A stretch of DNA of 64,000 nt from an uncultured Verrucomicrobiota bacterium. GTDB lineage: Bacteria; Verrucomicrobiota; Verrucomicrobiia; Limisphaerales; MWDV01. The stretch's first letter is position 1. Each line of letters begins with the position of its first letter. The stretch lies in NCBI GenBank assembly GCA_964548925.1, contig CAZJTM010000001.1, positions 23,826 through 87,825 of the forward strand, read 5' to 3'. Of the stretch, positions 1-64,000 are shown one piece after another. The notes below the pieces were generated by a model. It saw nothing but the letters and a program-made list of their open reading frames with translations. It ran no database searches and was not told the origin of the DNA. Position numbers and translations under genes: made by a program.

Positions 1-578
1 CCACGCCCGAGAATGCTTCCGGGGTTCAGCACCGCGTTGCAGCCGACCTCCGAGCCGTCGCCGAGGAGCGCGCCAAATTTCCGGAGGCCCGTGTCCAACG
101 GCTGACCCTCCCACTGGACCGTTACGTTGCCTGTGAAAGACTTGAAGTTCGACAGGATCACCCCCGCGCCCAGATGCGCACGGTGCCCCAAGATCGAGTC
201 GCCCACGTAGTTGAAATGCGGCACCTGGCAGCCGTTGAACAACAGGGCGTTCTTCAACTCGCAGGCGTTGCCGACGACGCAACCGTCGCCAACAATGACG
301 TTTTCCCGGATGTACGCGTTGTGGCGGATCTGGCAGTTCTTTCCGATGATCGCCGGTCCCTTAATCATTGCGCCGTCTTCGACCACCGTGCCTTCCCCGA
401 TGAAAACTTGCTCCCCAATGAATGCAACGCCCTCGCAGCGGTTCAAGAGCGCTGGCTTCACGTGGGCTTGCACGTACCCCTTGATGCGTCCGAGGGCTTC
501 CCAAGCGAAACCCACACCGTCGAACAGCGTGGCATGGTCCGTCTGGCTCAGGTCAAAAAGGTCCGCAGGTTTGAACAT
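1..578 (-). CDS. Hexapeptide-repeat (left-handed beta-helix) acyl/acetyltransferase; 3' part runs off the window start
   Basis: Reverse translation from the ATG (rc of 576-578) gives MFKPADLFDLSQTDHATLFDGVGFAWEALGRIKGYV... then hexad-periodic FIGEQVFIGEGTVVEDGAMIKGPAIIGKNCQIRHNAYIRENVIVGDGCVVGNAC. The frame is open to position 1. It is absent from the ORF track because its stop lies outside the window. Confidence 0.7.
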   Translation of the reverse strand, partial: MFKPADLFDLSQTDHATLFDGVGFAWEALGRIKGYVQAHVKPALLNRCEGVAFIGEQVFIGEGTVVEDGAMIKGPAIIGKNCQIRHNAYIRENVIVGDGCVVGNACELKNALLFNGCQVPHFNYVGDSILGHRAHLGAGVILSNFKSFTGNVTVQWEGQPLDTGLRKFGALLGDGSEVGCNAVLNPGSILGR

Positions 579-667
579 GCCGCCAACTTAGGCCAAACGA
601 CGGATTCCGTAACGCCTTTTTTCTTCCGCCTCGCCTCCCGCTCAGCCGGAGCTACATTTTGTGGCAA

Positions 668-1807
668 GTGCATACGATCTACTTTGATTACAACGCCACG
701 ACGCCTTTGGATCCCCGCGTGCGGGAGGCGATGCTGCCCTACTTCACGGAAGTCTGGGGCAATCCGTCCAGCATCCACCACATTGGCCAGCGTGCCCGTG
801 CGGCCTTGGATGACGCCCGCGCCCGCGCGGCGCTTGTCCTTGGATGCAGGCCCAGCGAAATCGTGTTCACCAGTGGCGGCACCGAGAGCAATAACCTCGC
901 ACTCCTTGGTGCGGCTCGTCTTCTCCGTAACAAAGGCCGTCATATCATCACTTCGGCTATTGAGCATCACGCTGTTCTGCATGCGTGCGACTATCTGGCT
1001 GAGTGGGAGGGTTTTGAAGTTACGCGGCTGCCAGTGGATGCCGAGGGCCGGGTTAGTCCGGATGATCTCCGCAAAGGACTGCGCGACGACACGATTCTTG
1101 TTTCAATCATGGCCGCCAACAATGAAATCGGCACAATCCAGCCGGTTGCCGAACTGGGTGCGATTTGCCGCGCGCGAAGCGTTGTATTTCATACAGACGC
1201 GGTCCAGTGGTTTGGGAAGGAACCAGTCAGCTCAGCCAATGATTTCCATGCCGACCTCGTTGCCATTTGTGGCCACAAGTTGCATGGACCCAAGGGAGTC
1301 GGGGCGCTTTACGTGCGTTCCCCGCTCCGGTTGCAACCCATGCTCCTCGGCGGAGCACATGAATTTGAGCGTCGGGCTGGCACCGAAAACCTGCCTGCCA
1401 TCATAGGCTTTGTGACGGCGCTGGAGTTGTTCACACGAAGACCAGTGTTCCCTCTAGATTCCTTGCGCCTTTGGACAAGTGAACTCATCTATGGCGCAGA
1501 GCAGATTCCCGGCGTTTCTTTTGTCGGTTCCCGCCTCCATCGTCTCGCAAACACCGCCGCGTTCGCGGTTTCCGGCGCTGACAACTTGTCGCTGCTGGCG
1601 GCACTTGATCTTCAAGGAGTCTGTGCCTCAAGCGGCTCGGCTTGCTCCGCTGGGTCCCTGACACCATCCCATGTGATGGCGGCTTTGGGTCTTGAACATC
1701 ACGCTCTCATCCGCTTTTCTCTGGGCCGGGAATCTACCCAAGCAGAGGTGATCACCGTTACCCGCTTGCTCCCTGACCTCATTCAGCGTGTACAACATGC
1801 CCAGTAA
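668..1807 (+). CDS. Cysteine desulfurase (NifS/IscS class V aminotransferase)
   Basis: IYFDYNATTPLDPRV N-terminus, PLP-lysine context AICGHKLHGPKGVGALYVR, and catalytic Cys loop SSGSACSAGS. The track ORF begins at TTG 659; GTG 668 gives the usual M-x-IYFDYNATT start. The start is uncertain by 9 nt. Confidence 0.85.
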   Translation: MHTIYFDYNATTPLDPRVREAMLPYFTEVWGNPSSIHHIGQRARAALDDARARAALVLGCRPSEIVFTSGGTESNNLALLGAARLLRNKGRHIITSAIEHHAVLHACDYLAEWEGFEVTRLPVDAEGRVSPDDLRKGLRDDTILVSIMAANNEIGTIQPVAELGAICRARSVVFHTDAVQWFGKEPVSSANDFHADLVAICGHKLHGPKGVGALYVRSPLRLQPMLLGGAHEFERRAGTENLPAIIGFVTALELFTRRPVFPLDSLRLWTSELIYGAEQIPGVSFVGSRLHRLANTAAFAVSGADNLSLLAALDLQGVCASSGSACSAGSLTPSHVMAALGLEHHALIRFSLGRESTQAEVITVTRLLPDLIQRVQHAQ

Positions 1808-1950
1808 CTGCGGAGCAAGCGGTGAATGGAGCGACGAGCATTGCGCATAAAGCCGATTTGCCCACGCCTCAAACCCTCCGGTGCAGAGTCTTGTGAACAA
1901 CCTGTGCTCCGAAAAAGCGCCACTGGCCTTGACACCCCCGCTTGTTTGCC

Positions 1951-1959
1951 TTATTCACA
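1951..1959 (+). promoter_or_regulatory. Single DnaA-box-like 9-mer (TTATTCACA) upstream of dnaN
   Basis: Matches the relaxed DnaA box consensus TTATNCACA. It lies 55 nt upstream of the dnaN ATG, and a TTGACA hexamer sits at 1929-1934. There is only one box, so this is not evidence for an origin. Confidence 0.25.
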
Positions 1960-2013
1960 GCCTCTAAGAATACGAGTACCTTGGGTGCCTGAAGATACAT
2001 CTATTATCACCGA

Positions 2014-3123
2014 ATGAAGCTGACGATCGCAAAGGAGCAACTGATCAACGGTCTGCAAGCGGTGCAGAACGTCGTGGGAGCGCGGACCACCCTGCCGATC
2101 CTGTCGAATGTGCTGATCCGTGGAGATGGGGATCGCTTGGAATTGACGGCGACCGATCTGGACGTGACGGTTTCATGCAAGGTGGAGGCCAAGATTGTAA
2201 AGGGAGGGGCCTCGACAGTCCCGGTCAAGAAACTGTTTGGCATCGTGCGGGAACTCAACGGGATGGAAATCGAGTTGGAGGTGGACGACAAACATGCGTG
2301 CAGCATCCGTGCGGCGGCTTCGTTTTACCGCATCAACGGTCTGGCGGCGGATGAGTTTCCGCCAATCCCGAGGTTCAAGGAAGACAAGAAGGTGGTGCTG
2401 CCACAGGAAACAATGGCGGCCATGTTGAAAAAAACCTCGTTTGCGGTTTCAACCGACGAGTCGCGTTACGTCCTGAATGGGATTTATTTCAGCCTGAAAG
2501 ATCACAAGTTGACGCTGGTAGCGACTGACGGTCGTCGTTTGGCGCTTGTGGACGAGGAGTTGGACGTTCCTGAGAAAAGCCAAGGTGAGTTCATCGTTCC
2601 AGCGAAAACCGTGAACGAGTTGACACGTCTGCTCCAAGGCAAAGGTACGGTGGAGTTGAAATACGCGGAGAATCAAGCCGCCTTTGCACTGGCGGATGAA
2701 AAGGGCGGTTCTGTCCTCATTACCACAAAGCTCATTGAGGGCAATTACCCGAATTACCGGCAGGTCATCCCTGCGGAGGCGAAGGAGCGGATTCCCTTGA
2801 TGCGGGAAGAATTTCTGCATGCGTTGCGGCGGGCGGAAATCATGACCACCGACAAGGCAAACTCGGTCAAGTTGAATTTTGGCAAGAATAACCTGGCGAT
2901 CACCGCGAATTCACCAGAGATCGGCGAGGCGCGCGAAAGCATCGCGGTGAACTACAAGGGTAACGATATTGCGGTGGCCTTCAATCCGCGCTATCTGATT
3001 GAACCGTTGGCGGCATTGTCGCAGGACGAGGTGTTCTTCGAGTTGACCGACGAACTCAGCCCCGGGGTGTTGAAAATCAACGGCCCGTTTTTGTACGTGG
3101 TCATGCCGATGCGGCTGAGTTGA
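2014..3123 (+). CDS. dnaN: DNA polymerase III beta sliding clamp
   Basis: 369 aa. MKLTIAKEQLINGLQAVQNVVGARTTLPILSNVLI... has the typical DnaN N-terminus and three-domain length. ATG at 2014. Confidence 0.93.
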   Translation: MKLTIAKEQLINGLQAVQNVVGARTTLPILSNVLIRGDGDRLELTATDLDVTVSCKVEAKIVKGGASTVPVKKLFGIVRELNGMEIELEVDDKHACSIRAAASFYRINGLAADEFPPIPRFKEDKKVVLPQETMAAMLKKTSFAVSTDESRYVLNGIYFSLKDHKLTLVATDGRRLALVDEELDVPEKSQGEFIVPAKTVNELTRLLQGKGTVELKYAENQAAFALADEKGGSVLITTKLIEGNYPNYRQVIPAEAKERIPLMREEFLHALRRAEIMTTDKANSVKLNFGKNNLAITANSPEIGEARESIAVNYKGNDIAVAFNPRYLIEPLAALSQDEVFFELTDELSPGVLKINGPFLYVVMPMRLS

Positions 3124-3125
3124 AA

Positions 3126-3548
3126 TCAACGGCCTGCCTCTTTCGTGAAAGCGCTAACCGTCCGGATATCGGCCTCCTTGGCCGCGTCCATGACCTTCAC
3201 GATCTGACCAAAGGGCGCGCTCTTGTCGGCGCTGATGGCGAGCTTTACCTGCGGATTCTTGGAGGCGGCGTCAAGGAGTTGCTGCTTCAAGCCCTCGGCG
3301 GACACCGGACGGGCGTCCGCGCCAAAGCGCAAGTTCCCTTGCGGGTCCACCGTGACCACCATCGGCGCATCCTCCTGCGCGCCGCTCTTGAGCGCCTGTG
3401 AAGATTCCGGGAGGGCCAGCTTGAGCGCGGGTTGCTGTTTGAAGGCCGTGGTCACCATCAGGAAGATCAGCATCACAATCAGCACGTCAATCAGCGCGAC
3501 AATGATGACCGTAGGCGTCTGGCGGCGTTTGCGAACAAAGAAGCGCAT
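3126..3548 (-). CDS. exbD: Biopolymer transport protein ExbD/TolR
   Basis: MRFFVRKRRQTPTVIIVALIDVLIVMLIFLMV single TM helix followed by a periplasmic domain, with typical ExbD/TolR size. The internal ATG at 3548 is preferred over the longer track ORF (3614). Confidence 0.8.
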   Translation of the reverse strand: MRFFVRKRRQTPTVIIVALIDVLIVMLIFLMVTTAFKQQPALKLALPESSQALKSGAQEDAPMVVTVDPQGNLRFGADARPVSAEGLKQQLLDAASKNPQVKLAISADKSAPFGQIVKVMDAAKEADIRTVSAFTKEAGR

Positions 3549-3626
3549 GGTTGGACTCCACTTGAAGCGGCGGAGCGTTGAATGTTGAACCGAAAGACCG
3601 ATGTTGCGGTTCAACGGTGTAACGGT

Positions 3627-4226
3627 TTAACGCCCTTTCCCCTCCTCTCGGTATTGCCGCCGCAGGAATTCATCACAGAGCGTCTCCATCTCGACCGCCA
3701 GCGTCTCCACCTTCTTGCTGAAGTAGCTCCAGGCAATCAGCGCCGGAATTGCGATGAGCAGGCCCAGCAGGGTTGCGCGCAGGATCAGCGAGATTCCCTG
3801 CGCCAGCTTGGCGGCGTCATTCAAGCCGGCGTGACCCACGTCCGCAAACACTGTCATCATTCCGACAATCGTCCCGACGAGGCCCAACAGCGGCGCCACA
3901 CCAACCGCCATTTCGAGCACCACGAGGCCGCGTTCGAGCTTCACGATTTCGTGGCGTGCCCGCGTCTGGAGTCCGTTTGCATTTTCGTCCTTGGGCCGGT
4001 CAAGATGATCGGTGGCCAAGAGCAGCAGCCGGCTCAGGGCCGAAGGGTGCTGGTCACAAACCCGGCGTAGCATCGGCACGTCGGCTTTCGTGTAACACGA
4101 CTCGACGGCCGCCTCAATCTCGGGTGGCACGACCTTGCGCCAGCGCAGCGCCAGGCCGCGCTCGATGATAAACGCCAGGCTGACCAGCGAGGTCAGCAAC
4201 AGCAACACATACACAGCGAATTCCAT
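3627..4226 (-). CDS. exbB: MotA/TolQ/ExbB proton-channel protein
   Basis: 199 aa with three TM segments. The conserved C-terminal part VAPLLGLVGTIVGMMTVF...ISLILRATLLGLLIAIPALIAW is typical of ExbB/TolQ. Confidence 0.85.
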   Translation of the reverse strand: MEFAVYVLLLLTSLVSLAFIIERGLALRWRKVVPPEIEAAVESCYTKADVPMLRRVCDQHPSALSRLLLLATDHLDRPKDENANGLQTRARHEIVKLERGLVVLEMAVGVAPLLGLVGTIVGMMTVFADVGHAGLNDAAKLAQGISLILRATLLGLLIAIPALIAWSYFSKKVETLAVEMETLCDEFLRRQYREEGKGR

Positions 4227-4252
4227 GTTCCGTCTGTTCCTTTGGCCAGTTG

Positions 4253-5242
4253 TCAGTTGTAATAAAAGGTGAATGTCACAGTCCGCTTATTGCCGTTGAT
4301 CATGTGGCGCATCTCGGTTGGCCAGGGCGCGTACGGGGCGGGGTCCAACACCGCCATCTCGCACAGCAGGCTCAAGTCGAGCGCCACGGACGATTCCTGG
4401 ACCTTCATATCGGTGATTCGCCCGTCGCTGTTCAAGGCAAATTGCAGCACCACCTTGCCGCGCTGATAGCCGTCGTAGCGCTTGGCTTCGAGCAAATCAT
4501 ACCAACGCTCGCTGACCGCATCAACCAAGGCGCGGTCGTATCGCCCAATCGGCGATTCGCTGACATCCAAGCCCGCAAAGTCAAGGCGCCGCTTGACGCC
4601 ACCCTCCTGTTTCATCTTCTGGCCGGGCGGACTGTTCTCCTGCCGGGCTCGGGCCGCGGCGAGCGTTCGCACGCGCGGCCTCGCCTCGGTCCCATCAGTC
4701 TTGCGCGCTACGTCTTCAGCTTTGGCCAGGGTCAGATCGCCCGGAGGCTGCGCGGCTTTGGCCTTGGCCTCCTCTTGTGGCGGCGCCGATTCAACAGGTA
4801 ACGCTGGCTGCAGGCGGTCAAAAGGATTGCGCTGGGTGTCCTCCGTCTTGACCATCTGCTCCTGCGTACCGGCGATCTTGGGAATGTTGGTGTCTCGGTC
4901 GGCCTCCGGATTGGCGGCGCGCGAGCTTCTGTCGGAATAATACTTGGCGTCCGGCGGCGCGTCGGTTGTGGCTTGCGCGGGATTGACATGCACGAAGACC
5001 AGGGGCGGCTCCGGATTTGCCATCGCCTCCTTCTTCGCGGCGATGGCCTGCTCCAGGTTGCGGCTGAGTTTCAGCCAGTGCGGCAGCAGGACATCGGGCT
5101 GCCACTGGAGATGGCGCGCCAGTTTGTAAGCACCGAAGAGCAGCAGATGCACCGCCAGCGAAATCAGAAACGCCCGGAGCAACCGCTGTTTGTCATGGCG
5201 GCTCAGGCGGATCTGCAGACTGGTGGCGACGGCGTCAGCCAT
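4253..5242 (-). CDS. TonB/TolA-like energy-transducer protein (N-terminal TM anchor, Pro/Glu/Ala-rich linker, TonB_C-like C-terminus)
   Basis: N-terminal anchor LLRAFLISLAVHLLLFGAY, an acidic/proline-rich middle (PVESAPPQEEAKAKAAQPPG), and a C-terminal beta-alpha-beta-like GKVVLQFALNSDGRITDMKVQESS... It is adjacent to exbB and exbD on the same strand. Confidence 0.65.
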   Translation of the reverse strand: MADAVATSLQIRLSRHDKQRLLRAFLISLAVHLLLFGAYKLARHLQWQPDVLLPHWLKLSRNLEQAIAAKKEAMANPEPPLVFVHVNPAQATTDAPPDAKYYSDRSSRAANPEADRDTNIPKIAGTQEQMVKTEDTQRNPFDRLQPALPVESAPPQEEAKAKAAQPPGDLTLAKAEDVARKTDGTEARPRVRTLAAARARQENSPPGQKMKQEGGVKRRLDFAGLDVSESPIGRYDRALVDAVSERWYDLLEAKRYDGYQRGKVVLQFALNSDGRITDMKVQESSVALDLSLLCEMAVLDPAPYAPWPTEMRHMINGNKRTVTFTFYYN

Positions 5243-5333
5243 GCGGGAAAGGTTGCCATAGCCGGCAAGCGGGGCAACTGTTTACCGGAGTGCCCCACTG
5301 CGGAAGTTGAGCGTGGTTGCCACGGACGATTAG

Positions 5334-8300
5334 TCACTTCGTCTCGTCCACCCGCACGCGCAGTTCCGCACCATTGCACCGAATCTCCGGCACGTACATC
5401 GCGTGGCCCAACACCGGCAGCGCGTGGAAACGCCCCGGCACTTCGGCGCGCAGGTCGTAGCGGATTTTCCAGACGCCCTCGGGCAGTTTGTCCACGAAGA
5501 GCGCCACCTTGCGGTCGCGCAACTCCTGATAGACCCAACGCTGGCGGCCCGTGAAGTCCTGCTGGCCTGACCTGTCCGACCTGTCGAACACCGCGCCGCC
5601 GCCACCCCGCCGATCCACCGCTCCACTCTTGAGCTCGCGCGCATACAGCGCCTGCCCGCTGCGCACTTCCACCGCCTCGAACCCCGCCGGCTTCAGGTCC
5701 TCGAACACCAGATACTCGTAGTTGTTCTTGCCCTCGATGGTGAGCACCGTTTCCACGCGCTCGCCACTCCGCACGCTTTCGCCGTCGCGCAGCGGTTCGC
5801 GATCATACACGTAGCCTTTCAGCAGCGTTGGGCGGCCGACGAGCTTGAAGTACTCGCGCTTGACGAAGATTTCGTTGCCGGTGGGCGTGATCGGCTCTTC
5901 GAGGCTGAAGAACCGCGCTTCCACCGCGAAGTAAATGGGGGCGCTGCCGCTGCGGCGCACGATGCGCACATTTGGCTGATCCGTCAGATCCGTCGGATCC
6001 ACGGTGAACCGGCTCGGCGCGCTGAACACCTCCGCGCCGCTCACCTTTCGCCGCGCAATGCTCTTGCCGTTCACCAACACCTCATACTCCAGCTCCGGTT
6101 TGAGTTCGCCGCTCACGCGCAGGTAGTCGTTCAGCGCCAGCACCACGATGGCGGTGTCGCGGGTGTTGCTCCATTGCGCGCCGCGGCGGTTCTTGATGAG
6201 CCAGTTGGCCACCGGCTCGATGAGCTTGTTCTGCGGGTCAATCGCCAGCAGCGCCCGCAATGCAAACGCCGTCGCCTCCACGCCGCCATCGCTCCAGCGC
6301 CACCACAGGCCGTCCTCGCCCCAATGCGCCGTGCCCATTACACCGGCATTCTCGGGCTGGCCGGCGATGAGTACCGAGGTGTCGGGGCGGTCGTCGCGCT
6401 TCACGCCGTTCTCCAGGTTCTCGATGAGCGTCTTGGCGCGGTCGGTCTGGCCGAGGTGATGCGCCGCCAGCGCGAACAGGGCGCGGGTATAGGCGTTGAG
6501 CTGCTCGCGGTTCGACCAGAGGTTGTCCGCCGCCTTCACAATCGCCGCGATCTGGAGCGCATCCTTGGAGGGCGCGTAGCAAACCGCCAGCGCGTGGAGC
6601 ATGAACGCCTGCATGTCGAAGTTTGCCTCCTCCTCGACCAGCGTCTTGACCAGGAAATCCCGACCGCGGTTCAGGGCGTCGTCCTTCACCTTGAGGCCCG
6701 CGTCGCGCGCCAACGCCAGCCCCCAGACCACGTAGGCCGTCATCCAGCGATCACTCTCGCCTTCCTTCCACCAGCCCCAGCCGCCGTCGCCGTGCTGGAA
6801 ATCGTAAAGCCGCTCCAGGCCGGCCTGCGTCATCTTGTCGAGTTCGGCGAGATTCTTTTTGCCCTTCGGATGCGTGGCGGCGGCGGTGTTCGTCTCGATG
6901 CCACCGAAGACGCGGCCCATTACGTCCTCGGGATCGAGGCCGAGGTCGCGCAACGTCTTGGCCGTGATGACGGCGGGCAGGAAGCGGCTCATCGTTTGTT
7001 CGGTGCAGCCGTAAGGGTAATCGGCCAGGTAGGGCAACGCGTCGAGCATCGTCACCGCGAGGCTGGGTGTGACCTGCACGGTCAGCGACGTTGAACCCGC
7101 CTTGCGCTCCTTGGGCAGATCCAGCTTCACGGTGATGTCGTTGCCGCGCACCTTGCCGGACTTGGCGATGAACTTCTCGATGCCGTGCTCGTGCGAGATG
7201 AAAGTTTTCTCCATCGCGTCGGCGTACTGGCCGCCGCGGCCAGTGACTTTCAGCTTCACTTCGCCGGGCTGCTTGACTTCGCAAAGCCAGTCGGCACGGG
7301 CCTCGCCGTTGGCGGGGACGTTCACGCGTAGGTCAGGCGTCCCGCCTGACTCTGACTTCTTTGGGTTCTTTTCAGATGGAGACAGGCGGGACGCCTGTCC
7401 TACGACGAGGCCGCTCGCATCCAAGGCGACTCGCACCTCCAACGCCTCGTCCGTGTTGTTGTTCACCACGGCCGAGATCGTGACGGTGTCGCCGACGACG
7501 AAGAAGCGCGGGGCTTGGAGGCGGACGATGAGCGGTTGCTTCGTGCGCGTGGTCGCGCTGGCAATGCCAAACTGGCTGGCCTGCGACACGGCGCGCGCCG
7601 TGGCCTTCCAGCCGGTGAGCGAGTCGGGGTATTTCACCTTCACCGTGGCCTTGCCGCTGGCGTCGGTCTTCACGTCCGGCTGCCAGAAGACGGTCGCGCG
7701 GAAATCGGTGCGGACCTGGACGGCGGGCTCCTGACCGGACGGTTGAATGGGCATTTCGGCGGCAATCTTGGCTTTGTCGGCCCTGAACTCCGCACCGAAC
7801 GCCATGGGGGCTGATTCGGGAACCGCCATCAGCTCGTTCATGGCGATGCCACCACGACGCCGAAAGGCGGCCAGCACGTCGGTGGGCGGTAGAGCGGCAC
7901 CGCCCAAACCATAGCCCTGCTCCCGAAACGATCCTATCGACGCCAGGGGGATTCCTGTCGTCGGATCCACTTGGCTCAGGGAAGAATCCCCGTCGGCATA
8001 CGCCGCCTCTTCCCGCAACCGCCGATCCCGCGACGCCTTGTCCTGCTCGTCGTACAACTCGTCCTTGTCACCGAGCAACAACTTGGCATAGCCCTTCTGG
8101 TTCATTGTGGCCTGCGTCTGCACCTGCAGGGCGCGCTTCTCGCCGTAGTAAAACTGCCGCGGGTCGCCGGCGTAGTCGCTCTGGATGTAGAACACCGATT
8201 CGTCCACCAGCCCGAGCGAAACCTCGGCGGACACCGGCTTGCCTTCGTCGTTCTTCGTGGTGACGGTCAGCGTGGCTTCGTCGCGCGGCTGATATTGAGC

Positions 8301-11300
8301 CTTGTCGGGCTTTACTTCGACGGTGAGGAAGTTCTTCGTCGGCGGGACGATGACTTGCTTGGTGTCGGTGAAGATCTGGCGGTCGCTCACAAGCGTCGCG
8401 CCGAGGAACACGTTCGGCACGTATTTCTCGTCCACGAACAGGTCGAGCAATTTCACCGGGCCATCCATGTGAACGAGCCGATGGTGGTAAAGGTCCTCGC
8501 CTTCGACGGTGAACAGGACATAGCGGTCGGGCGAATTGGCGACGAGCATCACGGGCGCTTCGCTGCCGACGCGGAAGGTGTCTTTGTCCGCGATAATCTC
8601 CACGCCGCCGTGGCGGTAGCCGAGTTCGGTGGTGGTGGTGGTGGCGACCCAGACGGTGGTTTCGGCGCGGATCGAACGTGCTGCCGGCATCTTGCCGGCA
8701 GAACTATCTTGAGAGCCACCTCGGTCAGTTTGATCTGCGGGCAGGATGCCCGCAGCACGTTCGTTGGAGCCTGCTTCTGGCATCCTGCCAGAACTGCCGT
8801 CCTTTGCAGGCCGGTCGTCCCCGACCCAAGTGAACCGGTAATAGCCCTCGCGCTCGGGCGTGAAGGTGAGCGTGGCGTTGCCCTCGGCATCGGTCTTGGG
8901 CGTCTGCGTGAGGATGTCGTCGTGCCGGTAGCCGCGGAACTTGAGCCGCCAATCCTTCTGGTCGGGCCGCTCGGGCGGGGGCGGCCAGATTTTGTGTTTT
9001 GCCTGAAGCGCCTTGAGTTCGTCGCCCTGAACCTCCGTGCCGTCGGGCTTGAGCCAGATTTCCCACCAGTAATCGCGCGTGACCTTGACCGTGCCCTCGG
9101 TGACGACGGGTTGCTCGTTGGCGTCCTGCGCCCGGAAATCCACGCGCGCCTTGTCCTGCGGGCGATAGAGGTTGTGCTCGGCCTGCGGATAAACGTAGTA
9201 ACGTTGCCGGGTGACGCGCACGCTGCCGCTGCCAGTGATCTCGCGCCGGCTGGCGTCGGTCACGCGCGCTTCGATGCGATACTCGAAGTCCTGGTTGGCG
9301 TTGGCGGGCGTTTCGAAAGTGAGCGTGGCCTTGCCCGTGGCGTCGGTCTTGAGCGTCTCTCGTTTCACAATCTGCCCGCCGCCGCCATACCAGCGACCGA
9401 ACCGCCGCGGGCTGCTCTCGTCGTCCTCGTAAAACCACGCGAAGTCGCGCGGCTTGCGCCAGGTGAGCCAGAGCGGATTCTGCCGCACGAGCACCTCGAC
9501 GCTGGCATTGGCGACCGGCCCGCCGAAGTAGTAATCCGCCTGGACCGTGACCTCGACGGTCTCGCCGAGGCGGAACGCCTTGCGTTTACCGTCCTCCTCC
9601 GGCGTCTGCACGGCGACTTTGAACTCGGGCAGCTTGTATTCCTCCAACCGGAACAACGTCGCGCCGCCGATGCTGTTCTTGCGGCCCTCGTCCCAGAACT
9701 GGATTTGGTATTCACCCAGCGGCATGGCCTCGGTGAGTTCGAGCGCGCCCCAGGCGCTGCCGAAGGCGTTGAGCGTGGCCTTGTCCGCCTTCACCTTCGC
9801 GCCGCGCGGGTCGGTGATCTCGAACTCGACAACCGCGTTGGCCGGCGTGGAATAAACCGAGCCGTTGTGGCGGCGGGCGATGAACTTCCAGTTCACCGTC
9901 TCCTTCGGGCGATACGCGGGCCGATCGGTGAAGGCATAAATGCGCCACGCCTCGCGCTCGCCGCGATGCCAGTAACTGTTGCCCGGGCTGAATGCCTGGC
10001 GGTCGCCGGCGGTGGCGCTGGCGAACAGCTCCAGCCCACGATCGGACCGATCTGACAAATCAAACACCGCAATGCCGTCCGCACCGGTCTGCTTGGTGTG
10101 GTCGCGGGTGCGCCAACGGTTGCCGTCGTGCCAGCGTTCCCAGAGGCGCACTTTCGCGTTGGGGATGGGCGCGCTGTGCAAGGCGTTGCAGAAATAAACC
10201 AGCGCCTGTTTGCCGGAGGTTTTGAGCACGAGCGCGGCGTCGGTGACCAGGATCAACTCGCGCGCCTCGCGGTCGCCGGCTTTGGCTTCGAGCACGTAGG
10301 CGCCGGGCTTGAGTTTGCCGTCGAGGCGCAGTGTGGCGTTGCCGGGTTTGTAGTCCTCTTGATCTGTAGCCGCCGACGTCAGTCGGCGGTGGCTTTCTGA
10401 GGATTCGGTTTCCGCGGACTCACGTCCGCGGCTACGGGAATCGTGCGTCCACGACTTGACCCGCTGGAGCCTGCCGACGTCAATCGAAGTCAGCCAATCC
10501 GTGCGGCGTTTTTCGTCCAGGCGGGCGAGGTCCACGTCGCGGGTCAGGTCGGCGGCGTAGAGCGCCAGCTCGATTTTCTTCACGTTGCGCCAGTTCAGGT
10601 GGTATTCGATCTCCGAGTCGGGCAGGAAGATGTTCGGCACGCTCACACCCAGTTGCGGCTCGGTGATGCTCTTGATCTGCTGCTGCGCCTGCCGCAAGTA
10701 ACGCGTTTCGCCCTCAGTGAACTCGCTGATCAGCCGGCGGAACAGTTCGAGCGCCTTCACGTAATCCGGCTCGGTGCGCCAGTTGCCGTCGGGAAGCGGA
10801 ATGACGCGGCCCTGACCGGCCATCCACTCGGCGTAGTGGTAAAGCGCGTCGTCATACCAATCGGTGGCTTTGCCGGGCTTGAGCGCGGCTTCGAAGTATT
10901 CCGGCACGCGCACCAGCCGCGCCCAATCGCCGCCCTGCTGCCGCAGCGCCATGGCGAGGAGGTAATGCGCGCGGGCCTGCTCGTTGTCCGTGCGGGCGAT
11001 CTTGAGCGCGTTGTCGAGGACGGCGACGGGAATCTGGTTGCCCCAGTAACCGTAGCCGAGGCCGCGCGCCATGCCGGGCGGCTGGGCGCAGCGCCAGACG
11101 ATGGCGAGGTAGCGATCACAGGCCAGTTCCACATCACGCGCGCCGGCCCACCAATCCAGCGCCTGCTGGTAATGCGGCCAGGCCGCGCCCCAGTTTTGCT
11201 GCCCGCGCCGCGTCCACCAGAAATCCCCGAGCGACTCCTGCGCCTCGGCCCAGACGCGGTCTTTTTCCTCCTCGCGCTGCACGTCGCGGACGAGTTTTTC

Positions 11301-11582
11301 GAGTTCAACGCGAGCTTGGTCGAGTTTCGTGGTGTCGGCGCGTTGCGTGGTTGCCTCCGAGCGCCAGAGTGTGTCGGCCAAACGAAATTGCACCCACCGC
11401 TGCTCGGTGGGCGGGAGGTTAGTGAGGGCGACTTGGCGGTAAGCCTCGTGGGCCTTGGCGAACGAGCCATCAGCGCAAAGCGCCTCGGCCTCGGCTTTCA
11501 ATTTCTCGTATTCCGACGGCAGCGCCGCAGAGGCACAACAGGCGGCAGTGAGACTCAGGATGGCAATGAGGCGCAGTTTCAT
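5334..11582 (-). CDS. Alpha-2-macroglobulin family protein (bacterial A2M/MG-domain protease inhibitor) with an N-terminal helical/TPR-like region
   Basis: Thioester motif DYPYGCTEQTMSRF (CTEQ = 6996-7007). Terpenoid-cyclase-like TED repeats (GGWGWWKEGESDRWMTAYVVWGL) and long beta-rich MG-like regions. Signal peptide MKLRLIAILSLTAACCASAA from ATG 11582; the track ORF extends to TTG 11651. Contains three palindromic repeat elements in frame. Confidence 0.88.
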   Translation of the reverse strand: MKLRLIAILSLTAACCASAALPSEYEKLKAEAEALCADGSFAKAHEAYRQVALTNLPPTEQRWVQFRLADTLWRSEATTQRADTTKLDQARVELEKLVRDVQREEEKDRVWAEAQESLGDFWWTRRGQQNWGAAWPHYQQALDWWAGARDVELACDRYLAIVWRCAQPPGMARGLGYGYWGNQIPVAVLDNALKIARTDNEQARAHYLLAMALRQQGGDWARLVRVPEYFEAALKPGKATDWYDDALYHYAEWMAGQGRVIPLPDGNWRTEPDYVKALELFRRLISEFTEGETRYLRQAQQQIKSITEPQLGVSVPNIFLPDSEIEYHLNWRNVKKIELALYAADLTRDVDLARLDEKRRTDWLTSIDVGRLQRVKSWTHDSRSRGRESAETESSESHRRLTSAATDQEDYKPGNATLRLDGKLKPGAYVLEAKAGDREARELILVTDAALVLKTSGKQALVYFCNALHSAPIPNAKVRLWERWHDGNRWRTRDHTKQTGADGIAVFDLSDRSDRGLELFASATAGDRQAFSPGNSYWHRGEREAWRIYAFTDRPAYRPKETVNWKFIARRHNGSVYSTPANAVVEFEITDPRGAKVKADKATLNAFGSAWGALELTEAMPLGEYQIQFWDEGRKNSIGGATLFRLEEYKLPEFKVAVQTPEEDGKRKAFRLGETVEVTVQADYYFGGPVANASVEVLVRQNPLWLTWRKPRDFAWFYEDDESSPRRFGRWYGGGGQIVKRETLKTDATGKATLTFETPANANQDFEYRIEARVTDASRREITGSGSVRVTRQRYYVYPQAEHNLYRPQDKARVDFRAQDANEQPVVTEGTVKVTRDYWWEIWLKPDGTEVQGDELKALQAKHKIWPPPPERPDQKDWRLKFRGYRHDDILTQTPKTDAEGNATLTFTPEREGYYRFTWVGDDRPAKDGSSGRMPEAGSNERAAGILPADQTDRGGSQDSSAGKMPAARSIRAETTVWVATTTTTELGYRHGGVEIIADKDTFRVGSEAPVMLVANSPDRYVLFTVEGEDLYHHRLVHMDGPVKLLDLFVDEKYVPNVFLGATLVSDRQIFTDTKQVIVPPTKNFLTVEVKPDKAQYQPRDEATLTVTTKNDEGKPVSAEVSLGLVDESVFYIQSDYAGDPRQFYYGEKRALQVQTQATMNQKGYAKLLLGDKDELYDEQDKASRDRRLREEAAYADGDSSLSQVDPTTGIPLASIGSFREQGYGLGGAALPPTDVLAAFRRRGGIAMNELMAVPESAPMAFGAEFRADKAKIAAEMPIQPSGQEPAVQVRTDFRATVFWQPDVKTDASGKATVKVKYPDSLTGWKATARAVSQASQFGIASATTRTKQPLIVRLQAPRFFVVGDTVTISAVVNNNTDEALEVRVALDASGLVVGQASRLSPSEKNPKKSESGGTPDLRVNVPANGEARADWLCEVKQPGEVKLKVTGRGGQYADAMEKTFISHEHGIEKFIAKSGKVRGNDITVKLDLPKERKAGSTSLTVQVTPSLAVTMLDALPYLADYPYGCTEQTMSRFLPAVITAKTLRDLGLDPEDVMGRVFGGIETNTAAATHPKGKKNLAELDKMTQAGLERLYDFQHGDGGWGWWKEGESDRWMTAYVVWGLALARDAGLKVKDDALNRGRDFLVKTLVEEEANFDMQAFMLHALAVCYAPSKDALQIAAIVKAADNLWSNREQLNAYTRALFALAAHHLGQTDRAKTLIENLENGVKRDDRPDTSVLIAGQPENAGVMGTAHWGEDGLWWRWSDGGVEATAFALRALLAIDPQNKLIEPVANWLIKNRRGAQWSNTRDTAIVVLALNDYLRVSGELKPELEYEVLVNGKSIARRKVSGAEVFSAPSRFTVDPTDLTDQPNVRIVRRSGSAPIYFAVEARFFSLEEPITPTGNEIFVKREYFKLVGRPTLLKGYVYDREPLRDGESVRSGERVETVLTIEGKNNYEYLVFEDLKPAGFEAVEVRSGQALYARELKSGAVDRRGGGGAVFDRSDRSGQQDFTGRQRWVYQELRDRKVALFVDKLPEGVWKIRYDLRAEVPGRFHALPVLGHAMYVPEIRCNGAELRVRVDETK
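7328..7403. repeat. Family-A palindromic hairpin element (arms GTAGG(A/T)CAGGC-N5-GCCTG(T/A)C) inside the A2M CDS
   Basis: Left arm gtaggtcaggcgtcccgcctgactc (7328-7352) and right arm ggagacaggcgggacgcctgtcctac (7378-7403) are inverted copies with compensatory changes. Translated in frame as ...VVGQASRLSPSEKNPKKSESGGTPDLRVN... Confidence 0.85.
8681..8792. repeat. Family-B cluster of three mini-hairpins (CTGCCGGCA-N3-TGCCGGCAG type) inside the A2M CDS
   Basis: Perfect stems: ctgccggca/tgccggcag (8681-8701), ctgcgggca/tgcccgcag (8735-8755) and tctggca/tgccaga (8776-8792). Translated as ...GRMPEAGSNERAAGILPADQTDRGGSQDSSAGKMPAARS... Confidence 0.85.
10366..10435. repeat. Family-C palindromic hairpin element (arms GTAGCCGC(G/C)GACGT(G/C)AGTC(C/G)GCGG) inside the A2M CDS
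   Basis: gtagccgccgacgtcagtcggcggtggc (10366-10393) and gtttccgcggactcacgtccgcggctac (10408-10435) are inverted copies, and each arm is itself a small palindrome. Translated as ...SRGRESAETESSESHRRLTSAATD... Confidence 0.8.
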
Positions 11583-11651
11583 AATGACGATCCGTTGGAC
11601 GGCGATGCGATGAAATTGCTCCGCGCCGGCGACGCTGGCGAGCGGATTCAA

Positions 11652-11807
11652 TGTAGGACAGGCGTCCCGCCTGTCTTAGACTTCAAGAAAGCCGCCCCAC
11701 CCATCACAGGCACGATGCAGACGGGCAGAGCCCGAACCCAAGGCGAGGAGAGTTGTGCGGTGAGAGAAAGGATAGGAATACAGAGGCAGGCTGGAAGCCT
11801 GTCCTAC
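11652..11807. repeat. Family-A palindromic element, intergenic (between the response regulator and A2M genes)
   Basis: tgtaggacaggcgtcccgcctgtct (11652-11676) and agaggcaggctggaagcctgtcctac (11782-11807) are inverted arms around a loop of about 105 nt. Confidence 0.8.
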
Positions 11808-11833
11808 GGGAGGGCTGCGGCCAGGACGGCCGC

Positions 11834-12253
11834 TCAGGCCGCCGGTTTTGACGCAGAGTCCTTCGCGTCCAACGTACGGGCGACGACCTTCAGCAGTTCC
11901 GCGTTATCCACCGGCTTGCGGAAGAAGGCCACCGCGCCGGCGGCCTTGGCCCGGTCCTCGTATTTCGGCGATTCTTCGCCGGTGATGATGATGACGGGCT
12001 TTGGCTTCTGCGTGTCCTGCCACAACCGTTCGAGCCATTGCATGACCGTGAAACCGTCCCACGTCATGTTGATGTCCGCCGGGAAGTTTATGTCCAGAAT
12101 CAGCAGGTCGGGATCGTGTTCGCGCACGACCTTGAACGCCGAACTGGCGTCCTCGGCTTCCAGCACCTCATACCCCGCGGACTTCAGCTTCAGCGCCAGG
12201 CCTTTGACGATGACGGGGTTGTCATCCACCACGAGAATCTTTTTGGTGCTCAT
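11834..12253 (-). CDS. Stand-alone response regulator receiver (CheY-like)
   Basis: 139 aa. ILVVDDNP acidic pair, LLILDINFP phospho-acceptor Asp, VIIITGE Thr and FFRKPV Lys. No output domain. Confidence 0.88.
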   Translation of the reverse strand: MSTKKILVVDDNPVIVKGLALKLKSAGYEVLEAEDASSAFKVVREHDPDLLILDINFPADINMTWDGFTVMQWLERLWQDTQKPKPVIIITGEESPKYEDRAKAAGAVAFFRKPVDNAELLKVVARTLDAKDSASKPAA

Positions 12254-12371
12254 AAACGGCGTTCCAATGCTCGGTCGCTCCGGGCATTGCTATACTCAAA
12301 TTCAGGTCGCCATGCAAACAGGATTTCCGCAGAATCCGGTCCGCGCAACCGGCGCGGAGCAATGCCGACCC

Positions 12372-13112
12372 ATGCCCAGTCCGTTTTATGATCCCGGCGA
12401 ACAGCGCGCCGCGAAGGTCAACGACCTCTTTGCGGCCATCGCCCCCCATTACGACCGGCTGAACGATCTCCAGAGCGCCGGCCTGCACCGGCTATGGAAG
12501 CGCCGCTTGGTCCGCTGGGCGAACGTCAGACCCGGCGCCCGGGCGCTGGATGTGTGTTGCGGCACGGGCGACATCGCGCTGCGCCTGGCGCGGGCGGGGG
12601 CGGAGGTGACCGGGTTGGATTTCAGCGAGGCCATGCTGGCGGTGGCGCGGGGAAAAATCCGGAATCCGGAATCCGGAATCCGAAATCTCCGGTTCGTTCA
12701 CGGCGATGCACAAGCACTGCCGTTCGGCGACGCCGAGTTTGATGTCGTCACGGTGGGATACGGGTTGCGAAACCTGGCAAGCTGGGAAGCTGGGTTGCGT
12801 GAGATGGCACGCGTGGCGGGGCCGGGCGGGCGGGTGCTCGTGCTGGATTTCGGCAAGCCGGCGAACCCCGTGCTGCGGGCGCTCTACTTTGCGCACTTGC
12901 GGCTGATGGTTCCGTTGTTGGGGCGGATCTTCGCCGGCAGTGCCGAGGCCTACGCCTACATCCTCGACTCCTTGAAACACTACCCAGCGCAAGCCGGCGT
13001 GGCGGCAAAGCTGGCGGAACTGGGGCTCATCGAGGTGCGGACGCTGAATCTCGTGGGCGGCGCGATGAGCCTGCACCGGGCGGTGAAACGGGGAGCGTGT
13101 GCGGCCGGGTAA
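12372..13112 (+). CDS. ubiE: Demethylmenaquinone/ubiquinone C-methyltransferase (UbiE/MenG)
   Basis: KVNDLFAAIAPHYDRLNDLQSAGLHRLWKR N-terminus, SAM motif I LDVCCGTGD, FGLRN-type YGLRNLASWE, and LVLDFGKP. This is the C-terminal part of the chimeric track ORF 10443-13112. ATG at 12372. Confidence 0.88.
   Translation: MPSPFYDPGEQRAAKVNDLFAAIAPHYDRLNDLQSAGLHRLWKRRLVRWANVRPGARALDVCCGTGDIALRLARAGAEVTGLDFSEAMLAVARGKIRNPESGIRNLRFVHGDAQALPFGDAEFDVVTVGYGLRNLASWEAGLREMARVAGPGGRVLVLDFGKPANPVLRALYFAHLRLMVPLLGRIFAGSAEAYAYILDSLKHYPAQAGVAAKLAELGLIEVRTLNLVGGAMSLHRAVKRGACAAG
12654..12688. repeat. Heptanucleotide tandem array (about 5 x GGAATCC) inside ubiE
   Basis: aaaatcc|ggaatcc|ggaatcc|ggaatcc|gaaatct. 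Translated as KIRNPESGIRNL. Confidence 0.85.
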
Positions 13113-13131
13113 CGGCGACGGGGCATCGCGG

Positions 13132-14103
13132 CTACGGGCCGCTGGCGGCGGCGGTGAGGCGGATGATTTCGCGCAGCGGCGTGCGCGGACGGAAGCCGGT
13201 GAACCGCGCCAGCTTGGTCACCCGTGGCTTGCGGCGGCGCATGTCCTCGAACCCGGGGGCGTAGGCTTGGGCATACGGCACGAACTGAATGCGGGATGCT
13301 GAGCCGACACTGGCAATCACCCGCTTGGCCAGGTCGCGCATCGAGATTTCCTGCGTCCCGCCGATGTTGAAGACCTGCCCTCGGGCCTTGGCGCAGTGCT
13401 GCAATCGAACCAGCGCCTCCACCGTGTCGGACACGCAACAGAAGCAGCGGGTCTGGCGTCCATCCCCATACACGCGCAACGGCTGGCCGGCTTTGGCGGC
13501 CGCGATGAACCGCGGCAGCACCATGCCGTAGCGGCCGGTTTGGCGCGGGCCGACGGTGTTGAAGAGCCGCGCAATCACCACGGGCAGGCCGCGTTCCTGC
13601 GCGTAGGCCAGCGCCAGAAACTCATCCATCAGCTTCGAGCACGCGTAACTCCAGCGGGCGTGCGTCGGGGGGCCGATGAGCAGATCGTCCTCCTCCGAGA
13701 ATTCGTGTTTCGCGCTCTTGCCATAGACCTCGGAGGTGGAAGTCAGCAACACGGGCACGCGATGCGGCGCAGCGGCTTCGAGCAGGACCTCGGTCTCGCG
13801 CAGGTTCGTGGCGCAAACGTGGATGGGCTGCTTGACGACCAGTTCCACCCCCACGGCGGCGGCGAGGTGATAGATGGACTCCGCCCGCGCCGCGAGTTTC
13901 GGCAGTTCGCGGCACTCCGAAATCTTCGAGCGGATGAACCGCAGTTGCGGATGCCGCGCCACAGCCCGCAGATTGGACCGGCTGCCCGTGGACAAATCAT
14001 CAATCGCGACCACCGTCTGGCCGTCGGCGAGCAGGCGTTCGACAAGGTGCGAGCCGATAAAACCGGCGCCGCCGGTGACGAGGATGTGTTGGTTTCGGTT
14101 CAT
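13132..14103 (-). CDS. NAD-dependent sugar-nucleotide epimerase/dehydratase (SDR family)
   Basis: ILVTGGAGFIGSHLVERLL Rossmann motif and catalytic YACSK (YxxxK). ATG 14103 (MNRNQH...) is preferred over the track start 14217. The ATGA overlaps the stop of the upstream amidase gene. Confidence 0.85.
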   Translation of the reverse strand: MNRNQHILVTGGAGFIGSHLVERLLADGQTVVAIDDLSTGSRSNLRAVARHPQLRFIRSKISECRELPKLAARAESIYHLAAAVGVELVVKQPIHVCATNLRETEVLLEAAAPHRVPVLLTSTSEVYGKSAKHEFSEEDDLLIGPPTHARWSYACSKLMDEFLALAYAQERGLPVVIARLFNTVGPRQTGRYGMVLPRFIAAAKAGQPLRVYGDGRQTRCFCCVSDTVEALVRLQHCAKARGQVFNIGGTQEISMRDLAKRVIASVGSASRIQFVPYAQAYAPGFEDMRRRKPRVTKLARFTGFRPRTPLREIIRLTAAASGP

Positions 14104-15254
14104 TTCAAAGCGTCCGCGATTGCTTCGGCCAGGCGTTGGCGAAACTTCCAGTCCGCGATGCGTTGGGCCTCCTTCGGGTTCGAGAGATAGCCGCCTTCCA
14201 CCAACGCCGCCGGACATCGTTGGCCTTGGAGCACGGTCATGAACCGCGCCCGCCGCACCCCGCGATCCGTCTGGCCGGTGGCGCGCAGGATCGCCCGATG
14301 CAGTTGCAGGGCAAACTGAATGTTGCCTTCGTCAAACGCATTGCCCGGCAGCAACAGACCCGGATCATCCGCGTAGCCGCGGGTCAGCGTCGAGGGCATG
14401 CCCGCGGGTGTGAGACAGTAAGTTTCAAGCCCTTCCTGCTCCCCGCTGTTGCCGTTGCCGCCGGCGGAATTGAAATGCAGGCTCAAGAACAAGTCCGCCG
14501 CGTGTTGTTCCGCGACCGCGACGCGGTCGGTCAGCGGCACGTCGGTGTCGTTGGTGCGCGTGAGAAAGACCTGCCAGCCGCGGGCCGCCAGGAGTTGGCC
14601 GAGCCGGAAGGCACAATCGAGCGTGTAGTCCTTTTCCCACGCGCCGCTGTGGGCGCTGCGCGCTCCGGGACTCGCGCCGCCGTGTCCGGGGTCGAGGACG
14701 ATGGTTCGCCGCCGGCCCTCCGGTGGCGGGGCGAAACCGCGCAACAGGGGTTCAATGTTTTTGCGCAGATCCAGCGTCCGCACCCACACGTCGCCGCCGA
14801 TCAGTTGCGGCGTGAACCCGAGGCGGAATTCCACGCCGTCCCACCAGGCCGAGTGGCTGCCGATTTGCAGCAGCAGGATGCCGCCGGGCGCCAACAGACT
14901 GTGGGTAGTCACCGGCGAAACCGCCAGACACCTCAGGGGCGACAGCCCGCGCTCGGTCGCCCATCGCGTCAGTGAAGCCCAGGTGGCCTCGGGCGCGGGC
15001 GCCGGTGTGGGCGCGGGCAGGACGGGGGCGACCGGTCGCTCGACGGGCGGAGGTTCGGATGGCGTGGGCGCGGGGAGTGGTGTCGTCGCGAGCGGCGGCC
15101 AATCCAACGGATGGCGTCGGGGCGGGTCGCGCGGCGCTGTGGTGCAGCCTGCCAGCACGACGAGCAGGCAAACCAGGATTCGCACCGTCGTCAACACGCG
15201 GCCATTGTGGCGGGAAATCCGGAATCGGAAAGCGGAAAGCACGTTCGCCGTCAT
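14100..15254 (-). CDS. N-acetylmuramoyl-L-alanine amidase (Amidase_3, AmiC-like), probable lipoprotein
   Basis: IVLDPGHGGASPGA...DLFLSLHFNSAGG zinc-amidase motifs. The probable start MTANVLSAFRFRISRHNGRVLTTVRILVCLLVVLAGC (ATG 15254) has a lipobox-like LAGC. The 564-aa track ORF extension upstream looks non-coding. Confidence 0.8.
   Translation of the reverse strand: MTANVLSAFRFRISRHNGRVLTTVRILVCLLVVLAGCTTAPRDPPRRHPLDWPPLATTPLPAPTPSEPPPVERPVAPVLPAPTPAPAPEATWASLTRWATERGLSPLRCLAVSPVTTHSLLAPGGILLLQIGSHSAWWDGVEFRLGFTPQLIGGDVWVRTLDLRKNIEPLLRGFAPPPEGRRRTIVLDPGHGGASPGARSAHSGAWEKDYTLDCAFRLGQLLAARGWQVFLTRTNDTDVPLTDRVAVAEQHAADLFLSLHFNSAGGNGNSGEQEGLETYCLTPAGMPSTLTRGYADDPGLLLPGNAFDEGNIQFALQLHRAILRATGQTDRGVRRARFMTVLQGQRCPAALVEGGYLSNPKEAQRIADWKFRQRLAEAIADALK
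15213..15240. repeat. Heptanucleotide tandem array (4 units, GGAA(A/T)(T/G)C type) at the amidase 5' end
   Basis: ggaaatc|cggaatc|ggaaagc|ggaaagc. Translated (minus strand) as SAFRFRISR. Confidence 0.7.
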
Positions 15255-15316
15255 CGCCACGTTGACGCCGCTGGAGCGCGGCGTGCCGCCACTGATCCGC
15301 CATGGGTCAAGCAGAG

Positions 15317-17029
15317 TCACGCCACGCGCAGCCAGACGGTTTTGAGGTACGCCGGCTCGGCGCGTGAAATCGGGAAATCTGGAGGTTGCGGCACGTAATG
15401 TTGTTGCGCGATTTGCCGGTCGGCTCCGCGGATAGCGTCGCTCACCACGGCGAGGAAGTCTTCCGGCGGCCACTGGGCGGCATTCGTGGAAGCGAACAGC
15501 ACCCCGCCTCGATCCAAGACCGCCAGCGCCGCCGTGACCAATCGCCCGTAGTCCTTCTCCGCGCGGAACACGCCGCCTTCCTTGGACTGCGAAAACGTGG
15601 GGGGGTCGAGCAGGACGGCGTTGAACGCGCGCCCCTTCTTCGCCAGCCGCCGCAGCCAGTCGAACGCATCGCCATAGATGAAATCGTGGGCCGCCGGGTT
15701 CAGCCCGTTCAAGGCGAAGTTCCGCTGGCCCCACTCCAGATACTTTTTTGAGAGGTCCAGGCTCGTCGTTCGCGCCCCGCCCAGCGCCGCGCAAACCGAG
15801 AAGCCGCAGGTGTAGGCGAAGCAGTTTAGCACCGTAGGACAGGCTTCCAGCCTGTCTCCATTCTCCTTTCGATCTGTGAGGTCGGAAGTTGGAGACAGGC
15901 TGGAAGCCTTTCCTACGAAGAGTGGAAAACCTGCCGCCACATGGCCAGTCAACAATCGCCGCCGGTTGTCGCGCTGGTCCAAGAACAGGCCAACCGATTG
16001 TCCCTCATTGAAGCTCGACTCAAACTTCACGCCATTCTCGCGGACGATGAACCGCTCCGGGGCAGGCTCGTGGAATACATGCCGGATCGTTTCCGTTTGC
16101 GGGTCTTTCGAAGCGGAATCTTTGGTGCGTCGCCGGAGATATGCTCCTTGCAGCCCGAAGGCGCGGACGGGATCATTCAGCAGACCCACCTGATCCCTGT
16201 CGCTCAAATCCAAATCGTTTTCGGCTAACAGCCAGTCTCCCAACCGATCCGCGTAGAACTGCGGATGCCCGTCGGCGGCACCATGCCGGAGGCGGCAACA
16301 GTCCGTCACTTCCGGGTCAATGATCGCCCGGCGCAGCGTATCGGCGGGAAGCTCGAAGAAACTCACCTTGGCCTCGAAACAGACGCGCTCCTGACGGGCG
16401 GGATGCTTGAAAGCCAGCCGGGCGGCGTGAAGACACAGCCGGGGCGCTCGAACCAGATCGCAAGGCGAATCGTCACCATACAACTTGTCTCCGAGCACGG
16501 GCACGCCTTCCTTTGCGGCATGGACACGAATCTGGTGGGTCCGCCCGGTCATCGGCTTGGCCTCGATCCAAATGTGGTCGCGGTTGCGACGAAGCACCCG
16601 GAAGTGAGTTTCGGCCGGCACGCCTCCCGAGTCGCCTTCCTCGGCTTTGTAATGGTCACCAACGCGCTGAATAGCCGAGCGGACCACCCAGGCATCCCGC
16701 GCGACCGCGTGCCGGGTCAGGAAGACATACACCTTTTCCACTTCGCGACGCGTGAATTGCTCCGTCAGCGAGCGGTTGGCCAGCGGCGTCTTGCCGAAGA
16801 CCATCACTCCGCTGGTGTCCTTGTCGAGCCGGTGGAGGATGGCGAGATTGGCCCAGCGCGGCTCGCGGTGCTTCAGCCAGTCGTAGAGGCCTTCGCCGGC
16901 AAACGGCGACGGCGCGTGCGTGTTCCAGCCGGGCGGCTTGTTGACGACCAACAGGTGCTCGTCCTCGAAGAGAACGCACGGCGGCACTTGGTCCCACGGA
17001 CGCTGCTGCACCGACTCCTTCATCTTCAT
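15317..17029 (-). CDS. Fusion protein: RluA-family pseudouridine synthase (N-terminal) + RlmI-like class I SAM-dependent RNA methyltransferase (C-terminal)
   Basis: N-terminal half: LLVVNKPPGWNTH, HRLDKDTSGVMVFGKT (catalytic Asp motif) and GRTHQIRVH. C-terminal half: GLFLDQRDNR, VLNCFAYTCGFSVCAA (SAM motif I) and AVLLDPPTF. Single uninterrupted 570-aa ORF. Confidence 0.85.
   Translation of the reverse strand: MKMKESVQQRPWDQVPPCVLFEDEHLLVVNKPPGWNTHAPSPFAGEGLYDWLKHREPRWANLAILHRLDKDTSGVMVFGKTPLANRSLTEQFTRREVEKVYVFLTRHAVARDAWVVRSAIQRVGDHYKAEEGDSGGVPAETHFRVLRRNRDHIWIEAKPMTGRTHQIRVHAAKEGVPVLGDKLYGDDSPCDLVRAPRLCLHAARLAFKHPARQERVCFEAKVSFFELPADTLRRAIIDPEVTDCCRLRHGAADGHPQFYADRLGDWLLAENDLDLSDRDQVGLLNDPVRAFGLQGAYLRRRTKDSASKDPQTETIRHVFHEPAPERFIVRENGVKFESSFNEGQSVGLFLDQRDNRRRLLTGHVAAGFPLFVGKASSLSPTSDLTDRKENGDRLEACPTVLNCFAYTCGFSVCAALGGARTTSLDLSKKYLEWGQRNFALNGLNPAAHDFIYGDAFDWLRRLAKKGRAFNAVLLDPPTFSQSKEGGVFRAEKDYGRLVTAALAVLDRGGVLFASTNAAQWPPEDFLAVVSDAIRGADRQIAQQHYVPQPPDFPISRAEPAYLKTVWLRVA
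15834..15916. repeat. Family-A palindromic hairpin element inside the RluA-methyltransferase CDS
   Basis: gtaggacaggcttccagcctgtctcc (15834-15859) and ggagacaggctggaagcctttcctac (15891-15916) are inverted arms with one mismatch. Translated as ...GKASSLSPTSDLTDRKENGDRLEACPT... immediately before SAM motif I. Confidence 0.9.
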
Positions 17030-17099
17030 CTGGCTCTTACTCGTAATCGCCGGTCCGCGGAGATTAAGATGACGATGAAGAGTAAGATCAAGAACTGCA

Positions 17100-17780
17100 T
17101 CACCAGAAGCCCCACGCGCCTTTCCAGACGATGTAGATCCCGAGGATGAAGTTCGTGATCGCGTGCGCGGTCATGGCGTCGCCGAGCCGGTTCTTGCGCA
17201 GCACGAGCCATTGATACGCCAGCCCGCACAGGATGCCCGCGAGCCATTCGTAGTGGACCAGACCAAACAGCAGCGAGGTCACCACCCATGACAGCGGATG
17301 GCGATGGTTCAACGGCAGACTCTGGAAATCCGTCCGGACGAAATAGCGGTAGAGGAACGAGCGATAGAACATCTCCTCCAAGGGCGGCACGACGAGGGAC
17401 GAGCCTAGAATCCGCGCCACGACGAAGAACCAAGCCAGTGCCGACCCCTCGCCAAATTGGGTGTTTGGATTCCACGGGCCGCCGCCCGGCTCAAAGAACA
17501 GGTGGTTCTTGGGCACGTAAGGGTCAATTCCCACCCAAATGAGAAAGATGCCGATGCCGACCCCCACCGCTTCCCAACTGAACGCCCACCGCAACTCGGC
17601 GACGATGGGGCGCAACTCCCAGATCAGCCAAGCGCCCACCAGCGTCTTGGCGACGTAAATCCAGTAACGCAAATCCTCGCCCAGCATGTCTTGCGCGGTG
17701 GTGAGGATCAGGAAAATGATGAACGGCGCCACGCGCGCGAAGGCGGGCGAAGTCTGGAGCTTCTTGCGGAATTCGTTCAT
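17100..17780 (-). CDS. CPBP-family intramembrane metalloprotease (CAAX protease/Abi)
   Basis: Polytopic membrane protein with EEMFYRSFLYRYF (EExxxR), FGLVH and HAITNF motifs. Confidence 0.8.
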   Translation of the reverse strand: MNEFRKKLQTSPAFARVAPFIIFLILTTAQDMLGEDLRYWIYVAKTLVGAWLIWELRPIVAELRWAFSWEAVGVGIGIFLIWVGIDPYVPKNHLFFEPGGGPWNPNTQFGEGSALAWFFVVARILGSSLVVPPLEEMFYRSFLYRYFVRTDFQSLPLNHRHPLSWVVTSLLFGLVHYEWLAGILCGLAYQWLVLRKNRLGDAMTAHAITNFILGIYIVWKGAWGFW

Positions 17781-17833
17781 GAGGGTGGAGTTTCGGGCTG
17801 GCTCAGTCTGGGGCGTGGGGGGGCAGTGGACAT

Positions 17834-18505
17834 TCAGCGCAGCGTCAGCACATTCGTTCGGCCACCCCCGGTGAGCGTGACGGTTTCCGGTTCAATTGCA
17901 AGGACGCGCCATTCCGCGACCCGTTCGCCGACAAACAGCAGTTTGCCATTGATGACCGCCGACGGACGCGTGGGATGGTGAAGAATACCCTGCAACTTGA
18001 GCGGAGTTGCTTTGGGCGCAGTTTCCGGCGGCGGCGCGCTCGTGGCCACGCTGGTGACAGCTTGGCCATTTGTGGCTGGCAGGACGGACTCACTGGCTGG
18101 CAGCGCGGACGCCACGGTTGAGGACGGGGCGGTCACAAGCTTCGATTCGGTGGGAGCGGGAGTCGCCGTCGCACCGGAGGTTGTTGAAGCGGGAACAGCC
18201 GCAGTCGCCGATTCAGGGGAACTGGGGGATGCCGGCCGAGGCGGCGCGGTCGGCGAGGGCGGGGTCTGGGTGGACGCTGGCGTGAGGCCACTGGCGACCG
18301 GCGCGGGACGCCCTTGCTGAAACCACTGCCAAAGCAGAATGGACGCGCCGGCAACCACGATCGCGAAGAGCAGCAGCAACCAGAAACTGTGGTTGCGGGC
18401 GGGTCGCGGTTCGACCGGACGCAAGGGCGGTCCCGATGGGCCGCCGGGCGGGCACTGTTGCTGGGCTGCCTTGGCCCGCTTGAGGGCGTCATTGATGAGG
18501 CTCAT
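17834..18505 (-). CDS. GspB-like (T2SSB-domain) membrane protein
   Basis: MSLINDALKRAKAAQQQ start, TM helix FWLLLLFAIVVAGASILLW, a Pro/Ser/Thr/Ala-rich linker, and C-terminal LKLQGILHHPTRPSAVINGKLLFVGERVAEWRVLAIEPETVTL. The ATGA overlaps the ExeA-like gene stop. Confidence 0.65.
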   Translation of the reverse strand: MSLINDALKRAKAAQQQCPPGGPSGPPLRPVEPRPARNHSFWLLLLFAIVVAGASILLWQWFQQGRPAPVASGLTPASTQTPPSPTAPPRPASPSSPESATAAVPASTTSGATATPAPTESKLVTAPSSTVASALPASESVLPATNGQAVTSVATSAPPPETAPKATPLKLQGILHHPTRPSAVINGKLLFVGERVAEWRVLAIEPETVTLTGGGRTNVLTLR

Positions 18506-19317
18506 GCGTTGATCTTGCCTTCCAGTTCGCGCACGGCCCGGCCAACCATGTTCCAGGTGATGCAGCTCGTTTGGCACACGTAACCGGCAAGCATCGCCTT
18601 GTCGCACACGGCGTTGACAAGCCGGGGAATGCCGCGGCTGTAATGATGCACGCGCCAGAGCGCCGGTCGCGTGAAGCGCGGCACGCCCTTGGCGCCGGAC
18701 ACTTCCAGCCGGTGCTGGATGTAGTGGCTGACCTCAAACCGGTTGAGCGGGAGCAGATGGTAGCGGACGGTGATGCGCTGGCGGAGTTGGCGCAGGCGCG
18801 GGTTGTTTAAGCGGTCGCGCAACTCCGGCTGCCCCATCAAGACGATCTGGAGCAGCTTGCGGGTGTCCGTCTCCAGGTTGGAAAGCAGGCGCACCTGTTC
18901 GAGCAACTCGTCGGTCAGGTCCTGGGCCTCGTCAATGATCAGCACCGCATCGCGCTGCTGCCCGGCGAGGTGGAGCAGATGCTCATTGATCGCGGCGACC
19001 GTTTCCAACCGGTCGAGCCCCTTGGTTTCGAGCCCGAACTCCATCGCGATGGCTTTCATCAACTGGTCCGCGCTCATCACCGGATTCAGGATCAAGGCGG
19101 TGGAGAAGTGGCCGTCCAGTTGTTCGAGCAGGGCCCGGCAGAGCGTAGTCTTGCCGGCGCCCACTTCGCCGGTCAACTGAACGAAACCCTTGCGCTCGCG
19201 AATGCCGTACAGGAGGTGATTGAACGCCTCGCGATGCTTGGCGCTGTAAAACAGGAAACGCGGGTTCGGCGTGATGTCGAACGGCGGCTCTTTCAGGCCG
19301 TAGTATTCCTGGTACAC
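18502..19317 (-). CDS. ExeA/GspA-like AAA ATPase
   Basis: YYGLKEPPFDITPNPRFLFYSAKHREAFNHLLYGI signature N-terminus, Walker A GEVGAGKTT and Walker B LIIDEAQ. GTG start at 19317. Confidence 0.85.
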   Translation of the reverse strand: MYQEYYGLKEPPFDITPNPRFLFYSAKHREAFNHLLYGIRERKGFVQLTGEVGAGKTTLCRALLEQLDGHFSTALILNPVMSADQLMKAIAMEFGLETKGLDRLETVAAINEHLLHLAGQQRDAVLIIDEAQDLTDELLEQVRLLSNLETDTRKLLQIVLMGQPELRDRLNNPRLRQLRQRITVRYHLLPLNRFEVSHYIQHRLEVSGAKGVPRFTRPALWRVHHYSRGIPRLVNAVCDKAMLAGYVCQTSCITWNMVGRAVRELEGKINA

Positions 19318-19478
19318 GCCCGCCTTTCTAACAAAACGACGGCGCGACAGGAAACCAAAAGGTTCGGATGCTTGGCATCCTTGGCGTCCGCCGTGAATTC
19401 AAAGCGTTCAGGAATTCGGTTCTCGAGCGGTGGCTGGTGGCTGCAGAGTCTTGACGTGTTGACTGCGCCCCTTGGGAT

Positions 19479-20063
19479 TCAGGGACGCCGCGGAGGACCA
19501 GCAAGAGGCCGGAGCCTCCGCCCTTCGGTCGAGTCTTCGATCAAATGCGTCAGGCGCCGCCGCCGTGTTTCCTCCCGTTTCGCACTCATCACCCACCGAA
19601 CCGTCTTCCGCTGGCAACCGGGAGGCTGGCTCTGGAAGAAGTCCCACGCTCGCTTCCGCGCTTGGAAGCGCCTCAGAAGCTCGGGCGGCAGCGTGTTTGC
19701 GGTCTGCCCGTATATGTAGCGGCCAACCCGCGTCGCGTCGCGGGCCGCGTAAGCCGCCAACCCGGCCGGGGTCATCTTGCCCGATTGCTTCAGCCGCTCG
19801 GCGTGTCCGATGTTCACCCGGCTCCAATGGCTCTTTGGCCGCCTCGGAGTGAAGCGGATTTGATAGCTGATTACGTCCACCCGTTTCCGCACGCCGTCAA
19901 TCCAGCCAAAACACAGCGCCTCATCCAGCGCCTCGGCGTAAGTGATCCCGCCTTTCCCGGAATCCACCTTGTAGAATCCGAGCCACAACTCAGCGGCGAA
20001 ATGCCCGTTGGACTGCAACCACCGCCGGAAATCGGAGGCCGACCTGAAGAACCGGGGGTTCAT
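19479..20063 (-). CDS. YdeI/OmpD-associated family protein (DUF1801-like)
   Basis: FRSASDFRRWLQSNGHFAAELWLGFYK...EALCFGWIDGVRKRVD...RFTPRRPKSHWSRVN matches the YdeI-family pattern. Confidence 0.7.
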   Translation of the reverse strand: MNPRFFRSASDFRRWLQSNGHFAAELWLGFYKVDSGKGGITYAEALDEALCFGWIDGVRKRVDVISYQIRFTPRRPKSHWSRVNIGHAERLKQSGKMTPAGLAAYAARDATRVGRYIYGQTANTLPPELLRRFQARKRAWDFFQSQPPGCQRKTVRWVMSAKREETRRRRLTHLIEDSTEGRRLRPLAGPPRRP

Positions 20064-20105
20064 GCCGGGCTTCGGCCCATTGGGGCCGCGCTCGCGCCCG
20101 CTGGC

Positions 20106-21278
20106 TCAATACTGCTGGGTGGATTCATCCTCCGTGATGGGGAGCGCGAATTGATCGCCGCGCAATTCAACCTTGAAGCGCGCATCGGCCGCTTGTGTCG
20201 CCTTGACCACAACGCGCCAGGAGGCCACGGCCTTCGGCGCGAGCACGGGGATCGCGTCCAGCGTGAGGGTGTCGGCTTGCGCGCTGACCGGCGTGAAGCC
20301 CGTGCCGGAGACAAACTCCTGCGCGGTGGGAAGCGTGCAAACCAATCGGATATTCGTGCCGGGCGCGGTGCCTTGATTGGTCACTTTGATTTCATACGTT
20401 ACTTCCTTGCCGACCTCGATGGGATCTTCGAGGTCCACGACTTCCAACAAGATGGCGGGGATACCGACAATGGTGGTCGCGCACGAAGACGGAGCGGTCG
20501 TGGCGCCTGCGGCTTCGGCCGTGGCGCTGAAGGACAGCAATCCCGGCTCGCGCATGGCGAAGACCACGCAAACCCGCCGGCTGTCTCCGGCTTCGAGGTT
20601 GGCCAGTTCCCAACTCACGCGTTCCGCGGTGGCGACACCGCCATCCCCAGTCCGAACAACGGTTGCCCCCGAGGGAACGGGCAGCCCGACGAATGTCCGG
20701 TGGAGCGGCACATTTCCGGTGTTGCGGACAGTCAGACACACCTCGACCGGTCGCCCGGCGATGACCTGGGCCGGCGCGTCGCAGGCCAGCGTCAACGCCA
20801 GCCGGGGTTCCGGGCCGAGGTCCTCGAGGTAGAAGTTGCTGCACGGCTTGGGCGTGATGCACTGGTAGCGCCGGCCCTTGGAGGAAAAGGTGAACGCGTA
20901 GGCGGAGATCGGCTCCGCGCCGGCCCAAAGCACGTTGCGCAGGCAAACCGGCTGGCCGTTTTCGCGTGACGACATGAACGGCATCGTGTCGCCAACGGGG
21001 ATTTTCACCTCGACGATTTCGTTCGTAAGCGCCGCGCCGTGGAGGTCCTCGAGGTTCCCGGGCCAACCCCACTGGCGCAGGATGGAAGCGATGTCCGGTT
21101 TCAGCTTTTCGTCACGGAAGCGGGCGCGCAAATCCTCGGGCGTCGCGAGCGGCGGAGCGAACCGCGTGGCGGGATTCCCCAGCCGGGTGGCCCGGTGTTG
21201 TTCCGCCGGGGCGGGCGCGGCGAGCAGCACGCCGAACACAAAGGCACAGCCAAAAAAAAAGGAAGTCGCGCGTTTCAT
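20106..21278 (-). CDS. Secreted protein with two DUF11-type (OmcB-like) beta-sandwich repeats
   Basis: Signal peptide MKRATSFFFGCAFVFGVLLAAPAPA. Repeats: VEVCLTVRNTGNVPL...ANLEAGDSRRVCVVF and VTYEIKVTNQGTAPGTNIRLVCTLP...LAPKAVASWRVVVKA. Confidence 0.65.
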   Translation of the reverse strand: MKRATSFFFGCAFVFGVLLAAPAPAEQHRATRLGNPATRFAPPLATPEDLRARFRDEKLKPDIASILRQWGWPGNLEDLHGAALTNEIVEVKIPVGDTMPFMSSRENGQPVCLRNVLWAGAEPISAYAFTFSSKGRRYQCITPKPCSNFYLEDLGPEPRLALTLACDAPAQVIAGRPVEVCLTVRNTGNVPLHRTFVGLPVPSGATVVRTGDGGVATAERVSWELANLEAGDSRRVCVVFAMREPGLLSFSATAEAAGATTAPSSCATTIVGIPAILLEVVDLEDPIEVGKEVTYEIKVTNQGTAPGTNIRLVCTLPTAQEFVSGTGFTPVSAQADTLTLDAIPVLAPKAVASWRVVVKATQAADARFKVELRGDQFALPITEDESTQQY

Positions 21279-21372
21279 GGCGGTAAAGTTGTTGGAATCC
21301 CAGCGCAGAAACCAGCGAATAATCCTCCCGCATGAAGCGGGCGGGAAGCCCGTCGTGTGGACTACCGAACCC

Positions 21373-23112
21373 TCAGTGCATCATGGTCAAGACCAGCACC
21401 TGCTCCAGCGTTGAAACGCCGTCGCGGGCGCGATCCAGCGCCACCATGCGCAAGGTACGCATGCCCTGGCTGATGGCCACCTTGCTGATGTCTTGGGCGT
21501 TGGCGCGGGCAATGATGAGCTTCCGGATCTCGTCCGTCACGGTCATGGCTTCAATGATCGCGAGCCGTCCCGCGTAACCGGAGTTCTTGCAGCGTTCGCA
21601 GCCGCGGCCGCGATGCAGCGTGACGCCGTCGAACATGCCGGGGTCAATGCCCAGGTCTTGAAACATCTTCGGCGGATAAGTGATGGGCTCCTTGCAGTGC
21701 GAACAAATGCGGCGCATCAGGCGTTGGGCGCAGGCGAGAATCACCGACGAAGAAATGAGGAACGGCGCGATGCCCATGTCGTCCAAGCGCGCGATGGCGC
21801 CGGCGGCGTCGTTGCAGTGCATCGTGCTGAGCACCTGGTGGCCGGTGAGCGCGGCTTCAATGGCAATCTCCGCCGTCTCCGTGTCGCGGATTTCCCCGAT
21901 CATCACAATGTCCGGGTCCTGACGGAGGATGGAGCGGAGGGCGCTGGCAAAGGTCAGGCCGATCTCCTTCTTGACCGGCACCTGGTTGATGCCGGGAATC
22001 TGAAACTCCACGGGGTCTTCGACGGTGACGATGTTGTAGATGGGGTTGTTGAGTTCGTTGAGCGCGGAATACAGGGTGGTCGTCTTGCCGGAGCCGGTGG
22101 GGCCGGTCACGAGGATCAACCCGTGCGGCGCGTCCACGGCGGCCTTGACTTGCCGGAAGGTCGCCTCGTCAAGCCCCAGTTTGTCCAGGCTGGCGGAGAG
22201 ATTGGTCTTGTCGAGCACGCGGAGCACGATCTTCTCGCCGTGAACCGTGGGCATGACCGAGACGCGCAGGTCGTAGTCCTTGCCACCCACGCGAATGCGC
22301 ATGCGGCCGTCCTGCGGCAGCCGGCGCTCCGCGATGTCGAGGCTCGACATGATCTTGAATCGCGAGGCCAGCGCGAGCTGCATCTGCTTCGGCGGCGGGG
22401 TGGAGTCGGTGAGCACCCCGTCCACGCGGTAGCGCAGGCGCACGTGCTTCTCGAACGGCTCAATGTGGATGTCGCTGGCGCGGTCCTTGATGGCTTGAAC
22501 GAGGATGAGATTGGCCAGTTTGATCACCGGCGCCTCTTCGCTCGACGCGGCAAGCTGGTCCAGGTTGACCTCTTCAGTGCTTTCCTTGGAAACCTCGATG
22601 TTGTCGGCGTCGGCGTCGGCTTCGCTGCGTTTCTTCGCGTCCTGGATGATGTCCTCGATGCTGCCGCTGCGGGAGGCGTCAAGGCCGTTGAGCTTGTCTT
22701 GGATGGCCCGTTCGGAGGCAATGAGCGGCGCCACGTCCAGCCGGGTGATGCGCTTGACGTCGTCAATCGCCAGCACGTTGAGCGGGTCGGCCATCGCTAG
22801 GAAGAGCTTGTTGTCCAAGCGGGCCACGGGCACGACCTTGTGGTTCTGCGAGAGGTCGCGCGGCAGCAGTTCCGTGATCTCGATCGGGATGCTGATCCGG
22901 CTCAGGTTGATGGGCGGCACGTTGAGCACGCGCCCCATGGACACGGCCATGTCGGACTCGCTGACGTAGGATTTCTCCAACGCCAGCTTGATGAGGCGGG
23001 TGCCGCCTTTCTTTTGCTGTTCGAGGAGTTCCTCGACCTGTTGCGGCGTGAGCAGGCCGTCCTCGACGAGCGCGTCGGCGATGCGTTCCCCAAATGTTTT
23101 GACCGGCGGCAT
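21373..23112 (-). CDS. Type II secretion / type IV pilus assembly ATPase (GspE/PilB family) with an N-terminal MshEN-type domain
   Basis: Walker A GPTGSGKTT, Asp/His boxes, and tetracysteine CSHCKE...CERCKNSGY. N-terminal T2SSE_N segments. Confidence 0.92.
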   Translation of the reverse strand: MPPVKTFGERIADALVEDGLLTPQQVEELLEQQKKGGTRLIKLALEKSYVSESDMAVSMGRVLNVPPINLSRISIPIEITELLPRDLSQNHKVVPVARLDNKLFLAMADPLNVLAIDDVKRITRLDVAPLIASERAIQDKLNGLDASRSGSIEDIIQDAKKRSEADADADNIEVSKESTEEVNLDQLAASSEEAPVIKLANLILVQAIKDRASDIHIEPFEKHVRLRYRVDGVLTDSTPPPKQMQLALASRFKIMSSLDIAERRLPQDGRMRIRVGGKDYDLRVSVMPTVHGEKIVLRVLDKTNLSASLDKLGLDEATFRQVKAAVDAPHGLILVTGPTGSGKTTTLYSALNELNNPIYNIVTVEDPVEFQIPGINQVPVKKEIGLTFASALRSILRQDPDIVMIGEIRDTETAEIAIEAALTGHQVLSTMHCNDAAGAIARLDDMGIAPFLISSSVILACAQRLMRRICSHCKEPITYPPKMFQDLGIDPGMFDGVTLHRGRGCERCKNSGYAGRLAIIEAMTVTDEIRKLIIARANAQDISKVAISQGMRTLRMVALDRARDGVSTLEQVLVLTMMH

Positions 23113-23115
23113 GGC

Positions 23116-23970
23116 TCAGCGAAACACTTTGCGAAGGTTCTTGATGATCTCGACCGGGGGCGCGAGATACCACAACAGCCGATTGGGCGTGGCGGCCGCC
23201 AGCTCTTTCGCGGCTTGCGCGTTGTAGGGGTTCGCCGTGGCCACCAGGATGGATTTGCTCATGCGGTCAAAGGGGAGCACGCACCAACGCTGGCACGTGG
23301 CCGCCGGGAACTTCCGCGCCAGGTCCAGATCGGGATCGTAGCGTTCCAGTGGCAGAAACCCCAGGCGGGTTTTGTCGCACAGCAGTTTCAAGGACCGTTC
23401 CAGCGGCAGAATGGCCTTGTCCGAGAGCAATTGGATGAACGGCTCGATCACGCCATTGGGCGGACTGGCGAGGTCGGGAGTGTGCCAGCAAAGGTCAAAA
23501 TCGCCCGCGGAGATCGTCTTCGATTCCACGAACACCCGGTACATGGATTGGCGGCCATCATCCACCGAGGCGGCGGTGAGTTTCTCCGTCGCCCGACGCG
23601 GCTGGCCAGGGGTGGCCTTTGCCACCGAGTCCATCCCGGGGGTGAGCGCCGGTTCGGTCCCGACGCTGGTGGCTTTGGCTTCGATCTCCCGCAGGGCCGC
23701 TTGCACGTCCTGGTCGTCCGGATACCGCTGCAGGATCGTTTCGTATTCGAGGATGGCCGAGGAAAGCTGGCCGAGCTGGACGTAAGCTTGCGCGATGCGC
23801 TTGGCCGTGGCCACGACCTCCTGGTCCTGGCCGAGCTTGGAATACGCTTCCTTGAGGATTTCGAGCGACTGATAGTCCTGCGGCTGCGATTGAGTGATCA
23901 CCTCGAACATCTCAATCGTCTGCATCAACTGAGCGATTTCGCTCTGCGTCAGTGCGGTCGCTGTGGCCAT
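23116..23970 (-). CDS. TPR-like N-terminus + T2SSE_N (GspE N-terminal-like) domain protein
   Basis: N-terminal helical repeats (AQAYVQLGQLSSAILEYETILQRYPDD). The C-terminal RLGFLPLERYDPDLDLARKFPAATCQRWCVLPFDRMSKSILVATANPYN resembles the GspE/PilB N-terminal domain. Its stop is 3 nt from the ATPase start. Confidence 0.6.
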   Translation of the reverse strand: MATATALTQSEIAQLMQTIEMFEVITQSQPQDYQSLEILKEAYSKLGQDQEVVATAKRIAQAYVQLGQLSSAILEYETILQRYPDDQDVQAALREIEAKATSVGTEPALTPGMDSVAKATPGQPRRATEKLTAASVDDGRQSMYRVFVESKTISAGDFDLCWHTPDLASPPNGVIEPFIQLLSDKAILPLERSLKLLCDKTRLGFLPLERYDPDLDLARKFPAATCQRWCVLPFDRMSKSILVATANPYNAQAAKELAAATPNRLLWYLAPPVEIIKNLRKVFR

Positions 23971-24670
23971 GAAAATCGAACCCGGTTCAATTCGGTGGCC
24001 CGCTCTGCTTCACTGCAATCGCAACTAGCAGAACGGGCATGGGTGCTGCACCAGCATTCTGCCCGCCACTTTACGGCTCGGGTTCCGCCAACGCAACCCC
24101 TCGTTGGTTTCCGCCTTCGAACCACAACCTGTGCTTGCGTGTTCGCATCCGGCGAGTCCCGAGTGTGCCCGCCGGTGCCGGCAAACGAGACAGTGAGTTC
24201 ACTTGGGCTGCCCAACTGACACGGAATTGGCCCGGGCTGATTCGACGCTCCGACCCGGCCCCGCCATGCGACGCCAGCGGGTTTAATTCAGCCTGTTGGA
24301 GAATTCCCGACAGCAACGGATGGGCAGACGGATTGCCAACCGCCTGCGGAATCCCACCGCAGGGGCAGGGTGCTCTTTCCCACAGGACAAGCCGGATCAA
24401 AAAGACGCTCCGCGCAACCCCCTCAAACTCAAGTCCCACACCGCGGACGCGCTCCAATGGCGCAAAGCCACAGTTCGTCATCCATACGAATTCGGGCAGT
24501 TTCCCGTTCAAGTTGGCCGAGCGGAGGGACAGGCTGGGTCCAGTGGCGAAATCCTTGGTTCTTGGCAGATTCCCGGGAACGGCGAATTGGTGGCGGTGAC
24601 CCGCTTCGCCGGGTTCCGTGTCACACCTGGCGCTTGGCACGCGCCGCTCTTCGCCGCATACTTCGGCCAC

Positions 24671-25729
24671 GTGATTGATACGAACGAGAAGTTGGACGCC
24701 TTCCTGCCCGTGCTGCGGGCAGCCCCATGGGTTTCCGTGGATACCGAGGCGGACAGCTTGCATGCCTACCCCGAGAAGGTTTGCCTGATTCAGATCAGCA
24801 CGGCCGCCGGAGACCGCCTGGTGGATCCCCTCGCCCCCATTGACCTGCCGCGCTTCCTCGAAACGCTGCGCGGCCATGATCTCATCATGCATGGGGCGGA
24901 TTACGACCTCCGCCTGCTCTGGAAACATCACCGGTTCACGCCGCGCTCCGTTTTCGACACCATGATCGCGGCGCGGCTGTTGGGGGTGCGCCAGTTCAGC
25001 CTGAATTCCCTCGTCACCCGCTATCTCGGCCTGACGTTGGACAAGGGCATGCAGAAAGCGGATTGGGCGCGCCGCCCGCTCACCGAGCGCATGGAGGCCT
25101 ACGCGCGGAACGACACGCGGCATCTCAAGCCGCTCGCCGACAAGCTCCGCGACGAACTGCGGCACAAGGGGCGCCTCACCTGGCACGAGGAATCCTGCGC
25201 GCGCCAATCCCAAGATTGCGCCCGCGATTTGGAGCCGGATGGAAACACTGTCTGGCGCATGAAAGGCAGCCACCTGCTCAACCGGCCCGCGCTGGCCGTC
25301 CTGCGCGAAATCTGGCGCTGGCGCGAGCAGGAAGCCACGGCTTCAAACCGTCCGCCGTTCTTCGTCCTCCCGCACGAAACCCTCACCCACCTGGCCGTCG
25401 CCGCGGTGGAGGCACGGCCCGTTGACCCGCTGCTGCCCCGCCGGTTCTCGGACCGCCGTCGCGAGGGCCTGCGACAAGCCATCCAACGCGGCCTGGCCCT
25501 TCCGCCGAGCCAGCACCCGGAATTGCTGCGCTTCCAATCGCGCCGGCTCAGCGAAGCCGAGCGCCGCCGCTTCGTGGAACTCGAGCGCCGCCGCGACGCG
25601 CAGGCCGCCAAGCTGGACCTGGACCCCTCGCTCATCGCCCCGCGGGCCACGCTGCTCGATCTCGCCCGCCATTGGGACAAACATGCCCCGGAATTGATGC
25701 AGTGGCAGCGCGAGTTGTTGCAGGCCTGA
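24671..25729 (+). CDS. rnd: Ribonuclease D (DEDDy 3'-5' exonuclease + HRDC)
   Basis: VSVDTEADSLHAYPEKVCLIQIS, LIMHGADYDLRLL and YARNDTRHL exo motifs, plus an HRDC-like ALAVLREIWRWREQEA. GTG 24671 (VIDTNEKLDAFL...) aligns with the usual RNase D N-terminus. The track ORF extends to TTG 24296, so the start is uncertain. Confidence 0.8.
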   Translation: MIDTNEKLDAFLPVLRAAPWVSVDTEADSLHAYPEKVCLIQISTAAGDRLVDPLAPIDLPRFLETLRGHDLIMHGADYDLRLLWKHHRFTPRSVFDTMIAARLLGVRQFSLNSLVTRYLGLTLDKGMQKADWARRPLTERMEAYARNDTRHLKPLADKLRDELRHKGRLTWHEESCARQSQDCARDLEPDGNTVWRMKGSHLLNRPALAVLREIWRWREQEATASNRPPFFVLPHETLTHLAVAAVEARPVDPLLPRRFSDRRREGLRQAIQRGLALPPSQHPELLRFQSRRLSEAERRRFVELERRRDAQAAKLDLDPSLIAPRATLLDLARHWDKHAPELMQWQRELLQA

Positions 25730-25851
25730 CGGCCAGCGGTTTCACTTGCGCCGCACCGTGGCGGCCGACCCCCGGCTGGCATATCCACTCACCGAGCCGC
25801 CCCGCGAAACTGGCGCTTGAACGAGGGCTTGCTCTCAGGTGGAATACCGCC

Positions 25852-26850
25852 ATGCGCATCTCCCGCAACCACCTCTTGACCGCGGCCGCCCTCGCCCTCG
25901 CCGGCTGCCAACATCCGCAGCCCGCCTGCTGCCCAAAGGCCACGCCCCCTGAATCTGCGGCGGTAACATCTGCCCCACAAACCAACCAACCGCTCGCCAA
26001 GCGTTACACCTATACGCCGCGGGTTTATCCCGTGGACGAGCGCGGCTTCTCGCCCGTCGGCAAGGCGCTCGAAAAGGCCTACGCCCGCGAAGACCTGGTG
26101 ACCGATGACGACGAGGGTTCGCTCAATCCCTACGTGATGAAAGTCATCTCCGCCTATCCGCTCGACGGCAGCTATCCGTATCACTGCGGCTGGACCCCGC
26201 GCGAATACGACATCTACAACGGCGTGACGGAGGACCAATGGTACCAAGGGATGGTGGTGGCCAAGGCGTATCCGGACGGCTCGCGTTGCAGCTACTGCTG
26301 CGGGTTCACCTTCGAGGTCTTCATCCGCGCCATGAAACTCCGCAACGTCCAAAAGGGTCTCGATCCCGACGATTTCAACGGGATGACCTTCAACGACCTC
26401 TTCAATCTGCTTCAGCTTTGGTATATCGAAGGGCCGGGCGACTGCGAGCAACGCGGCATCGTGGGCTACGGTCTCGGCAAGGCGATCACGGATTTCGAGC
26501 AGGTGAAGCCGGGCGATTTTCTCAGCTACAGCACCACGCCGCCGGGCGGGCACGCGGTCATCTTCATCGAGTGGCTGCGCGACGAGCAGAAGAAGATCAT
26601 CGGGATGAAGTATTTCTCCTCGAACCTCTCCGGCTCGAAGGGTGTCGGTTACGGGCAGGGCAAGTTCAGCGACTCGAACAATGGCCGCGGGCTGTTGCGC
26701 AACTCCCTGCGCATCGCCCGCGTCGGCGCGATCAAAGACTACAAACCCTTCAACCGCGCGGAGATCCCTGCCCGCAACGCCTACCTGCCCACACAGCCCA
26801 CGCGGATCCTCTACGTGCCCGCGCCAGCGGCGGACCCTACTGCAAAGTAG
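25852..26850 (+). CDS. Lipoprotein of unknown function; possible papain-like (NlpC/P60-type) Cys/His fold
   Basis: MRISRNHLLTAAALALAGCQ lipobox. The conserved-looking Cys (SRCSYCCGFTFEVF) and His (PPGGHAVIFIEW) are spaced as in NlpC/P60-like enzymes. The fold assignment is a guess. Confidence 0.55.
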   Translation: MRISRNHLLTAAALALAGCQHPQPACCPKATPPESAAVTSAPQTNQPLAKRYTYTPRVYPVDERGFSPVGKALEKAYAREDLVTDDDEGSLNPYVMKVISAYPLDGSYPYHCGWTPREYDIYNGVTEDQWYQGMVVAKAYPDGSRCSYCCGFTFEVFIRAMKLRNVQKGLDPDDFNGMTFNDLFNLLQLWYIEGPGDCEQRGIVGYGLGKAITDFEQVKPGDFLSYSTTPPGGHAVIFIEWLRDEQKKIIGMKYFSSNLSGSKGVGYGQGKFSDSNNGRGLLRNSLRIARVGAIKDYKPFNRAEIPARNAYLPTQPTRILYVPAPAADPTAK

Positions 26851-27021
26851 GGGCGACAGCTTGCAGCCTGCGGTAGTGCCGCGAAGCCTCCGGCGGGGCA
26901 GTGTGATGCGTCCAAGCCAACTCACTGACCTGCAACCTTGCCGGGAGCATCGCAAGCCACAGACCTGCGCCGCTACGGTTGGCCCGCTGTGCGGCAGCGA
27001 CACTGCAGCGACCAATCATGC

Positions 27022-28293
27022 TCATCTGATTTGGTCCACATTGCCCGCCTTCACAGCTGGGCCTGCAGGCCCGATGCAAAACAGGTGCTTGAACCCGCGC
27101 AGGAAGACCTGGCCGTCGCTGATGGCGGGGGAGGCGTAGCAGTGCTCGCCAAGTTCGTATTGCGCGACGCGCTCGAATCGGGGGCCGGGCCGGATCACGT
27201 TGATCTGGCCGTCGTCGTTGATGAAATACACCAGTCCATCCACGAGCACGGGCGACGCGTGCGTGCGACCAAGTTTCTCCTGCCAAAGCACGTTTCCGGT
27301 GGCGGCTTCGTAACAGAACGCCACCCCCATGTTGTTCACGGAGAGCAGATGGTCGCCGACGACGATCATGGAAGGAACGTAGGGTGCGCCCTTCGTGTCG
27401 CGCCAAGCAACGTGTGTCTGGGTAACGTCGCCTTTGCCGTCAGGCCGAATCGCGAGCACGATCGTTTTCGGCCAACTGCTGCTGACGAAGACCAGCCCGG
27501 CCCGCTCGCTGTAAACCGGGCTGGCGACGAATTCCTCGGATGGGCCGTCCACCGTCCAGAGCCGCTCGCCGGTGTTCGGGTCAAAACTGGTCACGCAGCG
27601 GTCGCCACATTGGATCATCTGGGCGCGCCCGGCGATTTCGCGGATGAGCGGCGCGCTGTAGCTGATCCCCTTGCGCGTGCGGTTGACCCGCCAGAGTTCC
27701 TTGCCGTCCTTCCGGCCCAAGGCGACCAGGAACGAGTCGCCCTTGCTGTCGCTGTCCAGGATCACCTTGTCTTGGTAGAGCACGGGTTCGTTGCTGAAGC
27801 CCCATTCGCCGGCGTGCGTGCCCGGGCGGACGAGCCAGAGTTGTTGTCCGGTGGCGCCGGCGTGCGCCGCCACGACGATCTCGTCGCCGACACGGAAGGC
27901 GGCATAAACGCGCTCGCCATCGGTGGCCGGCGTGCCGGACGCGTGGCTGTTTTCCTTGTGCAGCTTCTCCAGCGGCCCCTGCGCCACGGTTTGCCGCCAC
28001 AAGAGTTCGCCGGTGGCACGGTCAAGACACAGGAGGATGCGCTCCCGGCTGTCCGGCAGGGAAGTCACTGTGAAGACGCGCCGTCCCCAGACGATCGGAG
28101 ACGCGTGGCCAATGCCGGGCAACTCCGTCTTCCAAACGGCGTTGGTCGCGTCCCAGTTCGTGGGGACGCCCTGCTCTAAGCAAGAGCCGTCGCCGCGGGG
28201 GCCGCGCCAACCGGGCCAGAACTCGGCATTGGCTTGGAGAGCGTTGGCGAGCAAGGCGACGGGCAGCAAGGCGAGGGCAAGAGTCCGTTTCAT
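27022..28293 (-). CDS. PQQ-like / BamB-like beta-propeller repeat protein, secreted
   Basis: Signal peptide MKRTLALALLPVALLANALQANA followed by WPGWRGPRGDGS and repeated G..hY...dG.l.a.d..TG...W blades. ATG 28293 is preferred over track start 28446. Confidence 0.75.
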   Translation of the reverse strand: MKRTLALALLPVALLANALQANAEFWPGWRGPRGDGSCLEQGVPTNWDATNAVWKTELPGIGHASPIVWGRRVFTVTSLPDSRERILLCLDRATGELLWRQTVAQGPLEKLHKENSHASGTPATDGERVYAAFRVGDEIVVAAHAGATGQQLWLVRPGTHAGEWGFSNEPVLYQDKVILDSDSKGDSFLVALGRKDGKELWRVNRTRKGISYSAPLIREIAGRAQMIQCGDRCVTSFDPNTGERLWTVDGPSEEFVASPVYSERAGLVFVSSSWPKTIVLAIRPDGKGDVTQTHVAWRDTKGAPYVPSMIVVGDHLLSVNNMGVAFCYEAATGNVLWQEKLGRTHASPVLVDGLVYFINDDGQINVIRPGPRFERVAQYELGEHCYASPAISDGQVFLRGFKHLFCIGPAGPAVKAGNVDQIR

Positions 28294-28417
28294 GTTGCGA
28301 GGTGGGATTGCTCGGGGGCTCGGCCACGAACTCATGGTCAAGTCGCGGCCAAGTCTCCAGTATTTCTGTCTTGAGGCAAGTATCCCCCGAGAGAGTCTCG
28401 CTTCGCATCCCTGAACC

Positions 28418-28505
28418 GCAGCGGCGTTTCGGCAGAGCGCCGCCAATTCTTGGAGGGGGACTCTTCGAGGGGGAAAATGGCGGCGCTCTGCCGAGACGCC
28501 GCTAC
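28418..28505. repeat. Family-D palindromic hairpin element (arms G(T/C)AGCGGCGT(C/T)TCGGCAGAGCGCCGCCA), intergenic
   Basis: gcagcggcgtttcggcagagcgccgcca (28418-28445) and tggcggcgctctgccgagacgccgctac (28478-28505). 28-nt inverted arms with 2 mismatches and a 32-nt loop. Confidence 0.9.
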
Positions 28506-28562
28506 GCCGAGGTTCATGGTGAGGCGAACCGGTTGTGCTGCCGAACTGCGCTTGGCCGCGAC

Positions 28563-29159
28563 CTAACGCGTCGGGGCTTTTTGAATTTCCGCAACCACCG
28601 ACCGGAGATCAGCCACCACACTGAGCGCGTCCTGACGGCGGACTCCGCTAACCTGCAGGATGGCTTGCACGTCCGCCAAGATCGCTTCCACGCGTGCCGC
28701 AGGGAGGCTCGAGGAATCGAAAAGGGCATTCAAGTTCTGGGCGAGGCGGGCGCGTTCCGCAGTCTCCAGCGGGCTGGTGGGAAGGACTCTGGCGAGGTTG
28801 TCCACGAGGGTCGTCACCGCAGCGCCGGTGGGTTTGCCGGTGCTTTGGGTGGCGGCGAGGAGGTTCTTGGCGAAGCGTTGCTTCACGGCGGCGGCCACGT
28901 CGGCTTTGGCCTGGAGGGCGACGAGATCGGTTTGCAGGAGGGCGATGTTCTGTTGCTTGGGATTGGGGGTTGCGGCGGCGGCCGCAGCCGGCTGGGCCGG
29001 TTGGGCGGGGGTGGGCACCCCTTGGCGCACGTTGCTTTGATTGACGACCTCTTTGGCGCGCTGCTTGACAATGACGCCTTGGGCACCCTGGGCCCATGCG
29101 GAAACTGCAGTGAGAACGATTGCCAAACTGAACAAGAAGACCGTTTTCATGGGAGCCAT
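28563..29159 (-). CDS. Secreted helical protein of unknown function
   Basis: Signal peptide (MAP)MKTVFLFSLAIVLTAVSAWAQG, then an Ala/Gln-rich helical sequence. Third-position GC bias fits coding. No recognisable motif. Confidence 0.5.
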   Translation of the reverse strand: MAPMKTVFLFSLAIVLTAVSAWAQGAQGVIVKQRAKEVVNQSNVRQGVPTPAQPAQPAAAAAATPNPKQQNIALLQTDLVALQAKADVAAAVKQRFAKNLLAATQSTGKPTGAAVTTLVDNLARVLPTSPLETAERARLAQNLNALFDSSSLPAARVEAILADVQAILQVSGVRRQDALSVVADLRSVVAEIQKAPTR

Positions 29160-29227
29160 TCTTTTGCGGATGCGTGGGTTGAAATGGGTTCGTTCAGTTT
29201 CTCTCTTCTGTGACGCGGGGCGACGGG

Positions 29228-31555
29228 TCAGGGCGCCGCCGCGCGACTGGCCGTCAGGGTCTTGTGCTTGGTCAGCAGACCCAGGTAATCCACCAAAATG
29301 TGTTGGGCTTCCTCCAGCACAAAGTCCACCGCCGGCGAGGACTGATCCTCGGCTTCGGCAGCCAGGTCCTCCCCCGGGGTGAGCGACTCGACTGCGGCGG
29401 TCGGAGCATTCGCGCCGCCCGCGCCGCGGGCAGCCGCGCTGTCTTCCGCCTTGGCCAGATCATTGGTCTTGGCAACCGGCGCGGGCAGTCCGGGTTGGTC
29501 CACGTCTTTGAGCGTCAATTCGTAAACCTTCATCTCCGGCTTCTTGCGGGTCCGGCGTTCCTGCTCGCGCGCCTTTTGACGTGCCTCAATCTCTGTCTTC
29601 TCCTTGAGCCGTTGGGCTTCATTCAGCGAAATCGTCTTGTCCGCCTGCATGCGCTGGTATTGCTCGATGTCCTCGCGGACATAGTCGAAATCCTTGGAGG
29701 CCGCGACGCGCGCCTGGGACAATTTCAGCAACTCGGCCTTAAAGGGTTCAACCTGCCGGGTCGGCTCGAACAGGGCGGGCGCGTTGGTGTCCCAAGGCAG
29801 CGGGTTTTCCAGCGCGCTTTCGCCAATGTCGGGCGAGAGGCCGAGCACCGAGGGCAGGATGATGTCCGGCACCACGCCTTTCAACTGGGTGGACTCGCCA
29901 TTGGCGCGGTAGAATTTGCTCACCGTGTACTTGAGCAACCCGGGATCGTTCGTGATGATCCTGCTGGGGCGCATGAAGTCGGTGAGGCGGCTGGGCGCCT
30001 GCACGGTGCCTTTGCCATGCGTGGAGGCGTCGCCCACCACCAGGGCGCGGCCATAATCCTGCAACGCGGCGGCCACGATTTCCGAGGCCGAGGCACTGAC
30101 CCGGCTGGTCAGCACGACCAGCGGCCCCGCGTAAAGGACCCGGGGATCGCGGTCGCGCTTCTCGGAAACCCGGCCATCGAAGTCGCGCACCTGCACGACC
30201 GGGCCTTCCTTGATGAAGAAGCCGGTGATGCGAATGGCCTCTTCGAGGGATCCGCCCCCGTTGCGGCGCAGATCGAGCACGAGCCCGTTCACCTTTTCCT
30301 CGTTGAGCTTTTTGAGCAGGCGCGCGAGGTCAGCGGAACAACTCTTGAAGTCCGAGCGGTCGTCCGTGCCACCCAAATCCATCGTCGAGTAGAACGAGGA
30401 CAAGTCCACGACCCCGATGCGAAGCGGTTCCCCGTTTTCGCCCGGGAACTCCAGCACCTTGGCCTTGGCGGCTTGTTCTTCCAAACTGATCTTCTCGCGG
30501 GTCAGCTTGACGACCTTGCGCACCGAGGGATCCGGCGCATCCACGGGAATGATCGTCAGTTGCACCTCCGTGCCTTTCGGTCCGCGAATCAATTGCACCG
30601 CCTTGTCGAGATTCATGTCCACGATGTCCACCGGCTCGCCATCTCCCTGGGCTACGGCCACAATGCGATCGCCCTCCTTGATCTGCTTGCTCTTCATCGC
30701 CGGCCCGGGGTGGAGCTTGCGGATCGTGCAATAGCCATCGGGCGAAGTGAGTTCGGCCCCGATGCCTTCCAGCGATAGATTCATCCCCATCGCAAAGTTG
30801 TCCATCTGCTGTTTGCCCATGTAGTCGGAGTGCGGATCGTACACATGGGCGAGCGCCGTGAGATAGGTTTCCATAACGTTGCCGCTTTCCCAATTGGCAA
30901 AAAACCGAATCTGCCGGTGATAGCGCCGCGAGAGGGTCTGGACGATCTCGTCGGGCTTCATTTTGTTGAGCTTCTCCTGGAGGTACTCGTAGCGGAGACG
31001 GTCGCGCCAGAGCTTCTTGGCGGCGGCCAAGTTCTTGGGATAGGGCGCCTGCCGGCGGTCCAACGCCACGCGTTCATCCGTGTCGAAGGTGAACTTTTCG
31101 TGCTGAAGCAACTCCTCGACATAGGCCACGCGCTGCTCCAAGCGCTCGAAGAAACGGTTGAAGATCACGTACGCCGGGGTGGCATCGTAGCGGCGAAGGA
31201 CGAGGTCGTCCAACCGGGTGCGGTAAACCTCGAACTCCTCGAGGTCCGACTGAAGGAAATGAAGGCGCTGCGGATCATACATGGCCAGATAACGATCCAG
31301 GAACCGCGAGGAAACGGTGTCGTCGAACGGCTGCCGGGAATAGTGCCGGTCTTCCAACAAGCGCGCCGTGAGAAATGCGATCTTGTCATCCGCCGGCGTC
31401 GGCTTGAGGTGCGGGTGCGTGACGGGTTTGTCCGCCGGCGGGAGCACCAACGAATTGGTCGCCGGCTTGTTGGGCGTCTGGGCCAGGGCCAGCGACGTTA
31501 TCAGCCCCGCGACCGTCAAGATCGCAGTCCACCGCAGTTTGAAGAACACTCTCAT
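29228..31555 (-). CDS. prc: Tail-specific (C-terminal processing) protease, S41 family, Prc-like
   Basis: Signal peptide MRVFFKLRWTAILTVAGLITSLALAQ, a PDZ region, and an S41 core LVVLTSRVSASASEIVAAALQDYGRALVVGDASTHGKGTVQ (Ser/Lys dyad context). ATG 31555 is preferred over track start 31762. Confidence 0.88.
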   Translation of the reverse strand: MRVFFKLRWTAILTVAGLITSLALAQTPNKPATNSLVLPPADKPVTHPHLKPTPADDKIAFLTARLLEDRHYSRQPFDDTVSSRFLDRYLAMYDPQRLHFLQSDLEEFEVYRTRLDDLVLRRYDATPAYVIFNRFFERLEQRVAYVEELLQHEKFTFDTDERVALDRRQAPYPKNLAAAKKLWRDRLRYEYLQEKLNKMKPDEIVQTLSRRYHRQIRFFANWESGNVMETYLTALAHVYDPHSDYMGKQQMDNFAMGMNLSLEGIGAELTSPDGYCTIRKLHPGPAMKSKQIKEGDRIVAVAQGDGEPVDIVDMNLDKAVQLIRGPKGTEVQLTIIPVDAPDPSVRKVVKLTREKISLEEQAAKAKVLEFPGENGEPLRIGVVDLSSFYSTMDLGGTDDRSDFKSCSADLARLLKKLNEEKVNGLVLDLRRNGGGSLEEAIRITGFFIKEGPVVQVRDFDGRVSEKRDRDPRVLYAGPLVVLTSRVSASASEIVAAALQDYGRALVVGDASTHGKGTVQAPSRLTDFMRPSRIITNDPGLLKYTVSKFYRANGESTQLKGVVPDIILPSVLGLSPDIGESALENPLPWDTNAPALFEPTRQVEPFKAELLKLSQARVAASKDFDYVREDIEQYQRMQADKTISLNEAQRLKEKTEIEARQKAREQERRTRKKPEMKVYELTLKDVDQPGLPAPVAKTNDLAKAEDSAAARGAGGANAPTAAVESLTPGEDLAAEAEDQSSPAVDFVLEEAQHILVDYLGLLTKHKTLTASRAAAP

Positions 31556-31778
31556 GCGTTTTAATGTGCCTAAACCTAGCACAGGTTGGACGGAATCTAA
31601 CCGGATTCGTTCACGGCGGAAACCTCGATTTTCGGAAGGCGGGCGGGTTTCCCGCGCGTCGCCTGCGCGTTCGGCGGATTCGTCCACCGCGGTTTGGGGC
31701 GGGCCGGGTGGCCGCCGCCAAGAGAAAGGCGCGAAGCAATGGCTTGCTCCGCGCCTTCGCAAAACCTGTGTTGGCTTC

Positions 31779-32060
31779 CTAGGTCAGGACGATCTTGTCG
31801 CCTTCCTTGAGGGTGACGATGGCCTTCTTCCAGTCGGGCGCCTTGCCGGCCTGGGTGGTGCGCTGGCGGCGCGCCTTGCCACGGACGTTGAGGGTGTTGA
31901 CCTTGACGACCTTCACCTTGAACAACTCCTGCACGGCTTGCTTGATCTGCGGCTTGGTAGCCATCCGATCGGCCACGACGGTATATTGGTTGTACTTTTC
32001 GCCCTGCCGGGTGCCTTTCTCGGTCAGGCGGACGGTCTTGATGATCTGGAATGGGTTCAT
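31779..32060 (-). CDS. rplW: 50S ribosomal protein L23 (uL23)
   Basis: MNPFQIIKTVRLTEKGTRQGEKYNQYTVVADRMATKPQIKQAVQELFKVKVVKVNTL. ATG 32060. Confidence 0.93.
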   Translation of the reverse strand: MNPFQIIKTVRLTEKGTRQGEKYNQYTVVADRMATKPQIKQAVQELFKVKVVKVNTLNVRGKARRQRTTQAGKAPDWKKAIVTLKEGDKIVLT

Positions 32061-32061
32061 G

Positions 32062-32688
32062 TTATTCCTTGCCGAGGCGGGCTTCGACCCGCTCAAACGC
32101 GCCGCGTGTGAACACAAGTTTGTCGGGACGGAGCACGTCGTAAGTGTTGAGAAAATCGCTGGTGGTCAGCGCGACTTTTTCCACGTTGCGCGAGGCCAAG
32201 GTCAGGTTCTTGTCCGGCGCCGCGACGATGACCAGAACAGAACCCTTGATTTCCAGCGCGTTGAGAATGTCAACGAAGGCGCGGGTCTTGTGGGTAGGGA
32301 GGTTGAACTCCTCGACCACGACCACGTCCCCGGCCTTGAGCCGCTCGCTCAGGGCTTTGCGGAGGGCCAATTGGCGGGTCTTGGCGTTGACCTTCTTGCG
32401 GAAATCGCGGGGTTTGGGGCCGAAGACGACGCCGCCACCGCGCCACAGCGGGGATTGAAACGAGCCCGCCCGGGCGCGACCGGTGCCTTTCTGCCGCCAA
32501 GGCTTCTTGTTGCTGCCCGCCACTTCCCCGACGGTCTTGGTGCAGGCCGTGCCGCTGCGTTGGGCGGCCTGGTAGGCGACCACGGTGTCGTGAACGGCCT
32601 GAGTGCCCTTGCCGTTCTCAATGATGGGGAACTTGACTTCCAGTTCGCCCTGGGCCTTGCCCGACGTATCTTTGATGGTGAGCTTCAT
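32062..32688 (-). CDS. rplD: 50S ribosomal protein L4 (uL4)
   Basis: 208 aa. ...[35 protein letters not shown]... is the canonical L4 loop. Confidence 0.95.
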
Positions 32689-32697
32689 AGCTGTGCC

Positions 32698-33435
32698 TTA
32701 CTTCTTGAGAACCACATTCGGGCCCTTGCTCTTCTTCTCGACGACCGGTTTATGCTTCACGGTGCCTTTCGGCATCTTCTTGGCTTCCCGGATGATCACG
32801 TAATCTCCGTTGGCGCCAGGGATGGCGCCCTTGATGAGGAGCAAATTGTCCTCCTCACGCACCTGAATCACTTCCAGGTTTTGCACAGTGCGGCGCACCT
32901 GGCCCATGTGGCCGGGCATGCGCATGCCGCGCATGACGGTGCCGGGGAACAAGCGCTGGCCAATGGCGCCGCTGCGCCGATGCCAACCCTTCGCGCCGTG
33001 GGTGGAATCGCCTCCCGCGAAGCGGTGGCGCTTCACCACGCCTTCAAAGCCGCGGCCCTTGGTGACTCCAATGGCATCCACGAAATCGCCGACGGCAAAG
33101 AGGTTGGGCCCGAGGATGTCCCCCGGTTTGACGGGCTTCGAGAAGTTGCGAAACTCGCGCAGCCGCCGGGCGCCGGTCAGCACCAAGGGGGTCTTTTCAT
33201 CGGCGCGCTTGGCATCCACGCCGAATTTCTTCAAGTGGCCGAGCTCCGCCTTGGTGAGGCGATGGTCCTTCTGGTCGCCAAAGCCGAGTTGGACGGCGTC
33301 GTAGCCGTCGGTTTGTTTGGTCTTGCACTGGAGGACGCGGTTGGGGCCGGCGAGCACGATGGTCACCGAGTGAATAACGCCCTGGGCGTCATAGACGCGC
33401 GTCTGGCCGAGCTTCTTTCCAATTAAGCCGAGCAT
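32698..33435 (-). CDS. rplC: 50S ribosomal protein L3 (uL3)
   Basis: MLGLIGKKLGQTRVYDAQG...VTKGRGFEGVVKRHRFAGG...PGHMGQVRRTVQNLEV. ATG 33435. Confidence 0.95.
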   Translation of the reverse strand: MLGLIGKKLGQTRVYDAQGVIHSVTIVLAGPNRVLQCKTKQTDGYDAVQLGFGDQKDHRLTKAELGHLKKFGVDAKRADEKTPLVLTGARRLREFRNFSKPVKPGDILGPNLFAVGDFVDAIGVTKGRGFEGVVKRHRFAGGDSTHGAKGWHRRSGAIGQRLFPGTVMRGMRMPGHMGQVRRTVQNLEVIQVREEDNLLLIKGAIPGANGDYVIIREAKKMPKGTVKHKPVVEKKSKGPNVVLKK

Positions 33436-33442
33436 AAAACCC

Positions 33443-33751
33443 TTAGATCTTGATGGTGATGTCCACGCCCGCGGGCAGGTTGAGCTTCTTGAGTTCGTCC
33501 ACGGTCTTGGCCGTGGGGTCGAGGATGTCAATCAGCCGCTTGTGGGTGCGTTGTTCAAACGTCTCCTGCGACTTCTTGTCGGCGTGGGGAGAGCGTTGGA
33601 CGGTGAAGCGTTCGACGCGGGTGGGCAGGGGGATGGGCCCGGCCACGCGCGCCCCGGTGCGTTTGACCGTGTCCGCGATTTCCCGCGCGGACTGGTCAAT
33701 GACGCGATAGTCGTAAGCCTTCAGGCGGATGCGAATGCGTTGTGCAGCCAT
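33443..33751 (-). CDS. rpsJ: 30S ribosomal protein S10 (uS10)
   Basis: [44 protein letters not shown]... Confidence 0.96.
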
Positions 33752-33781
33752 ATAAAGAACGATTGTTTGTGGTTGGTTGTC

Positions 33782-35950
<2,169 letters not shown>

Positions 35951-36024
35951 GGACGAAATCTCCAATCAGGCAACAAAAACGCCCCGGATTACGGTCGGCC
36001 GTCGGGGCGCTGTCGAAACTGTTC

Positions 36025-36498
36025 CTACCAGCGGAAATGCGCAAAAGCCTTGTTGGCTTGGGCCATCTTGTGAACCTCATCCCGCTTGCGGATGGCGTTC
36101 CCCTGCCCTTGATAGGCATCCATGATCTCGGCGGCAATCGCCTGTTTCATGGGCATCCCCTTCCGCGCGTCGGCGAAGTTCACGATCCACCGCAGGGCCA
36201 GAGACTGCTGTCGATCCGCGGACACTTCCAACGGCACCTGGTAGGTCGCGCCGCCCACCCGGCGGGCCTTGGTTTCAATGCGCGGTTTGGCGTTGTCCAC
36301 CGCGCGCTGCAAAATGTCGAGCGGATTGGCGCCCGCGTTCTTCTCCGCAATCTGATCGAACGCGCCATAGACAATGCGCTGGGCCGTGCTCTTCTTCCCA
36401 CCCATCATCACGGTGTTAACCAAGCGCGTGACCAGCGGGCTGTTGTACTTCGGGTCCCGGGCAATGGGACGTTTGACTGCTTGACGACGACGAGACAT
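36025..36498 (-). CDS. rpsG: 30S ribosomal protein S7 (uS7)
   Basis: MSRRRQAVKRPIARDPKYNSPLVTRLVNTVMMGGKKSTAQRIVYGAF... Confidence 0.96.
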   Translation of the reverse strand: MSRRRQAVKRPIARDPKYNSPLVTRLVNTVMMGGKKSTAQRIVYGAFDQIAEKNAGANPLDILQRAVDNAKPRIETKARRVGGATYQVPLEVSADRQQSLALRWIVNFADARKGMPMKQAIAAEIMDAYQGQGNAIRKRDEVHKMAQANKAFAHFRW

Positions 36499-36540
36499 GG
36501 GATCGGAAATCGTTAAATCGTTGGATCGTTCAATCGGCCG

Positions 36541-36954
36541 TCAGGCGGCGGCCGCCGGCGCGGCGGCTGCGGGTTTGGCGCCGGCCTTCGGGCGCTTGAC
36601 GCCATATTTGGAGCGGCTCACGCGCCGCTTTTCCACGCCGGCGGCGTCCAGCCGGCCCCGCACGATATGATAGCGCACCCCGGGCAGATCCTTCACGCGA
36701 CCGCCGCGAATCATCACGATCGAGTGTTCCTGGAGGTTGTGGCCTTCGTCGGGAATGTAGGCAATGACTTCGTAGCCATTCGTGAGGCGAACCTTGGCCA
36801 CCTTCCGCATGGCGGAGTTCGGCTTCTTGGGCGTGCGGGTCATGACCTGAATGCACACGCCGCGGCGGAAGGGCGAACCCTCCAAAGCCGGCGCTTTGGA
36901 TTTGTAATTCAGTTTCTTGCGGCCCTTGCGGACCAATTGATTGATTGTCGGCAT
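36541..36954 (-). CDS. rpsL: 30S ribosomal protein S12 (uS12) with a short Ala/Pro-rich C-terminal tail
   Basis: [60 protein letters not shown]... The tail is ...[15 protein letters not shown]. Confidence 0.96.
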
Positions 36955-37109
36955 TGGCTAAATCCCAATTACTCGCGACCGTCCGCCCGGTCTGGGTCAA
37001 ACGGGGTGCGGATGTTAGCAAGCCGCCTCCTGAGCGCAACAAGTATTTGGAGGATTCTTCGGCTCGGGGCGCATGTCAGTTTCTTGGAGGGGTCGTGTAA
37101 GCTTGAGGC

Positions 37110-37454
37110 ATGACAACGACGACGCTTGCTCCGACCGCGGCCATTCTGGCCTCAACCCGTTCCGTCCGTTCGGGCGTTCCGGCCACCCTCATCTCTGAGG
37201 CTTTGGCCGTGCTGGCGGCCCGCACTGCGGTCGCGCTGGATGCGTCCCTCACCCGCTTCCTGGCCGCGACCGATCAGAACCTGGGCCACCTCGAAACCGA
37301 GGCCGCCCACGCCGCGCAGGAACTGCTGCGCCCCGCCAACCAGCGCGCCGCTCAAGCCAAGGCCGACGCCGCGCCCCGCCGCACAGTCCTTTTCAGGCGC
37401 GCGGTTAGAAACCACCATGCGTATGCCATTACCCGATGGCTCGGCTGCCCTTGA
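37110..37454 (+). CDS. Hypothetical small Ala-rich protein (uncertain)
   Basis: 114-aa ORF from ATG 37110 with strong third-position G/C bias. It fills the 475-nt gap between rpsL and the kinase gene and overlaps the kinase 3' end by 26 nt. No motif and no convincing SD. Confidence 0.3.
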   Translation: MTTTTLAPTAAILASTRSVRSGVPATLISEALAVLAARTAVALDASLTRFLAATDQNLGHLETEAAHAAQELLRPANQRAAQAKADAAPRRTVLFRRAVRNHHAYAITRWLGCP

Positions 37455-39333
37455 GCAGATGCCGACGCAGGTGCCGCGCGTAGAGTTCACAAGGAAGGCG
37501 TGCCTCGGCCGGCGATTCGCCCGTGATCAAACCCGCGCTCCGCAGGCGCACGAACGCGCGGGCGTCCAGCCTCGCGGGCCCGGCCAGCACGTGCCGCATC
37601 GCCCCGGCCAGCGCCTCATCACTGTCCAGCAATGCCTGGGCTCGTTGCAGAGGGATTGCAAAAAGTTCCTCGTGCCAACCGTCTCGACGGGCCAACGGCA
37701 TCGGGGAGGCCGCGCGGCGCCGGGCCAATTCCAGCAAGGCATACCGGCAGAGAAAGGGCTGGCCGCCGACGAGCCCGTACAGGTCCTCCAATTCCGCCCG
37801 CGAGCCCAGCGGCGAACCGCAGCGACGATTCAATTCCGCCAGCTCCTCGATCGAGAACTCCCGCAACGTGATATGTTCGCCGAAATTCGGCCGCAGTTCG
37901 GTCGGCGCGGTCAGGATCAGCGTCAACTGCCCCAACGGGCCGCCGGGTTCGAGCGCGTGTTCGTTGCTCCAAGCCTGCACCAGACCACAAAACTCGTCGC
38001 GGAAGTCCCAATCTTGAATGCGACCAACCTCGTCCAACCCCCACGCCACGCGCCCGAAGCCCGCCGACAAAACCTCCCGGCGCAGATAGCGGTCGAAATT
38101 GACATTCGGCGACCGGCGCGGATCCCAGACCCGGCGCGGCGCCAACGGCAACCCGAGTTGATCCGCCAGCGATTCGCCGAGCGCGTGATAAAAGGCCTCC
38201 AGCGAGGCGAAGCTGGCAGTGTTGAACTTCTGCAAGTCCGTGCAGGCCACGCGGGCGCCCTCGCGCCGCGCCAGATGCAGCACCCGCGCCAGCAACGAAG
38301 TTCGCCCCGTCTGCGGCGCGCCGGAGATGAATACCAAGCCCTCGCGCCGCGCCCAGGCAGCCTCCAGCGTGGCGTCGGCTTCGCGCCGCACGTAGCTCGG
38401 CGAATCGGGCGGGACGGCGCCGTATGGAGATTCCTCGACCACAGTGGGCGCGATCGGATCGGTGACCGCCGGGCGCGGTGCGTCCTTGCGCCCCGCATTC
38501 ACATCATGGACCGGCAACAAGGCGCTGAGCGCCTCTCGCAGGGAGCGGGCCGAGGGGAGGCGGCGGCTCGGGTTCGCCTGTGTGGCTGCCTGAAGGATGT
38601 CGTAAAACTTGCGCTGGCGCTCGTCCTTGAGCCGCGGACGCAAGTCGGGCAAGGCGTCCGCCAGTTCCTGCACGTGGACGCCGCTGAACATTTCGTACAG
38701 CACCCGGCCAAAGCTGAACACATCCGCCGCCGGCCGCCCCGAGCCCTCCGGCGGATTGTAGCCAATGCTTCCCACGGGCGTGTCCTTGTGCCCCGCTGTG
38801 GCGACGGTGCCGATGTCCGCAAGCTTGGGCACTCCGTCCACATAAATCAGGTTCGCCGGCTTGAGGTCCCGATGCACCAATCCTCGGGCGTGCAGTTCCT
38901 CCAGCGCCAGCAGGAGCGTCTGCCCCAGCAACAGACACTCATCGAGCGGCAGGCGGCGGCGGCGGTCCAACTCGGCCCGCAACGTGCGTGGCTGATAACT
39001 GGCGGGCTGAATCTGCCGCCGATGCTGGAGATCGTCCGCCAACTCCATCACGTAGTAAAAGTGCCCTTCCGCGTCGTTGCGGCCCACGTGCAGGATTTGC
39101 ACAAAGCCCGGGTGCGAGCGCGAGATCGGCTCAAACTGGCGCACGCCCTCGAACTCGCGTTCATACTGGCGTGCCGACTTGAACGTGCGGCGCCGCACGA
39201 GCTTCACCGCCCGAAAGGCGCCGAAAACATTCCTCGCCAACCAGATGCTGCCGTAACTCCCCACGGCGATGCGCCGGATCAATCCGTGATCCGGAATCGG
39301 CGGCGGACCAGACTGGGTTGCACCGGGACTCAT
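37429..39333 (-). CDS. Ser/Thr protein kinase fused to a C-terminal AAA/STAND-like P-loop domain
   Basis: Kinase: IAVGSYGSIWLA (Gly loop), AVKLV (Lys), HRDLKPANL, and DIGTV (DFG variant). C-terminal: LVFISGAPQTGRTSLLARVL Walker A followed by a long helical region. ATG 39333 (MSPGAT...) is preferred; TTG 39381 is possible. Confidence 0.85.
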   Translation of the reverse strand: MSPGATQSGPPPIPDHGLIRRIAVGSYGSIWLARNVFGAFRAVKLVRRRTFKSARQYEREFEGVRQFEPISRSHPGFVQILHVGRNDAEGHFYYVMELADDLQHRRQIQPASYQPRTLRAELDRRRRLPLDECLLLGQTLLLALEELHARGLVHRDLKPANLIYVDGVPKLADIGTVATAGHKDTPVGSIGYNPPEGSGRPAADVFSFGRVLYEMFSGVHVQELADALPDLRPRLKDERQRKFYDILQAATQANPSRRLPSARSLREALSALLPVHDVNAGRKDAPRPAVTDPIAPTVVEESPYGAVPPDSPSYVRREADATLEAAWARREGLVFISGAPQTGRTSLLARVLHLARREGARVACTDLQKFNTASFASLEAFYHALGESLADQLGLPLAPRRVWDPRRSPNVNFDRYLRREVLSAGFGRVAWGLDEVGRIQDWDFRDEFCGLVQAWSNEHALEPGGPLGQLTLILTAPTELRPNFGEHITLREFSIEELAELNRRCGSPLGSRAELEDLYGLVGGQPFLCRYALLELARRRAASPMPLARRDGWHEELFAIPLQRAQALLDSDEALAGAMRHVLAGPARLDARAFVRLRSAGLITGESPAEARLPCELYARHLRRHLLKGSRAIG

Positions 39334-39722
39334 GCGGCGGAGACATGTCGCGGGATCACCGAATACGGTGATCCGTTCCAAGCGTGTCCACGACGACGCT
39401 TTGCGCCGCCGAACGCGCGCGGTCGAACCCTTGCGCCAAGCCCGGCGCGGGCAGTTGGGTGTTCGCTGTGGTTGCCGTCATGTGGATGGCGGGCAAGCAT
39501 AGGGGCATTTCCAGTCAATGCAAACGCCCGGCCAACCGGTCCCGCGCGGGTCACACGAGCCGCACGGGTGCCCCGTTGAACGGCAGCCCGTGGCCCGATG
39601 TGCCGGAGGCGCGGAGTCAATTCTCCCGCCTTTCGTCTAATAAACCGCCGCGCCGCGTGTCAGGATGATTGGAACAATGTCCTTTGCGGACCAACGCGCC
39701 GGGCGGATACAGTGAGCCAAGC

Positions 39723-40280
39723 ATGGCGGTGATGCCAACAGACCAGGCCAAAGCGGAATCGCCCGGTGGGGGAACGATTCAGGAGCTGTTTGCAGCCCTC
39801 GAAGCGCCGCTGCTCCATTACGCCCTGCGGCTCACCGGCGAGCGCGGCCCCGCGGAGGACATGGTTCAGGAAGCATTCATGAAACTCCACGCCCAGTTTG
39901 AGGAAGTGCGCGAGCCGAAACGCTGGCTCTACCGCACCGTCCACAACCTGGCCCTCAACCACCGCCGCGACGCCGCGAAAGTGGTTTCACTGAACCTCTC
40001 TGACCAGTCCGACCTGCCAGACTCATCCGACCCGTCCGACCCCCAGCCCCTCCCCGATGAACAAATCGCCCGTTGGGAGAGCATTGGCCTGGTGCGGCTC
40101 AGTCTGGAGACTTTGGACCCACGCAGCCGCGAACTGATCCGACTCAAGTTCAACGACGAACTCTCCTACCAACAAATCAGCGAGCGCACCGGCCTCAAGA
40201 CCGGCCACGTGGGCTACCTCCTGCACCACGCGCTCAAAACCATCGCCGCCGAACTGGCGAAAACGGGAGTCGTGCCATGA
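39723..40280 (+). CDS. ECF-type RNA polymerase sigma factor (sigma-70 regions 2 and 4)
   Basis: LLHYALRLTGERGPAEDMVQEAFMKLHAQ...WLYRTVHNLALNHRRD (region 2) and LRLKFNDELSYQQISERTGLKTGHVGYLLHHALKTI (region 4 HTH). ATG 39723. Confidence 0.88.
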   Translation: MAVMPTDQAKAESPGGGTIQELFAALEAPLLHYALRLTGERGPAEDMVQEAFMKLHAQFEEVREPKRWLYRTVHNLALNHRRDAAKVVSLNLSDQSDLPDSSDPSDPQPLPDEQIARWESIGLVRLSLETLDPRSRELIRLKFNDELSYQQISERTGLKTGHVGYLLHHALKTIAAELAKTGVVP

Positions 40281-40286
40281 AGAAGT

Positions 40287-40314
40287 GCGAACTGCGAAGT
40301 GCGAAGTGCGAAGT
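40287..40314. repeat. Heptanucleotide tandem array (4 x GCGAA(G/C)T), intergenic
   Basis: gcgaact|gcgaagt|gcgaagt|gcgaagt, immediately 5' of the family-A hairpin arm. Confidence 0.85.
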
Positions 40315-40319
40315 CACTC

Positions 40320-40459
40320 GTAGGACAGGCTTCCAGCCTGTCTCCATATTCGCCCTCTCCAGCCTCTCGCCGCAAAACGACCGACCGACAACTCGTCCCA
40401 GCGCGGCCCCGGTGAGGCGTCCCGACGCAAATTTGAGACAGGCTGGAAGCCTGTCCTAC
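40320..40459. repeat. Family-A palindromic element between the ECF sigma and anti-sigma genes
   Basis: gtaggacaggcttccagcctgtctcc (40320-40345), identical to the arm at 15834, and the perfect inverted copy gagacaggctggaagcctgtcctac (40435-40459). The loop is 89 nt. Confidence 0.9.
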
Positions 40460-40485
40460 GCACTGGTCTTTCGGCTTTCACGCTT

Positions 40486-40524
40486 CGGATTTGTTTCGGA
40501 TTTCGGATTTCGGATTTCGGATTT
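40486..40524. repeat. Heptanucleotide tandem array (5 x CGGATTT), intergenic
   Basis: cggattt gttt cggattt cggattt cggattt cggattt. It ends 15 nt before the anti-sigma ATG, and the GGGAGG SD lies between. Confidence 0.9.
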
Positions 40525-40539
40525 GCCGGGAGGCTACGC

Positions 40540-43500
40540 ATGAACCCGGAATCACCAAAGACACCTCGCGAAGCATTGGAGGCCCGCCTCACGGCGCTGC
40601 TGTTGAGCGAACTGTCCGCTGACGAAGCCGCGGCCGTCCGCCGCGCGCTGGCCCAAGACGCCGAACTCGCAAAGCTCCACGACCGTCTGCAAGCCACCAT
40701 CGGCCTTGTCCGCGAAACCGTCACGACCCAGGCCGAACCTGCTGCCGAGCAACCGCCGCTCAGGCTTTCCGATGAACGCCGGGAGCAGCTCCTAGCACAC
40801 TTCAAGACCGTTCCCCTGCTCCCAAAACTGGAGAATACCCAGAAGGTGAAGCGTTCGTGGCTCATGCCGATGAGCGTGGCTGCGTCGCTGGTGGCGCTGT
40901 TGGCCATCGCGGGCCTCTTGTTGAATCCTCCGCGCATAATGGAGGGCGTCGGGTCAGACATTGCTCAGGACGCCTATAGCCAGCAACGCCCATATACTGG
41001 CGTAGTCGCGGACACATCTCCGCCACCTGAAGTGGCTCCAGCCCCGCGCCGCAGTTCATCCATCGTGTTGCCGCCACTCAATGAAACCGCCGCTGGCGCA
41101 TCCGTTGCCGCCGCTCCTACTCCAGCGCCCGCGCAACGGGCAAGTTCAACCACTGTTTTATCGAGCGAAGGCAGATCCGAGCCGGAGGCACTGGTCAATG
41201 GCGTGGCGGCTGTGGCAGCCCCAGTTGATCCGGAGGCCTCGGCGTCCTCCAATGCGGATGACGGCGAAGCGACGGTCATGTTCCAACGCAGGTATGGATC
41301 CGCGACTGAACATGGTTCCCGGCCCAATCCGTCTGTTCAGAACCCGTCTGCCGTGGCACAAGAGCGGGCAGGCAGGGCAAAACTGGCCGAAGCCAGGCAC
41401 ACCAGTGAAGATATGGAAAGGGTGGGAGTCTCGGAACGCTCGGCACAGGCGCAGTCACAGGAAAACCGCTTTCTGGGGCGTTACGCTTACGATGCCAAAC
41501 CAGCGGGCAACGACGCCTTCGCCGCTGCCAAACCTGATTCGTGGTATTTCGACAATGACGGCAAAAGCCAGAGTGATTTCTCCGTTCGGCAGGAGGGCCG
41601 ATCCCCCGCGCTTTGGGACGACAACTCCGCGATCCGCGGGTTCTACAGTGTTTCTGATTCGCAGGACTTGTTTGCCAAGGAGGCTGGAGCCAACCGCAGT
41701 CAGGCCGGGCAGATTCAGGACTTGGCTGCCAAAGGCCGGGTTGAAGTGACCGTTGGCCAGACGGTCACGGGCCTGCCGACGCAAGCTGGGGCTGGCGTTG
41801 TTGTTCCGGCCGGCGTGGCTCACGATGGCTTCTATGGTGGTTACGCAGTGAACGCTCCCACGCCAGCGGCAGGCGCGATCATCGCCATCCCCGATCCCGG
41901 ACCAGCTTCCTTCGAAACACCCGGCAAGGCGGCCGCCGACAAGACTTTCACTCTGGGTGACACGCCTGAACTCGGGAGACAATTCTACCGGCTTGCGGAA
42001 GGCGGTGGGGGCGGTGTCGGCGGTGCTCAAATTCAACCTCCACGCCCCTCCGCCTCGCCCGCACCGCAGGCAGATTCCGGTGTTGCTGGCGCCGCAACTG
42101 CCGCGACCAAACGGGTCGAGCTGGTCCCGTTTGCCCCCCAACTCCCGGCTCCCACCCTGAAAGGCACGCCGGAAGACCTGCCCAAGGGACCGAACCTCGA
42201 ACCACTGGGAACAAAACCCGACGGCACGGTCGTCCTTGGCCGGCCTGAGGCGGCGTCAGCGGCACCAGACCCTGAGCTGTATGCCGCTTTCCGTCGCAGG
42301 TACGGAGTCGCGTCCGCCGACAAACCGCTCGCGGAGAGTGTCGCCAAACAACCCGTGTCTGCCGCCAAAGCGCCTGCGCTTGAGGGAACAATGCCCAACT
42401 CGAGCGTCGCCGCTGTGGAGTCGCCTGCCTTGGGTGAGGCAAAGGAATCCCCGTCCAGGGCCGGCCGTGGCATCACGCCGCTGGCCAGCGCGAGGAGCGG
42501 AAACGAACCGACACTCAGCGCTGGAAACCTGAACCTCCAATGGGCGGACAAGCATCACCAAAAGCAAGGCGGCGTTTCTTTGACGGAGTCGGAACGGAAG
42601 CAAGTCGCTGAACTGCGGGAACGGTATCTCGCCAATGGCCGGGAACCCACCGAAGGCGGACGCATCGCCCCCGCAGAGGAGGTTCAGAGCATGGATGTTG
42701 ATGCAGCCACCGTGACGACCACCGCCGGGAAGGGCGTCGGCGGCGTTGCGGTGGATGAAGCCACCCGTGGACAGCGGTCCGCCATCGCCCTGCCAACGAC
42801 AGAAACGGGCGTCGCTTTGGGGGTCGAGCGCGCGAAGACCGAGGAGTTGGCGCGGGCGCGGATTGTGCCGGAGCGCCGGTTGGCCGGCGGTGCAAAGGCC
42901 GAACCAGCGGCATCCCGAAGCGCCAAGCCCACTCAGGGCAGCTCAATAAACTACGAGGTGGCCACGCTTGCCAAGCTCAAGGAGGTTTCGCAGCAAATCT
43001 GGACTGACTATGACTCCGATGGTTTCCCGGATGCCTTTGGAACCGTAAAAAAGCTCGTGCCAACGCAGGCGTCTTCCGCAAGCGACATTGACGCACCGCC
43101 CGTTCGCAAGGCTTCCACCAACGCCCCGATTCCGCAGCCCGAAGTCCAGACGAGCGACAACGCCTTCTCCACCTTCTCGCTCAACGTCAGCGACGTGGCA
43201 TTCAAGCTCGCTGCGGCCAGCCTGGAGAAGGGCCAGATGCCGGACGCGGCCTCTGTGCGCGCCGAGGAGTTCATCAACGCCTTCGATTACCGCGATCCCG
43301 AAGCGCCGCCGGGTGTGCCGATCGCGTTCGCGTGGGAGCGCGCGCGGTATCCGTTCGCGCACAACCGCGATCTGCTGCGGTTCTCGCTCAAGACTGCCGC
43401 GGCGGGCCGGCAGGCGGGGCGTCCGCTGAACCTCGTGCTGCTGCTCGACAATTCCGGCTCGATGGAACGCGCCGATCGGGTGCAGATCATCCGCGAGGCG

Positions 43501-44466
43501 TTGCGTGTGCTCGCCGGGCAGTTGCAGCCGCAGGACAAGCTCAGCGTCATCACTTTCGCCCGCACACCGCGCCTGTGGGTGGACGGCGTGGCGGGCGACA
43601 AGTCGGGCGAGGTGCTGGAACAAGTCAGCGGCCTCACGCCGCAGGGCGGCACGAATCTGGAAGAGGCGATGAACCTCGCCTACGCCACGGCGCTGCGGCA
43701 TTACCTTGCCGGCGGCATCAACCGTGTGGTGCTGCTCACCGACGGCGCGGCGAACCTCGGCAACGTCGAGCCCGAACCCCTCAAGCAGAAGGTCGAGGCG
43801 CATCGCAAACAGGGCATCGCGCTGGATTGCTTCGGCATCGGCTGGGAGGGGTTCAACGATGATTTGCTCGAAGTCCTCTCGCGCAACGGCGATGGCCGTT
43901 ACGGGTTCATCAACTCACCGGACGAAGCCGCCAACGAGTTCGCCGGCCAGCTCGCGGGCGCGCTCAAGGTCGCGGCGTCGGACGTGAAGGTGCAGGTGGA
44001 GTTCAACCCGAAGCGCGTCACGGCGTATCGGCAGATCGGCTACGCCAAACATCAGCTCACGAAGGAGCAGTTCCGCGACAACACCGTGGACGCCGCTGAA
44101 ATCGCCGCGCAGGAAGCTGGCAACGCGCTTTACACCGTGGAGGTGAATCCCGCTGGCGAGGGCCCACTCTGCATCGTGCGCTGCCGGTTCAAGATCCCCG
44201 GCACGACGGATTATCGCGAGCACGAGTGGGCCGTGCCTTACACCGGCAACGCCGTGTCGCTGGAGCAAGCCAGTCCGGCCATGCGCCTTGCCGCGAGTGC
44301 CAGCGCGTTTGCCGAGTGGCTGGTGGTGAGCCCGTTTGCCGCTGAAGTCACGCCGGATGCGTTACTCGGCTACTTGAACGGCGTGTCGGAAACCTATGGC
44401 GCCGATGCGCGCCCGAAGAAGCTGGAGTGGATGATCCGTCAGGCGAAGAGCATTGGAGGGAAATGA
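40540..44466 (+). CDS. Membrane-anchored anti-sigma-like protein with a long low-complexity spacer and a C-terminal YfbK-type von Willebrand factor A module
   Basis: N-terminal helix LEARLTALLLSELSADEAAAVRRALAQDAELAKLHDRL (anti-sigma style) and TM helix WLMPMSVAASLVALLAIAGLLL. About 700 aa of Ala/Pro/Gly/Ser-rich sequence follow. C-terminal part: DNAFSTFSLNVSDVAF...EEFINAFDY, then VWA with MIDAS LLLDNSGSM (DNSGS = 43447-43461), and ...TDGAANLG. Confidence 0.85.
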   Translation: MNPESPKTPREALEARLTALLLSELSADEAAAVRRALAQDAELAKLHDRLQATIGLVRETVTTQAEPAAEQPPLRLSDERREQLLAHFKTVPLLPKLENTQKVKRSWLMPMSVAASLVALLAIAGLLLNPPRIMEGVGSDIAQDAYSQQRPYTGVVADTSPPPEVAPAPRRSSSIVLPPLNETAAGASVAAAPTPAPAQRASSTTVLSSEGRSEPEALVNGVAAVAAPVDPEASASSNADDGEATVMFQRRYGSATEHGSRPNPSVQNPSAVAQERAGRAKLAEARHTSEDMERVGVSERSAQAQSQENRFLGRYAYDAKPAGNDAFAAAKPDSWYFDNDGKSQSDFSVRQEGRSPALWDDNSAIRGFYSVSDSQDLFAKEAGANRSQAGQIQDLAAKGRVEVTVGQTVTGLPTQAGAGVVVPAGVAHDGFYGGYAVNAPTPAAGAIIAIPDPGPASFETPGKAAADKTFTLGDTPELGRQFYRLAEGGGGGVGGAQIQPPRPSASPAPQADSGVAGAATAATKRVELVPFAPQLPAPTLKGTPEDLPKGPNLEPLGTKPDGTVVLGRPEAASAAPDPELYAAFRRRYGVASADKPLAESVAKQPVSAAKAPALEGTMPNSSVAAVESPALGEAKESPSRAGRGITPLASARSGNEPTLSAGNLNLQWADKHHQKQGGVSLTESERKQVAELRERYLANGREPTEGGRIAPAEEVQSMDVDAATVTTTAGKGVGGVAVDEATRGQRSAIALPTTETGVALGVERAKTEELARARIVPERRLAGGAKAEPAASRSAKPTQGSSINYEVATLAKLKEVSQQIWTDYDSDGFPDAFGTVKKLVPTQASSASDIDAPPVRKASTNAPIPQPEVQTSDNAFSTFSLNVSDVAFKLAAASLEKGQMPDAASVRAEEFINAFDYRDPEAPPGVPIAFAWERARYPFAHNRDLLRFSLKTAAAGRQAGRPLNLVLLLDNSGSMERADRVQIIREALRVLAGQLQPQDKLSVITFARTPRLWVDGVAGDKSGEVLEQVSGLTPQGGTNLEEAMNLAYATALRHYLAGGINRVVLLTDGAANLGNVEPEPLKQKVEAHRKQGIALDCFGIGWEGFNDDLLEVLSRNGDGRYGFINSPDEAANEFAGQLAGALKVAASDVKVQVEFNPKRVTAYRQIGYAKHQLTKEQFRDNTVDAAEIAAQEAGNALYTVEVNPAGEGPLCIVRCRFKIPGTTDYREHEWAVPYTGNAVSLEQASPAMRLAASASAFAEWLVVSPFAAEVTPDALLGYLNGVSETYGADARPKKLEWMIRQAKSIGGK

Positions 44467-44478
44467 AAGCCGGAATCA

Positions 44479-44507
44479 AACCGCAGAGACGCGACAGGCG
44501 CAGAGAA
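44479..44507. repeat. Family-E repeat arm (AACCGCAGAGACGCGACAGGCGCAGAGAA), single copy 3' of the GxxExxY cassette
   Basis: One mismatch to the reverse complement of the arm at 45513-45541. Confidence 0.85.
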
Positions 44508-44555
44508 GGCACAGGCAGAACCTCCGCATACATCGCGCCGTTGCGGCTGAGCCCA

Positions 44556-45434
44556 TCAGCCGACCGCTGGCTTCGCGGATTTGCGAGAGAGAACAAGTCG
44601 GCGGATGCCGTGAGTGAGCCGGAGAGCATTGAAGTTGATCAGCAAGCCGAGCGGCCAGCCGCCGAGCCGGAGCTGGCTCAACACCTCGGCCTCGTGGACC
44701 GCGCGAACTTCAGCGAGTGCGCGTGGGTGGACCACGATGCGGCCCGCCACCAGCAGCTCCACCTCGTCCGGCTCTGGCAGGACGATGCCCTTGTAGCTCA
44801 GCGGGAGCGATTGTTTGCGCACAAACGGAACGCCGCGCAGATGCAATTCGTGGCAGAGACAGATCTCGTACGTGGACGGCAACAGTCCCGGGCCCAACTC
44901 CCGGAAGACCTCGGCGGCCGCGGCGAGCACTTGATCGGCCACGGCTTCCGTTTCGGCATCGCCGCAGTTCGCGGCGCATGCAGGGGCCGCACACTCGGAT
45001 CCAGCAGCGATCACTCTCTGCGTTTGTTGCATCTCTGCTGTTTCTCTCCCATCCTCCTCAAACCCCACCACCAACCGTTCAAGCCCGTCCTTCAACACCG
45101 CGGCATTGAAGTTGAGCAACAGGGCCAGTTTCCAGCCTCCCAGCTTCAGATAGGTAAGGACCTGCGCCCGATGCACCGGGTTCAACAACTCCACCGACTT
45201 CACTTCCAACACAACGGCCTGCTCAACGAGTACGTCGAGCCGATAACCACACTCCAACTTTACCCCCTTGTAGATGACGGGCACAGGCCTTTGAACCTGA
45301 TGCGCCAAGCCGCGGAGCGAAAGCTCATGAGCGAGGGCGTGTTCGTAAGCCGCCTCCGCTTTGCCGGGACCGAGTTCCCGGTGAACCTCAATGCCAGCGC
45401 CAATGATCTCGTGTGTGAGTTCGTTGGGTTTCAT
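44556..45434 (-). CDS. Tandem fusion of two GxxExxY-family (PD-(D/E)XK nuclease-fold) units
   Basis: Unit 1: IIGAGIEVHRELGPGKAEAAYEHALAHEL...YRLDVLVEQAVVLEVKSV. Unit 2: AAAAEVFRELGPGLLPSTYEICLCHEL...DEVELLVAGRIVVHPRAL (motif residues substituted). Single 292-aa ORF. The linker RETAEMQQTQR is encoded by a repeat arm (45014-45042). Confidence 0.8.
   Translation of the reverse strand: MKPNELTHEIIGAGIEVHRELGPGKAEAAYEHALAHELSLRGLAHQVQRPVPVIYKGVKLECGYRLDVLVEQAVVLEVKSVELLNPVHRAQVLTYLKLGGWKLALLLNFNAAVLKDGLERLVVGFEEDGRETAEMQQTQRVIAAGSECAAPACAANCGDAETEAVADQVLAAAAEVFRELGPGLLPSTYEICLCHELHLRGVPFVRKQSLPLSYKGIVLPEPDEVELLVAGRIVVHPRALAEVRAVHEAEVLSQLRLGGWPLGLLINFNALRLTHGIRRLVLSRKSAKPAVG
45014..45042. repeat. 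Family-E repeat arm (reverse orientation) forming the linker between the two GxxExxY units
   Basis: ctctctgcgtttgttgcatctctgctgtt matches 24 of 29 positions of ttctctgcgtctgtcgcgtctctgcggtt (45513-45541). Confidence 0.7.
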
Positions 45435-45467
45435 GGGCGCAGACTAGCTCCAGGGCAGGGCTTCGTA

Positions 45468-45541
45468 AACCGCAGAGACGCGATGAACGCGGAGAAGATG
45501 AGGGGTCGTGTTTTCTCTGCGTCTGTCGCGTCTCTGCGGTT
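45468..45541. repeat. Family-E palindromic hairpin element, intergenic (5' of the GxxExxY cassette, 28 nt before the giant ORF)
   Basis: aaccgcagagacgcgatgaacgcggagaa (45468-45496) and ttctctgcgtctgtcgcgtctctgcggtt (45513-45541). 29-nt inverted arms with a 16-nt loop. Confidence 0.9.
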
Positions 45542-45569
45542 GAAGGGCTGATCACATCACCAGCATGTT

Positions 45570-48500
45570 ATGAAAACTCGTCTCGCTGTCTTCCTGAGTT
45601 ACCTCGCGCTGATCGCTCGCGCGGTTGCAGGAGCGGAACCACCTGCTTCGACAAACCAACAGCTCCCCGCCGTCACGCTGCAAGACTTCAAACTGGTCGG
45701 CGACCTCAAGGATGATCGGGCGTCCTTCACGCTCACGGCCAACGCCAAAGTGGAGAACTCCAAAGGCGGCTCACTAGAACTGCTCTCCGGCACCGTTGCG
45801 TTGACGGGTGTGAACACAAATCCCAAGTGGCGCGTGCGCGTCGAGCAAGGGCGGTTCGTGCTGACATTCGACCGCAGCGGCACGTTCCCGATCCAAATCA
45901 AGTTCGACGCCGCCGTGCGCCAAAGCGACGGTTGGAGCGCAGTGGATTTTCGTATTGCGCCGAGCGCGCTTCAGCCGGTCACGTTGCAAGGCTTGGCCGA
46001 GGATACACAGTTCCAGTTCGTCGGCGCGGCGCGGCCCGAGCGCAAGGGCAGCGACTTCGTGAGCTATTTGCCGTCTGACGGCTCGGTGAAGCTTTCGTGG
46101 AAGGCCGCGCGCACTGAAGCCGAGGGCAAACTGTTCTACGCCGCGGAAATGCTGTCGCAAATCAGCGTCAGCCCCGGGCTCATGCGGCAGGTGGCGCTGC
46201 TCGACGGCAAGATCATGCAAGGCGAGATGACGCGGCTCGCGCTGCTCCTGCGGGGTGCGGGCGAAGTCACCCGGGTGCAGGGCGAGGCGGTATTGGCGTG
46301 GAAAGTGGAGAACCTCCACACTCTGCAAAGTGTGGAAGCACCCCCTCCGGCTTCTTCCGAGCGGCGACTCATTGTCCAATTCAACCAGCCACAGAAAGCC
46401 GGCTTTGCACTCCAGGTGCAGATGCAGACCCCGCTGGACGCTTTTCCGCAGTCAGTGGAGGCGCTGCAAGTCCACCCCGAAGGCGCCACGCGCTTTGCCG
46501 GCTGCTACCGCGTTGTGAACGACGGCGCGGTGCGGCTCGAAGTCGCGCAAGCCAGCGGGCTCTCGCAGATTTCGCCGGAGCAATTCCCCGAGACCGACGC
46601 GACCAAGGCAGCCTTCCGCGCGGGCGGCAGCCAGCGGTTTGCCTACCGCTTTTCCGGGGCAGATCACGCGCTGCGGATTCAGGCGGACCAAGTCCAACCC
46701 GAGGTCGGCGTCTCGCAGGTGCTGGCCTACCATCTCGGCGAGAATGAACAGGCGATTGATTCCGAATTCGAGTTGGACATCCGCGAAGCGCCTTTGCGCG
46801 AGCTGCTGCTTCGCGTGCCGAAGGGCTACGCCATTGCGCGCTTGAACGCCTCGGGGCTGAGCGATTATTTCCTGAGCGAACCCCTCACCCCGTCCCTCTC
46901 CCCATCGGATGCGGAGAGGGTGGCCGAAGGCCGGGTGAGGGGCGACTTCGACCAAAATGAGCTCCGCCTCGTGTTTGGCCAACCCATCTCCGGCAGGCAG
47001 GTCGTTCAACTGCGACTGGAGCGCAATGCCGCCTTGGGCCAAGCCACTTGGACGCTGCCACGCCTCGAAGTCAGCCAGGCGAAATCCGTGCGCGGCCACA
47101 TCGCGGTGTCGGCGGAGGCGGGCTTTCGCCTGACCGCGGAGCGCACGCACGCCTTGACGGAAATCGCCACCGCGTTCTTCCCGCGCAAGGTGGCCGGCAT
47201 TCAATCCGCTTTCCGCCTGAGCGAGGCGGCGTGGGACGCCACGATGCGCGTGGAGCGGTTGCCGCAGACCGTGCAAGCCGACGCGCTGCATCTTTTCTCC
47301 ATCGGCGAAGGCATCGCTTACGGCAGCAGCCTGATCAACTACGTCATCTCCGGCGCGCCGGTGGCGCTGTTCCGTGTCGAACTGTCCGAGGAATACCCCA
47401 GCGTCGAGTTCACCGGGAAGGACATCCGCGGTTACCAGAGGACCACCAACGGCTACGTGGTGCAGTTGCACACGCCGGTCTCCGGCGCTTACACGCTGCT
47501 GGCGACCTACGAGCGCCCCTTCAAACGGCAGGGCGAGACGCTCGCGTTCACCGGCGCCCGCCCGCTGGACGCGCAATCCGAGCAGGGCCACACGCTGGTC
47601 ATCAGCGCGTATCAGTTCGACGTGAAGCGGGCGCAGGTTTCACCGAACCTGCTGCCGCTCGAAACCGGCGAGGTGCCGCCGGAATACCGGCTGTTTTTTG
47701 ACGCGCCCATCCTCGCGGCATTCCGCTACACGTCACGTCCATTCGCTCTGCAGCTTGCCCTCAGTCCGCTGGCACAAGGCGATTCCCTGAGCCAGATCGT
47801 GGACCGCGCGTCACTGGTCACGCGCATCTCGAAGGAAGGCCAGGTGCTCACGGACGCGAGCTACCTCGTAAAAAGCCGCGGCAATCCGAACTTCCGCCTC
47901 ACGCTGCCCGCGGGGACGGAGCTTTGGTCCGCCACGGTGAACGGGGCATCGGTCGTGCCGGTGAAGGACAAGGACGCGAATCTCATCCCGCTGCCGCAGC
48001 GCGCGGATCCGAACGCCGTGCTGAAGCTCGATCTGAAGCTCGCCGCGAAATCGGCCAACGCGTCGCGGGTGAAAGTCGCAGCCCCGATTGTCAATGCGCC
48101 GGTCATGCTGGCGGAATGGAAACTGTCGCCCGATGCGGGCCAACGTCTGGTCTATCGCTCCGGGTCGCTCACGCCGGCGGGCGGCGTGCCGGATGTGTCG
48201 GGCTTTGCCGGCTTGACGCGCTTGTTCACCGGCCGGCATCAAAGCGAAGCGCTGGTAGCATTGCTGGCGGGCTTGGCGTTACTGGCGGTGGGGAGCATCG
48301 TCTGGCGGTGGACGTGCCAGGACGGGGTGGTGAAGTTCAGCGCTCGATACTTCTGCGGCGTGACCCTGGGCCTGGTTGCGCTGGGATTGTCGGTCGTGGC
48401 GTTCATCAATCTCGCCGATCTGGCCGAGCGACAACAATGTTACCCGCCAAACGACGTGACTTTCCTGGCGCCGGTGCAACAGCCAAACAGCGAGCTGAGC

Positions 48501-51500
48501 GTGGAGGTTGCGAACGCGGCTGATCAAACCTCGGCGGGTGAGTACTTCGGATACGGTTGGCCGGCACTGTTGGGGATTGCGGTGTGGGCCTTTGGCTGGG
48601 TTTCCGTCGAGCAACGCGTGAAGACGGCGAGTTGGCTGCTCGGCTGGACGCTGGCGGCGTGGGCGGCGCTCCGCTGGCCCAATGGTGCGCCGTGGTTCAT
48701 CGCGGTCATCGGCGCGTTCCTCGCGCTGCACGTCGTGCTGCCTGGCTTGCGACGGCTCCTGTCGCTGCCGAAAGAAATGACAGCGAGAATCGGAACCGCG
48801 CCCGCTGCCGCCTCGGTCGCGCTGCTAACTCTGCTTCCCCTCTGCGTTTGTCGCGCCTCTGCGGTTCCACCGGACGGGGCGCCACCGGGTTCAACCGCAG
48901 AGACGCGACAGATGCAGAGGAAAGAGCCGCCAGCCGCGGCGCTCGCCGAGAAGGTTGCGCAGCAGATTCGCGTCGAAGACCAGTTCGCTCTCGCCACCGC
49001 GAAGATTCGCTGGAACGCCGAGAAAGGTCAGACACTGCCGCTGCTCTGCGATCCCGCCGTTTTGACTCACATCAGTCTTCCGGCCAAAGCGCTCAAGCTC
49101 GTGTCCTCGCAGGCCGGCGAACGGCGGGTGCAGGCGTTGCGCGCGGAACGAAGCGGGACATTCGATGTGGAGGTACAATACCAGTTGCCGGTGGCCAAGA
49201 AAGACAACGAGCGCGGCCTCGCGCTGCCGACCCACGCGGGCCTCGTCAACGAACTCGAACTCACGCTCGTCAATCTCGACGTGGACGTGTTCTCGCCGCG
49301 GGCCGTGACCCTCAAGCGCGAGGCGGCGGGCGGCAACACGATTGCGAAGGTGGTGCTCGCACCGGGCGAGACGTGGATCGGCTGGAGACCGCGCAGCCGG
49401 GACGTGAAGAGCGAGAAGCCAGTGTTCTACGCGGAACTGCACCAACTCTACGTGCCCTCGGCGGGAGTGATCGAGGGCGTGCATGTTGCAGCCCTCCGGC
49501 CGGCGCAAGGAGAGTTGGGCGAGTTGGTGTTCGACGTTCCCAAGGGCGCGACGGTGACAGATGTGACCGACACGGCTGACACGGTCGGAAACTCGAAATC
49601 CGAAACTCGAAATGCGAAGTCGGCCGTGGCCCTCTGGCGCTTTGATCCCGACACACGGAAGCTGCGCGTGAATCTGAGCCAGCCGCAGTCGCGTCCGTTC
49701 ACACTCGTGATTCGCTCGCAAGTCGCCACCGGGCCGCTGCCGTTTGAGCAAGCGGTCGGCTTGGTTGCCGTCGAGGGCACGGCGAGTCAGATCGGCTTGC
49801 TGGCCGTGGCGACGGGGAATGAAGTCCAGCTCGACACCGTGGGTGCGGAAGCGTTTTCGCCAATCAACCTGGAAGACTTCCCGGGCGCGGTCGCGCAACG
49901 ACTCGCCCCGCAGATTCCGGGACTCACCGTGCGTCGCGCCTTCCGCTACGCGGACCCGAAGGCCACCGCCGCTGTAAAGGCGTCGCCCGTCGAGCCGGAC
50001 GTGCGCGTCGAGACGCAGGACACCCTCTCGCTGGGCGAAGATCGAATTGTCCTCGCGGCGAACCTGACGGTGGACATCACGCGCGCGGGGATTTTCCGAC
50101 TGAGTTTCGTCCTGCCGGCGGGCCTGGACGTGGAGGCCATCAGCGGGCCGGCGTTGAGCCATTGGACGGAAGCAAACAGCGACGCCACGCGCATCATCAC
50201 ACTCCATCTGCGCGGCAAAACGATCGGGCAACAGACCTTCGCCATCAGCCTCGCCGGGCCGGGGATGAAGACGGCAAACGGTTGGGCGGTGCCCCAACTC
50301 GTCTTGCGCGAGGCAAGCAAGCAGCGGGGCACGCTGCTGGTGGTGCCGGAGCAAGGATTGCGTTTGCAGGTGGCCGCGCGCGACGGCGTCACGCAGCTTG
50401 ACCCGCAGAAGTCCGGCATCCGGCAAAAGGGCGTGCTGGCGTTCCGCGTGTTGCAGACGCCGTGGAAGCTTGCTCTCGATCTCGAACAGGTGGACCCGTG
50501 GATTCAGGTGACGAGCCTGCAACACGCGACGGCGAGCGAGGCGCAGGTGAAGATCACCGCGAATCTGCAATACCAGATCGAGAACACGGGCCTGAAGGCG
50601 TTTCGCGTCTGGCTGCCAGCGAATGCCGAGGGCGTGCGTTTCCAGGGCGAGCAGGTTTCCGATTTCCTGCCGGAGGCCGGCGCGGTCACGAACGGCTTGC
50701 AGTTGTGGGAAGTGAAACTGCACCGCCGCGTGATTGGCCAGTATCTGCTGCAAGCGAGTTACCAGACGCTCCTGCCGGATCAAGCATCGGAGACGACCCT
50801 GCGCGGTGTGCAGGCGGCGGAGGTGAATCTCCAGCGCGGCTTTGTGACAGTGCAGGCGGGCGGGCGATTGGAAGTGAGCGTCGCATCCACGCCCGCCGCG
50901 CTTCAGCCCACCGAGTGGCAGAGCATTCCCCGCGCGCTCCAGCAGGATTGGTCGGCGGTTTCGGCCACTCTCGCCTATCGCCTCGTTGAGCCGGCGTTCC
51001 AACTCCCGCTGAAACTCGGCCGTTACGAAGCCGCCAAACTCCTGCCCGCGCGCGTCCATGGCGTCACGTTCACCTCGGTGATTTCCGACGACGGCGTCAT
51101 GCTTACCCAAGTGCGACTGGAGATGATGCCCGGCGACAAGCGGCTGCTCCATGTGACTTTGCCAAAGGACGCGAAGTTCTGGTTTGCGTTCGTCAATCAG
51201 AACGGCGTCTGGCCCTGGCGCGAACAGGATCGGATTCTGATTCCGTTGGAGCAGCAATCCCGCGGCGGCAAACCGGTGCCCGTCGAGGTGTTCTACAGCA
51301 GCCAGATCGGCAAGTCCGGTTCGAGCGCGCTGGATTTGCAACTCGCCGCGCCGAAGTTCGATCTGCCGCTGGAGAACATCGCATGGCGGGTTTTTCTCAA
51401 CGAGAAATGGCAGCTTGCGAACTGGGCGGGCACCCTTCAGTTGCAGGAGGAGCAAATTGTCCCACGCGCCGCCGCCGTGGACCTGCAAACCTATTTGCAG

Positions 51501-52130
51501 AGCGAAGCCCTCGGGCAGCGCGCGAAGACCCAGGAAGCCGAGGAGATGCTCGCGATGGGAAACACGCTGCTGGAAAAGGGCGATCCGCAGCAGGCCCGCC
51601 GCGCGTTCCAAGCCGCCTACGGCTTGAGCCAGGGCGACGACGCATTCAACGAGGACGCGCGGGTGCAGCTCAACAACCTGAAGCTCCAACAGGCGCTCGT
51701 GGGCTTGAACGTGCGCCAAGCCGCCGCGACGGGCGAGGCAGCGACCCCGGCGGCGAAGCTCCGCGACACCCGGGGCCGCAAGGACGTCGGCTACACACAA
51801 CAGGACGCCAAGGCGATCATTGACCGCAACAGCGCCGAGGAGAACGCCGCCTTCATGCGACTGGCGCAGCGGTTGGTGCAACAACAGGACGCCGCCGTGA
51901 GCAGTCCCGCCGCCCTGCGCGCCGCGATTCCCGAGCACGGCCGTTTGCTCACATTCAAGCGTGCGGTGGTCGTGGACAAGGAAGCGGACCTGCACATTGG
52001 ACTCCAAGCCAGTGCCGTCCGACCCGTCTCGTTGAGCGCGCGGATGCTGATCCTGGCGGGCACAGTGCTGGTGTTGTTTGGGTTTGGGTGGTTGGGGCGA
52101 GGCTTTATACGCGCGAGGGCCTCAGTGTAA
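45570..52130 (+). CDS. Giant (2186 aa) envelope protein of unknown function: signal peptide, two large beta-rich halves separated by a cluster of about 6 TM helices, a C-terminal TPR-like/coiled region and a terminal TM anchor
   Basis: Signal peptide MKTRLAVFLSYLALIARAVAGA. TM cluster at about 48250-48855 (ALVALLAGLALLAVGSIVWRW, FCGVTLGLVALGLSVVAFINL, WPALLGIAVWAFGWVSV, ASWLLGWTLAAWAALRW, PWFIAVIGAFLALHVVLPGL, AASVALLTLLPLCV). TPR-like AEEMLAMGNTLLEKGDPQQARRAFQAAYGL and final TM helix MLILAGTVLVLFGFGWLG. Uninterrupted ORF with consistent codon bias. Confidence 0.85.
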   Translation: MKTRLAVFLSYLALIARAVAGAEPPASTNQQLPAVTLQDFKLVGDLKDDRASFTLTANAKVENSKGGSLELLSGTVALTGVNTNPKWRVRVEQGRFVLTFDRSGTFPIQIKFDAAVRQSDGWSAVDFRIAPSALQPVTLQGLAEDTQFQFVGAARPERKGSDFVSYLPSDGSVKLSWKAARTEAEGKLFYAAEMLSQISVSPGLMRQVALLDGKIMQGEMTRLALLLRGAGEVTRVQGEAVLAWKVENLHTLQSVEAPPPASSERRLIVQFNQPQKAGFALQVQMQTPLDAFPQSVEALQVHPEGATRFAGCYRVVNDGAVRLEVAQASGLSQISPEQFPETDATKAAFRAGGSQRFAYRFSGADHALRIQADQVQPEVGVSQVLAYHLGENEQAIDSEFELDIREAPLRELLLRVPKGYAIARLNASGLSDYFLSEPLTPSLSPSDAERVAEGRVRGDFDQNELRLVFGQPISGRQVVQLRLERNAALGQATWTLPRLEVSQAKSVRGHIAVSAEAGFRLTAERTHALTEIATAFFPRKVAGIQSAFRLSEAAWDATMRVERLPQTVQADALHLFSIGEGIAYGSSLINYVISGAPVALFRVELSEEYPSVEFTGKDIRGYQRTTNGYVVQLHTPVSGAYTLLATYERPFKRQGETLAFTGARPLDAQSEQGHTLVISAYQFDVKRAQVSPNLLPLETGEVPPEYRLFFDAPILAAFRYTSRPFALQLALSPLAQGDSLSQIVDRASLVTRISKEGQVLTDASYLVKSRGNPNFRLTLPAGTELWSATVNGASVVPVKDKDANLIPLPQRADPNAVLKLDLKLAAKSANASRVKVAAPIVNAPVMLAEWKLSPDAGQRLVYRSGSLTPAGGVPDVSGFAGLTRLFTGRHQSEALVALLAGLALLAVGSIVWRWTCQDGVVKFSARYFCGVTLGLVALGLSVVAFINLADLAERQQCYPPNDVTFLAPVQQPNSELSVEVANAADQTSAGEYFGYGWPALLGIAVWAFGWVSVEQRVKTASWLLGWTLAAWAALRWPNGAPWFIAVIGAFLALHVVLPGLRRLLSLPKEMTARIGTAPAAASVALLTLLPLCVCRASAVPPDGAPPGSTAETRQMQRKEPPAAALAEKVAQQIRVEDQFALATAKIRWNAEKGQTLPLLCDPAVLTHISLPAKALKLVSSQAGERRVQALRAERSGTFDVEVQYQLPVAKKDNERGLALPTHAGLVNELELTLVNLDVDVFSPRAVTLKREAAGGNTIAKVVLAPGETWIGWRPRSRDVKSEKPVFYAELHQLYVPSAGVIEGVHVAALRPAQGELGELVFDVPKGATVTDVTDTADTVGNSKSETRNAKSAVALWRFDPDTRKLRVNLSQPQSRPFTLVIRSQVATGPLPFEQAVGLVAVEGTASQIGLLAVATGNEVQLDTVGAEAFSPINLEDFPGAVAQRLAPQIPGLTVRRAFRYADPKATAAVKASPVEPDVRVETQDTLSLGEDRIVLAANLTVDITRAGIFRLSFVLPAGLDVEAISGPALSHWTEANSDATRIITLHLRGKTIGQQTFAISLAGPGMKTANGWAVPQLVLREASKQRGTLLVVPEQGLRLQVAARDGVTQLDPQKSGIRQKGVLAFRVLQTPWKLALDLEQVDPWIQVTSLQHATASEAQVKITANLQYQIENTGLKAFRVWLPANAEGVRFQGEQVSDFLPEAGAVTNGLQLWEVKLHRRVIGQYLLQASYQTLLPDQASETTLRGVQAAEVNLQRGFVTVQAGGRLEVSVASTPAALQPTEWQSIPRALQQDWSAVSATLAYRLVEPAFQLPLKLGRYEAAKLLPARVHGVTFTSVISDDGVMLTQVRLEMMPGDKRLLHVTLPKDAKFWFAFVNQNGVWPWREQDRILIPLEQQSRGGKPVPVEVFYSSQIGKSGSSALDLQLAAPKFDLPLENIAWRVFLNEKWQLANWAGTLQLQEEQIVPRAAAVDLQTYLQSEALGQRAKTQEAEEMLAMGNTLLEKGDPQQARRAFQAAYGLSQGDDAFNEDARVQLNNLKLQQALVGLNVRQAAATGEAATPAAKLRDTRGRKDVGYTQQDAKAIIDRNSAEENAAFMRLAQRLVQQQDAAVSSPAALRAAIPEHGRLLTFKRAVVVDKEADLHIGLQASAVRPVSLSARMLILAGTVLVLFGFGWLGRGFIRARASV
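48839..48920. repeat. Family-E palindromic hairpin element inside the giant CDS
   Basis: cctctgcgtttgtcgcgcctctgcggtt (48839-48866) and aaccgcagagacgcgacagatgcagagg (48893-48920). Translated as ...PLCVCRASAVPPDGAPPGSTAETRQMQRK... Confidence 0.88.
49587..49621. repeat. Heptanucleotide tandem array (5 units, CGAAA(C/T)N type) inside the giant CDS
   Basis: ggaaact|cgaaatc|cgaaact|cgaaatg|cgaagtc. Translated as GNSKSETRNAKS. Confidence 0.85.
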
Positions 52131-52383
52131 GAGAACCCAAGGAACCCCGGCCAGATCACGGCGGACACAGCGGGGCGGAGTGGCTGTGGCCGGCACGCTC
52201 CGAGAATCCGCCGCGATGCGGTCAAACCCATCAAGGCTGACGGTGGCACAATCCAGTGTTGCAGCCTGCATGGTGGCGGGGACACGGGCACACATGAGCG
52301 CCGGGCAAAGTATAGCCTCGCCTCGGCAGCGGCGGGGAGCGATGCTGTGCCGCGTGTTGATGAACCCATTGGCCAAACACACC

Positions 52384-55300
52384 ATGCGCCGACTTCTTCT
52401 GCTGCTTTGCTGGACCTGTGCTCTCTCCCTCCGCGCGGAAAGCCCTCGTGGCTACTACCGCTTCCCAGCCCTGCACGGCGAAACCATAGTTTTCACCGCC
52501 GAAGGCGACCTGTGGTCCGTGCCCGTCAGCGGTGGCAGCGCGCACCGGCTGACGTCGCACCCGGGCGAAGAGTCGCGCGCGGCGATTTCGCCGGACGGCC
52601 AGACGGTCGCCTTTACCGCGGAATACGAAGGGCCGCGGGAAGTTTATTCCATGCCGATCACCGGAGGCTTGCCCACGCGACATACCTTCGACGGCGCCGG
52701 CGCAACCGTCGTGGGCTGGACGCCGGACAAGCGCATCCTCTACGCGACCCGCGCGCATTCCACGCTGCCCAACGAGCAACTCGTGAGGCTGGATCCCATG
52801 ACTGGTCTTCAAGCCCTCCTGCCACTCGCCCAAGCCAGCGACGGTGCGTATGACGACGCAGGCCAGACGCTTTTCTTCACTCGGCTGCCATTTCAAGGCA
52901 GCAGCACCAAGCGCTATCAGGGCGGGACGGTTCAGAATCTGTGGCGGTTCGCGACTGGCGACACGGAGGCAGTCCCCCTGACGGCGGATTTCAAGGGCAC
53001 CAGCAAGAACGCGATGTGGTGGAACGGGCGCGTCTATTTCCTGAGCGACCGCGACGGCGTGATGAACCTCTGGTCCATGACGCCCGACGGCACCGACCTC
53101 AAACAACTCACTCAACACAAGGACTACGAAGTGAAGTCCGCTTCGCTCCAAGCCGGGCGGATCGTGTATCAGCAGGGCGCCGACTTGCGCCTCTATGACA
53201 TCGCCGCCAAGGCGGACAAACTCATTCCAATCACGCTGGTGACCGATTTCGACCAGACCCGCGAGAAGTGGGTAAGCAAACCGCTGGATTACCTCACGGC
53301 GGCTCACCTTTCCCCGAACGGCGACCGCGTGGTGCTCACCGCGCGCGGGCAGGTGTTCGTCGCGCCGGCGGAGCAAGGGCGCTTGGTGGAAATGCCGCGC
53401 AAGGCCGGGGTGCGCTATCGCCACGCCGCCTTTCTGCCCGATGGCAGGTCGCTGTTCGCGTTGTCCGACGAAACCGGCGAACTGGAATTCTGGAAACTCC
53501 CGGCCAATGGCGTCGGCAACCCGGAAGTACTGACTTCCGGCGGGAGCATTTTTCGCTTCGGCGGCCTCGCTTCGCCGGACGGCAAGTGGCTCGCGTGGCA
53601 GGACAAGAACCAACAGCTTTGGGTCTTCAACCTCGGCCAGAAGTCGCCGAAGCTCGTCGCCACCTCAACGATGCGCCAGTTCGGGGACATCGTGTGGTCG
53701 CCCGACAGCCAGTGGCTCGCTTACGTGCAAACCGCGACGAACACTTACAAGCAGATTCATCTCTACCGCCCCGCTGACGCCCAGCGCGGCACGGTGACCA
53801 GCGACCGCGTGGACAGCTTCAGCCCCGCGTGGTCGCCGGATGGCAAGTGGCTCTATTTCCTCTCGGATCGCCACCTGCGCTCGCTGGTTTCCAGCCCGTG
53901 GGGGCCGCGCCAGCCCGAGCCATTTTTCACGGAGACAACGAAGATTTATCACGTGGCGCTCACGCCGGGCTTGCGTTCGCCGTTCCGTCCCAAGGATGAA
54001 CTGGCTGACGCACCGAAGCCGGAAGCAAAGACGAAGAAACCCGCCAAGAAACCGGCAACCAAAGCGCCCAGAGCCGCGGATGCCAAAGAAGCCGCGGTGA
54101 AATCCAGCAAGCCGGCCAGCCCCGAAACCAATCAGACTGCGGTCGTCAAAGTGACCATCGAACTCGCCGGCCTGCCAGGCCGCATCGAGGAAGTGCCCGT
54201 GCCGCCGGGCAATTACGAGGACCTCGCCGTCACAGCGAAGCACGTGTTCTGGACAGCGCAAGACACCGGTTTCGATACCAAACGCCACTTGCAGCAGTTG
54301 GAGATCACCAACACCGAACCGAAAGCCAAGGCGCTGGTCGAGGATATCCGCAGCTACGAACTGTCGCTGGATCGCAAGAAATTCCTGATCCGCAAAGGAG
54401 ACGCCTTTTACGTCATCCCCTCGGATAGCGCCGCGCCCGCGAAGCTGGACGAAAAACAGGTCAAGTTGGGCGGCTGGACTTTCGCCCTGCAACCGCGCGA
54501 GGAATGGCGGCAGATCTTCACCGAGTCCTGGCGCATGATCCGCGATTACTTCTACGACCGGAATCTGCATCACGTGGACTGGCCAGCCATGCGCGCGAAG
54601 TATCTGCCGCTGGTGGATCGCGTGAGCGACCGCGCCGAGCTAAACGAGGTCATCGCCGAGATGGTCGCCGAGCTCTCGACGCTGCACATGTTCGTGCGCT
54701 ACGGCGATCAACGCGCCGGGCCGGACCAGATCAAACCCGCCGCGTTGGGCGCGCGGTTCGTGCGCGACGAGCCGGCCGGCGGCTGGCGCGTCGAGCACGT
54801 TTATCAAAACGACCCTGATTATCCCGAGAGCCTCTCGCCACTCGCCCGCCCCGGGGTGGACGTGAAGAACGGCGACGTGCTGTTGCGCATCAACGGCGTC
54901 GCCACGCTCGGCGTCAGCGACCCGGAGAAACTGCTGCGCGCCCAAGCTGGAAAGCAGGTTCTGCTGGAGGTGAAATCGCCGGGCGAGAAAACGCCGCGCC
55001 AGGTCATCGTCAAACCCATCACCCCCGAGCAGGAAGCCGACCTGCGCTACGATGAATGGGAATACACGCGGCGGCTGGAGGTCGAGAAGCTCGGCCAGGG
55101 CCAGATCGGCTATGTCCATTTGCGGGCGATGGGGGCGGCGAATATCGCGGAGTGGGCGCGCCATTTCTACCCCATTTTCCAGCGGCAGGGCCTGATCATT
55201 GACGTGCGCCACAACCGCGGCGGGAACATTGACAGTTGGATTCTGGGCCGGCTGTTGCGCAAGGCGTGGTTCTACTGGCAGCCACGTGTGGGCGATCCGA

Positions 55301-55707
55301 CCTGGAACATGCAATACGCGTTCCGTGGGCACGCCGTCGTGCTCTGCAACGAGCGCACCGCCAGCGACGGCGAGGCCTTCAGCGAAGGCTTCCGCCGGCT
55401 CGGGCTCGGCAAGGTCATCGGCACGCGCACGTGGGGTGGCGAAATCTGGCTCTCCGCCGACCGCTGGCTCGTGGATAGCGGCATGGCGACCGCCGCCGAA
55501 ATCGGCGTGTACGGCCCCGAGGGCGCGTGGCTGATCGAGGGCCACGGCGTGGACCCGGACCTCGTGGTGGACAACCTCCCGCACGCGACCTTCAAGGGCG
55601 GCGATGCTCAGCTTGAAGCCGCAGTGAAGCACCTGCGGGAACTCATCGCGCAAGACCCACGCCCGGTTCCGCCCACGCCGAAACACCCGGACAAGTCGTT
55701 CAAGTAG
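52384..55707 (+). CDS. Tricorn-like protease (TolB-type beta-propellers + PDZ + S41 peptidase core), secreted
   Basis: Signal peptide MRRLLLLLCWTCALSLRA then YYRFPALHGETIVFTAEGDLWSV. Repeated SPDG motifs (SPDGQTVAF, SPNGDRVVL, SPDGKWLAW, SPDSQWLAY, SPDGKWLYF). S41 core GLIIDVRHNRGGN and VVLCNERTASDGEAF. ATG 52384 is preferred; ATG 52360 is possible. Confidence 0.88.
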   Translation: MRRLLLLLCWTCALSLRAESPRGYYRFPALHGETIVFTAEGDLWSVPVSGGSAHRLTSHPGEESRAAISPDGQTVAFTAEYEGPREVYSMPITGGLPTRHTFDGAGATVVGWTPDKRILYATRAHSTLPNEQLVRLDPMTGLQALLPLAQASDGAYDDAGQTLFFTRLPFQGSSTKRYQGGTVQNLWRFATGDTEAVPLTADFKGTSKNAMWWNGRVYFLSDRDGVMNLWSMTPDGTDLKQLTQHKDYEVKSASLQAGRIVYQQGADLRLYDIAAKADKLIPITLVTDFDQTREKWVSKPLDYLTAAHLSPNGDRVVLTARGQVFVAPAEQGRLVEMPRKAGVRYRHAAFLPDGRSLFALSDETGELEFWKLPANGVGNPEVLTSGGSIFRFGGLASPDGKWLAWQDKNQQLWVFNLGQKSPKLVATSTMRQFGDIVWSPDSQWLAYVQTATNTYKQIHLYRPADAQRGTVTSDRVDSFSPAWSPDGKWLYFLSDRHLRSLVSSPWGPRQPEPFFTETTKIYHVALTPGLRSPFRPKDELADAPKPEAKTKKPAKKPATKAPRAADAKEAAVKSSKPASPETNQTAVVKVTIELAGLPGRIEEVPVPPGNYEDLAVTAKHVFWTAQDTGFDTKRHLQQLEITNTEPKAKALVEDIRSYELSLDRKKFLIRKGDAFYVIPSDSAAPAKLDEKQVKLGGWTFALQPREEWRQIFTESWRMIRDYFYDRNLHHVDWPAMRAKYLPLVDRVSDRAELNEVIAEMVAELSTLHMFVRYGDQRAGPDQIKPAALGARFVRDEPAGGWRVEHVYQNDPDYPESLSPLARPGVDVKNGDVLLRINGVATLGVSDPEKLLRAQAGKQVLLEVKSPGEKTPRQVIVKPITPEQEADLRYDEWEYTRRLEVEKLGQGQIGYVHLRAMGAANIAEWARHFYPIFQRQGLIIDVRHNRGGNIDSWILGRLLRKAWFYWQPRVGDPTWNMQYAFRGHAVVLCNERTASDGEAFSEGFRRLGLGKVIGTRTWGGEIWLSADRWLVDSGMATAAEIGVYGPEGAWLIEGHGVDPDLVVDNLPHATFKGGDAQLEAAVKHLRELIAQDPRPVPPTPKHPDKSFK

Positions 55708-55730
55708 CACCCGGACTGGAAATCCCTGCC

Positions 55731-55804
55731 GTAGTGGCGCCTCGGTAGAGCGCCGCCATCTTCCTCCTCCAAGCGATTGCGGCCCTCTACCGCGACGCCG
55801 CTAC
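55731..55804. repeat. Family-D palindromic hairpin element, intergenic (3' of the tricorn gene, 5' of copA)
   Basis: gtagtggcgcctcggtagagcgccgcca (55731-55758) and tgcggccctctaccgcgacgccgctac (55778-55804). Same arm family as 28418-28505. Confidence 0.85.
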
Positions 55805-55863
55805 GTGGCGAAAGCCCATTCGACTCTGTCCTTGACCGGCTCTAAACTGGCCTCACGAAACCT

Positions 55864-58179
55864 ATGAGCAGCCCAAGTTGTTGCGAGATGCCTGCGCCAC
55901 CCGCCGCGCCCTCCGGCGTGACCGAACTGGCCGTCGCCGGTTTGAACTGCAACAACTGCGCCCGCAAAGTCACGAACGCGCTCCAGGCCGTGGCCGGGGT
56001 TCACAGCGTTTCCGTCAACCTCGAAACCCGCCGCGCCACCATCCGCTGGGGCGCGACGGCTACCGCCGACACGAGCGCGCTGCTGGCCGCGCTCAAAGCT
56101 GCGGGCTACGAGGCGAAAGCCTTGGCCCCCGCAGCGCCCCACACCCGCGCGACTCGCCAGCGCGACTGGCATTGGAATCTCTGGCTCGGTGCCGCCGTCA
56201 CCGTGCCATTGATGTTGGGCGAATGGGTCTTGGGCGTGGGCCTGGAGCAATGGTTTCAATGGCTCTCCTTCGCGCTGGCGGGCGCGGTGCAGGTGTTTGC
56301 CGGCGCGCAGTTCTATCGTGGCGCGTGGCGGCAACTCAAGGTCGGCAGCTCCAGCATGGACACGCTTGTCGCGCTCGGCTCGACGACCGCTTTCGGCTAC
56401 AGCACTTGGGCGTTGCTCAGCGGACACGCCGGACATGTTTATTTCATGGAGGCGGCGGCGATCATTACGCTCATCAGCGTGGGCCACTGGCTCGAGGCCC
56501 GCGTGAGCGCCCGCGCCTCCGCCGCGCTGACGGCCCTTCTGCAACTCGCTCCGCAAACGGCGCGAAGGCTCCTGGAAAGCGGCGGCGAAGCGGAAGTTCC
56601 CGTCGCTTCACTCCACGCCGGCGACCGCGTGGCGCTCCGCCCCGGCGACCGCGTGCCCGTGGACGGCATTGTGGAAGAAGGCGACTCCGCCGTGGACGAA
56701 GCCATGCTCACCGGCGAATCCGCGCCCGTGGACAAGCAACCCGGCAGCGAGCTTTACGCGGGCACCGTGAATTTGAACGGCCGCCTCGTCATGCGCGTGA
56801 CGGCCACCGGCGAAGCCACGGCCCTCGCCCAAATCATCGCCGCCGTGCAGCGCGCCCAAACCAGCCGGGCGGACATCCAACGCCTCGGCGATCGCGTGAG
56901 CAACGTGTTCGTGCCCGTCGTGGTGGTGCTCGCCCTGGCGGCGGGTTTGGCGTGGGGCTTGGCGCCGGAGTCAGCGCGGCAAGTGCATGGCTGGCTGACG
57001 CCGTGGTTGTGGCCGGCGCATCTGCCGGAAGCCGGGCTGGCGGCGGCGTTCATCATCGCGGCGTCGGTCCTCATCATTGCCTGCCCGTGCGCGATGGGGC
57101 TGGCCACGCCCGCCGCAATCATGGCCAGCGCCAACGCCGCGGCAGCGCGCGGCATCCTGATCCGCGATGGCGTGGCGCTGGAAAAGGCCGGGCAAGTGAC
57201 TGCGCTAGTTTTCGACAAGACGGGGACGCTCACGTTCGGGAAACCGGAAGTCGTGAAAGTTTGGGATTCAGGCTCCGGAATCCAGAATCCAGCATCGCTT
57301 GCTGCGGCGCTGGCGCGGCATTCGACGCATCCGGTCAGTCAGGCTGTAGCCACGTCTCAGCAAAGCGCGGAACCAGATAGCCGCGTTCTCACGAACGCGG
57401 CTACGGTGACGGACTGGCAAGAAGTGCGCGGGGCGGGAGTCGAGGGAAACATCGAACACCGAACATCGAACGCTGACCTCCAAACGGGCAAAGCGCGACT
57501 GGGCTCGCTGCGCTGGCTGCAGGAGTCCGGCGTCGAACTCGCGCTGGGGGAGCGTTTCATGGCGGAATGGACGGCGCAGGGCGCGACAGTCGTCGGCCTG
57601 GCACTTGAGACGGAACTGCTGGCGTTGTTCGCCGTGCGGGACGCTGTCAAACCCGGAGCGGCCGCAGTCGTTCGCCAGTTGCAGGAGCAAGGTTTGGGCG
57701 TTCACCTGTTGACTGGCGACAACACGCGCACCGCCGCGAGCCTCGCGCAACAGGTGGGCATCTCTCCGGCGAATGTTTTCGCCGAAGTTCGGCCCGAGCA
57801 GAAGGCGGAGTTTGTGAAGAAGCTCCAGATGCGCGGCGAGCGGGTGGCCTTTGTGGGTGACGGCATCAATGACGCGCCGGCGCTCACGCAGGCGGACCTG
57901 GGCATCGCCGTGAGCCGGGCCAGCGACGTGGCGCGCGAGGCGGCGGACATCATCCTGTTGAAGTCGGAAATCGAAGCCGTGCCGGAGGCGCTGGGGTTGG
58001 CGCGCGCGACGCTGCGGACGATCAAGCAAAACCTGTTTTGGGCGTTCTTCTACAACGCACTGGGCGTGCCGCTGGCGGCGTTAGGGTTCATGAGCCCGGT
58101 CCTGTGCGCGGCGGCGATGGGCGTTTCCGATCTGGTGGTCATCGGCAACGCGCTGCGCCTGCGGCGGTGGCGGGGTTGA
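55864..58179 (+). CDS. copA: Heavy-metal (Cu+/Ag+-type) translocating P1B-type ATPase
   Basis: HMA domain with a CNNC (CxxC) site, TM CPC motif IIACPCAMGLATP, DKTGTLT phosphorylation site, and GDGINDAPAL hinge. Confidence 0.92.
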   Translation: MSSPSCCEMPAPPAAPSGVTELAVAGLNCNNCARKVTNALQAVAGVHSVSVNLETRRATIRWGATATADTSALLAALKAAGYEAKALAPAAPHTRATRQRDWHWNLWLGAAVTVPLMLGEWVLGVGLEQWFQWLSFALAGAVQVFAGAQFYRGAWRQLKVGSSSMDTLVALGSTTAFGYSTWALLSGHAGHVYFMEAAAIITLISVGHWLEARVSARASAALTALLQLAPQTARRLLESGGEAEVPVASLHAGDRVALRPGDRVPVDGIVEEGDSAVDEAMLTGESAPVDKQPGSELYAGTVNLNGRLVMRVTATGEATALAQIIAAVQRAQTSRADIQRLGDRVSNVFVPVVVVLALAAGLAWGLAPESARQVHGWLTPWLWPAHLPEAGLAAAFIIAASVLIIACPCAMGLATPAAIMASANAAAARGILIRDGVALEKAGQVTALVFDKTGTLTFGKPEVVKVWDSGSGIQNPASLAAALARHSTHPVSQAVATSQQSAEPDSRVLTNAATVTDWQEVRGAGVEGNIEHRTSNADLQTGKARLGSLRWLQESGVELALGERFMAEWTAQGATVVGLALETELLALFAVRDAVKPGAAAVVRQLQEQGLGVHLLTGDNTRTAASLAQQVGISPANVFAEVRPEQKAEFVKKLQMRGERVAFVGDGINDAPALTQADLGIAVSRASDVAREAADIILLKSEIEAVPEALGLARATLRTIKQNLFWAFFYNALGVPLAALGFMSPVLCAAAMGVSDLVVIGNALRLRRWRG
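57263..57297. repeat. Loose heptanucleotide array ((G/A)GAATCC type) inside copA
   Basis: gggattc|aggctcc|ggaatcc|agaatcc|agcatcg. Translated as WDSGSGIQNPAS. Confidence 0.6.
57451..57471. repeat. Heptanucleotide tandem array (3 x A(T/C)CGAAC) inside copA
   Basis: atcgaac|accgaac|atcgaac. Translated as IEHRTSN. Confidence 0.75.
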
Positions 58180-58200
58180 GATTCCGCAGAGTCCCGGAAC

Positions 58201-58767
58201 TCAGGAATTCGGGGCCGGGACGGGGGCAGGCGGCGGAACGAGCGGCGGCACGCTTTCGCCTTGAGCGGCTGGGCGGCGGCCTTCGCGTTTCTCTCGACCG
58301 GCGGGCGGGGCGTCTTCCGCGCGGCGCGGCTGCTGGCGTTTCATCAACTCCTCGAAGCGTTTTCGCTGCTGGGGTGTCAGCTCTTCACGGATTTTCTCCC
58401 GGACCTCGGTGAGTTCCTTGCGCATTTCCGGGCCGACCTGTTCCCAGAGCTTGCGAGTGCGCTCCTGGCTTTCGCGGACGAGACGCTCGATGCGCTGGCG
58501 CTGCTCGGGTGAGAGTTTGAGTTCCCTCGTGGCGTTCAGGAGGAATTCCATCCGGCGCTGTTCGAAACTGGTTTGGAGTTCGCCCTCGGGCCGGCGGGGG
58601 AACTCGCGGAGCGGGGGCGTCCACTGCGGGGGCTGTGCGGCGGCCATGTGCGCGCGAAGCTGCCGGAGTTTCACGCGCTCGGAGTGACTGACCAACAACC
58701 CTCCGGTCAATACGCCCGCGCCGAAGATGACGACCGTGGCCAAAATGATCTTCCAGGCGTTTACCAT
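58201..58767 (-). CDS. Periplasmic CpxP/Spy-like (LTXXQ-motif) protein, N-terminally anchored
   Basis: TM/signal anchor WKIILATVVIFGAGVLTGGLLV and helical repeats with LSPEQRQRIERL and LTPQQRKRFEEL (LTXXQ-type). Its start overlaps the upstream anti-sigma stop by 7 nt. Confidence 0.65.
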   Translation of the reverse strand: MVNAWKIILATVVIFGAGVLTGGLLVSHSERVKLRQLRAHMAAAQPPQWTPPLREFPRRPEGELQTSFEQRRMEFLLNATRELKLSPEQRQRIERLVRESQERTRKLWEQVGPEMRKELTEVREKIREELTPQQRKRFEELMKRQQPRRAEDAPPAGREKREGRRPAAQGESVPPLVPPPAPVPAPNS

Positions 58768-59069
58768 GAATCGTCGGGGTACTGATCCACGGCGGCGAAC
58801 ACCGTGTTCTCGAACTGCTGCGAAAGTTCATCCTCGCCACCATTCGAGGCCGGGCTGAGCAGCGTCCACGCGCCGAGCAGCACGCACAAGGAGGCGCAGG
58901 AAGCCGCGGCCCGCCACAACCCGCCAACCCACCCGGCCGCCAGGTCCGTGACCGGCCGGCCGGTGATCCGCGCGAGGATGCGTTTCTCGAAGGCATACGG
59001 AACGGCGTCGTCCGGCGGATGAGCGCGGGCGGCGGCCAGCAGCTTTTGTTGCAGGTTGTCCAAGTTCAT
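58761..59069 (-). CDS. Small membrane protein, probable anti-sigma factor
   Basis: 102 aa with a single TM helix (LWRAAASCASLCVLLGAWTLL). It lies immediately downstream of the ECF sigma gene. The call rests on position and architecture only. Confidence 0.5.
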   Translation of the reverse strand: MNLDNLQQKLLAAARAHPPDDAVPYAFEKRILARITGRPVTDLAAGWVGGLWRAAASCASLCVLLGAWTLLSPASNGGEDELSQQFENTVFAAVDQYPDDSW

Positions 59070-59107
59070 GACTCGCTCCAGTATGGACGGCTCGGTGCCA
59101 AACGGGG

Positions 59108-59683
59108 TTACAGGTACTTGTCTTTGGCCATCCGGGCAAGCAGCTTGCGCATCTCGGCGCGGGCCCGGAAAGCGCGCACCTTGACCAGCGGCACGGACCA
59201 GCCGGTCAGTTCGGAAATTTCTTTCACCGAGCGATCCTCGATTTCCAGCAAGGTGATGATGAGCCGGGCGGGCGGCGAAAGCTGGGCCAGGAGGCGGTCA
59301 ATGAGTTGTTTGGCGGCGGCGGCGTGTTCGCTGGTGGATTCGGGCGCAACCGCGAACCGCTCCAGCCAGTCGTTCTCCGGCTCGGTCAGGTCGGTGAAGG
59401 TGGCTTCGCGGTTGCGTTGGTGGGCGCGCAGGAAATCGTAGCATGTCCGCACCGTCATCCGCATGAGCCAATGCTCGAAGGGCGCGTCGCCCCGGTAGCT
59501 GCCGAGCTTCTGGAAGGCCTTGAGCCAGACTTCCTGCGCGATGTCTTCGACCTCGTCTTCGCGGCGGGCGTACCGCCGGGCAGTGGCGAAGACCCGCGGC
59601 GAATACTTCTGGATCAATGCCTCGAACCGGCTCGTCTCGCCCCGCAACACTGCGGCGATGATTTCCGCTTCGTCGTGATCCAT
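59108..59683 (-). CDS. ECF-type RNA polymerase sigma factor
   Basis: Region 2 EDIAQEVWLKAFQKLGSYRGDAPFEHWLMRMTVRTCYDFLR and region 4 LLEIEDRSVKEISELTGWSVPLVKVRAFRARAEMRK. Confidence 0.88.
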   Translation of the reverse strand: MDHDEAEIIAAVLRGETSRFEALIQKYSPRVFATARRYARREDEVEDIAQEVWLKAFQKLGSYRGDAPFEHWLMRMTVRTCYDFLRAHQRNREATFTDLTEPENDWLERFAVAPESTSEHAAAAKQLIDRLLAQLSPPARLIITLLEIEDRSVKEISELTGWSVPLVKVRAFRARAEMRKLLARMAKDKYL

Positions 59684-59753
59684 CGTGCGGAATCTGGCAG
59701 AGGGCTAATTCAGACTAAAGGCAAAAGACACCAGAGTGCTGCCACCAACGTGC

Positions 59754-59826
59754 TGCGGGCATCCTGCCCGCAAAGCCATCTTCCCGTTTGGGGAAGATGA
59801 GTGATCTTCCGGCGAGACGCCGGAAG
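59754..59826. repeat. Family-B cluster of three mini-hairpins, intergenic (between the ECF sigma gene and hisF)
   Basis: tgcgggca/tgcccgca (59754-59772), catcttccc/gggaagatg (59777-59799) and cttccggcg/cgccggaag (59806-59826). Same three-hairpin layout as 8681-8792. Confidence 0.8.
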
Positions 59827-59888
59827 CACGCTTCTGGGTGGCCCTTCCGCTATTGCCTCCACGCCGGCAAAGCCGTTGAATACTCCTG

Positions 59889-60662
59889 ATGCTGGCCAAA
59901 CGTGTCATTCCGTGTCTGGACGTTCACGACGGCAAGGTCACCCGCGGCATGCAATTCGGACGCGCCGAAGCGGGCGAACTGCGCAATGTGGGCGATCCGG
60001 TCGAACTCGCCCTCCGCTACAACGAGCAGGGCGCGGACGAGATGGTGTTCTTCGACATCACCGCCAGCGCGCACGGTCGCGCCACGATGGTGGACGTGAT
60101 CGAGCGCGCGGCGGATCAATGCTTCATGCCGCTGACCGTCGGCGGCGGCATCAAGTCTGTGGACGACATGTACACGATGCTCCGGGCCGGTGCGGACAAA
60201 GTGAGCATCAACTCCTCGGCGCTGGCCAACCCGGACCTCATCCGGGCGGGCGCGGAGAAATTTGGCAGCCAGTGCATCGTCGTCTCGATTGACGCCAAGA
60301 AGACCGGACCGGACCAATGGGGCGTGTTCTCGCACGGCGGACGCAAGCCGACGGGGTTGGACGCCGTAAAGTGGGCCAAACGCGCCGTGGCGCTGGGCGC
60401 GGGCGAGATCGTGCTGAACAGCATTGATGCCGACGGGACGAAAGCCGGCTTTGATCTCGTCATCACGCGGCGCATCAGCGAATCGGTGGGCGTGCCGGTG
60501 GTGGCCAGCGGCGGCGCGGGCAATCTCCAGCACATGGCCGACGTGCTCCTCGAAGGCAAGGCCGACGCCGTCCTCGCCGCGAGCATTTTCCATTTCGGCA
60601 CCTACACGGTCGGCGAGGTGAAGCGGTTTTTGGCGGGCAAGGGAATTGCCGTGCGGCTCTGA
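59889..60662 (+). CDS. hisF: Imidazole glycerol phosphate synthase, cyclase subunit
   Basis: [20 protein letters not shown]...PLTVGGGI...[12 protein letters not shown] is canonical HisF. Confidence 0.95.
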
Positions 60663-60861
60663 GGGCGGCTCTGAAGCCATAGAAGAGAAGAAGATCAAAT
60701 CGGCGCTGGCCGTCATTTTGGGCGGGGGCATCGCCGCGGATTGGGACGAGGTGCGGCGGGTTGCGGGCCTCCCGGAGTATCGTAATCTGTCCGAGTGTGA
60801 GAAGCTGGTGAAGGAAGTTGCCGATGAACTCGAAATCAAGAGTCCCCTGCATTCCGATTAA
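60646..60861 (+). CDS. Hypothetical 71-aa protein (uncertain)
   Basis: TTG-initiated ORF overlapping the hisF 3' end by 17 nt. The peptide ([50 protein letters not shown]) looks protein-like, but there is no ATG/GTG near the start and no motif. Confidence 0.25.
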
Positions 60862-61387
60862 CGGCTCGATCAGTTGGGAAGACTGGTTGAAGGGCCGGCG
60901 GTTTCGCCGCGAAATGGGCGACCGGGTCGCCCCCCGGCATCATCCGGCGCGCAAGCAGTTCCAGCGATCGGCGGCTGAAGAAGCTTTTCAAGGGCGAGCG
61001 TGGCTTGCCGTTCACGCCGACCGAGAAGCTTTGAGAGCGACGCCGGATGCCCGTGAACCGCGGCTTTGTTGTGGTGGAAGTCGGGGCTGCGAGGCGGCTC
61101 TTGCGGTCGCAGCGCGCCTCGGGACGGCCCATCCCGAGCGCACCCGTTCCGGTCCATTGCGGAACAGGCAGGGGATTTCCCTTGGGGAATTGTTCGGTAG
61201 TTGGCGATCTTGTGCGCCCGCGTCGGGCCTGTTACAAGACACAGGTTTGCATTGACCGGCAGTGGCGAGGAGCGTTAACTGACTGCGGGATGGAAGCAGG
61301 GAAAGATCACTTTCGGCCTGAGCGGGTCGGGCCTGACAGATGGTGGGCGTGACCACGGCCACCGAGGCGCGGTGTGTGTTTTGAGGG

Positions 61388-63445
61388 ATGAAAACAGTTC
61401 TAGTGTTGGCTGGGCACCCGGATTCAGCGGAGGCAATCCGCTCGGCGTTGAATCCTGAACAGTTTCGTGTCGTCCACCGGACTTCCTTGGACGAAGCCGA
61501 ACCGCTGCTCGCGCATGGGTTGGTGGAGTTCTGCGTTCTGGACGTGGAACTCAGCGGCGTGCAGGGTTTGTGGGCGGTTGAGAAACTCCGCCGGCGCGCG
61601 CCCAAATGCCCGGTGCTCGTGCTGACCGACTCGCGGCAGACCGAGTGGGAAGAGGAAGCCTATTTGCAGGGCGTCGCCCAGGTGGTGACCAAACCGGTGC
61701 GCCCGCGCATGTTTCAAGTGGTGGTGGACCGCCTGCTCAACGCGTCCGCGCCCGCAACCCCGGAAACCGCCGCCTACGTCTCCAGCACCGAGTTCCTGTC
61801 CTTGCCTCCCACCAAACGGTCCGGGGCGGACGCAGAACCGTCACCACCCCCCACACTGGCCCAGAATTTCGAGGTCCTCCGGAAGTTCTCCGGTATCCTC
61901 ACGCACTCGCTCCATGCGGAAGGGATGCTGCGGCAGTTTCTCCTGCTCATGCGCGAGATGTTCAGCGTGAACCGCGGGGTCATCTTTCTGCGGCAGCCGG
62001 TTTCCGCATTCTCGGAGAGCCACGCCTCCGACGAAGGCCGGCGGTTGCGCGCGGTGTGTTCCGTCGGCATGGCGACGGGTTTGCTGGAGCATTTTGAGTT
62101 GTCGCTCGACGCCGGGACCGGGGCGCAGCTCTTCCGGTTGGGCCGGATTCTGCGGCGCACCAGCGACGAAGTCCTCCGCGATCCGGAGGCGCAGAAGGAG
62201 TTTGAGTTGCTTGGCGTGCAGGTGGCGGTGCCGATTCTGGACCGCGAGAAGATCCTGGGCGTGGCCTTGTTCGATGGGCGCGTCACCGGCGAGCAGTTGG
62301 TGAACGCCGAATTGGAACTGATCTTCCACTTGCTGGAGCAACTCGGTTTGGCGGTGCGCAACATCTGGCTGCACGACCAACTGGCGGGCAACCACGAGAT
62401 GATGGCGGAGATTCTCCGCGAATTGAGCAGCGCCTGCGTTGTGGTCGGACGTGACCTCACGATCCTGCACGCCAACAAGGCGGCGCGGCGATTCTTCAGC
62501 GGCGCGGAGCATCGCAGCGGCGAAATGGAATTCAGCGACCTCCCGCAACTGCTCGGCAGCAAGGTGTACCAGGTGTTGAAGACCGGCGCGGCGGTGCCCA
62601 CCTTCAAGTACGAACCAGACACGCCGGCCAAGTCTGTTTACTACGTCTCGGTCGTGCCGTTTCACGGGCGCACGTCGGGGCTGCCGGCTTCGGCGCTGCT
62701 GATGGCCGAGGACCGGACGCAGGCCGAACAGCTTCAGCAACTGGAAATCGAAACCGCGAACCTGCGCCTGGTCCGCACGATGGCCGACCGCATGGCGCAC
62801 GAGATTGGCAACGCCCTCGTCCCGCTCTCCACCCACCAACAGTTGCTTGCCGACAATTACAAGGACGCCGACTTCCGTGCGTCCCTCAGCGAGGCGCTCG
62901 CTGAAGGGGTGAAGCGGGTTTCGCGGCTCATCAACCAGATGCGTTTTCTGGCCCGCGACGCCGTGGTGTCGCCCGAAGCCGTGCCGCTGGCGAAGCTCGT
63001 CGAGGAAGCCTATCAAGAGGCGCAACGGTATCATCCCGCCAAGGCCAGCCAGTTGTGCTACGAGGACTCCGGCCGGCCGATCATCGTCAGCGGCGACCGC
63101 GCCGCGCTGAAACACGCGCTCACCGAGGTCATGATCAACGCCCTCCAGGCGAATCCAAAGGACCCGAAGATCGGCGTGCGGCTATGTGGTGAATCGAGCA
63201 GCAACGGCAAGGCCGCGTTTCAGATCGAGGTGCAGGACAATGGCAGCGGCTTCACCGCCGAAGCGGCGCAAAAGGCCTCCGCGCCCTTCTTCACCACCCG
63301 CAACGTGGGCTTGGGGTTGGGGCTGGCCGTCACGCGCAAAATCCTTGAAACCCATCAGGGCAAACTGGAAATCGTCTCCTCCTCCACCGCGAAGGCCGGC
63401 TTGGTGCGCATCTCGTTGCCCTCCGCCGCGTCCCCGGAGAGTTGA
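61388..63445 (+). CDS. Sensor histidine kinase with an N-terminal atypical receiver-like domain, GAF/PAS-like middle, HisKA and HATPase_c
   Basis: H-box MADRMAHEIGNALVPL, N-box LTEVMINALQAN, G1 VQDNGSGF, and G2 GLGLGLAVTRKILE. The N-terminus VLVLAGHPDS...CVLDVEL...VLVLTD...VVTKPV is a receiver fold whose acidic pair is replaced. ATG 61388 has a GAGGG SD. Confidence 0.88.
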   Translation: MKTVLVLAGHPDSAEAIRSALNPEQFRVVHRTSLDEAEPLLAHGLVEFCVLDVELSGVQGLWAVEKLRRRAPKCPVLVLTDSRQTEWEEEAYLQGVAQVVTKPVRPRMFQVVVDRLLNASAPATPETAAYVSSTEFLSLPPTKRSGADAEPSPPPTLAQNFEVLRKFSGILTHSLHAEGMLRQFLLLMREMFSVNRGVIFLRQPVSAFSESHASDEGRRLRAVCSVGMATGLLEHFELSLDAGTGAQLFRLGRILRRTSDEVLRDPEAQKEFELLGVQVAVPILDREKILGVALFDGRVTGEQLVNAELELIFHLLEQLGLAVRNIWLHDQLAGNHEMMAEILRELSSACVVVGRDLTILHANKAARRFFSGAEHRSGEMEFSDLPQLLGSKVYQVLKTGAAVPTFKYEPDTPAKSVYYVSVVPFHGRTSGLPASALLMAEDRTQAEQLQQLEIETANLRLVRTMADRMAHEIGNALVPLSTHQQLLADNYKDADFRASLSEALAEGVKRVSRLINQMRFLARDAVVSPEAVPLAKLVEEAYQEAQRYHPAKASQLCYEDSGRPIIVSGDRAALKHALTEVMINALQANPKDPKIGVRLCGESSSNGKAAFQIEVQDNGSGFTAEAAQKASAPFFTTRNVGLGLGLAVTRKILETHQGKLEIVSSSTAKAGLVRISLPSAASPES

Positions 63446-63553
63446 GGCGGCAACCTCCGCGCGCCGTGATGGACGCGAGTCCCACGCCCCCGATCGCGGT
63501 CACCGGGACGGCAGTCCGGTTGATGGAGCGCTGCGACGACGTGCTTATCGAGC

Positions 63554-63611
63554 ATCCAATCCCTGAGCGCACAGGAATCGCTCCGGGATTCAAGGCGTTC
63601 CGGGATTGGAT
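63554..63611. repeat. Imperfect palindrome rich in GGAATC/GGGATT words, intergenic
   Basis: Outer stem atccaatccc (63554-63563) / gggattggat (63602-63611) with inner stem gagcg..cgctc. Related in word content to the heptamer arrays. Confidence 0.5.
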
Positions 63612-63686
63612 TGAAATCATCCTTGGACGCTTCAAATCCCCGGTCGGGCTGCCGAGGTTCGTGAGAAGGGATACACACCGGGGCGC

Positions 63687-64000
63687 ATGATCGCGAGCCC
63701 CCCCACCAACCCGATCCCGAACGCCCCGGACGCCGCAGGCTCTGCACGGGCGATGGAACTGCGGCGCCAAAGATGGCGGTGGCAGATCTTCGCCATCACG
63801 TGGCTGGCGTACGCGGGCTTTTACCTCACGCGCAAGTCCTTTGCCGTCGCGAAAATCGAAATGGGGGCCAGTTCAGGTCCGGGGCTGGCGCTGGACCAGA
63901 TGGCTTGGATGGACGGCGCGTTCCTGACCGCGTATGCCGTGGGCCAGTTTTTGAGCGGCATGTGCGGCGATTGGTTCGGGCCGCGTCGGGTGATTCTGGC
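63687..64000 (+). CDS. MFS transporter (GlpT/UhpC-like organophosphate:phosphate antiporter type), 5' part; runs off the window end
   Basis: ...RWQIFAITWLAYAGFYLTRKSFAVAKIEM...LTAYAVGQFLSGMCGDWFGPRRV resembles the first two TM helices and the GxxxDRxGxR-like loop of the sugar-phosphate antiporter family. The start may instead be the downstream Met (MELRRQ...). Confidence 0.7.
   Translation, partial: MIASPPTNPIPNAPDAAGSARAMELRRQRWRWQIFAITWLAYAGFYLTRKSFAVAKIEMGASSGPGLALDQMAWMDGAFLTAYAVGQFLSGMCGDWFGPRRVIL

Follow-up and report, generated by a model that had tools for sequence, protein, structure and literature searches.

The window analysed here, a stretch of 64,000 nucleotides from an uncultured Verrucomicrobiota bacterium, contains six genes that had been singled out in a preliminary description of the DNA. 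All six were recovered at the positions and with the domains assigned to them, and their matches in Pfam and NCBIfam profile searches lie far above chance level. The first is a kinase fused to a STAND-like AAA_35 domain (37429-39333, minus strand; Pkinase E=7e-20, AAA_35 E=9e-41). It is divergent, as had been reported, from an ECF sigma factor gene on the plus strand (39723-40280), and the gap between the two, put earlier at about 390 nt, measures 389 nt (39334-39722). The Ser/Thr kinase-AAA_35 gene sits between rpsL and the sigma gene. The sigma protein matches Sigma70_r2 (2e-12), Sigma70_r4_2 (7e-10), and TIGR02937 (5e-25; 88 bits against a cut-off of 42.9) and has no match to an r3 domain, which is the domain content of an ECF sigma factor (sigma-70 group 4).

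The next gene on the plus strand (40540-44466) encodes a single-pass protein of 1308 amino acids, characterized by Pfam searches, orthologue alignment, and synteny. It comprises an N-terminal anti-sigma domain of class I (about residues 1-95), a membrane helix (about residues 107-128), a low-complexity periplasmic linker of about 730 residues (61% A/P/G/S/T/E/Q), and a C-terminal vWF_A-VWA-YfbK_C module (Pfam; residues 868-1308, nt 43141-44463). The anti-sigma-like character and YfbK-type VWA end proposed for it are borne out, with the MIDAS motif DNSGS visible as ‘LLLDNSGSM’ in the translation. The N-terminus aligns with that of distant orthologues retaining an HxxxCxxC zinc motif, and the anti-sigma protein of one distant locus, L157, gives a weak zf-HC2 match; the window protein has lost the Cys ligands and has no match of its own to a Pfam anti-sigma domain. 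With an N-terminal domain, one membrane helix, and a gene that follows that of the sigma factor, it has the class I (ZAS-type) layout and is the predicted cognate class I anti-sigma factor of the ECF sigma.

Downstream lies a GxxExxY (PD-(D/E)XK-like) cassette (44556-45434; TIGR04256, E=7e-69), a single ORF of 292 amino acids with two domains. Its presence as an inserted element, suspected earlier, is real; it is oriented on the minus strand and is bracketed by 34-nt inverted repeats at 44479-44512 and 45508-45541. A giant membrane protein gene (45570-52130, plus strand) and a gene for a secreted, tricorn-like S41 protease (52384-55707, plus strand) follow. The tricorn-type assignment of the latter was confirmed by matches to PD40 (1e-23), Tricorn_C1 (1.6e-23), PDZ_Tricorn (2.5e-16), and Peptidase_S41 (5e-25), and its start is possibly at 52348, as annotated in a 97%-identical strain. 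Elsewhere in the window, at 5334-11651 on the minus strand, a true A2M is encoded, with all A2M Pfam domains matched.

A conserved trio of genes

Kinase, sigma, anti-sigma/VWA, giant, and tricorn genes had been proposed to form a single five-gene unit, and a synteny survey of 155 related loci upheld this for the three middle genes only, the kinase and the protease not being kept adjacent. Counts refer to informative subsets of 105, 95, and 74 loci, the last comprising loci with at least 7 kb of upstream sequence and serving for the upstream sigma and kinase counts. The real unit is a trio consisting of the ECF sigma factor, the VWA anti-sigma factor, and the giant membrane protein. In 101 of 105 loci, the VWA anti-sigma gene lies immediately 5′ of the giant gene, and an ECF sigma gene precedes this pair in 69 of 74. 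Even where the giant protein is just 24-33% identical, the trio is retained, as in the DG1235 isolate, L156-L158, Roseibacillus, and Planctomycetaceae SH139, and it spans two phyla, namely Verrucomicrobiota and, through at least one isolate (Planctomycetaceae SH139), the planctomycetes. One distant giant homologue, L071, has neither a sigma nor an anti-sigma gene adjoining it. Within the trio, conservation is highest in the VWA module, with a median best-segment identity of 77% relative to 68% for the sigma factor and 64% for the giant protein. Anti-sigma length ranges from 714 to 1732 amino acids across relatives, and the length of the tether varies.

The remaining neighbors do not belong to the unit. 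A homologue of the kinase-AAA_35 gene adjoins the trio in none of the 74 loci, where other genes lie upstream of the sigma gene instead, and the sole kinase match, a dCache kinase not related to it, came from L071, a locus without the sigma gene; the kinase-AAA_35 gene was therefore rejected as a chance, lineage-specific neighbor. Of 95 loci, only one has the tricorn gene 3′ of the giant gene, that of the 97%-identical strain (L072), whose contig spans the anti-sigma through the tricorn gene only, and the protease, with no motif upstream, was likewise rejected, contrary to its proposed role as the unit’s effector. In relatives at 73-82% identity, both genes are already missing and the neighbors are different. 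The GxxExxY cassette is missing from most relatives, in which the giant gene directly follows the anti-sigma gene, as had been predicted; it occurs at the same anti-sigma/giant junction in L025, L072, L089, and L141 and was dismissed as a lineage-specific insertion. Clustering of flanking ORFs around the trio yielded no fourth conserved gene, and metal-resistance genes are not conserved in the vicinity either: the Cu-ATPase gene downstream in the window is not kept in relatives.

The giant membrane protein

The giant protein, of 2186 amino acids, was dissected through its duplication, hydropathy, and structure models. It consists of a signal peptide (residues 1-21), an N-module (residues 22-890, nt 45633-48239), a cluster of membrane helices (residues 892-1096, nt 48243-48857), a C-module (residues 1100-1960, nt 48867-51449), a helical tail containing an invariant AFNEDARVQ motif (residues 1970-2150), and a C-terminal membrane anchor (residues 2153-2171). 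Both earlier observations on it, namely a signal peptide and an internal duplication, were substantiated by a signal-like N-terminal segment and by the alignment of residues 56-867 with residues 1143-1956 (23% identity, E=4e-39). Taken together, the duplication and the models describe two paralogous arrays of beta-sandwich domains, of about 850 residues each. The AlphaFold2 model of the C-module (pLDDT 85) shows about eight beta-sandwiches, helical hairpins, and one membrane helix. In the predicted topology, about six helices would join the arrays, both of which would face the periplasm, with the helical tail and the C-terminal anchor coming after; two among the six central helices are merely weakly hydrophobic.

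The giant protein had not been recognized as part of a described system, and in keeping with this, it has no counterpart among Pfam or NCBIfam families. More than 1000 homologues came from one database and 2433 cluster representatives from a second, and the protein measures about 2100-2400 residues across its carriers. Best-segment identity over approximately 150 sampled genome and metagenome loci is 57-82%, and judging from its sequence, the protein is evidently under strong purifying selection. Some homologues bear an extra N-terminal LysM or Laminin_G_3 domain, additions that would fit a cell-wall-facing, periplasmic location, and a search of the family returned a marginal TPR_2 match (E=0.047). 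When the two modules were modeled separately, the top Foldseek match for both was Ost1/ribophorin I (E 1e-10 to 4e-8), followed by weaker matches to integrin alpha legs and to the A2M-family chains A2ML1 and CD109, all of them local, with TM-scores of 0.1-0.3 and identities of 8-12%. Ost1/ribophorin I, integrin alpha legs, and the MG domains of A2M are likewise membrane-anchored chains of beta-sandwiches, but are without a sequence-level relationship to the giant protein. As modeled, the resemblance is an architectural one and does not speak for homology or a common function.

A candidate promoter and comparable regulators

A candidate promoter/leader element of the operon, identified through PWM and regex conservation, occupies positions 39613-39682 on the plus strand. 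It is laid out as GGAGTCAA (39613-39620), N13, CGTCTAATAAAC (39634-39645), N11, and GTGTCAGG (39657-39664), followed by a third block that closes with ..ACAATGTCC, and it stops about 40 nt 5′ of the sigma ATG. The conserved core of this motif is TCTAAGAAAC-N11-GTGTC, and its AAC-to-GTC spacing of 13 nt is below that of canonical ECF promoters. A PWM derived from 35 relatives scored 31.6-33.7 at this site, as compared to 11.4 for the runner-up anywhere in the window. By regex, the motif lies 5′ of the sigma gene in 72 of 83 loci, and elsewhere in 2.7 Mb it has just 3 plus-strand and 8 minus-strand matches. The best reading is that the sigma factor would autoregulate from this conserved motif upstream of its own gene. 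Moreover, second, full tripartite copies occur before the giant gene in four loci (L014, L016, L036, and L055), which, together with the copy before the sigma gene, suggests that the giant gene carries or co-transcriptionally shares the sigma control element. The giant gene is the sole conserved candidate target of the sigma factor. An ECF promoter shared by the sigma, giant, and tricorn genes (upstream of 39723, 45570, and 52384) had been anticipated, but in the 64-kb window the motif occurs once, before the sigma gene only. The PWM scan found no copy upstream of the giant gene or of the kinase gene, and the best score before the tricorn gene was -2.0, against a 95th percentile of 2.2 in random 280-nt windows. 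Owing to the opposite-strand cassette, its strong flanking hairpins, and the lack of a motif before the giant gene, co-transcription in this particular genome is uncertain.

An ECF sigma factor paired with a VWA/DUF3520 anti-sigma factor is an already catalogued regulator type. In the ECF classification, group ECF289 is described as having an anti-sigma gene at position +1 from the sigma gene, with DUF3520 (now YfbK_C) fused to VWA (Casas-Pastor et al. 2021, PMC7826278). The window pair has exactly this architecture, the likeness being one of anti-sigma architecture and not of sigma clade or group HMM. For ECF289, neither a conserved +2 gene nor a function is given in the main text (PMC7826278); it is the present analysis that contributes the conserved giant cargo and the promoter motif. 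A function or signal for this type of regulator did not turn up in the literature, and it is now tied to one strictly conserved target, a giant protein without family assignment. Carriers of this protein range across Verrucomicrobiota and extend to Planctomycetota, two phyla with a poorly understood envelope biology; those in culture include DG1235, Roseibacillus persicicus, and Planctomycetaceae SH139. With the sigma factor, candidate promoter, target, and cultured carriers all named, the system is testable, and the kinase and the tricorn protease, attractive but false leads, have been removed.

Comparison with other systems is instructive. The window resembles kinase-associated ECF groups in having a divergent Ser/Thr kinase gene adjoining that of the ECF sigma, and kinase input had been part of the earlier model. 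Such groups typically lack an anti-sigma factor, whereas here the kinase is not conserved and there is a conserved, cognate anti-sigma factor of class I, so the kinase-linked model does not fit. A conserved kinase near the sigma gene is described for ECF43, ECF59-62, ECF217, ECF267, and ECF283 (PMC7826278), and membership in kinase-regulated groups (e.g., ECF43) was rejected on the count of 0 in 74 loci.

The gene logic of FecI-FecR-FecA is the same as that of the trio, with a sigma factor, a single-pass anti-sigma factor bearing a periplasmic sensor, and a large, regulated envelope protein that in Fec is also the signaling partner of the anti-sigma factor. However, the trio is without a FecR domain, a TonB-dependent transducer, or an N-terminal signaling domain (no Pfam matches to FecR, Plug, TonB_dep_Rec, or STN in the anti-sigma or giant proteins), and its third member, a beta-sandwich giant, belongs to the inner membrane and is not an outer-membrane barrel. 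The Bat (Bacteroides aerotolerance) operon, which encodes MoxR, DUF58, the VWA proteins BatA and BatB, the TPR proteins BatC/E, and BatD, has in common with the trio a membrane-anchored VWA protein beside a large, anchored, beta-rich periplasmic protein, along with TPR-like helices. Here, though, the VWA domain belongs to an anti-sigma factor, and BatD, BatA, MoxR, and DUF58 matches are lacking: at thresholds of E<=1 or E<=0.01, BatD matched none of 43 giant-family proteins, the BatA model reached 22.9 bits against a cut-off of 380, and clustering of the flanking ORFs showed none of these genes to be conserved.

Proposed signaling and its alternatives

We favor, with some reservation, a reading in which the trio is an autoregulated envelope-signaling operon with the giant protein as its conserved output, a protein that the anti-sigma VWA domain would contact. 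The anti-sigma factor would keep the sigma factor at the membrane until its VWA/MIDAS domain registered a change in the envelope; the freed sigma factor would then raise transcription of its own operon and hence of the giant protein. By touching the giant protein, the VWA domain would provide feedback on its amount or state, and AFNEDARVQ, an invariant acidic motif near the C-terminal anchor, is a candidate MIDAS ligand. The contact is proposed because adjacency survives very deep divergence and because the VWA module is the best conserved, and the giant is probably also the partner sensed by the VWA domain. FecR touches the FecA transducer through its periplasmic domain, and the proposed contact would resemble this. 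A bolder and rather unlikely version is that of a phylum-spanning PVC envelope machine not recognized before, in which a giant scaffold of ribophorin- or integrin-leg-like beta-sandwiches would fill the periplasm and have its assembly state read directly by the tethered VWA/MIDAS domain, with NEDAR as the ligand. If true, an integrin-like, metal-dependent protein-protein contact would be the input to an ECF pathway, and the giant would be a new family.

Less likely, the same operon would have the giant as regulated output alone (e.g., in envelope scaffolding or repair), and the VWA/YfbK_C module, making no contact with it, would respond to some other cue, for instance metal ions, components of the peptidoglycan or of the outer membrane, or ligands from outside. 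Synteny and a shared motif demonstrate co-regulation and not contact, and the long, variable tether could bring the VWA domain to distant envelope layers. Moreover, the original ECF20, a contributor to ECF289, also yielded the metal-stress groups ECF281, ECF290, and ECF291 (PMC7826278). On the other hand, plain regulon membership seldom keeps genes strictly adjacent when identity falls to about 25% and different phyla are involved, and ORF clustering near the trio revealed neither a further conserved target nor a ligand-related gene, metal-resistance genes included.

The original five-gene arrangement, with the kinase acting on the sigma factor and the tricorn protease as effector or as anti-sigma-cleaving protease, is hardly credible. 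Its genes do adjoin in the window, and those from anti-sigma through tricorn do so in one 97%-identical contig, and kinase-linked ECF groups exist (PMC7826278); yet it is contradicted by synteny (kinase and tricorn being absent even at 73-82% identity), no common motif precedes the tricorn or kinase gene, and a cognate anti-sigma factor is present, in contrast to kinase-regulated groups. Very improbable, too, is an assignment of the giant to a Bat complex, an A2M-like protease trap, or a surface adhesin, with an incidental sigma link. The VWA partner, TPR-like tail (with its marginal TPR_2 match), and membrane anchor recall Bat parts, and integrin alpha legs, A2ML1, and CD109 are among the weaker fold matches, but no BatD, A2M, MG, or adhesin Pfam match was obtained in 22+21 diverse members, even at E<=1, and neither a MoxR nor a DUF58 gene is conserved near the trio. 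The window’s true A2M is unrelated to the giant in sequence, and the giant’s seven predicted membrane helices speak against a secreted adhesin.

Sigma, anti-sigma and giant genes are conserved as a trio

All of the genes named in the preliminary description were confirmed to be present by ORF listing and translation together with Pfam and NCBIfam scans. A Ser/Thr kinase fused to an AAA_35 domain (37429-39333, minus strand; Pkinase 7e-20, AAA_35 9e-41) is separated by a 389-nt gap from an ECF sigma factor gene on the plus strand (39723-40280), which is followed on that strand by the gene for a 1308-aa anti-sigma-like protein (40540-44466) with C-terminal vWF_A, VWA and YfbK_C domains and the MIDAS motif DNSGS. 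Beyond a two-domain GxxExxY protein encoded on the minus strand (44556-45434; TIGR04256, 7e-69) lie two further plus-strand genes, namely the 2186-aa giant ORF without a family match (45570-52130) and a tricorn-like S41 protease (52348/52384-55707) with Tricorn_C1, PDZ_Tricorn, Peptidase_S41 and PD40 domains. Judging from translations, rpsL, rpsG and fusA lie upstream of the kinase and a copper-type P-type ATPase lies downstream of the protease, and G+C content is ~64% throughout the window.

It had been proposed that the kinase, sigma, anti-sigma, giant and protease genes form one signalling and effector unit, and comparison of 155 loci (67 drawn from one genome per species, 80 from metagenomes and the rest from single look-ups), all searched with the window's proteins, partly supports this interpretation by reducing the unit to three of the five genes. 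The VWA anti-sigma gene lies directly upstream of the giant gene in 101 of the 105 loci with at least 2.5 kb of upstream sequence, and an ECF sigma gene precedes the anti-sigma gene in 69 of 74 loci with at least 7 kb. On the other hand, a kinase-AAA_35 homologue accompanies the trio in none of those 74 loci, and a tricorn-like protease lies downstream of the giant gene in only one of 95 loci with at least 4 kb of downstream sequence. That one locus, L072, encodes a giant protein 97% identical to the window's and also shares the GxxExxY cassette. Different neighbours are found on both sides in locus L015 (82% identity) and around the giant homologues P0004 (75%) and P0005 (73%). Clustering of all flanking ORFs recovered only the three families of the trio as conserved; the next real cluster spans at most five loci, and a cluster shared by 10 loci apparently represents an ORF that runs antisense to sigma. 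In several loci with no sigma gene in range, including L009 and L069, insertions of several kilobases separate the anti-sigma gene from the giant gene.

The metagenome scan, which was aimed at distant relatives, gave only those of 57-77% identity, and distant contexts come from single look-ups. The trio is kept in the Verrucomicrobiae isolate DG1235 (giant identity of 29-33%), in three further distant representatives (24-30%), in Roseibacillus persicicus and in the planctomycete isolate SH139, where the middle gene encodes the same vWF_A-VWA-YfbK_C module with 45% identity to that of the window. In L071 (8.8-Mb contig; ~4873-16645), a distant giant homologue (26% identity) occurs without adjacent sigma or anti-sigma genes. 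The sole kinase match among the loci is also found here, and is an unrelated dCache-domain Ser/Thr kinase located ~3 kb upstream of the giant homologue, with toxin-antitoxin-like genes between the two.

The window's own kinase retains HRD, but DFG is replaced by DIG and APE by PPE, and its best NCBIfam match is the MADS6 antiphage kinase at 68.9 bits against a cut-off of 460. Its AAA_35 Walker A motif reads GAPQTGRTS, and since Arg replaces the usual Lys, the NTPase may be degenerate. Elsewhere in the window, a Prc/Tsp tail-specific S41 protease (29228-31762, minus strand) and a hybrid histidine kinase (61388-63445, plus strand; receiver, GAF and PAS domains) are encoded. A 2105-aa ORF (5334-11651, minus strand) was considered as a paralogue of the giant gene and rejected, as it encodes a bona fide bacterial alpha-2-macroglobulin that is unrelated.

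The giant protein family

Homologues of the giant protein number more than 1000, and the best 120 are 64-97% identical, in most cases along the whole protein. Those bearing names are all hypothetical proteins, mostly from Verrucomicrobiota (Pedosphaera, Limisphaerales and Chthoniobacter). When 1.84 billion cluster representatives were searched exhaustively with HMMER, 2433 relatives were obtained at E<=1e-3, of which 552 also passed E<=1e-30, with a two-module size of 2100-2400 residues maintained down to 24% identity; named members belong to Verrucomicrobiota (including Akkermansiaceae and Roseibacillus) and Planctomycetota, and are again all hypothetical. The preliminary description had not recognised this protein, and that remark is borne out by the database searches. 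No consistent family emerged from Pfam and NCBIfam scans of the giant protein or from Pfam scans of 43 diverse homologues, where matches were limited to marginal TPR_2, TgpA_N (E=0.16) and accessory LysM, and a family profile found no credible match among PDB sequences.

Many homologues, including P0023 and P0051, possess an extra N-terminal region of ~220-250 residues that is absent from the window's protein. This region carries LysM in three of 21 homologues (P0124 and two others, at residues ~312-354) and Laminin_G_3 in some, and these carbohydrate-binding additions fit with a giant protein that faces the cell wall.

Hydropathy indicates a signal peptide, six membrane helices, four of them strong and two weak (residues 892-1096), and a C-terminal anchor (2153-2171), which leaves an N-module (22-890) and a C-module (1100-1960). 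Both modules are predicted to be periplasmic because the positive charges of the short loops fit this arrangement. The protein has a duplicated beta-sandwich build. In the model of its C-terminal half (mean pLDDT of 85), about eight beta-sandwich domains, some with strands of 23-25 residues, are followed by long helical hairpins, a small beta unit and, last, the membrane helix; AFNEDARVQ, the most conserved motif of the family, lies on the hairpins. The N-module model is all-beta and weaker (pLDDT of 59), for which reason reliance is placed mainly on the C-module. Foldseek searches of the PDB placed Ost1/ribophorin I of oligosaccharyltransferase at the top for both modules (E of 1e-10 to 4e-8), followed by integrin alpha legs, with M1-aminopeptidase N-domains and ITIH1 also matching the N-module and A2M-family chains the C-module. 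Since TM-scores are just 0.1-0.3, these matches are treated as architectural resemblance and not as homology.

The giant gene contains two in-frame palindromic repeats of REP-like type. One (48851-48908), with arms TCGCGCCTCTGCGGTT and AACCGCAGAGACGCGA and a hairpin dG of -47.6 kcal/mol, codes for the linker that follows membrane helix six; the other (~46884-46960) codes for LTPSLSPSDAERVAEGRVRGD, part of an N-module loop missing from most homologues. The REP-like 16-mer occurs in five copies in the window versus 0.09 expected.

A predicted control element upstream of the sigma gene

A tripartite conserved element (39613-39682) precedes the sigma gene, and has the form (GGAGCAA-N15-)TTTCGTCTAAGAAAC, N11, GGTGTCATA, N7-8, TGAGACACGATGTCC. 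A position weight matrix (PWM) built from 35 loci has a single match in the window (39622-39647; score of 31.6, with the next best at 11.4), and a regular-expression form (TCTAAGAAAC-N11-GTGTC) precedes sigma in 72 of the 83 loci, with only three plus-strand and eight minus-strand matches elsewhere in 2.7 Mb. The element is thus specific, and it is also shared within the trio: a second copy lies between the anti-sigma and giant genes in four loci (L014, L016, L036 and L055), and was complete in the three of these whose sequences were inspected (L016, L036 and L055). Because this copy precedes the giant gene, the same predicted control element would drive both sigma and giant genes. In most other lineages the anti-sigma-giant gap is short and motif-free (<350 nt in about half of the measured loci), as would be compatible with co-transcription.

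A search for a promoter motif common to the sigma, giant and tricorn genes had also been suggested; by PWM, the window holds the sigma copy only, with best scores of -8.5 before the giant gene, -2.0 before the tricorn gene and -10.7 before the anti-sigma gene, against a 95th percentile of 2.2 for random 280-nt windows. The spacing of GGAGCAA-N15-CGTC is canonical for ECF promoters and that of AAC-N13-GTC is not, and the choice of -35 and -10 is not a confident one. A sigma-70 promoter and terminator scan gave no sites in excess of shuffled sequence.

The element reaches well past a normal promoter (39646-39682 and the equivalent region of 35 loci), and L016, L036 and L055 have a further copy of the invariant GTGTC and of the third block, TGAnACACGATGTCC, before the giant gene. 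RNAalifold predicted zero pairs across 23 leader sequences, and the conserved leader blocks are therefore regarded as sequence motifs and not as structured RNA. Given this lack of a consensus structure, and of any Rfam match in a scan of 33-58.5 kb, the extended element may serve as the operator of a further regulator. In the window, 259 nt separate the sigma stop from the first possible anti-sigma start (40281-40539), compared with 0-130 nt in many relatives, and this interval contains no motif copy.

The anti-sigma factor and proposed sensing

The N-terminus of the anti-sigma factor can be aligned with distant-lineage orthologues that retain a zinc-binding HxxxCxxC, the cysteines of which are replaced in the window's lineage; a weak zf-HC2 record exists for one orthologue. 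A single membrane helix (residues 107-128) and ~730 low-complexity residues (61% A/P/G/S/T/E/Q) tether the VWA module, and orthologues range from 714 to 1732 residues. Within the trio, conservation is highest in this C-terminal module: its median best-segment identity is 77%, relative to 68% in sigma and 64% in the giant protein.

The anti-sigma factor would sequester sigma until its VWA/MIDAS domain detected a change. Sigma would then be released, probably via the regulated proteolysis established for other anti-sigma factors of class I, and the freed sigma would transcribe its own operon, including the giant gene. As to what is sensed, the main rival holds that the giant protein is a regulated output only, and that the VWA domain responds to another envelope cue. 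Both readings agree with the data. The favoured one is that the VWA domain senses the giant protein directly, since the genes stay adjacent across phyla, no element is as conserved as the VWA module and no other conserved partner is encoded.

Kinase-linked ECF systems, FecIRA, the Bat operon and A2M were each rejected as the identity of the system after their defining features were sought and not found, with FecIRA sharing the logic of the trio but using different parts. By its anti-sigma architecture, the regulator pair fits the description of ECF289, as the anti-sigma factor of that group is DUF3520 fused to a von Willebrand domain (Casas-Pastor et al., PMC7826278); the passages of that work covered here give no function for the group. 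The literature searched yielded no functional study of the locus tags or of YfbK anti-sigma factors, and no conserved link to a giant unassigned family with a shared motif. While the signalling frame is ordinary, its cargo is very large, strongly conserved, of unassigned family and spread over two phyla.

Finally, 34-nt inverted repeats of 91% complementarity flank the GxxExxY cassette (44479-45541), which also has a hairpin beside it (45468-45541; dG of -55 kcal/mol) and a degenerate repeat copy between its two GxxExxY domains. GxxExxY genes lie at the same anti-sigma/giant junction in L072 and in three more distant relatives (L025, L089 and L141; 60-66% identity) and are absent from closer ones, which suggests recurrent insertion at this junction.

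Follow-up and report, generated by a model that had tools for sequence, protein, structure and literature searches.

The closest described systems to the locus reported here are the REP elements and REPINs of Proteobacteria with their RAYT genes (REPtrons). As in those systems, the repeats linked to GxxExxY (PDDEXK_3) genes are short, palindromic and dispersed, lie mostly in intergenic DNA and have numerous copies that contain no gene; the gene for the candidate enzyme has inverted copies or whole hairpins of its own family on either side; and different paralogs in one genome, that of Gemmatirosa, go with different repeat families. REPs carry a conserved GTAG 5' end, and the GxxExxY-linked repeat arms likewise have a conserved 5' end, HACC. 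Unlike RAYTs, however, which are Y1 (HUH) transposases of the IS200/IS605 type, the candidate enzyme is a putative PD-(D/E)XK nuclease of ~125 aa, and each arm is built of three tandem 8-12-nt units, unlike a REP, which is one imperfect palindrome. The GxxExxY system also differs in that most of its genes lie inside a split hairpin, in having many paralogs per genome and in spanning more than 10 phyla.

Other systems share part of this layout. In MITE/autonomous element pairs (Correia elements, IS-derived MITEs), inverted repeats bound coding or short non-coding versions, as they do here at locus L133; the arms of the cassette in the window (the whole 64-kb stretch of DNA analyzed) are likewise common to solo hairpins at 45468-45541 and 48838-48921, and assemblies break at the dispersed copies. 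Unlike those pairs, GxxExxY elements lack a DDE or serine/tyrosine recombinase, target-site duplications were not seen, and the arms may sit in a longer repeat. With homing endonuclease genes, free-standing or intron-borne, the GxxExxY loci share a small nuclease gene set precisely in a recurring context, presence/absence polymorphism at orthologous sites and non-disruptive insertion; I-Ssp6803I is a PD-(D/E)XK homing endonuclease. For GxxExxY genes that context is, however, a palindromic repeat present in many copies, whereas homing genes occupy a conserved host gene or intron, and the empty sites seen for the window cassette are without the repeat. The hairpin at 48838-48921, lying in frame inside a protein-coding gene, resembles the Rickettsia palindromic elements (RPE), from which it differs in sequence family, in taxa and in that the GxxExxY-linked repeat has an associated protein family. 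Finally, as in integron cassettes (attC), a short, apparently promoterless ORF lies between imperfect inverted repeats, mostly co-oriented with its neighbors. Unlike integron cassettes, GxxExxY loci have no integrase and no cassette arrays, the insertions being single and between housekeeping genes, and they carry triple direct-unit repeats on both sides with no RYYYAAC/GTTRRRY core organization.

A GxxExxY cassette bracketed by inverted arms

The cassette is antisense to both of the genes between which it lies. The features of the locus, left to right, are as follows.

40540-44466, (+) strand: left neighbor, encoding a 1308-aa VWA/YfbK_C protein (Pfam); left edge of the insertion site
44479-44512, (+) strand: outer left arm, reading AACCGCAGAG... 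on the + strand; exact pattern match; lies downstream of unit 2 when read in the direction of the gene
44556-45434, (-) strand: 292-aa ORF of two fused GxxExxY (PDDEXK_3) units (Pfam, TIGR04256 and profile matches)
44577-44942, (-) strand: unit 2, aa 165-286; catalytic residues replaced, sequence conserved
45014-45042, (-) strand: internal arm, upstream of unit 2, diverged from the arm consensus at 5 positions
45051-45425, (-) strand: unit 1, aa 4-128; catalytic and signature residues all intact (GKAEAAY; D67, E77-x-K79)
45468-45541, no strand: complete gene-free hairpin directly upstream of unit 1, with arms 45468-45496(+) and 45513-45541(-) and a 16-nt loop
45570-52130, (+) strand: right neighbor, a 2186-aa ORF (the giant gene) with no Pfam domain; right edge of the insertion site and host of an in-frame hairpin
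48838-48921, no strand: gene-free arm pair of the same family in reversed order (complement arm first); GGTT/AACC ends face a 26-nt spacer

Six copies of one 29-nt arm lie inside 44479-48921 and none elsewhere in the window, and scanning the 64 kb with an arm HMM yielded no additional copy. The HMM was built from 69 arms; a generic arm regex missed the window's variant, which has a degenerate middle unit. The pattern AACCGCAGAGACGCGANNNNCGCNGAGAA, with a chance expectation of 0.00 matches in the window, was found with 0 mismatches at 44479-44507(+), 45468-45496(+) and 45513-45541(-), and with 2-3 mismatches at 48838-48866(-) and 48893-48921(+). The four 29-nt arms that an earlier note had described in and around the ORF were all recovered, three exact to the pattern and the one at 45014-45042 with 5 mismatches to the consensus. 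The two outer arms, 44479-44512 and 45508-45541 (34 nt each), are 91% complementary, the left one starting 12 nt past the stop codon of the VWA gene. The internal arm is 86% identical to 45514-45541 and, as had been proposed, is itself translated, the inter-unit linker TAEMQQTQR being the arm 45042->45014 read in frame; a related locus, L064, has a well-preserved arm at the matching position.

The hairpin at 45468-45541 stops 28 nt short of the giant-gene start, and the DNA fold of 45462-45547 has an energy of -29.7 kcal/mol (z = -7.5). The gene-free hairpin of the same family that had been noticed inside another gene was located at 48838-48921, with 2-3 mismatches per arm (fold of 48832-48927, -34.2 kcal/mol, z = -6.8). 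It is translated in frame within the 2186-aa ORF (LPLCVCRASAV...TAETRQMQRK) and falls in a hypervariable protein linker, where orthologues have unrelated inserts. As to the claim that each unit is flanked by inverted arms, the arms are present but the two topologies differ. Read in the direction of the gene, unit 2 is enclosed by a purine-rich arm and the complementary arm, and the AACC ends face outward, whereas unit 1 stands between the complete hairpin and unit 2's first arm, and here the AACC ends face the gene.

More generally, each arm at the GxxExxY loci consists of about three tandem purine-rich units of 8-9 nt starting (T/C/A)ACC, the units of the repeat class as a whole measuring 8-12 nt, and 70% of arms are free of stop triplets in all six reading frames, compared with an expected 28%. 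In one Verrucomicrobial genome the arms are embedded within a longer repeat of ~190 nt, and the arms are therefore not always the ends of the element.

An intact unit fused to a substituted, conserved unit

The reading of ORF 44556-45434(-) as two fused GxxExxY units is borne out by the profile searches. PF13366 (PDDEXK_3), the sole Pfam family matched, was matched twice (222 bits versus a cut-off of 22), and TIGR04256 (GxxExxY) scored 136 bits against unit 1 and 98 bits against unit 2 (cut-off 35), with profile matches at aa 4-128 and aa 165-286. In alignment A1, none of the 32 sequences deviates at the catalytic D and E-x-K or at the GxxExxY residues, and all of the family-invariant residues (G22, G24, E27, Y30, D67, E77 and K79) are present in unit 1, where the motif is spelled G24-K-A-E27-A-A-Y30 and the triad is D67 with E77-V-K79; the motif and triad noticed earlier in the N-terminal unit are thus intact. 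An AF2 model of unit 1 (pLDDT 92) has an alpha-alpha-beta-beta-beta-alpha-beta topology compatible with a PD-(D/E)XK-like fold. The best Foldseek matches of this model in the PDB were all PD-(D/E)XK nucleases (Cas4 SSO0001, lambda exonuclease, RecE, AdnAB and Bax1) but were weak (E = 3e-3 or worse, TM <=0.56), and a PDB sequence search returned nothing meaningful (RelE at E ~0.2).

The motif and the D...E-x-K triad are present in this one domain of the two. Unit 2 has GLLPSTY in place of the motif, E for D, and HPR for ExK (VVHPRA), and had been taken for decayed, a view that its conservation contradicts. Its orthologues in L063 and L064 retain GPGLLPSAY and V-K/H-P; compared with them, dN is 0.25-0.33 with dS saturated, giving a dN/dS of at most ~0.15. 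Replacement of the E by P/R/A/Q/K recurs in ~25 distant two-unit cluster representatives. Judged from these residues and rates, unit 2 appears catalytically dead yet is held by purifying selection, and the predicted "active + dead" tandem is a widespread subfamily.

Inverted arms accompany GxxExxY genes in many phyla

We analyzed the surroundings of GxxExxY genes elsewhere. Inverted arm pairs near these genes, as suspected from the window, were found at 56 of 69 unrelated metagenomic GxxExxY loci (both sides, <=170 nt), compared with 1 of 61 control ORFs (Mann-Whitney p = 5e-16), and the layout recurs in finished isolate genomes (Bacteroides finegoldii, Bernardetia). In 28 of the 56 loci, no arm matched the upstream arm better than the downstream arm of the same locus. 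Of 45 arm pairs separated by 200-600 nt, 41 enclose a GxxExxY gene and 4 non-coding DNA. The layout is therefore general across many bacterial phyla and not a local oddity. A second general layout with the ACC ends facing the gene ("Configuration B") was considered and rejected: 8 of its 10 cases trace back to a single ancient insertion, shared by orthologous methylmalonyl-CoA mutase/B12-domain junctions.

The gene-to-arm direction of this association is strong; the reverse direction is not. Arm-centered genome samples (0.8 Mb) contained almost exclusively gene-free hairpins and 2 GxxExxY genes, and arm-selected viral contigs (1.04 Mb) contained 422 arm matches and 0 GxxExxY genes; 1 partial relative was found in 2.9 million viral contigs. 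Gemmatirosa plasmid 2 (a 1.04-Mb replicon) has at least 39 hairpin matches and no GxxExxY gene. Hairpins occur in Verrucomicrobiota, Planctomycetota, Acidobacteriota, Chloroflexota, Gemmatimonadota, Bacteroidota and Proteobacteria as well as on viral contigs, and solo copies adjoin housekeeping genes (permease, VWA/BatA, glycosyltransferase, sigma-54 activator, HAD hydrolase). Hence, of the expectation that arms go with GxxExxY genes and not with unrelated ones, the first half held, GxxExxY genes being usually arm-flanked, but the second did not, arms being very often solo beside unrelated genes. These numbers, with many gene-free hairpins and few flanked genes, fit the REP/RAYT analogy drawn in the earlier note.

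We also carried out a whole-replicon census of the finished plasmid 1 of Gemmatirosa kalamazoonensis (NZ_CP007129.1, 1,106,233 nt). It encodes three GxxExxY paralogs with a mutual identity of 32-59%, each adjoining a different triple-repeat hairpin family. One, which is frameshifted, lies between two CGCAGAG-type hairpins (28 arms of the family on the plasmid); another has a GGACTGAAGAAG-type hairpin on either side (a family with 37 arms and 16 dispersed hairpins on the plasmid); and the third has a CGCGGAT-type hairpin 23 nt past its stop codon (5 arms). The chance of all three adjacencies is ~2e-5. On this single replicon, distinct paralogs thus pair with distinct arm families inside one genome, and the genes sit between complete hairpins rather than within a loop. 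The predicted covariation of arm and protein clade was accordingly upheld for these three paralogs and three families, but inside a close protein clade arm sequence followed protein similarity weakly (Mantel r = 0.22).

Orthologous junctions with and without the cassette

The window locus was found in 9 independent public assemblies, 6 of which break about at hairpin 45468-45541, as is expected of a multi-copy repeat. In orthologous loci the VWA/YfbK_C gene is downstream of a sigma-70 ECF gene. The cassette is present at the junction of the VWA gene and the giant gene in the window, L001-L009, L063 and L064, while in four relatives (L324, L325, L327 and L328) the same junction has neither gene nor arm; in L327, solely GAACCGCA directly follows the stop codon. 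The cassette is therefore an insertion or deletion unit, in agreement with the earlier suggestion that it had landed between these two genes, and since the empty junctions are without any hairpin, gene and arms came or went together at this locus. The four empty junctions are too diverged for alignment at the insertion point, and no direct repeats outside the arms (target-site duplication) were seen; the TT...AA lying outside HACC/GGTD forms a palindrome rather than a direct repeat. At no orthologous position did we find both a filled site and an empty hairpin.

Explanations for the nuclease-hairpin association

These results suggest that the GxxExxY orphan family probably acts on, or travels with, its flanking hairpin repeats. 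We give roughly even odds to the reading, drawn by analogy, that the window cassette may be an instance of a widespread REPIN/RAYT-like partnership between a PD-(D/E)XK nuclease and cognate palindromic repeats. Gene-to-arm association, the pairing of paralogs with arm families, indel polymorphism, catalytic-residue conservation and the non-disruptive wedging of cassettes between genes are observed; from these we infer that the GxxExxY protein may bind and cleave the hairpins and may have some role in their propagation. The small nuclease would work as a dimer, with the fused two-unit form an asymmetric pseudo-dimer that has one active site. It would recognize the repeated units of its own arm family, or the hairpin/cruciform, and cut there, after which host repair or recombination would copy or move the arm-bounded DNA. 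The outcome would be many gene-free hairpins and few gene-bearing copies inside or between arms. The ends shared by the coding and gene-free elements at L133, the assembly breaks at the hairpin and the absence of any other cargo family between arms in ~3.3 Mb also speak for such a partnership. Several observations count against a REPIN/RAYT-like partnership: the abundance of hairpins without a linked gene on viral contigs and Gemmatirosa plasmid 2, the weak tracking of arm and protein in a close clade, the lack of a visible target-site duplication, the one case of arms inside a ~190-nt repeat, the frameshift in the CGCAGAG-flanked paralog, and the nature of the enzyme, a 125-aa nuclease without obvious strand-transfer activity. 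More tentatively, and with somewhat less than even confidence, GxxExxY/PDDEXK_3 proteins may be the enzymes of unrecognized pan-bacterial palindromic mobile or selfish elements, each clade recognizing its own triple-repeat hairpin family and driving the spread of that family and of itself.

An unlikely alternative is a homing-type selfish gene, in which the nuclease cuts "empty" hairpins and recombinational repair copies the gene into the loop. The arms would then be homology and target rather than element ends, and the hairpins would have an origin or use of their own, whether as structural elements, as REP-like terminators or as elements mobilized by another agent. The gene fits closely into the loop, with mostly 0-30 nt between arm and start codon and between stop codon and arm, and at L133 a gene cassette (282-847) and a gene-free element (2030-2310), 1.2 kb apart, share ~95 + 90 nt of both ends, so that the same frame contains either the gene or unrelated DNA. 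A selfish gene would also suit the large paralog families (34,442 cluster representatives at 50% identity, E <= 1e-3), the huge excess of hairpins without linked genes, and arm heptamers that barely follow protein clade in close relatives. However, homing does not predict empty orthologous junctions without a hairpin, as seen for the window cassette, nor Gemmatirosa genes between complete hairpins instead of in a loop, and it would be expected to leave the filled and empty hairpin pairs that we did not find.

We consider it less probable still that the GxxExxY genes are passengers accumulating in or beside hairpins that are spread by an unlinked host or mobile enzyme, or by another route, with a function (e.g., defense, repair or RNA processing) independent of the repeats. 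Solo hairpins vastly outnumber the genes and adjoin ordinary housekeeping genes, and viral contigs keep hairpins without the gene, as such passive carriage would predict. Yet GxxExxY was the only protein family seen enclosed by arms in ~3.3 Mb; other small gene families that might share the arms, such as the four-helix-bundle "23S IVS" proteins, were looked for there and not found. Nor was any transposase-like gene, including Y1, seen flanked by arms in the arm-flanked intervals examined, and the protein had no match in PADLOC or PHROGs. Moreover, three paralogs on one replicon adjoin three different arm families, a pattern that a generic hot-spot would not produce, which disfavors it.

It is improbable that the layout is an RNA-level expression module. 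In such a module the arms of the transcript would pair with each other and leave the ORF as a loop, like an rRNA intervening sequence; the purine-rich arm would serve as ribosome-binding site, and the stem would allow RNase III processing, insulate the gene or control its translation, enabling a gene without a promoter to live in host operons. Cassettes do fill short intergenic gaps, with 73% of neighbors co-directional; the purine-rich arm, which contains GGAG/AGAGG, ends 0-13 nt before the start codon in 19/49 cassettes (~40%); and in most of the six methylmalonyl-CoA mutase loci examined an arm abuts the start codon of the B12-domain gene downstream. The stem itself is not supported by the asymmetry test, as G.U was not in excess over A.C among sense-strand mismatches (63 versus 75, p = 0.35). 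Only ~84% of the pairing is Watson-Crick, and transversions make up many of the mismatches. In addition, the window cassette is antisense to both neighbors, and dispersed gene-free hairpins and paralog-specific arm families would be left unexplained. Chance juxtaposition or assembly artefact, i.e., an ordinary intergenic repeat near a duplicated gene, has nothing in its favor beyond the source being a metagenome-assembled genome and is already refuted by the zero arm matches expected by chance, the 9 independent assemblies and the recurrence of the layout in 56/69 unrelated loci and in finished isolate genomes.

Implications for the GxxExxY family

The very large PDDEXK_3/GxxExxY orphan family is listed as "unknown" in a survey of PD-(D/E)XK proteins (PMC3424549). 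Searching Rfam at permissive thresholds with the window region and 18 cassette loci gave sub-threshold miRNA-like hairpin matches alone, and the searchable literature on GxxExxY/PDDEXK_3/PF13366, the TIGR accessions and the arm strings held nothing on function or repeats. We thus found no description of a nuclease/hairpin partnership in Rfam, PADLOC, PHROGs or the searchable literature.

Since its genes are reproducibly and physically linked to a defined DNA element, the family now has a first substrate that can be tested, the hairpin beside its own gene, and hairpin repeats that interrupt assemblies and enter coding sequences in frame now have a candidate enzyme. Should GxxExxY/PDDEXK_3 proteins indeed drive the spread of pan-bacterial palindromic elements, the REPIN/RAYT lifestyle would have been invented a second time, independently, with a restriction-endonuclease fold replacing the Y1 transposase, and the tandem "active + dead" enzyme would act as a single-site nickase. 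If the nuclease is sequence- or structure-specific with clade-specific targets, the family would offer a natural collection of small, programmable-by-choice hairpin nucleases and would provide a second example of domesticated or selfish repeat-enzyme co-evolution.

Arms and hairpins at the GxxExxY locus

The GxxExxY gene lies between two long genes:

40540-44466, plus strand: VWA gene
44556-45434, minus strand: fused GxxExxY ORF, 292 aa, with PF13366 (PDDEXK_3) matched twice
45570-52130, plus strand: giant gene, 2186 aa

The 29-nt arm, AACCGCAGAGACGCGA-N4-CGC-N-GAGAA, is present in six copies, all within 44479-48921, where none would be expected by chance, and an arm HMM run over the 64-kb window found no further copy. 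In gene sense, a complete hairpin (45541->45468) comes first, followed by unit 1; next come a diverged arm (45042->45014), whose translation is TAEMQQTQR, then unit 2 and a complementary arm (44507->44479). The outermost arms, 34 nt each, are 91% complementary, and the predicted folds of both hairpins are far more stable than those of shuffled controls (z = -7.5 and -6.8). Profile and pattern searches recovered the two fused units and six arms of the earlier note, with one refinement: unit 2 alone is enclosed by an arm pair with AACC ends outward, and unit 1 is placed between the hairpin and that pair. The hairpins had no match in Rfam 15, and literature searches with the arm string returned primers only.

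The window comes from a Verrucomicrobial MAG, and the identical protein is encoded on nine public contigs of the locus (L001-L009, including GCA_036567685.1), six of which stop at or within ~80 nt of the hairpin. Four of them reach ~105-110 nt beyond the GxxExxY start on its upstream side, where hairpin 45468-45541 has its outer edge, and the other two end ~186 and ~240 nt upstream. Contig ends at the hairpin are the behavior of a multi-copy repeat, and contigs of short-read metagenomes are systematically broken by this hairpin family.

Two unlike units in one protein

Each half of the 292-aa ORF matched TIGR04256 ("GxxExxY protein"), and a profile built from 32 family members placed unit 1 at aa 4-128 and unit 2 at aa 165-286. 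Unit 1 keeps all family-invariant residues (G22, G24, E27, Y30, D67, E77, and K79), while unit 2 has GLLPSTY, E for D, and HPR for ExK. The earlier reading of unit 2 as decayed did not survive comparison of three orthologues, across which dN was 0.25-0.33, dS was saturated, and the changes GPGLLPSAY and V-K/H-P were themselves conserved; dN/dS was 0.155 (single computable value) vs. 0.075 for unit 1. The top matches among 1.84 billion representatives were two-unit proteins of 257-295 aa in many distinct clusters, and in all two-unit proteins examined but P0306, unit 1 kept the GxxExxY E, where unit 2 had P, R, A, Q, K, H, or G. The conserved unit-2 substitutions and the many two-unit clusters argue that the tandem "active + dead" architecture is an old, selected form. 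Such a protein would be an asymmetric pseudo-dimer with one catalytic centre, predicted to leave a nick instead of a double-strand cut.

The AF2 model of unit 1 was confident (pLDDT 92), and its nearest solved folds were all PD-(D/E)XK nucleases (Cas4 SSO0001, lambda exonuclease, RecE, the AdnAB nuclease domain, and Bax1), although matches were weak (best E = 3e-3); a PDB sequence search found no relative. The protein is absent from both PADLOC and PHROGs. The family is listed as of unknown function (PMC3424549), and the literature naming it gave unknown function or passing mention only.

Inverted arms enclose GxxExxY genes

To assess the association from the side of the gene, we used 80 metagenomic loci picked by protein patterns only; in the 69 with enough flank, the upstream flank was aligned to the reverse complement of the downstream flank, and scores of at least 26 were counted. 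The proposed inverted-arm enrichment was borne out, with 56 of 69 GxxExxY genes reaching this score vs. 1 of the 61 ORFs of these loci that served as controls (p = 5e-16). The own downstream arm was the best partner of the upstream arm in 28 of the 56 loci and among the top three in 41, and therefore arm sequence co-varies within a cassette; unit types included CACAGAG, CGCAGAG, CACGAAG, CAGTGAG, CACCGAG, CGCAAAG, and others. Arm pairs 200-600 nt apart held a GxxExxY gene in 41 of 45 cases and non-coding DNA in 4, and no member of another protein family turned up as cargo.

In alignment, an arm consists of (T/C/A)ACC and then three RCNRAG units, each with a 2-3-nt spacer. Since they are T-poor (3.6% T) and mostly stop-free (70% lack a stop triplet in all six frames vs. 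28% expected), arms can be read through in the inter-unit linker and the 2186-aa gene; arm-derived peptides (e.g., MNRRDAE, HHRDTENTE, FTAETQRAQR, and ...FSATSASLR) also occur at the termini of many among 120 homologues.

Cassettes are wedged in short intergenic gaps, with co-directional neighbors in 35 of 48 cases upstream and 37 of 50 downstream, and median distances of ~6 nt from stop codon to arm and ~16 nt from arm to next start codon. The layout recurs in finished isolate genomes: that of Bacteroides finegoldii has, in this order, radA, TTCACCACAGAGG...gene...CTCTGTGGTGAA, and an FAD-dependent protein; that of Bernardetia has the same arrangement, and in that of Sphingomonas the cassette, with an upstream arm only, lies between fabD and fabG.

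Eight of the 80 loci (L134, L135, L145, L149, L159, L166, L181, and L183) represent one orthologous insertion between the methylmalonyl-CoA mutase large-subunit gene and a separate B12-binding-domain gene. Here, the arm order is reversed, with ACC/GGT ends facing the gene, and the arms, diverged between loci, are still complementary; the purine-rich arm abuts the B12-domain start codon in most of six loci read in detail. Five AT-rich loci (L133, L147, L150, L191, and L193) carry a cassette subfamily in which each arm is directly followed on its inner side by an additional local stem-loop (e.g., ttttcctttctgttgagaggacagaaaggaaaa), also found in the gene-free derivative in L133.

Paralogs and their hairpin families on a finished replicon

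A replicon census was carried out on the complete 1,106,233-nt plasmid 1 of Gemmatirosa kalamazoonensis KBS708, which is not the window's own genome. It encodes three GxxExxY paralogs with 32-59% mutual identity:

437,174-437,650: paralog 1, GYGFLEQVY; CGCGGAT x3 hairpin 23 nt past the stop codon; 5 family arms
993.7-994.2 kb: paralog 2, frameshifted, GPGLLESAY; between two AACCGCAGAGGACGCAGAGG-type hairpins; 28 family arms on the replicon
1,092,269-1,092,904: paralog 3, GFGFVEHLY; between two GGACTGAAGAAG x3 hairpins; 37 family arms (16 dispersed hairpins)

The hairpins share a common plan of three tandem units per arm, the units differing from paralog to paralog, and all three adjacencies together have a chance probability of ~2e-5. 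In the finished sequence, paralog 2 (567-977 of L330, a stretch of plasmid 1), which CGCAGAG-type hairpins flank, is broken by a frameshift and is likely a pseudogene, or else the frameshift is a sequencing error. In this strain, the first (CGCAGAG-type) hairpin is matched at least 39 times on plasmid 2, which lacks a GxxExxY gene. REPIN/RAYT systems are known for this pattern, in which numerous repeats stand alone, few enzyme genes are flanked, and each paralog has its cognate repeat family. Covariation of arm and clade, which the earlier note proposed to examine, was evident as paralog-specific families on this one replicon but weak, though significant, in a close metagenomic clade (Mantel r = 0.22, p ~0.003-0.006).

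Arms without a GxxExxY gene

An arm-pattern scan (21 specified bases; one genome per species) returned at least 114 stretches (801 kb), the matches listed coming from Verrucomicrobiota, Planctomycetota, Chloroflexota, Acidobacteriota, Gemmatimonadota, Binatia, Bacteroidota, Burkholderiales, and others. Among these, a GxxExxY gene was present at only two loci (L063 and L064), both orthologues of the window cassette. The other matches listed were gene-free and comprised short hairpins (loop length, 17-30 nt), a small number of reversed pairs of the 48838/48893 kind, and a long form with the arms inside a ~190-nt repeat, so that the repeated unit sometimes extends beyond the arms. The long form, a 128-nt hairpin of the window arm type, occurs in L015, L019, L021, L028, L072, L076, L086, L096, L105, L111, and L115 (mostly one Verrucomicrobiota MAG, CAYIIH01); the ~190-nt repeat is bounded by inverted ends of its own (CTATGCAG...CTGCATAG) and has a mean pairwise identity of ~75%.

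In a second scan, viral contigs were searched with TTCACC-RCNGAG x3, the commoner arm type; the resulting 1.04 Mb gave 422 arm matches, often one hairpin per gene junction, and no GxxExxY ORF. Among 2.9 million viral contigs, only one partial relative of the protein was found. On IMG/VR contigs L222, L264, and L247, which encode no GxxExxY protein, a TTCACC...GGTGAA hairpin stands at nearly every intergenic junction, and at 3126-3280 of L247 one hairpin is nested in another. CACAGAG, CACGAAG, and CGCGAAG units occur together on one viral-collection contig. Genes between separate hairpins are ordinary housekeeping genes. The expectation that arms would be scarcer beside unrelated genes therefore failed, most arms in the 801 kb and 1.04 Mb not being beside a GxxExxY gene.

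The giant gene itself contains a gene-free arm pair (48838-48921), in a hypervariable linker after a hydrophobic segment, where orthologues carry unrelated inserts of differing lengths at the same point; L324, one such orthologue, has an apparent other repeat-derived peptide (SADLQSAVSQISNLQSG...RLQIGDTADYKSALP). In-frame repeat insertions seem to concentrate in this linker. A second, unrelated palindrome at 46884-46943 (cccctcacc...ggagaggg...ggtgagggg) is read in frame as LTPSLSPSDAERVAEGRVRG and has no other copy within the window.

Gain or loss of the cassette as one unit

In L063 and L064, the cassette occupies the same VWA gene/giant gene junction, with a fused protein 60-66% identical and, in L064, a well-preserved internal arm. 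As the proposed insertion implied, the junction in L324, L325, L327, and L328 (giant protein 65-78% identical over the N-terminal part) is 80-220 nt without the gene or any arm; gene and arms were therefore gained or lost as one unit. No target-site duplication is visible, the junctions being too diverged to reveal one. In the empty junction of L327 (~4490-4500), GAACCGCA directly follows the VWA stop codon, comprising the first 7 arm bases (AACCGCA) preceded by G; it is possibly a remnant or excision scar, a target, or chance (~1%). VWA-gene and giant-gene orthologues in L324-L328 are called as several shorter ORFs, probably through frameshift errors, and their protein lengths of 400-760 aa do not mark real gene boundaries. 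The L133 gene cassette lies 1.2 kb from a gene-free element; the two share ~95 + 90 nt of both ends, including the inner hairpins, and differ in their interiors, which resembles an autonomous/non-autonomous pair or module exchange.

A candidate substrate for the nuclease

The gene-to-arm association is strong and spans phyla, and with it go arm co-variation, gene-free derivatives with the same ends, catalytic conservation, and non-disruptive wedging in operons. We give an even chance to a REPIN/RAYT-like partnership, in which the nuclease would bind or cut its cognate hairpin and so propagate the hairpins and/or itself. That the gene instead homes into pre-existing hairpins is unlikely, and that it is their passive cargo is distinctly improbable. 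An RNA-level expression module is very doubtful: the spacing between the end of the purine-rich arm and a start codon often suits a ribosome-binding site, but mRNA pairing predicts a G.U excess among transition mismatches, and those of the sense strand showed none (G.U 63 vs. A.C 75, p = 0.35), with only ~84% of arm positions Watson-Crick paired and many transversion mismatches at the variable position of the unit. A selected RNA stem seems to describe the arms less well than two inverted sets of three putative protein-binding units.

Because the defining Y1 transposase is absent, the GxxExxY system is not a member of the REP/RAYT family; by analogy, the proposed partnership would nonetheless work like REP/RAYT in every respect testable here. 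A very large orphan nuclease family is thereby given its first concrete candidate substrate, its own hairpin.
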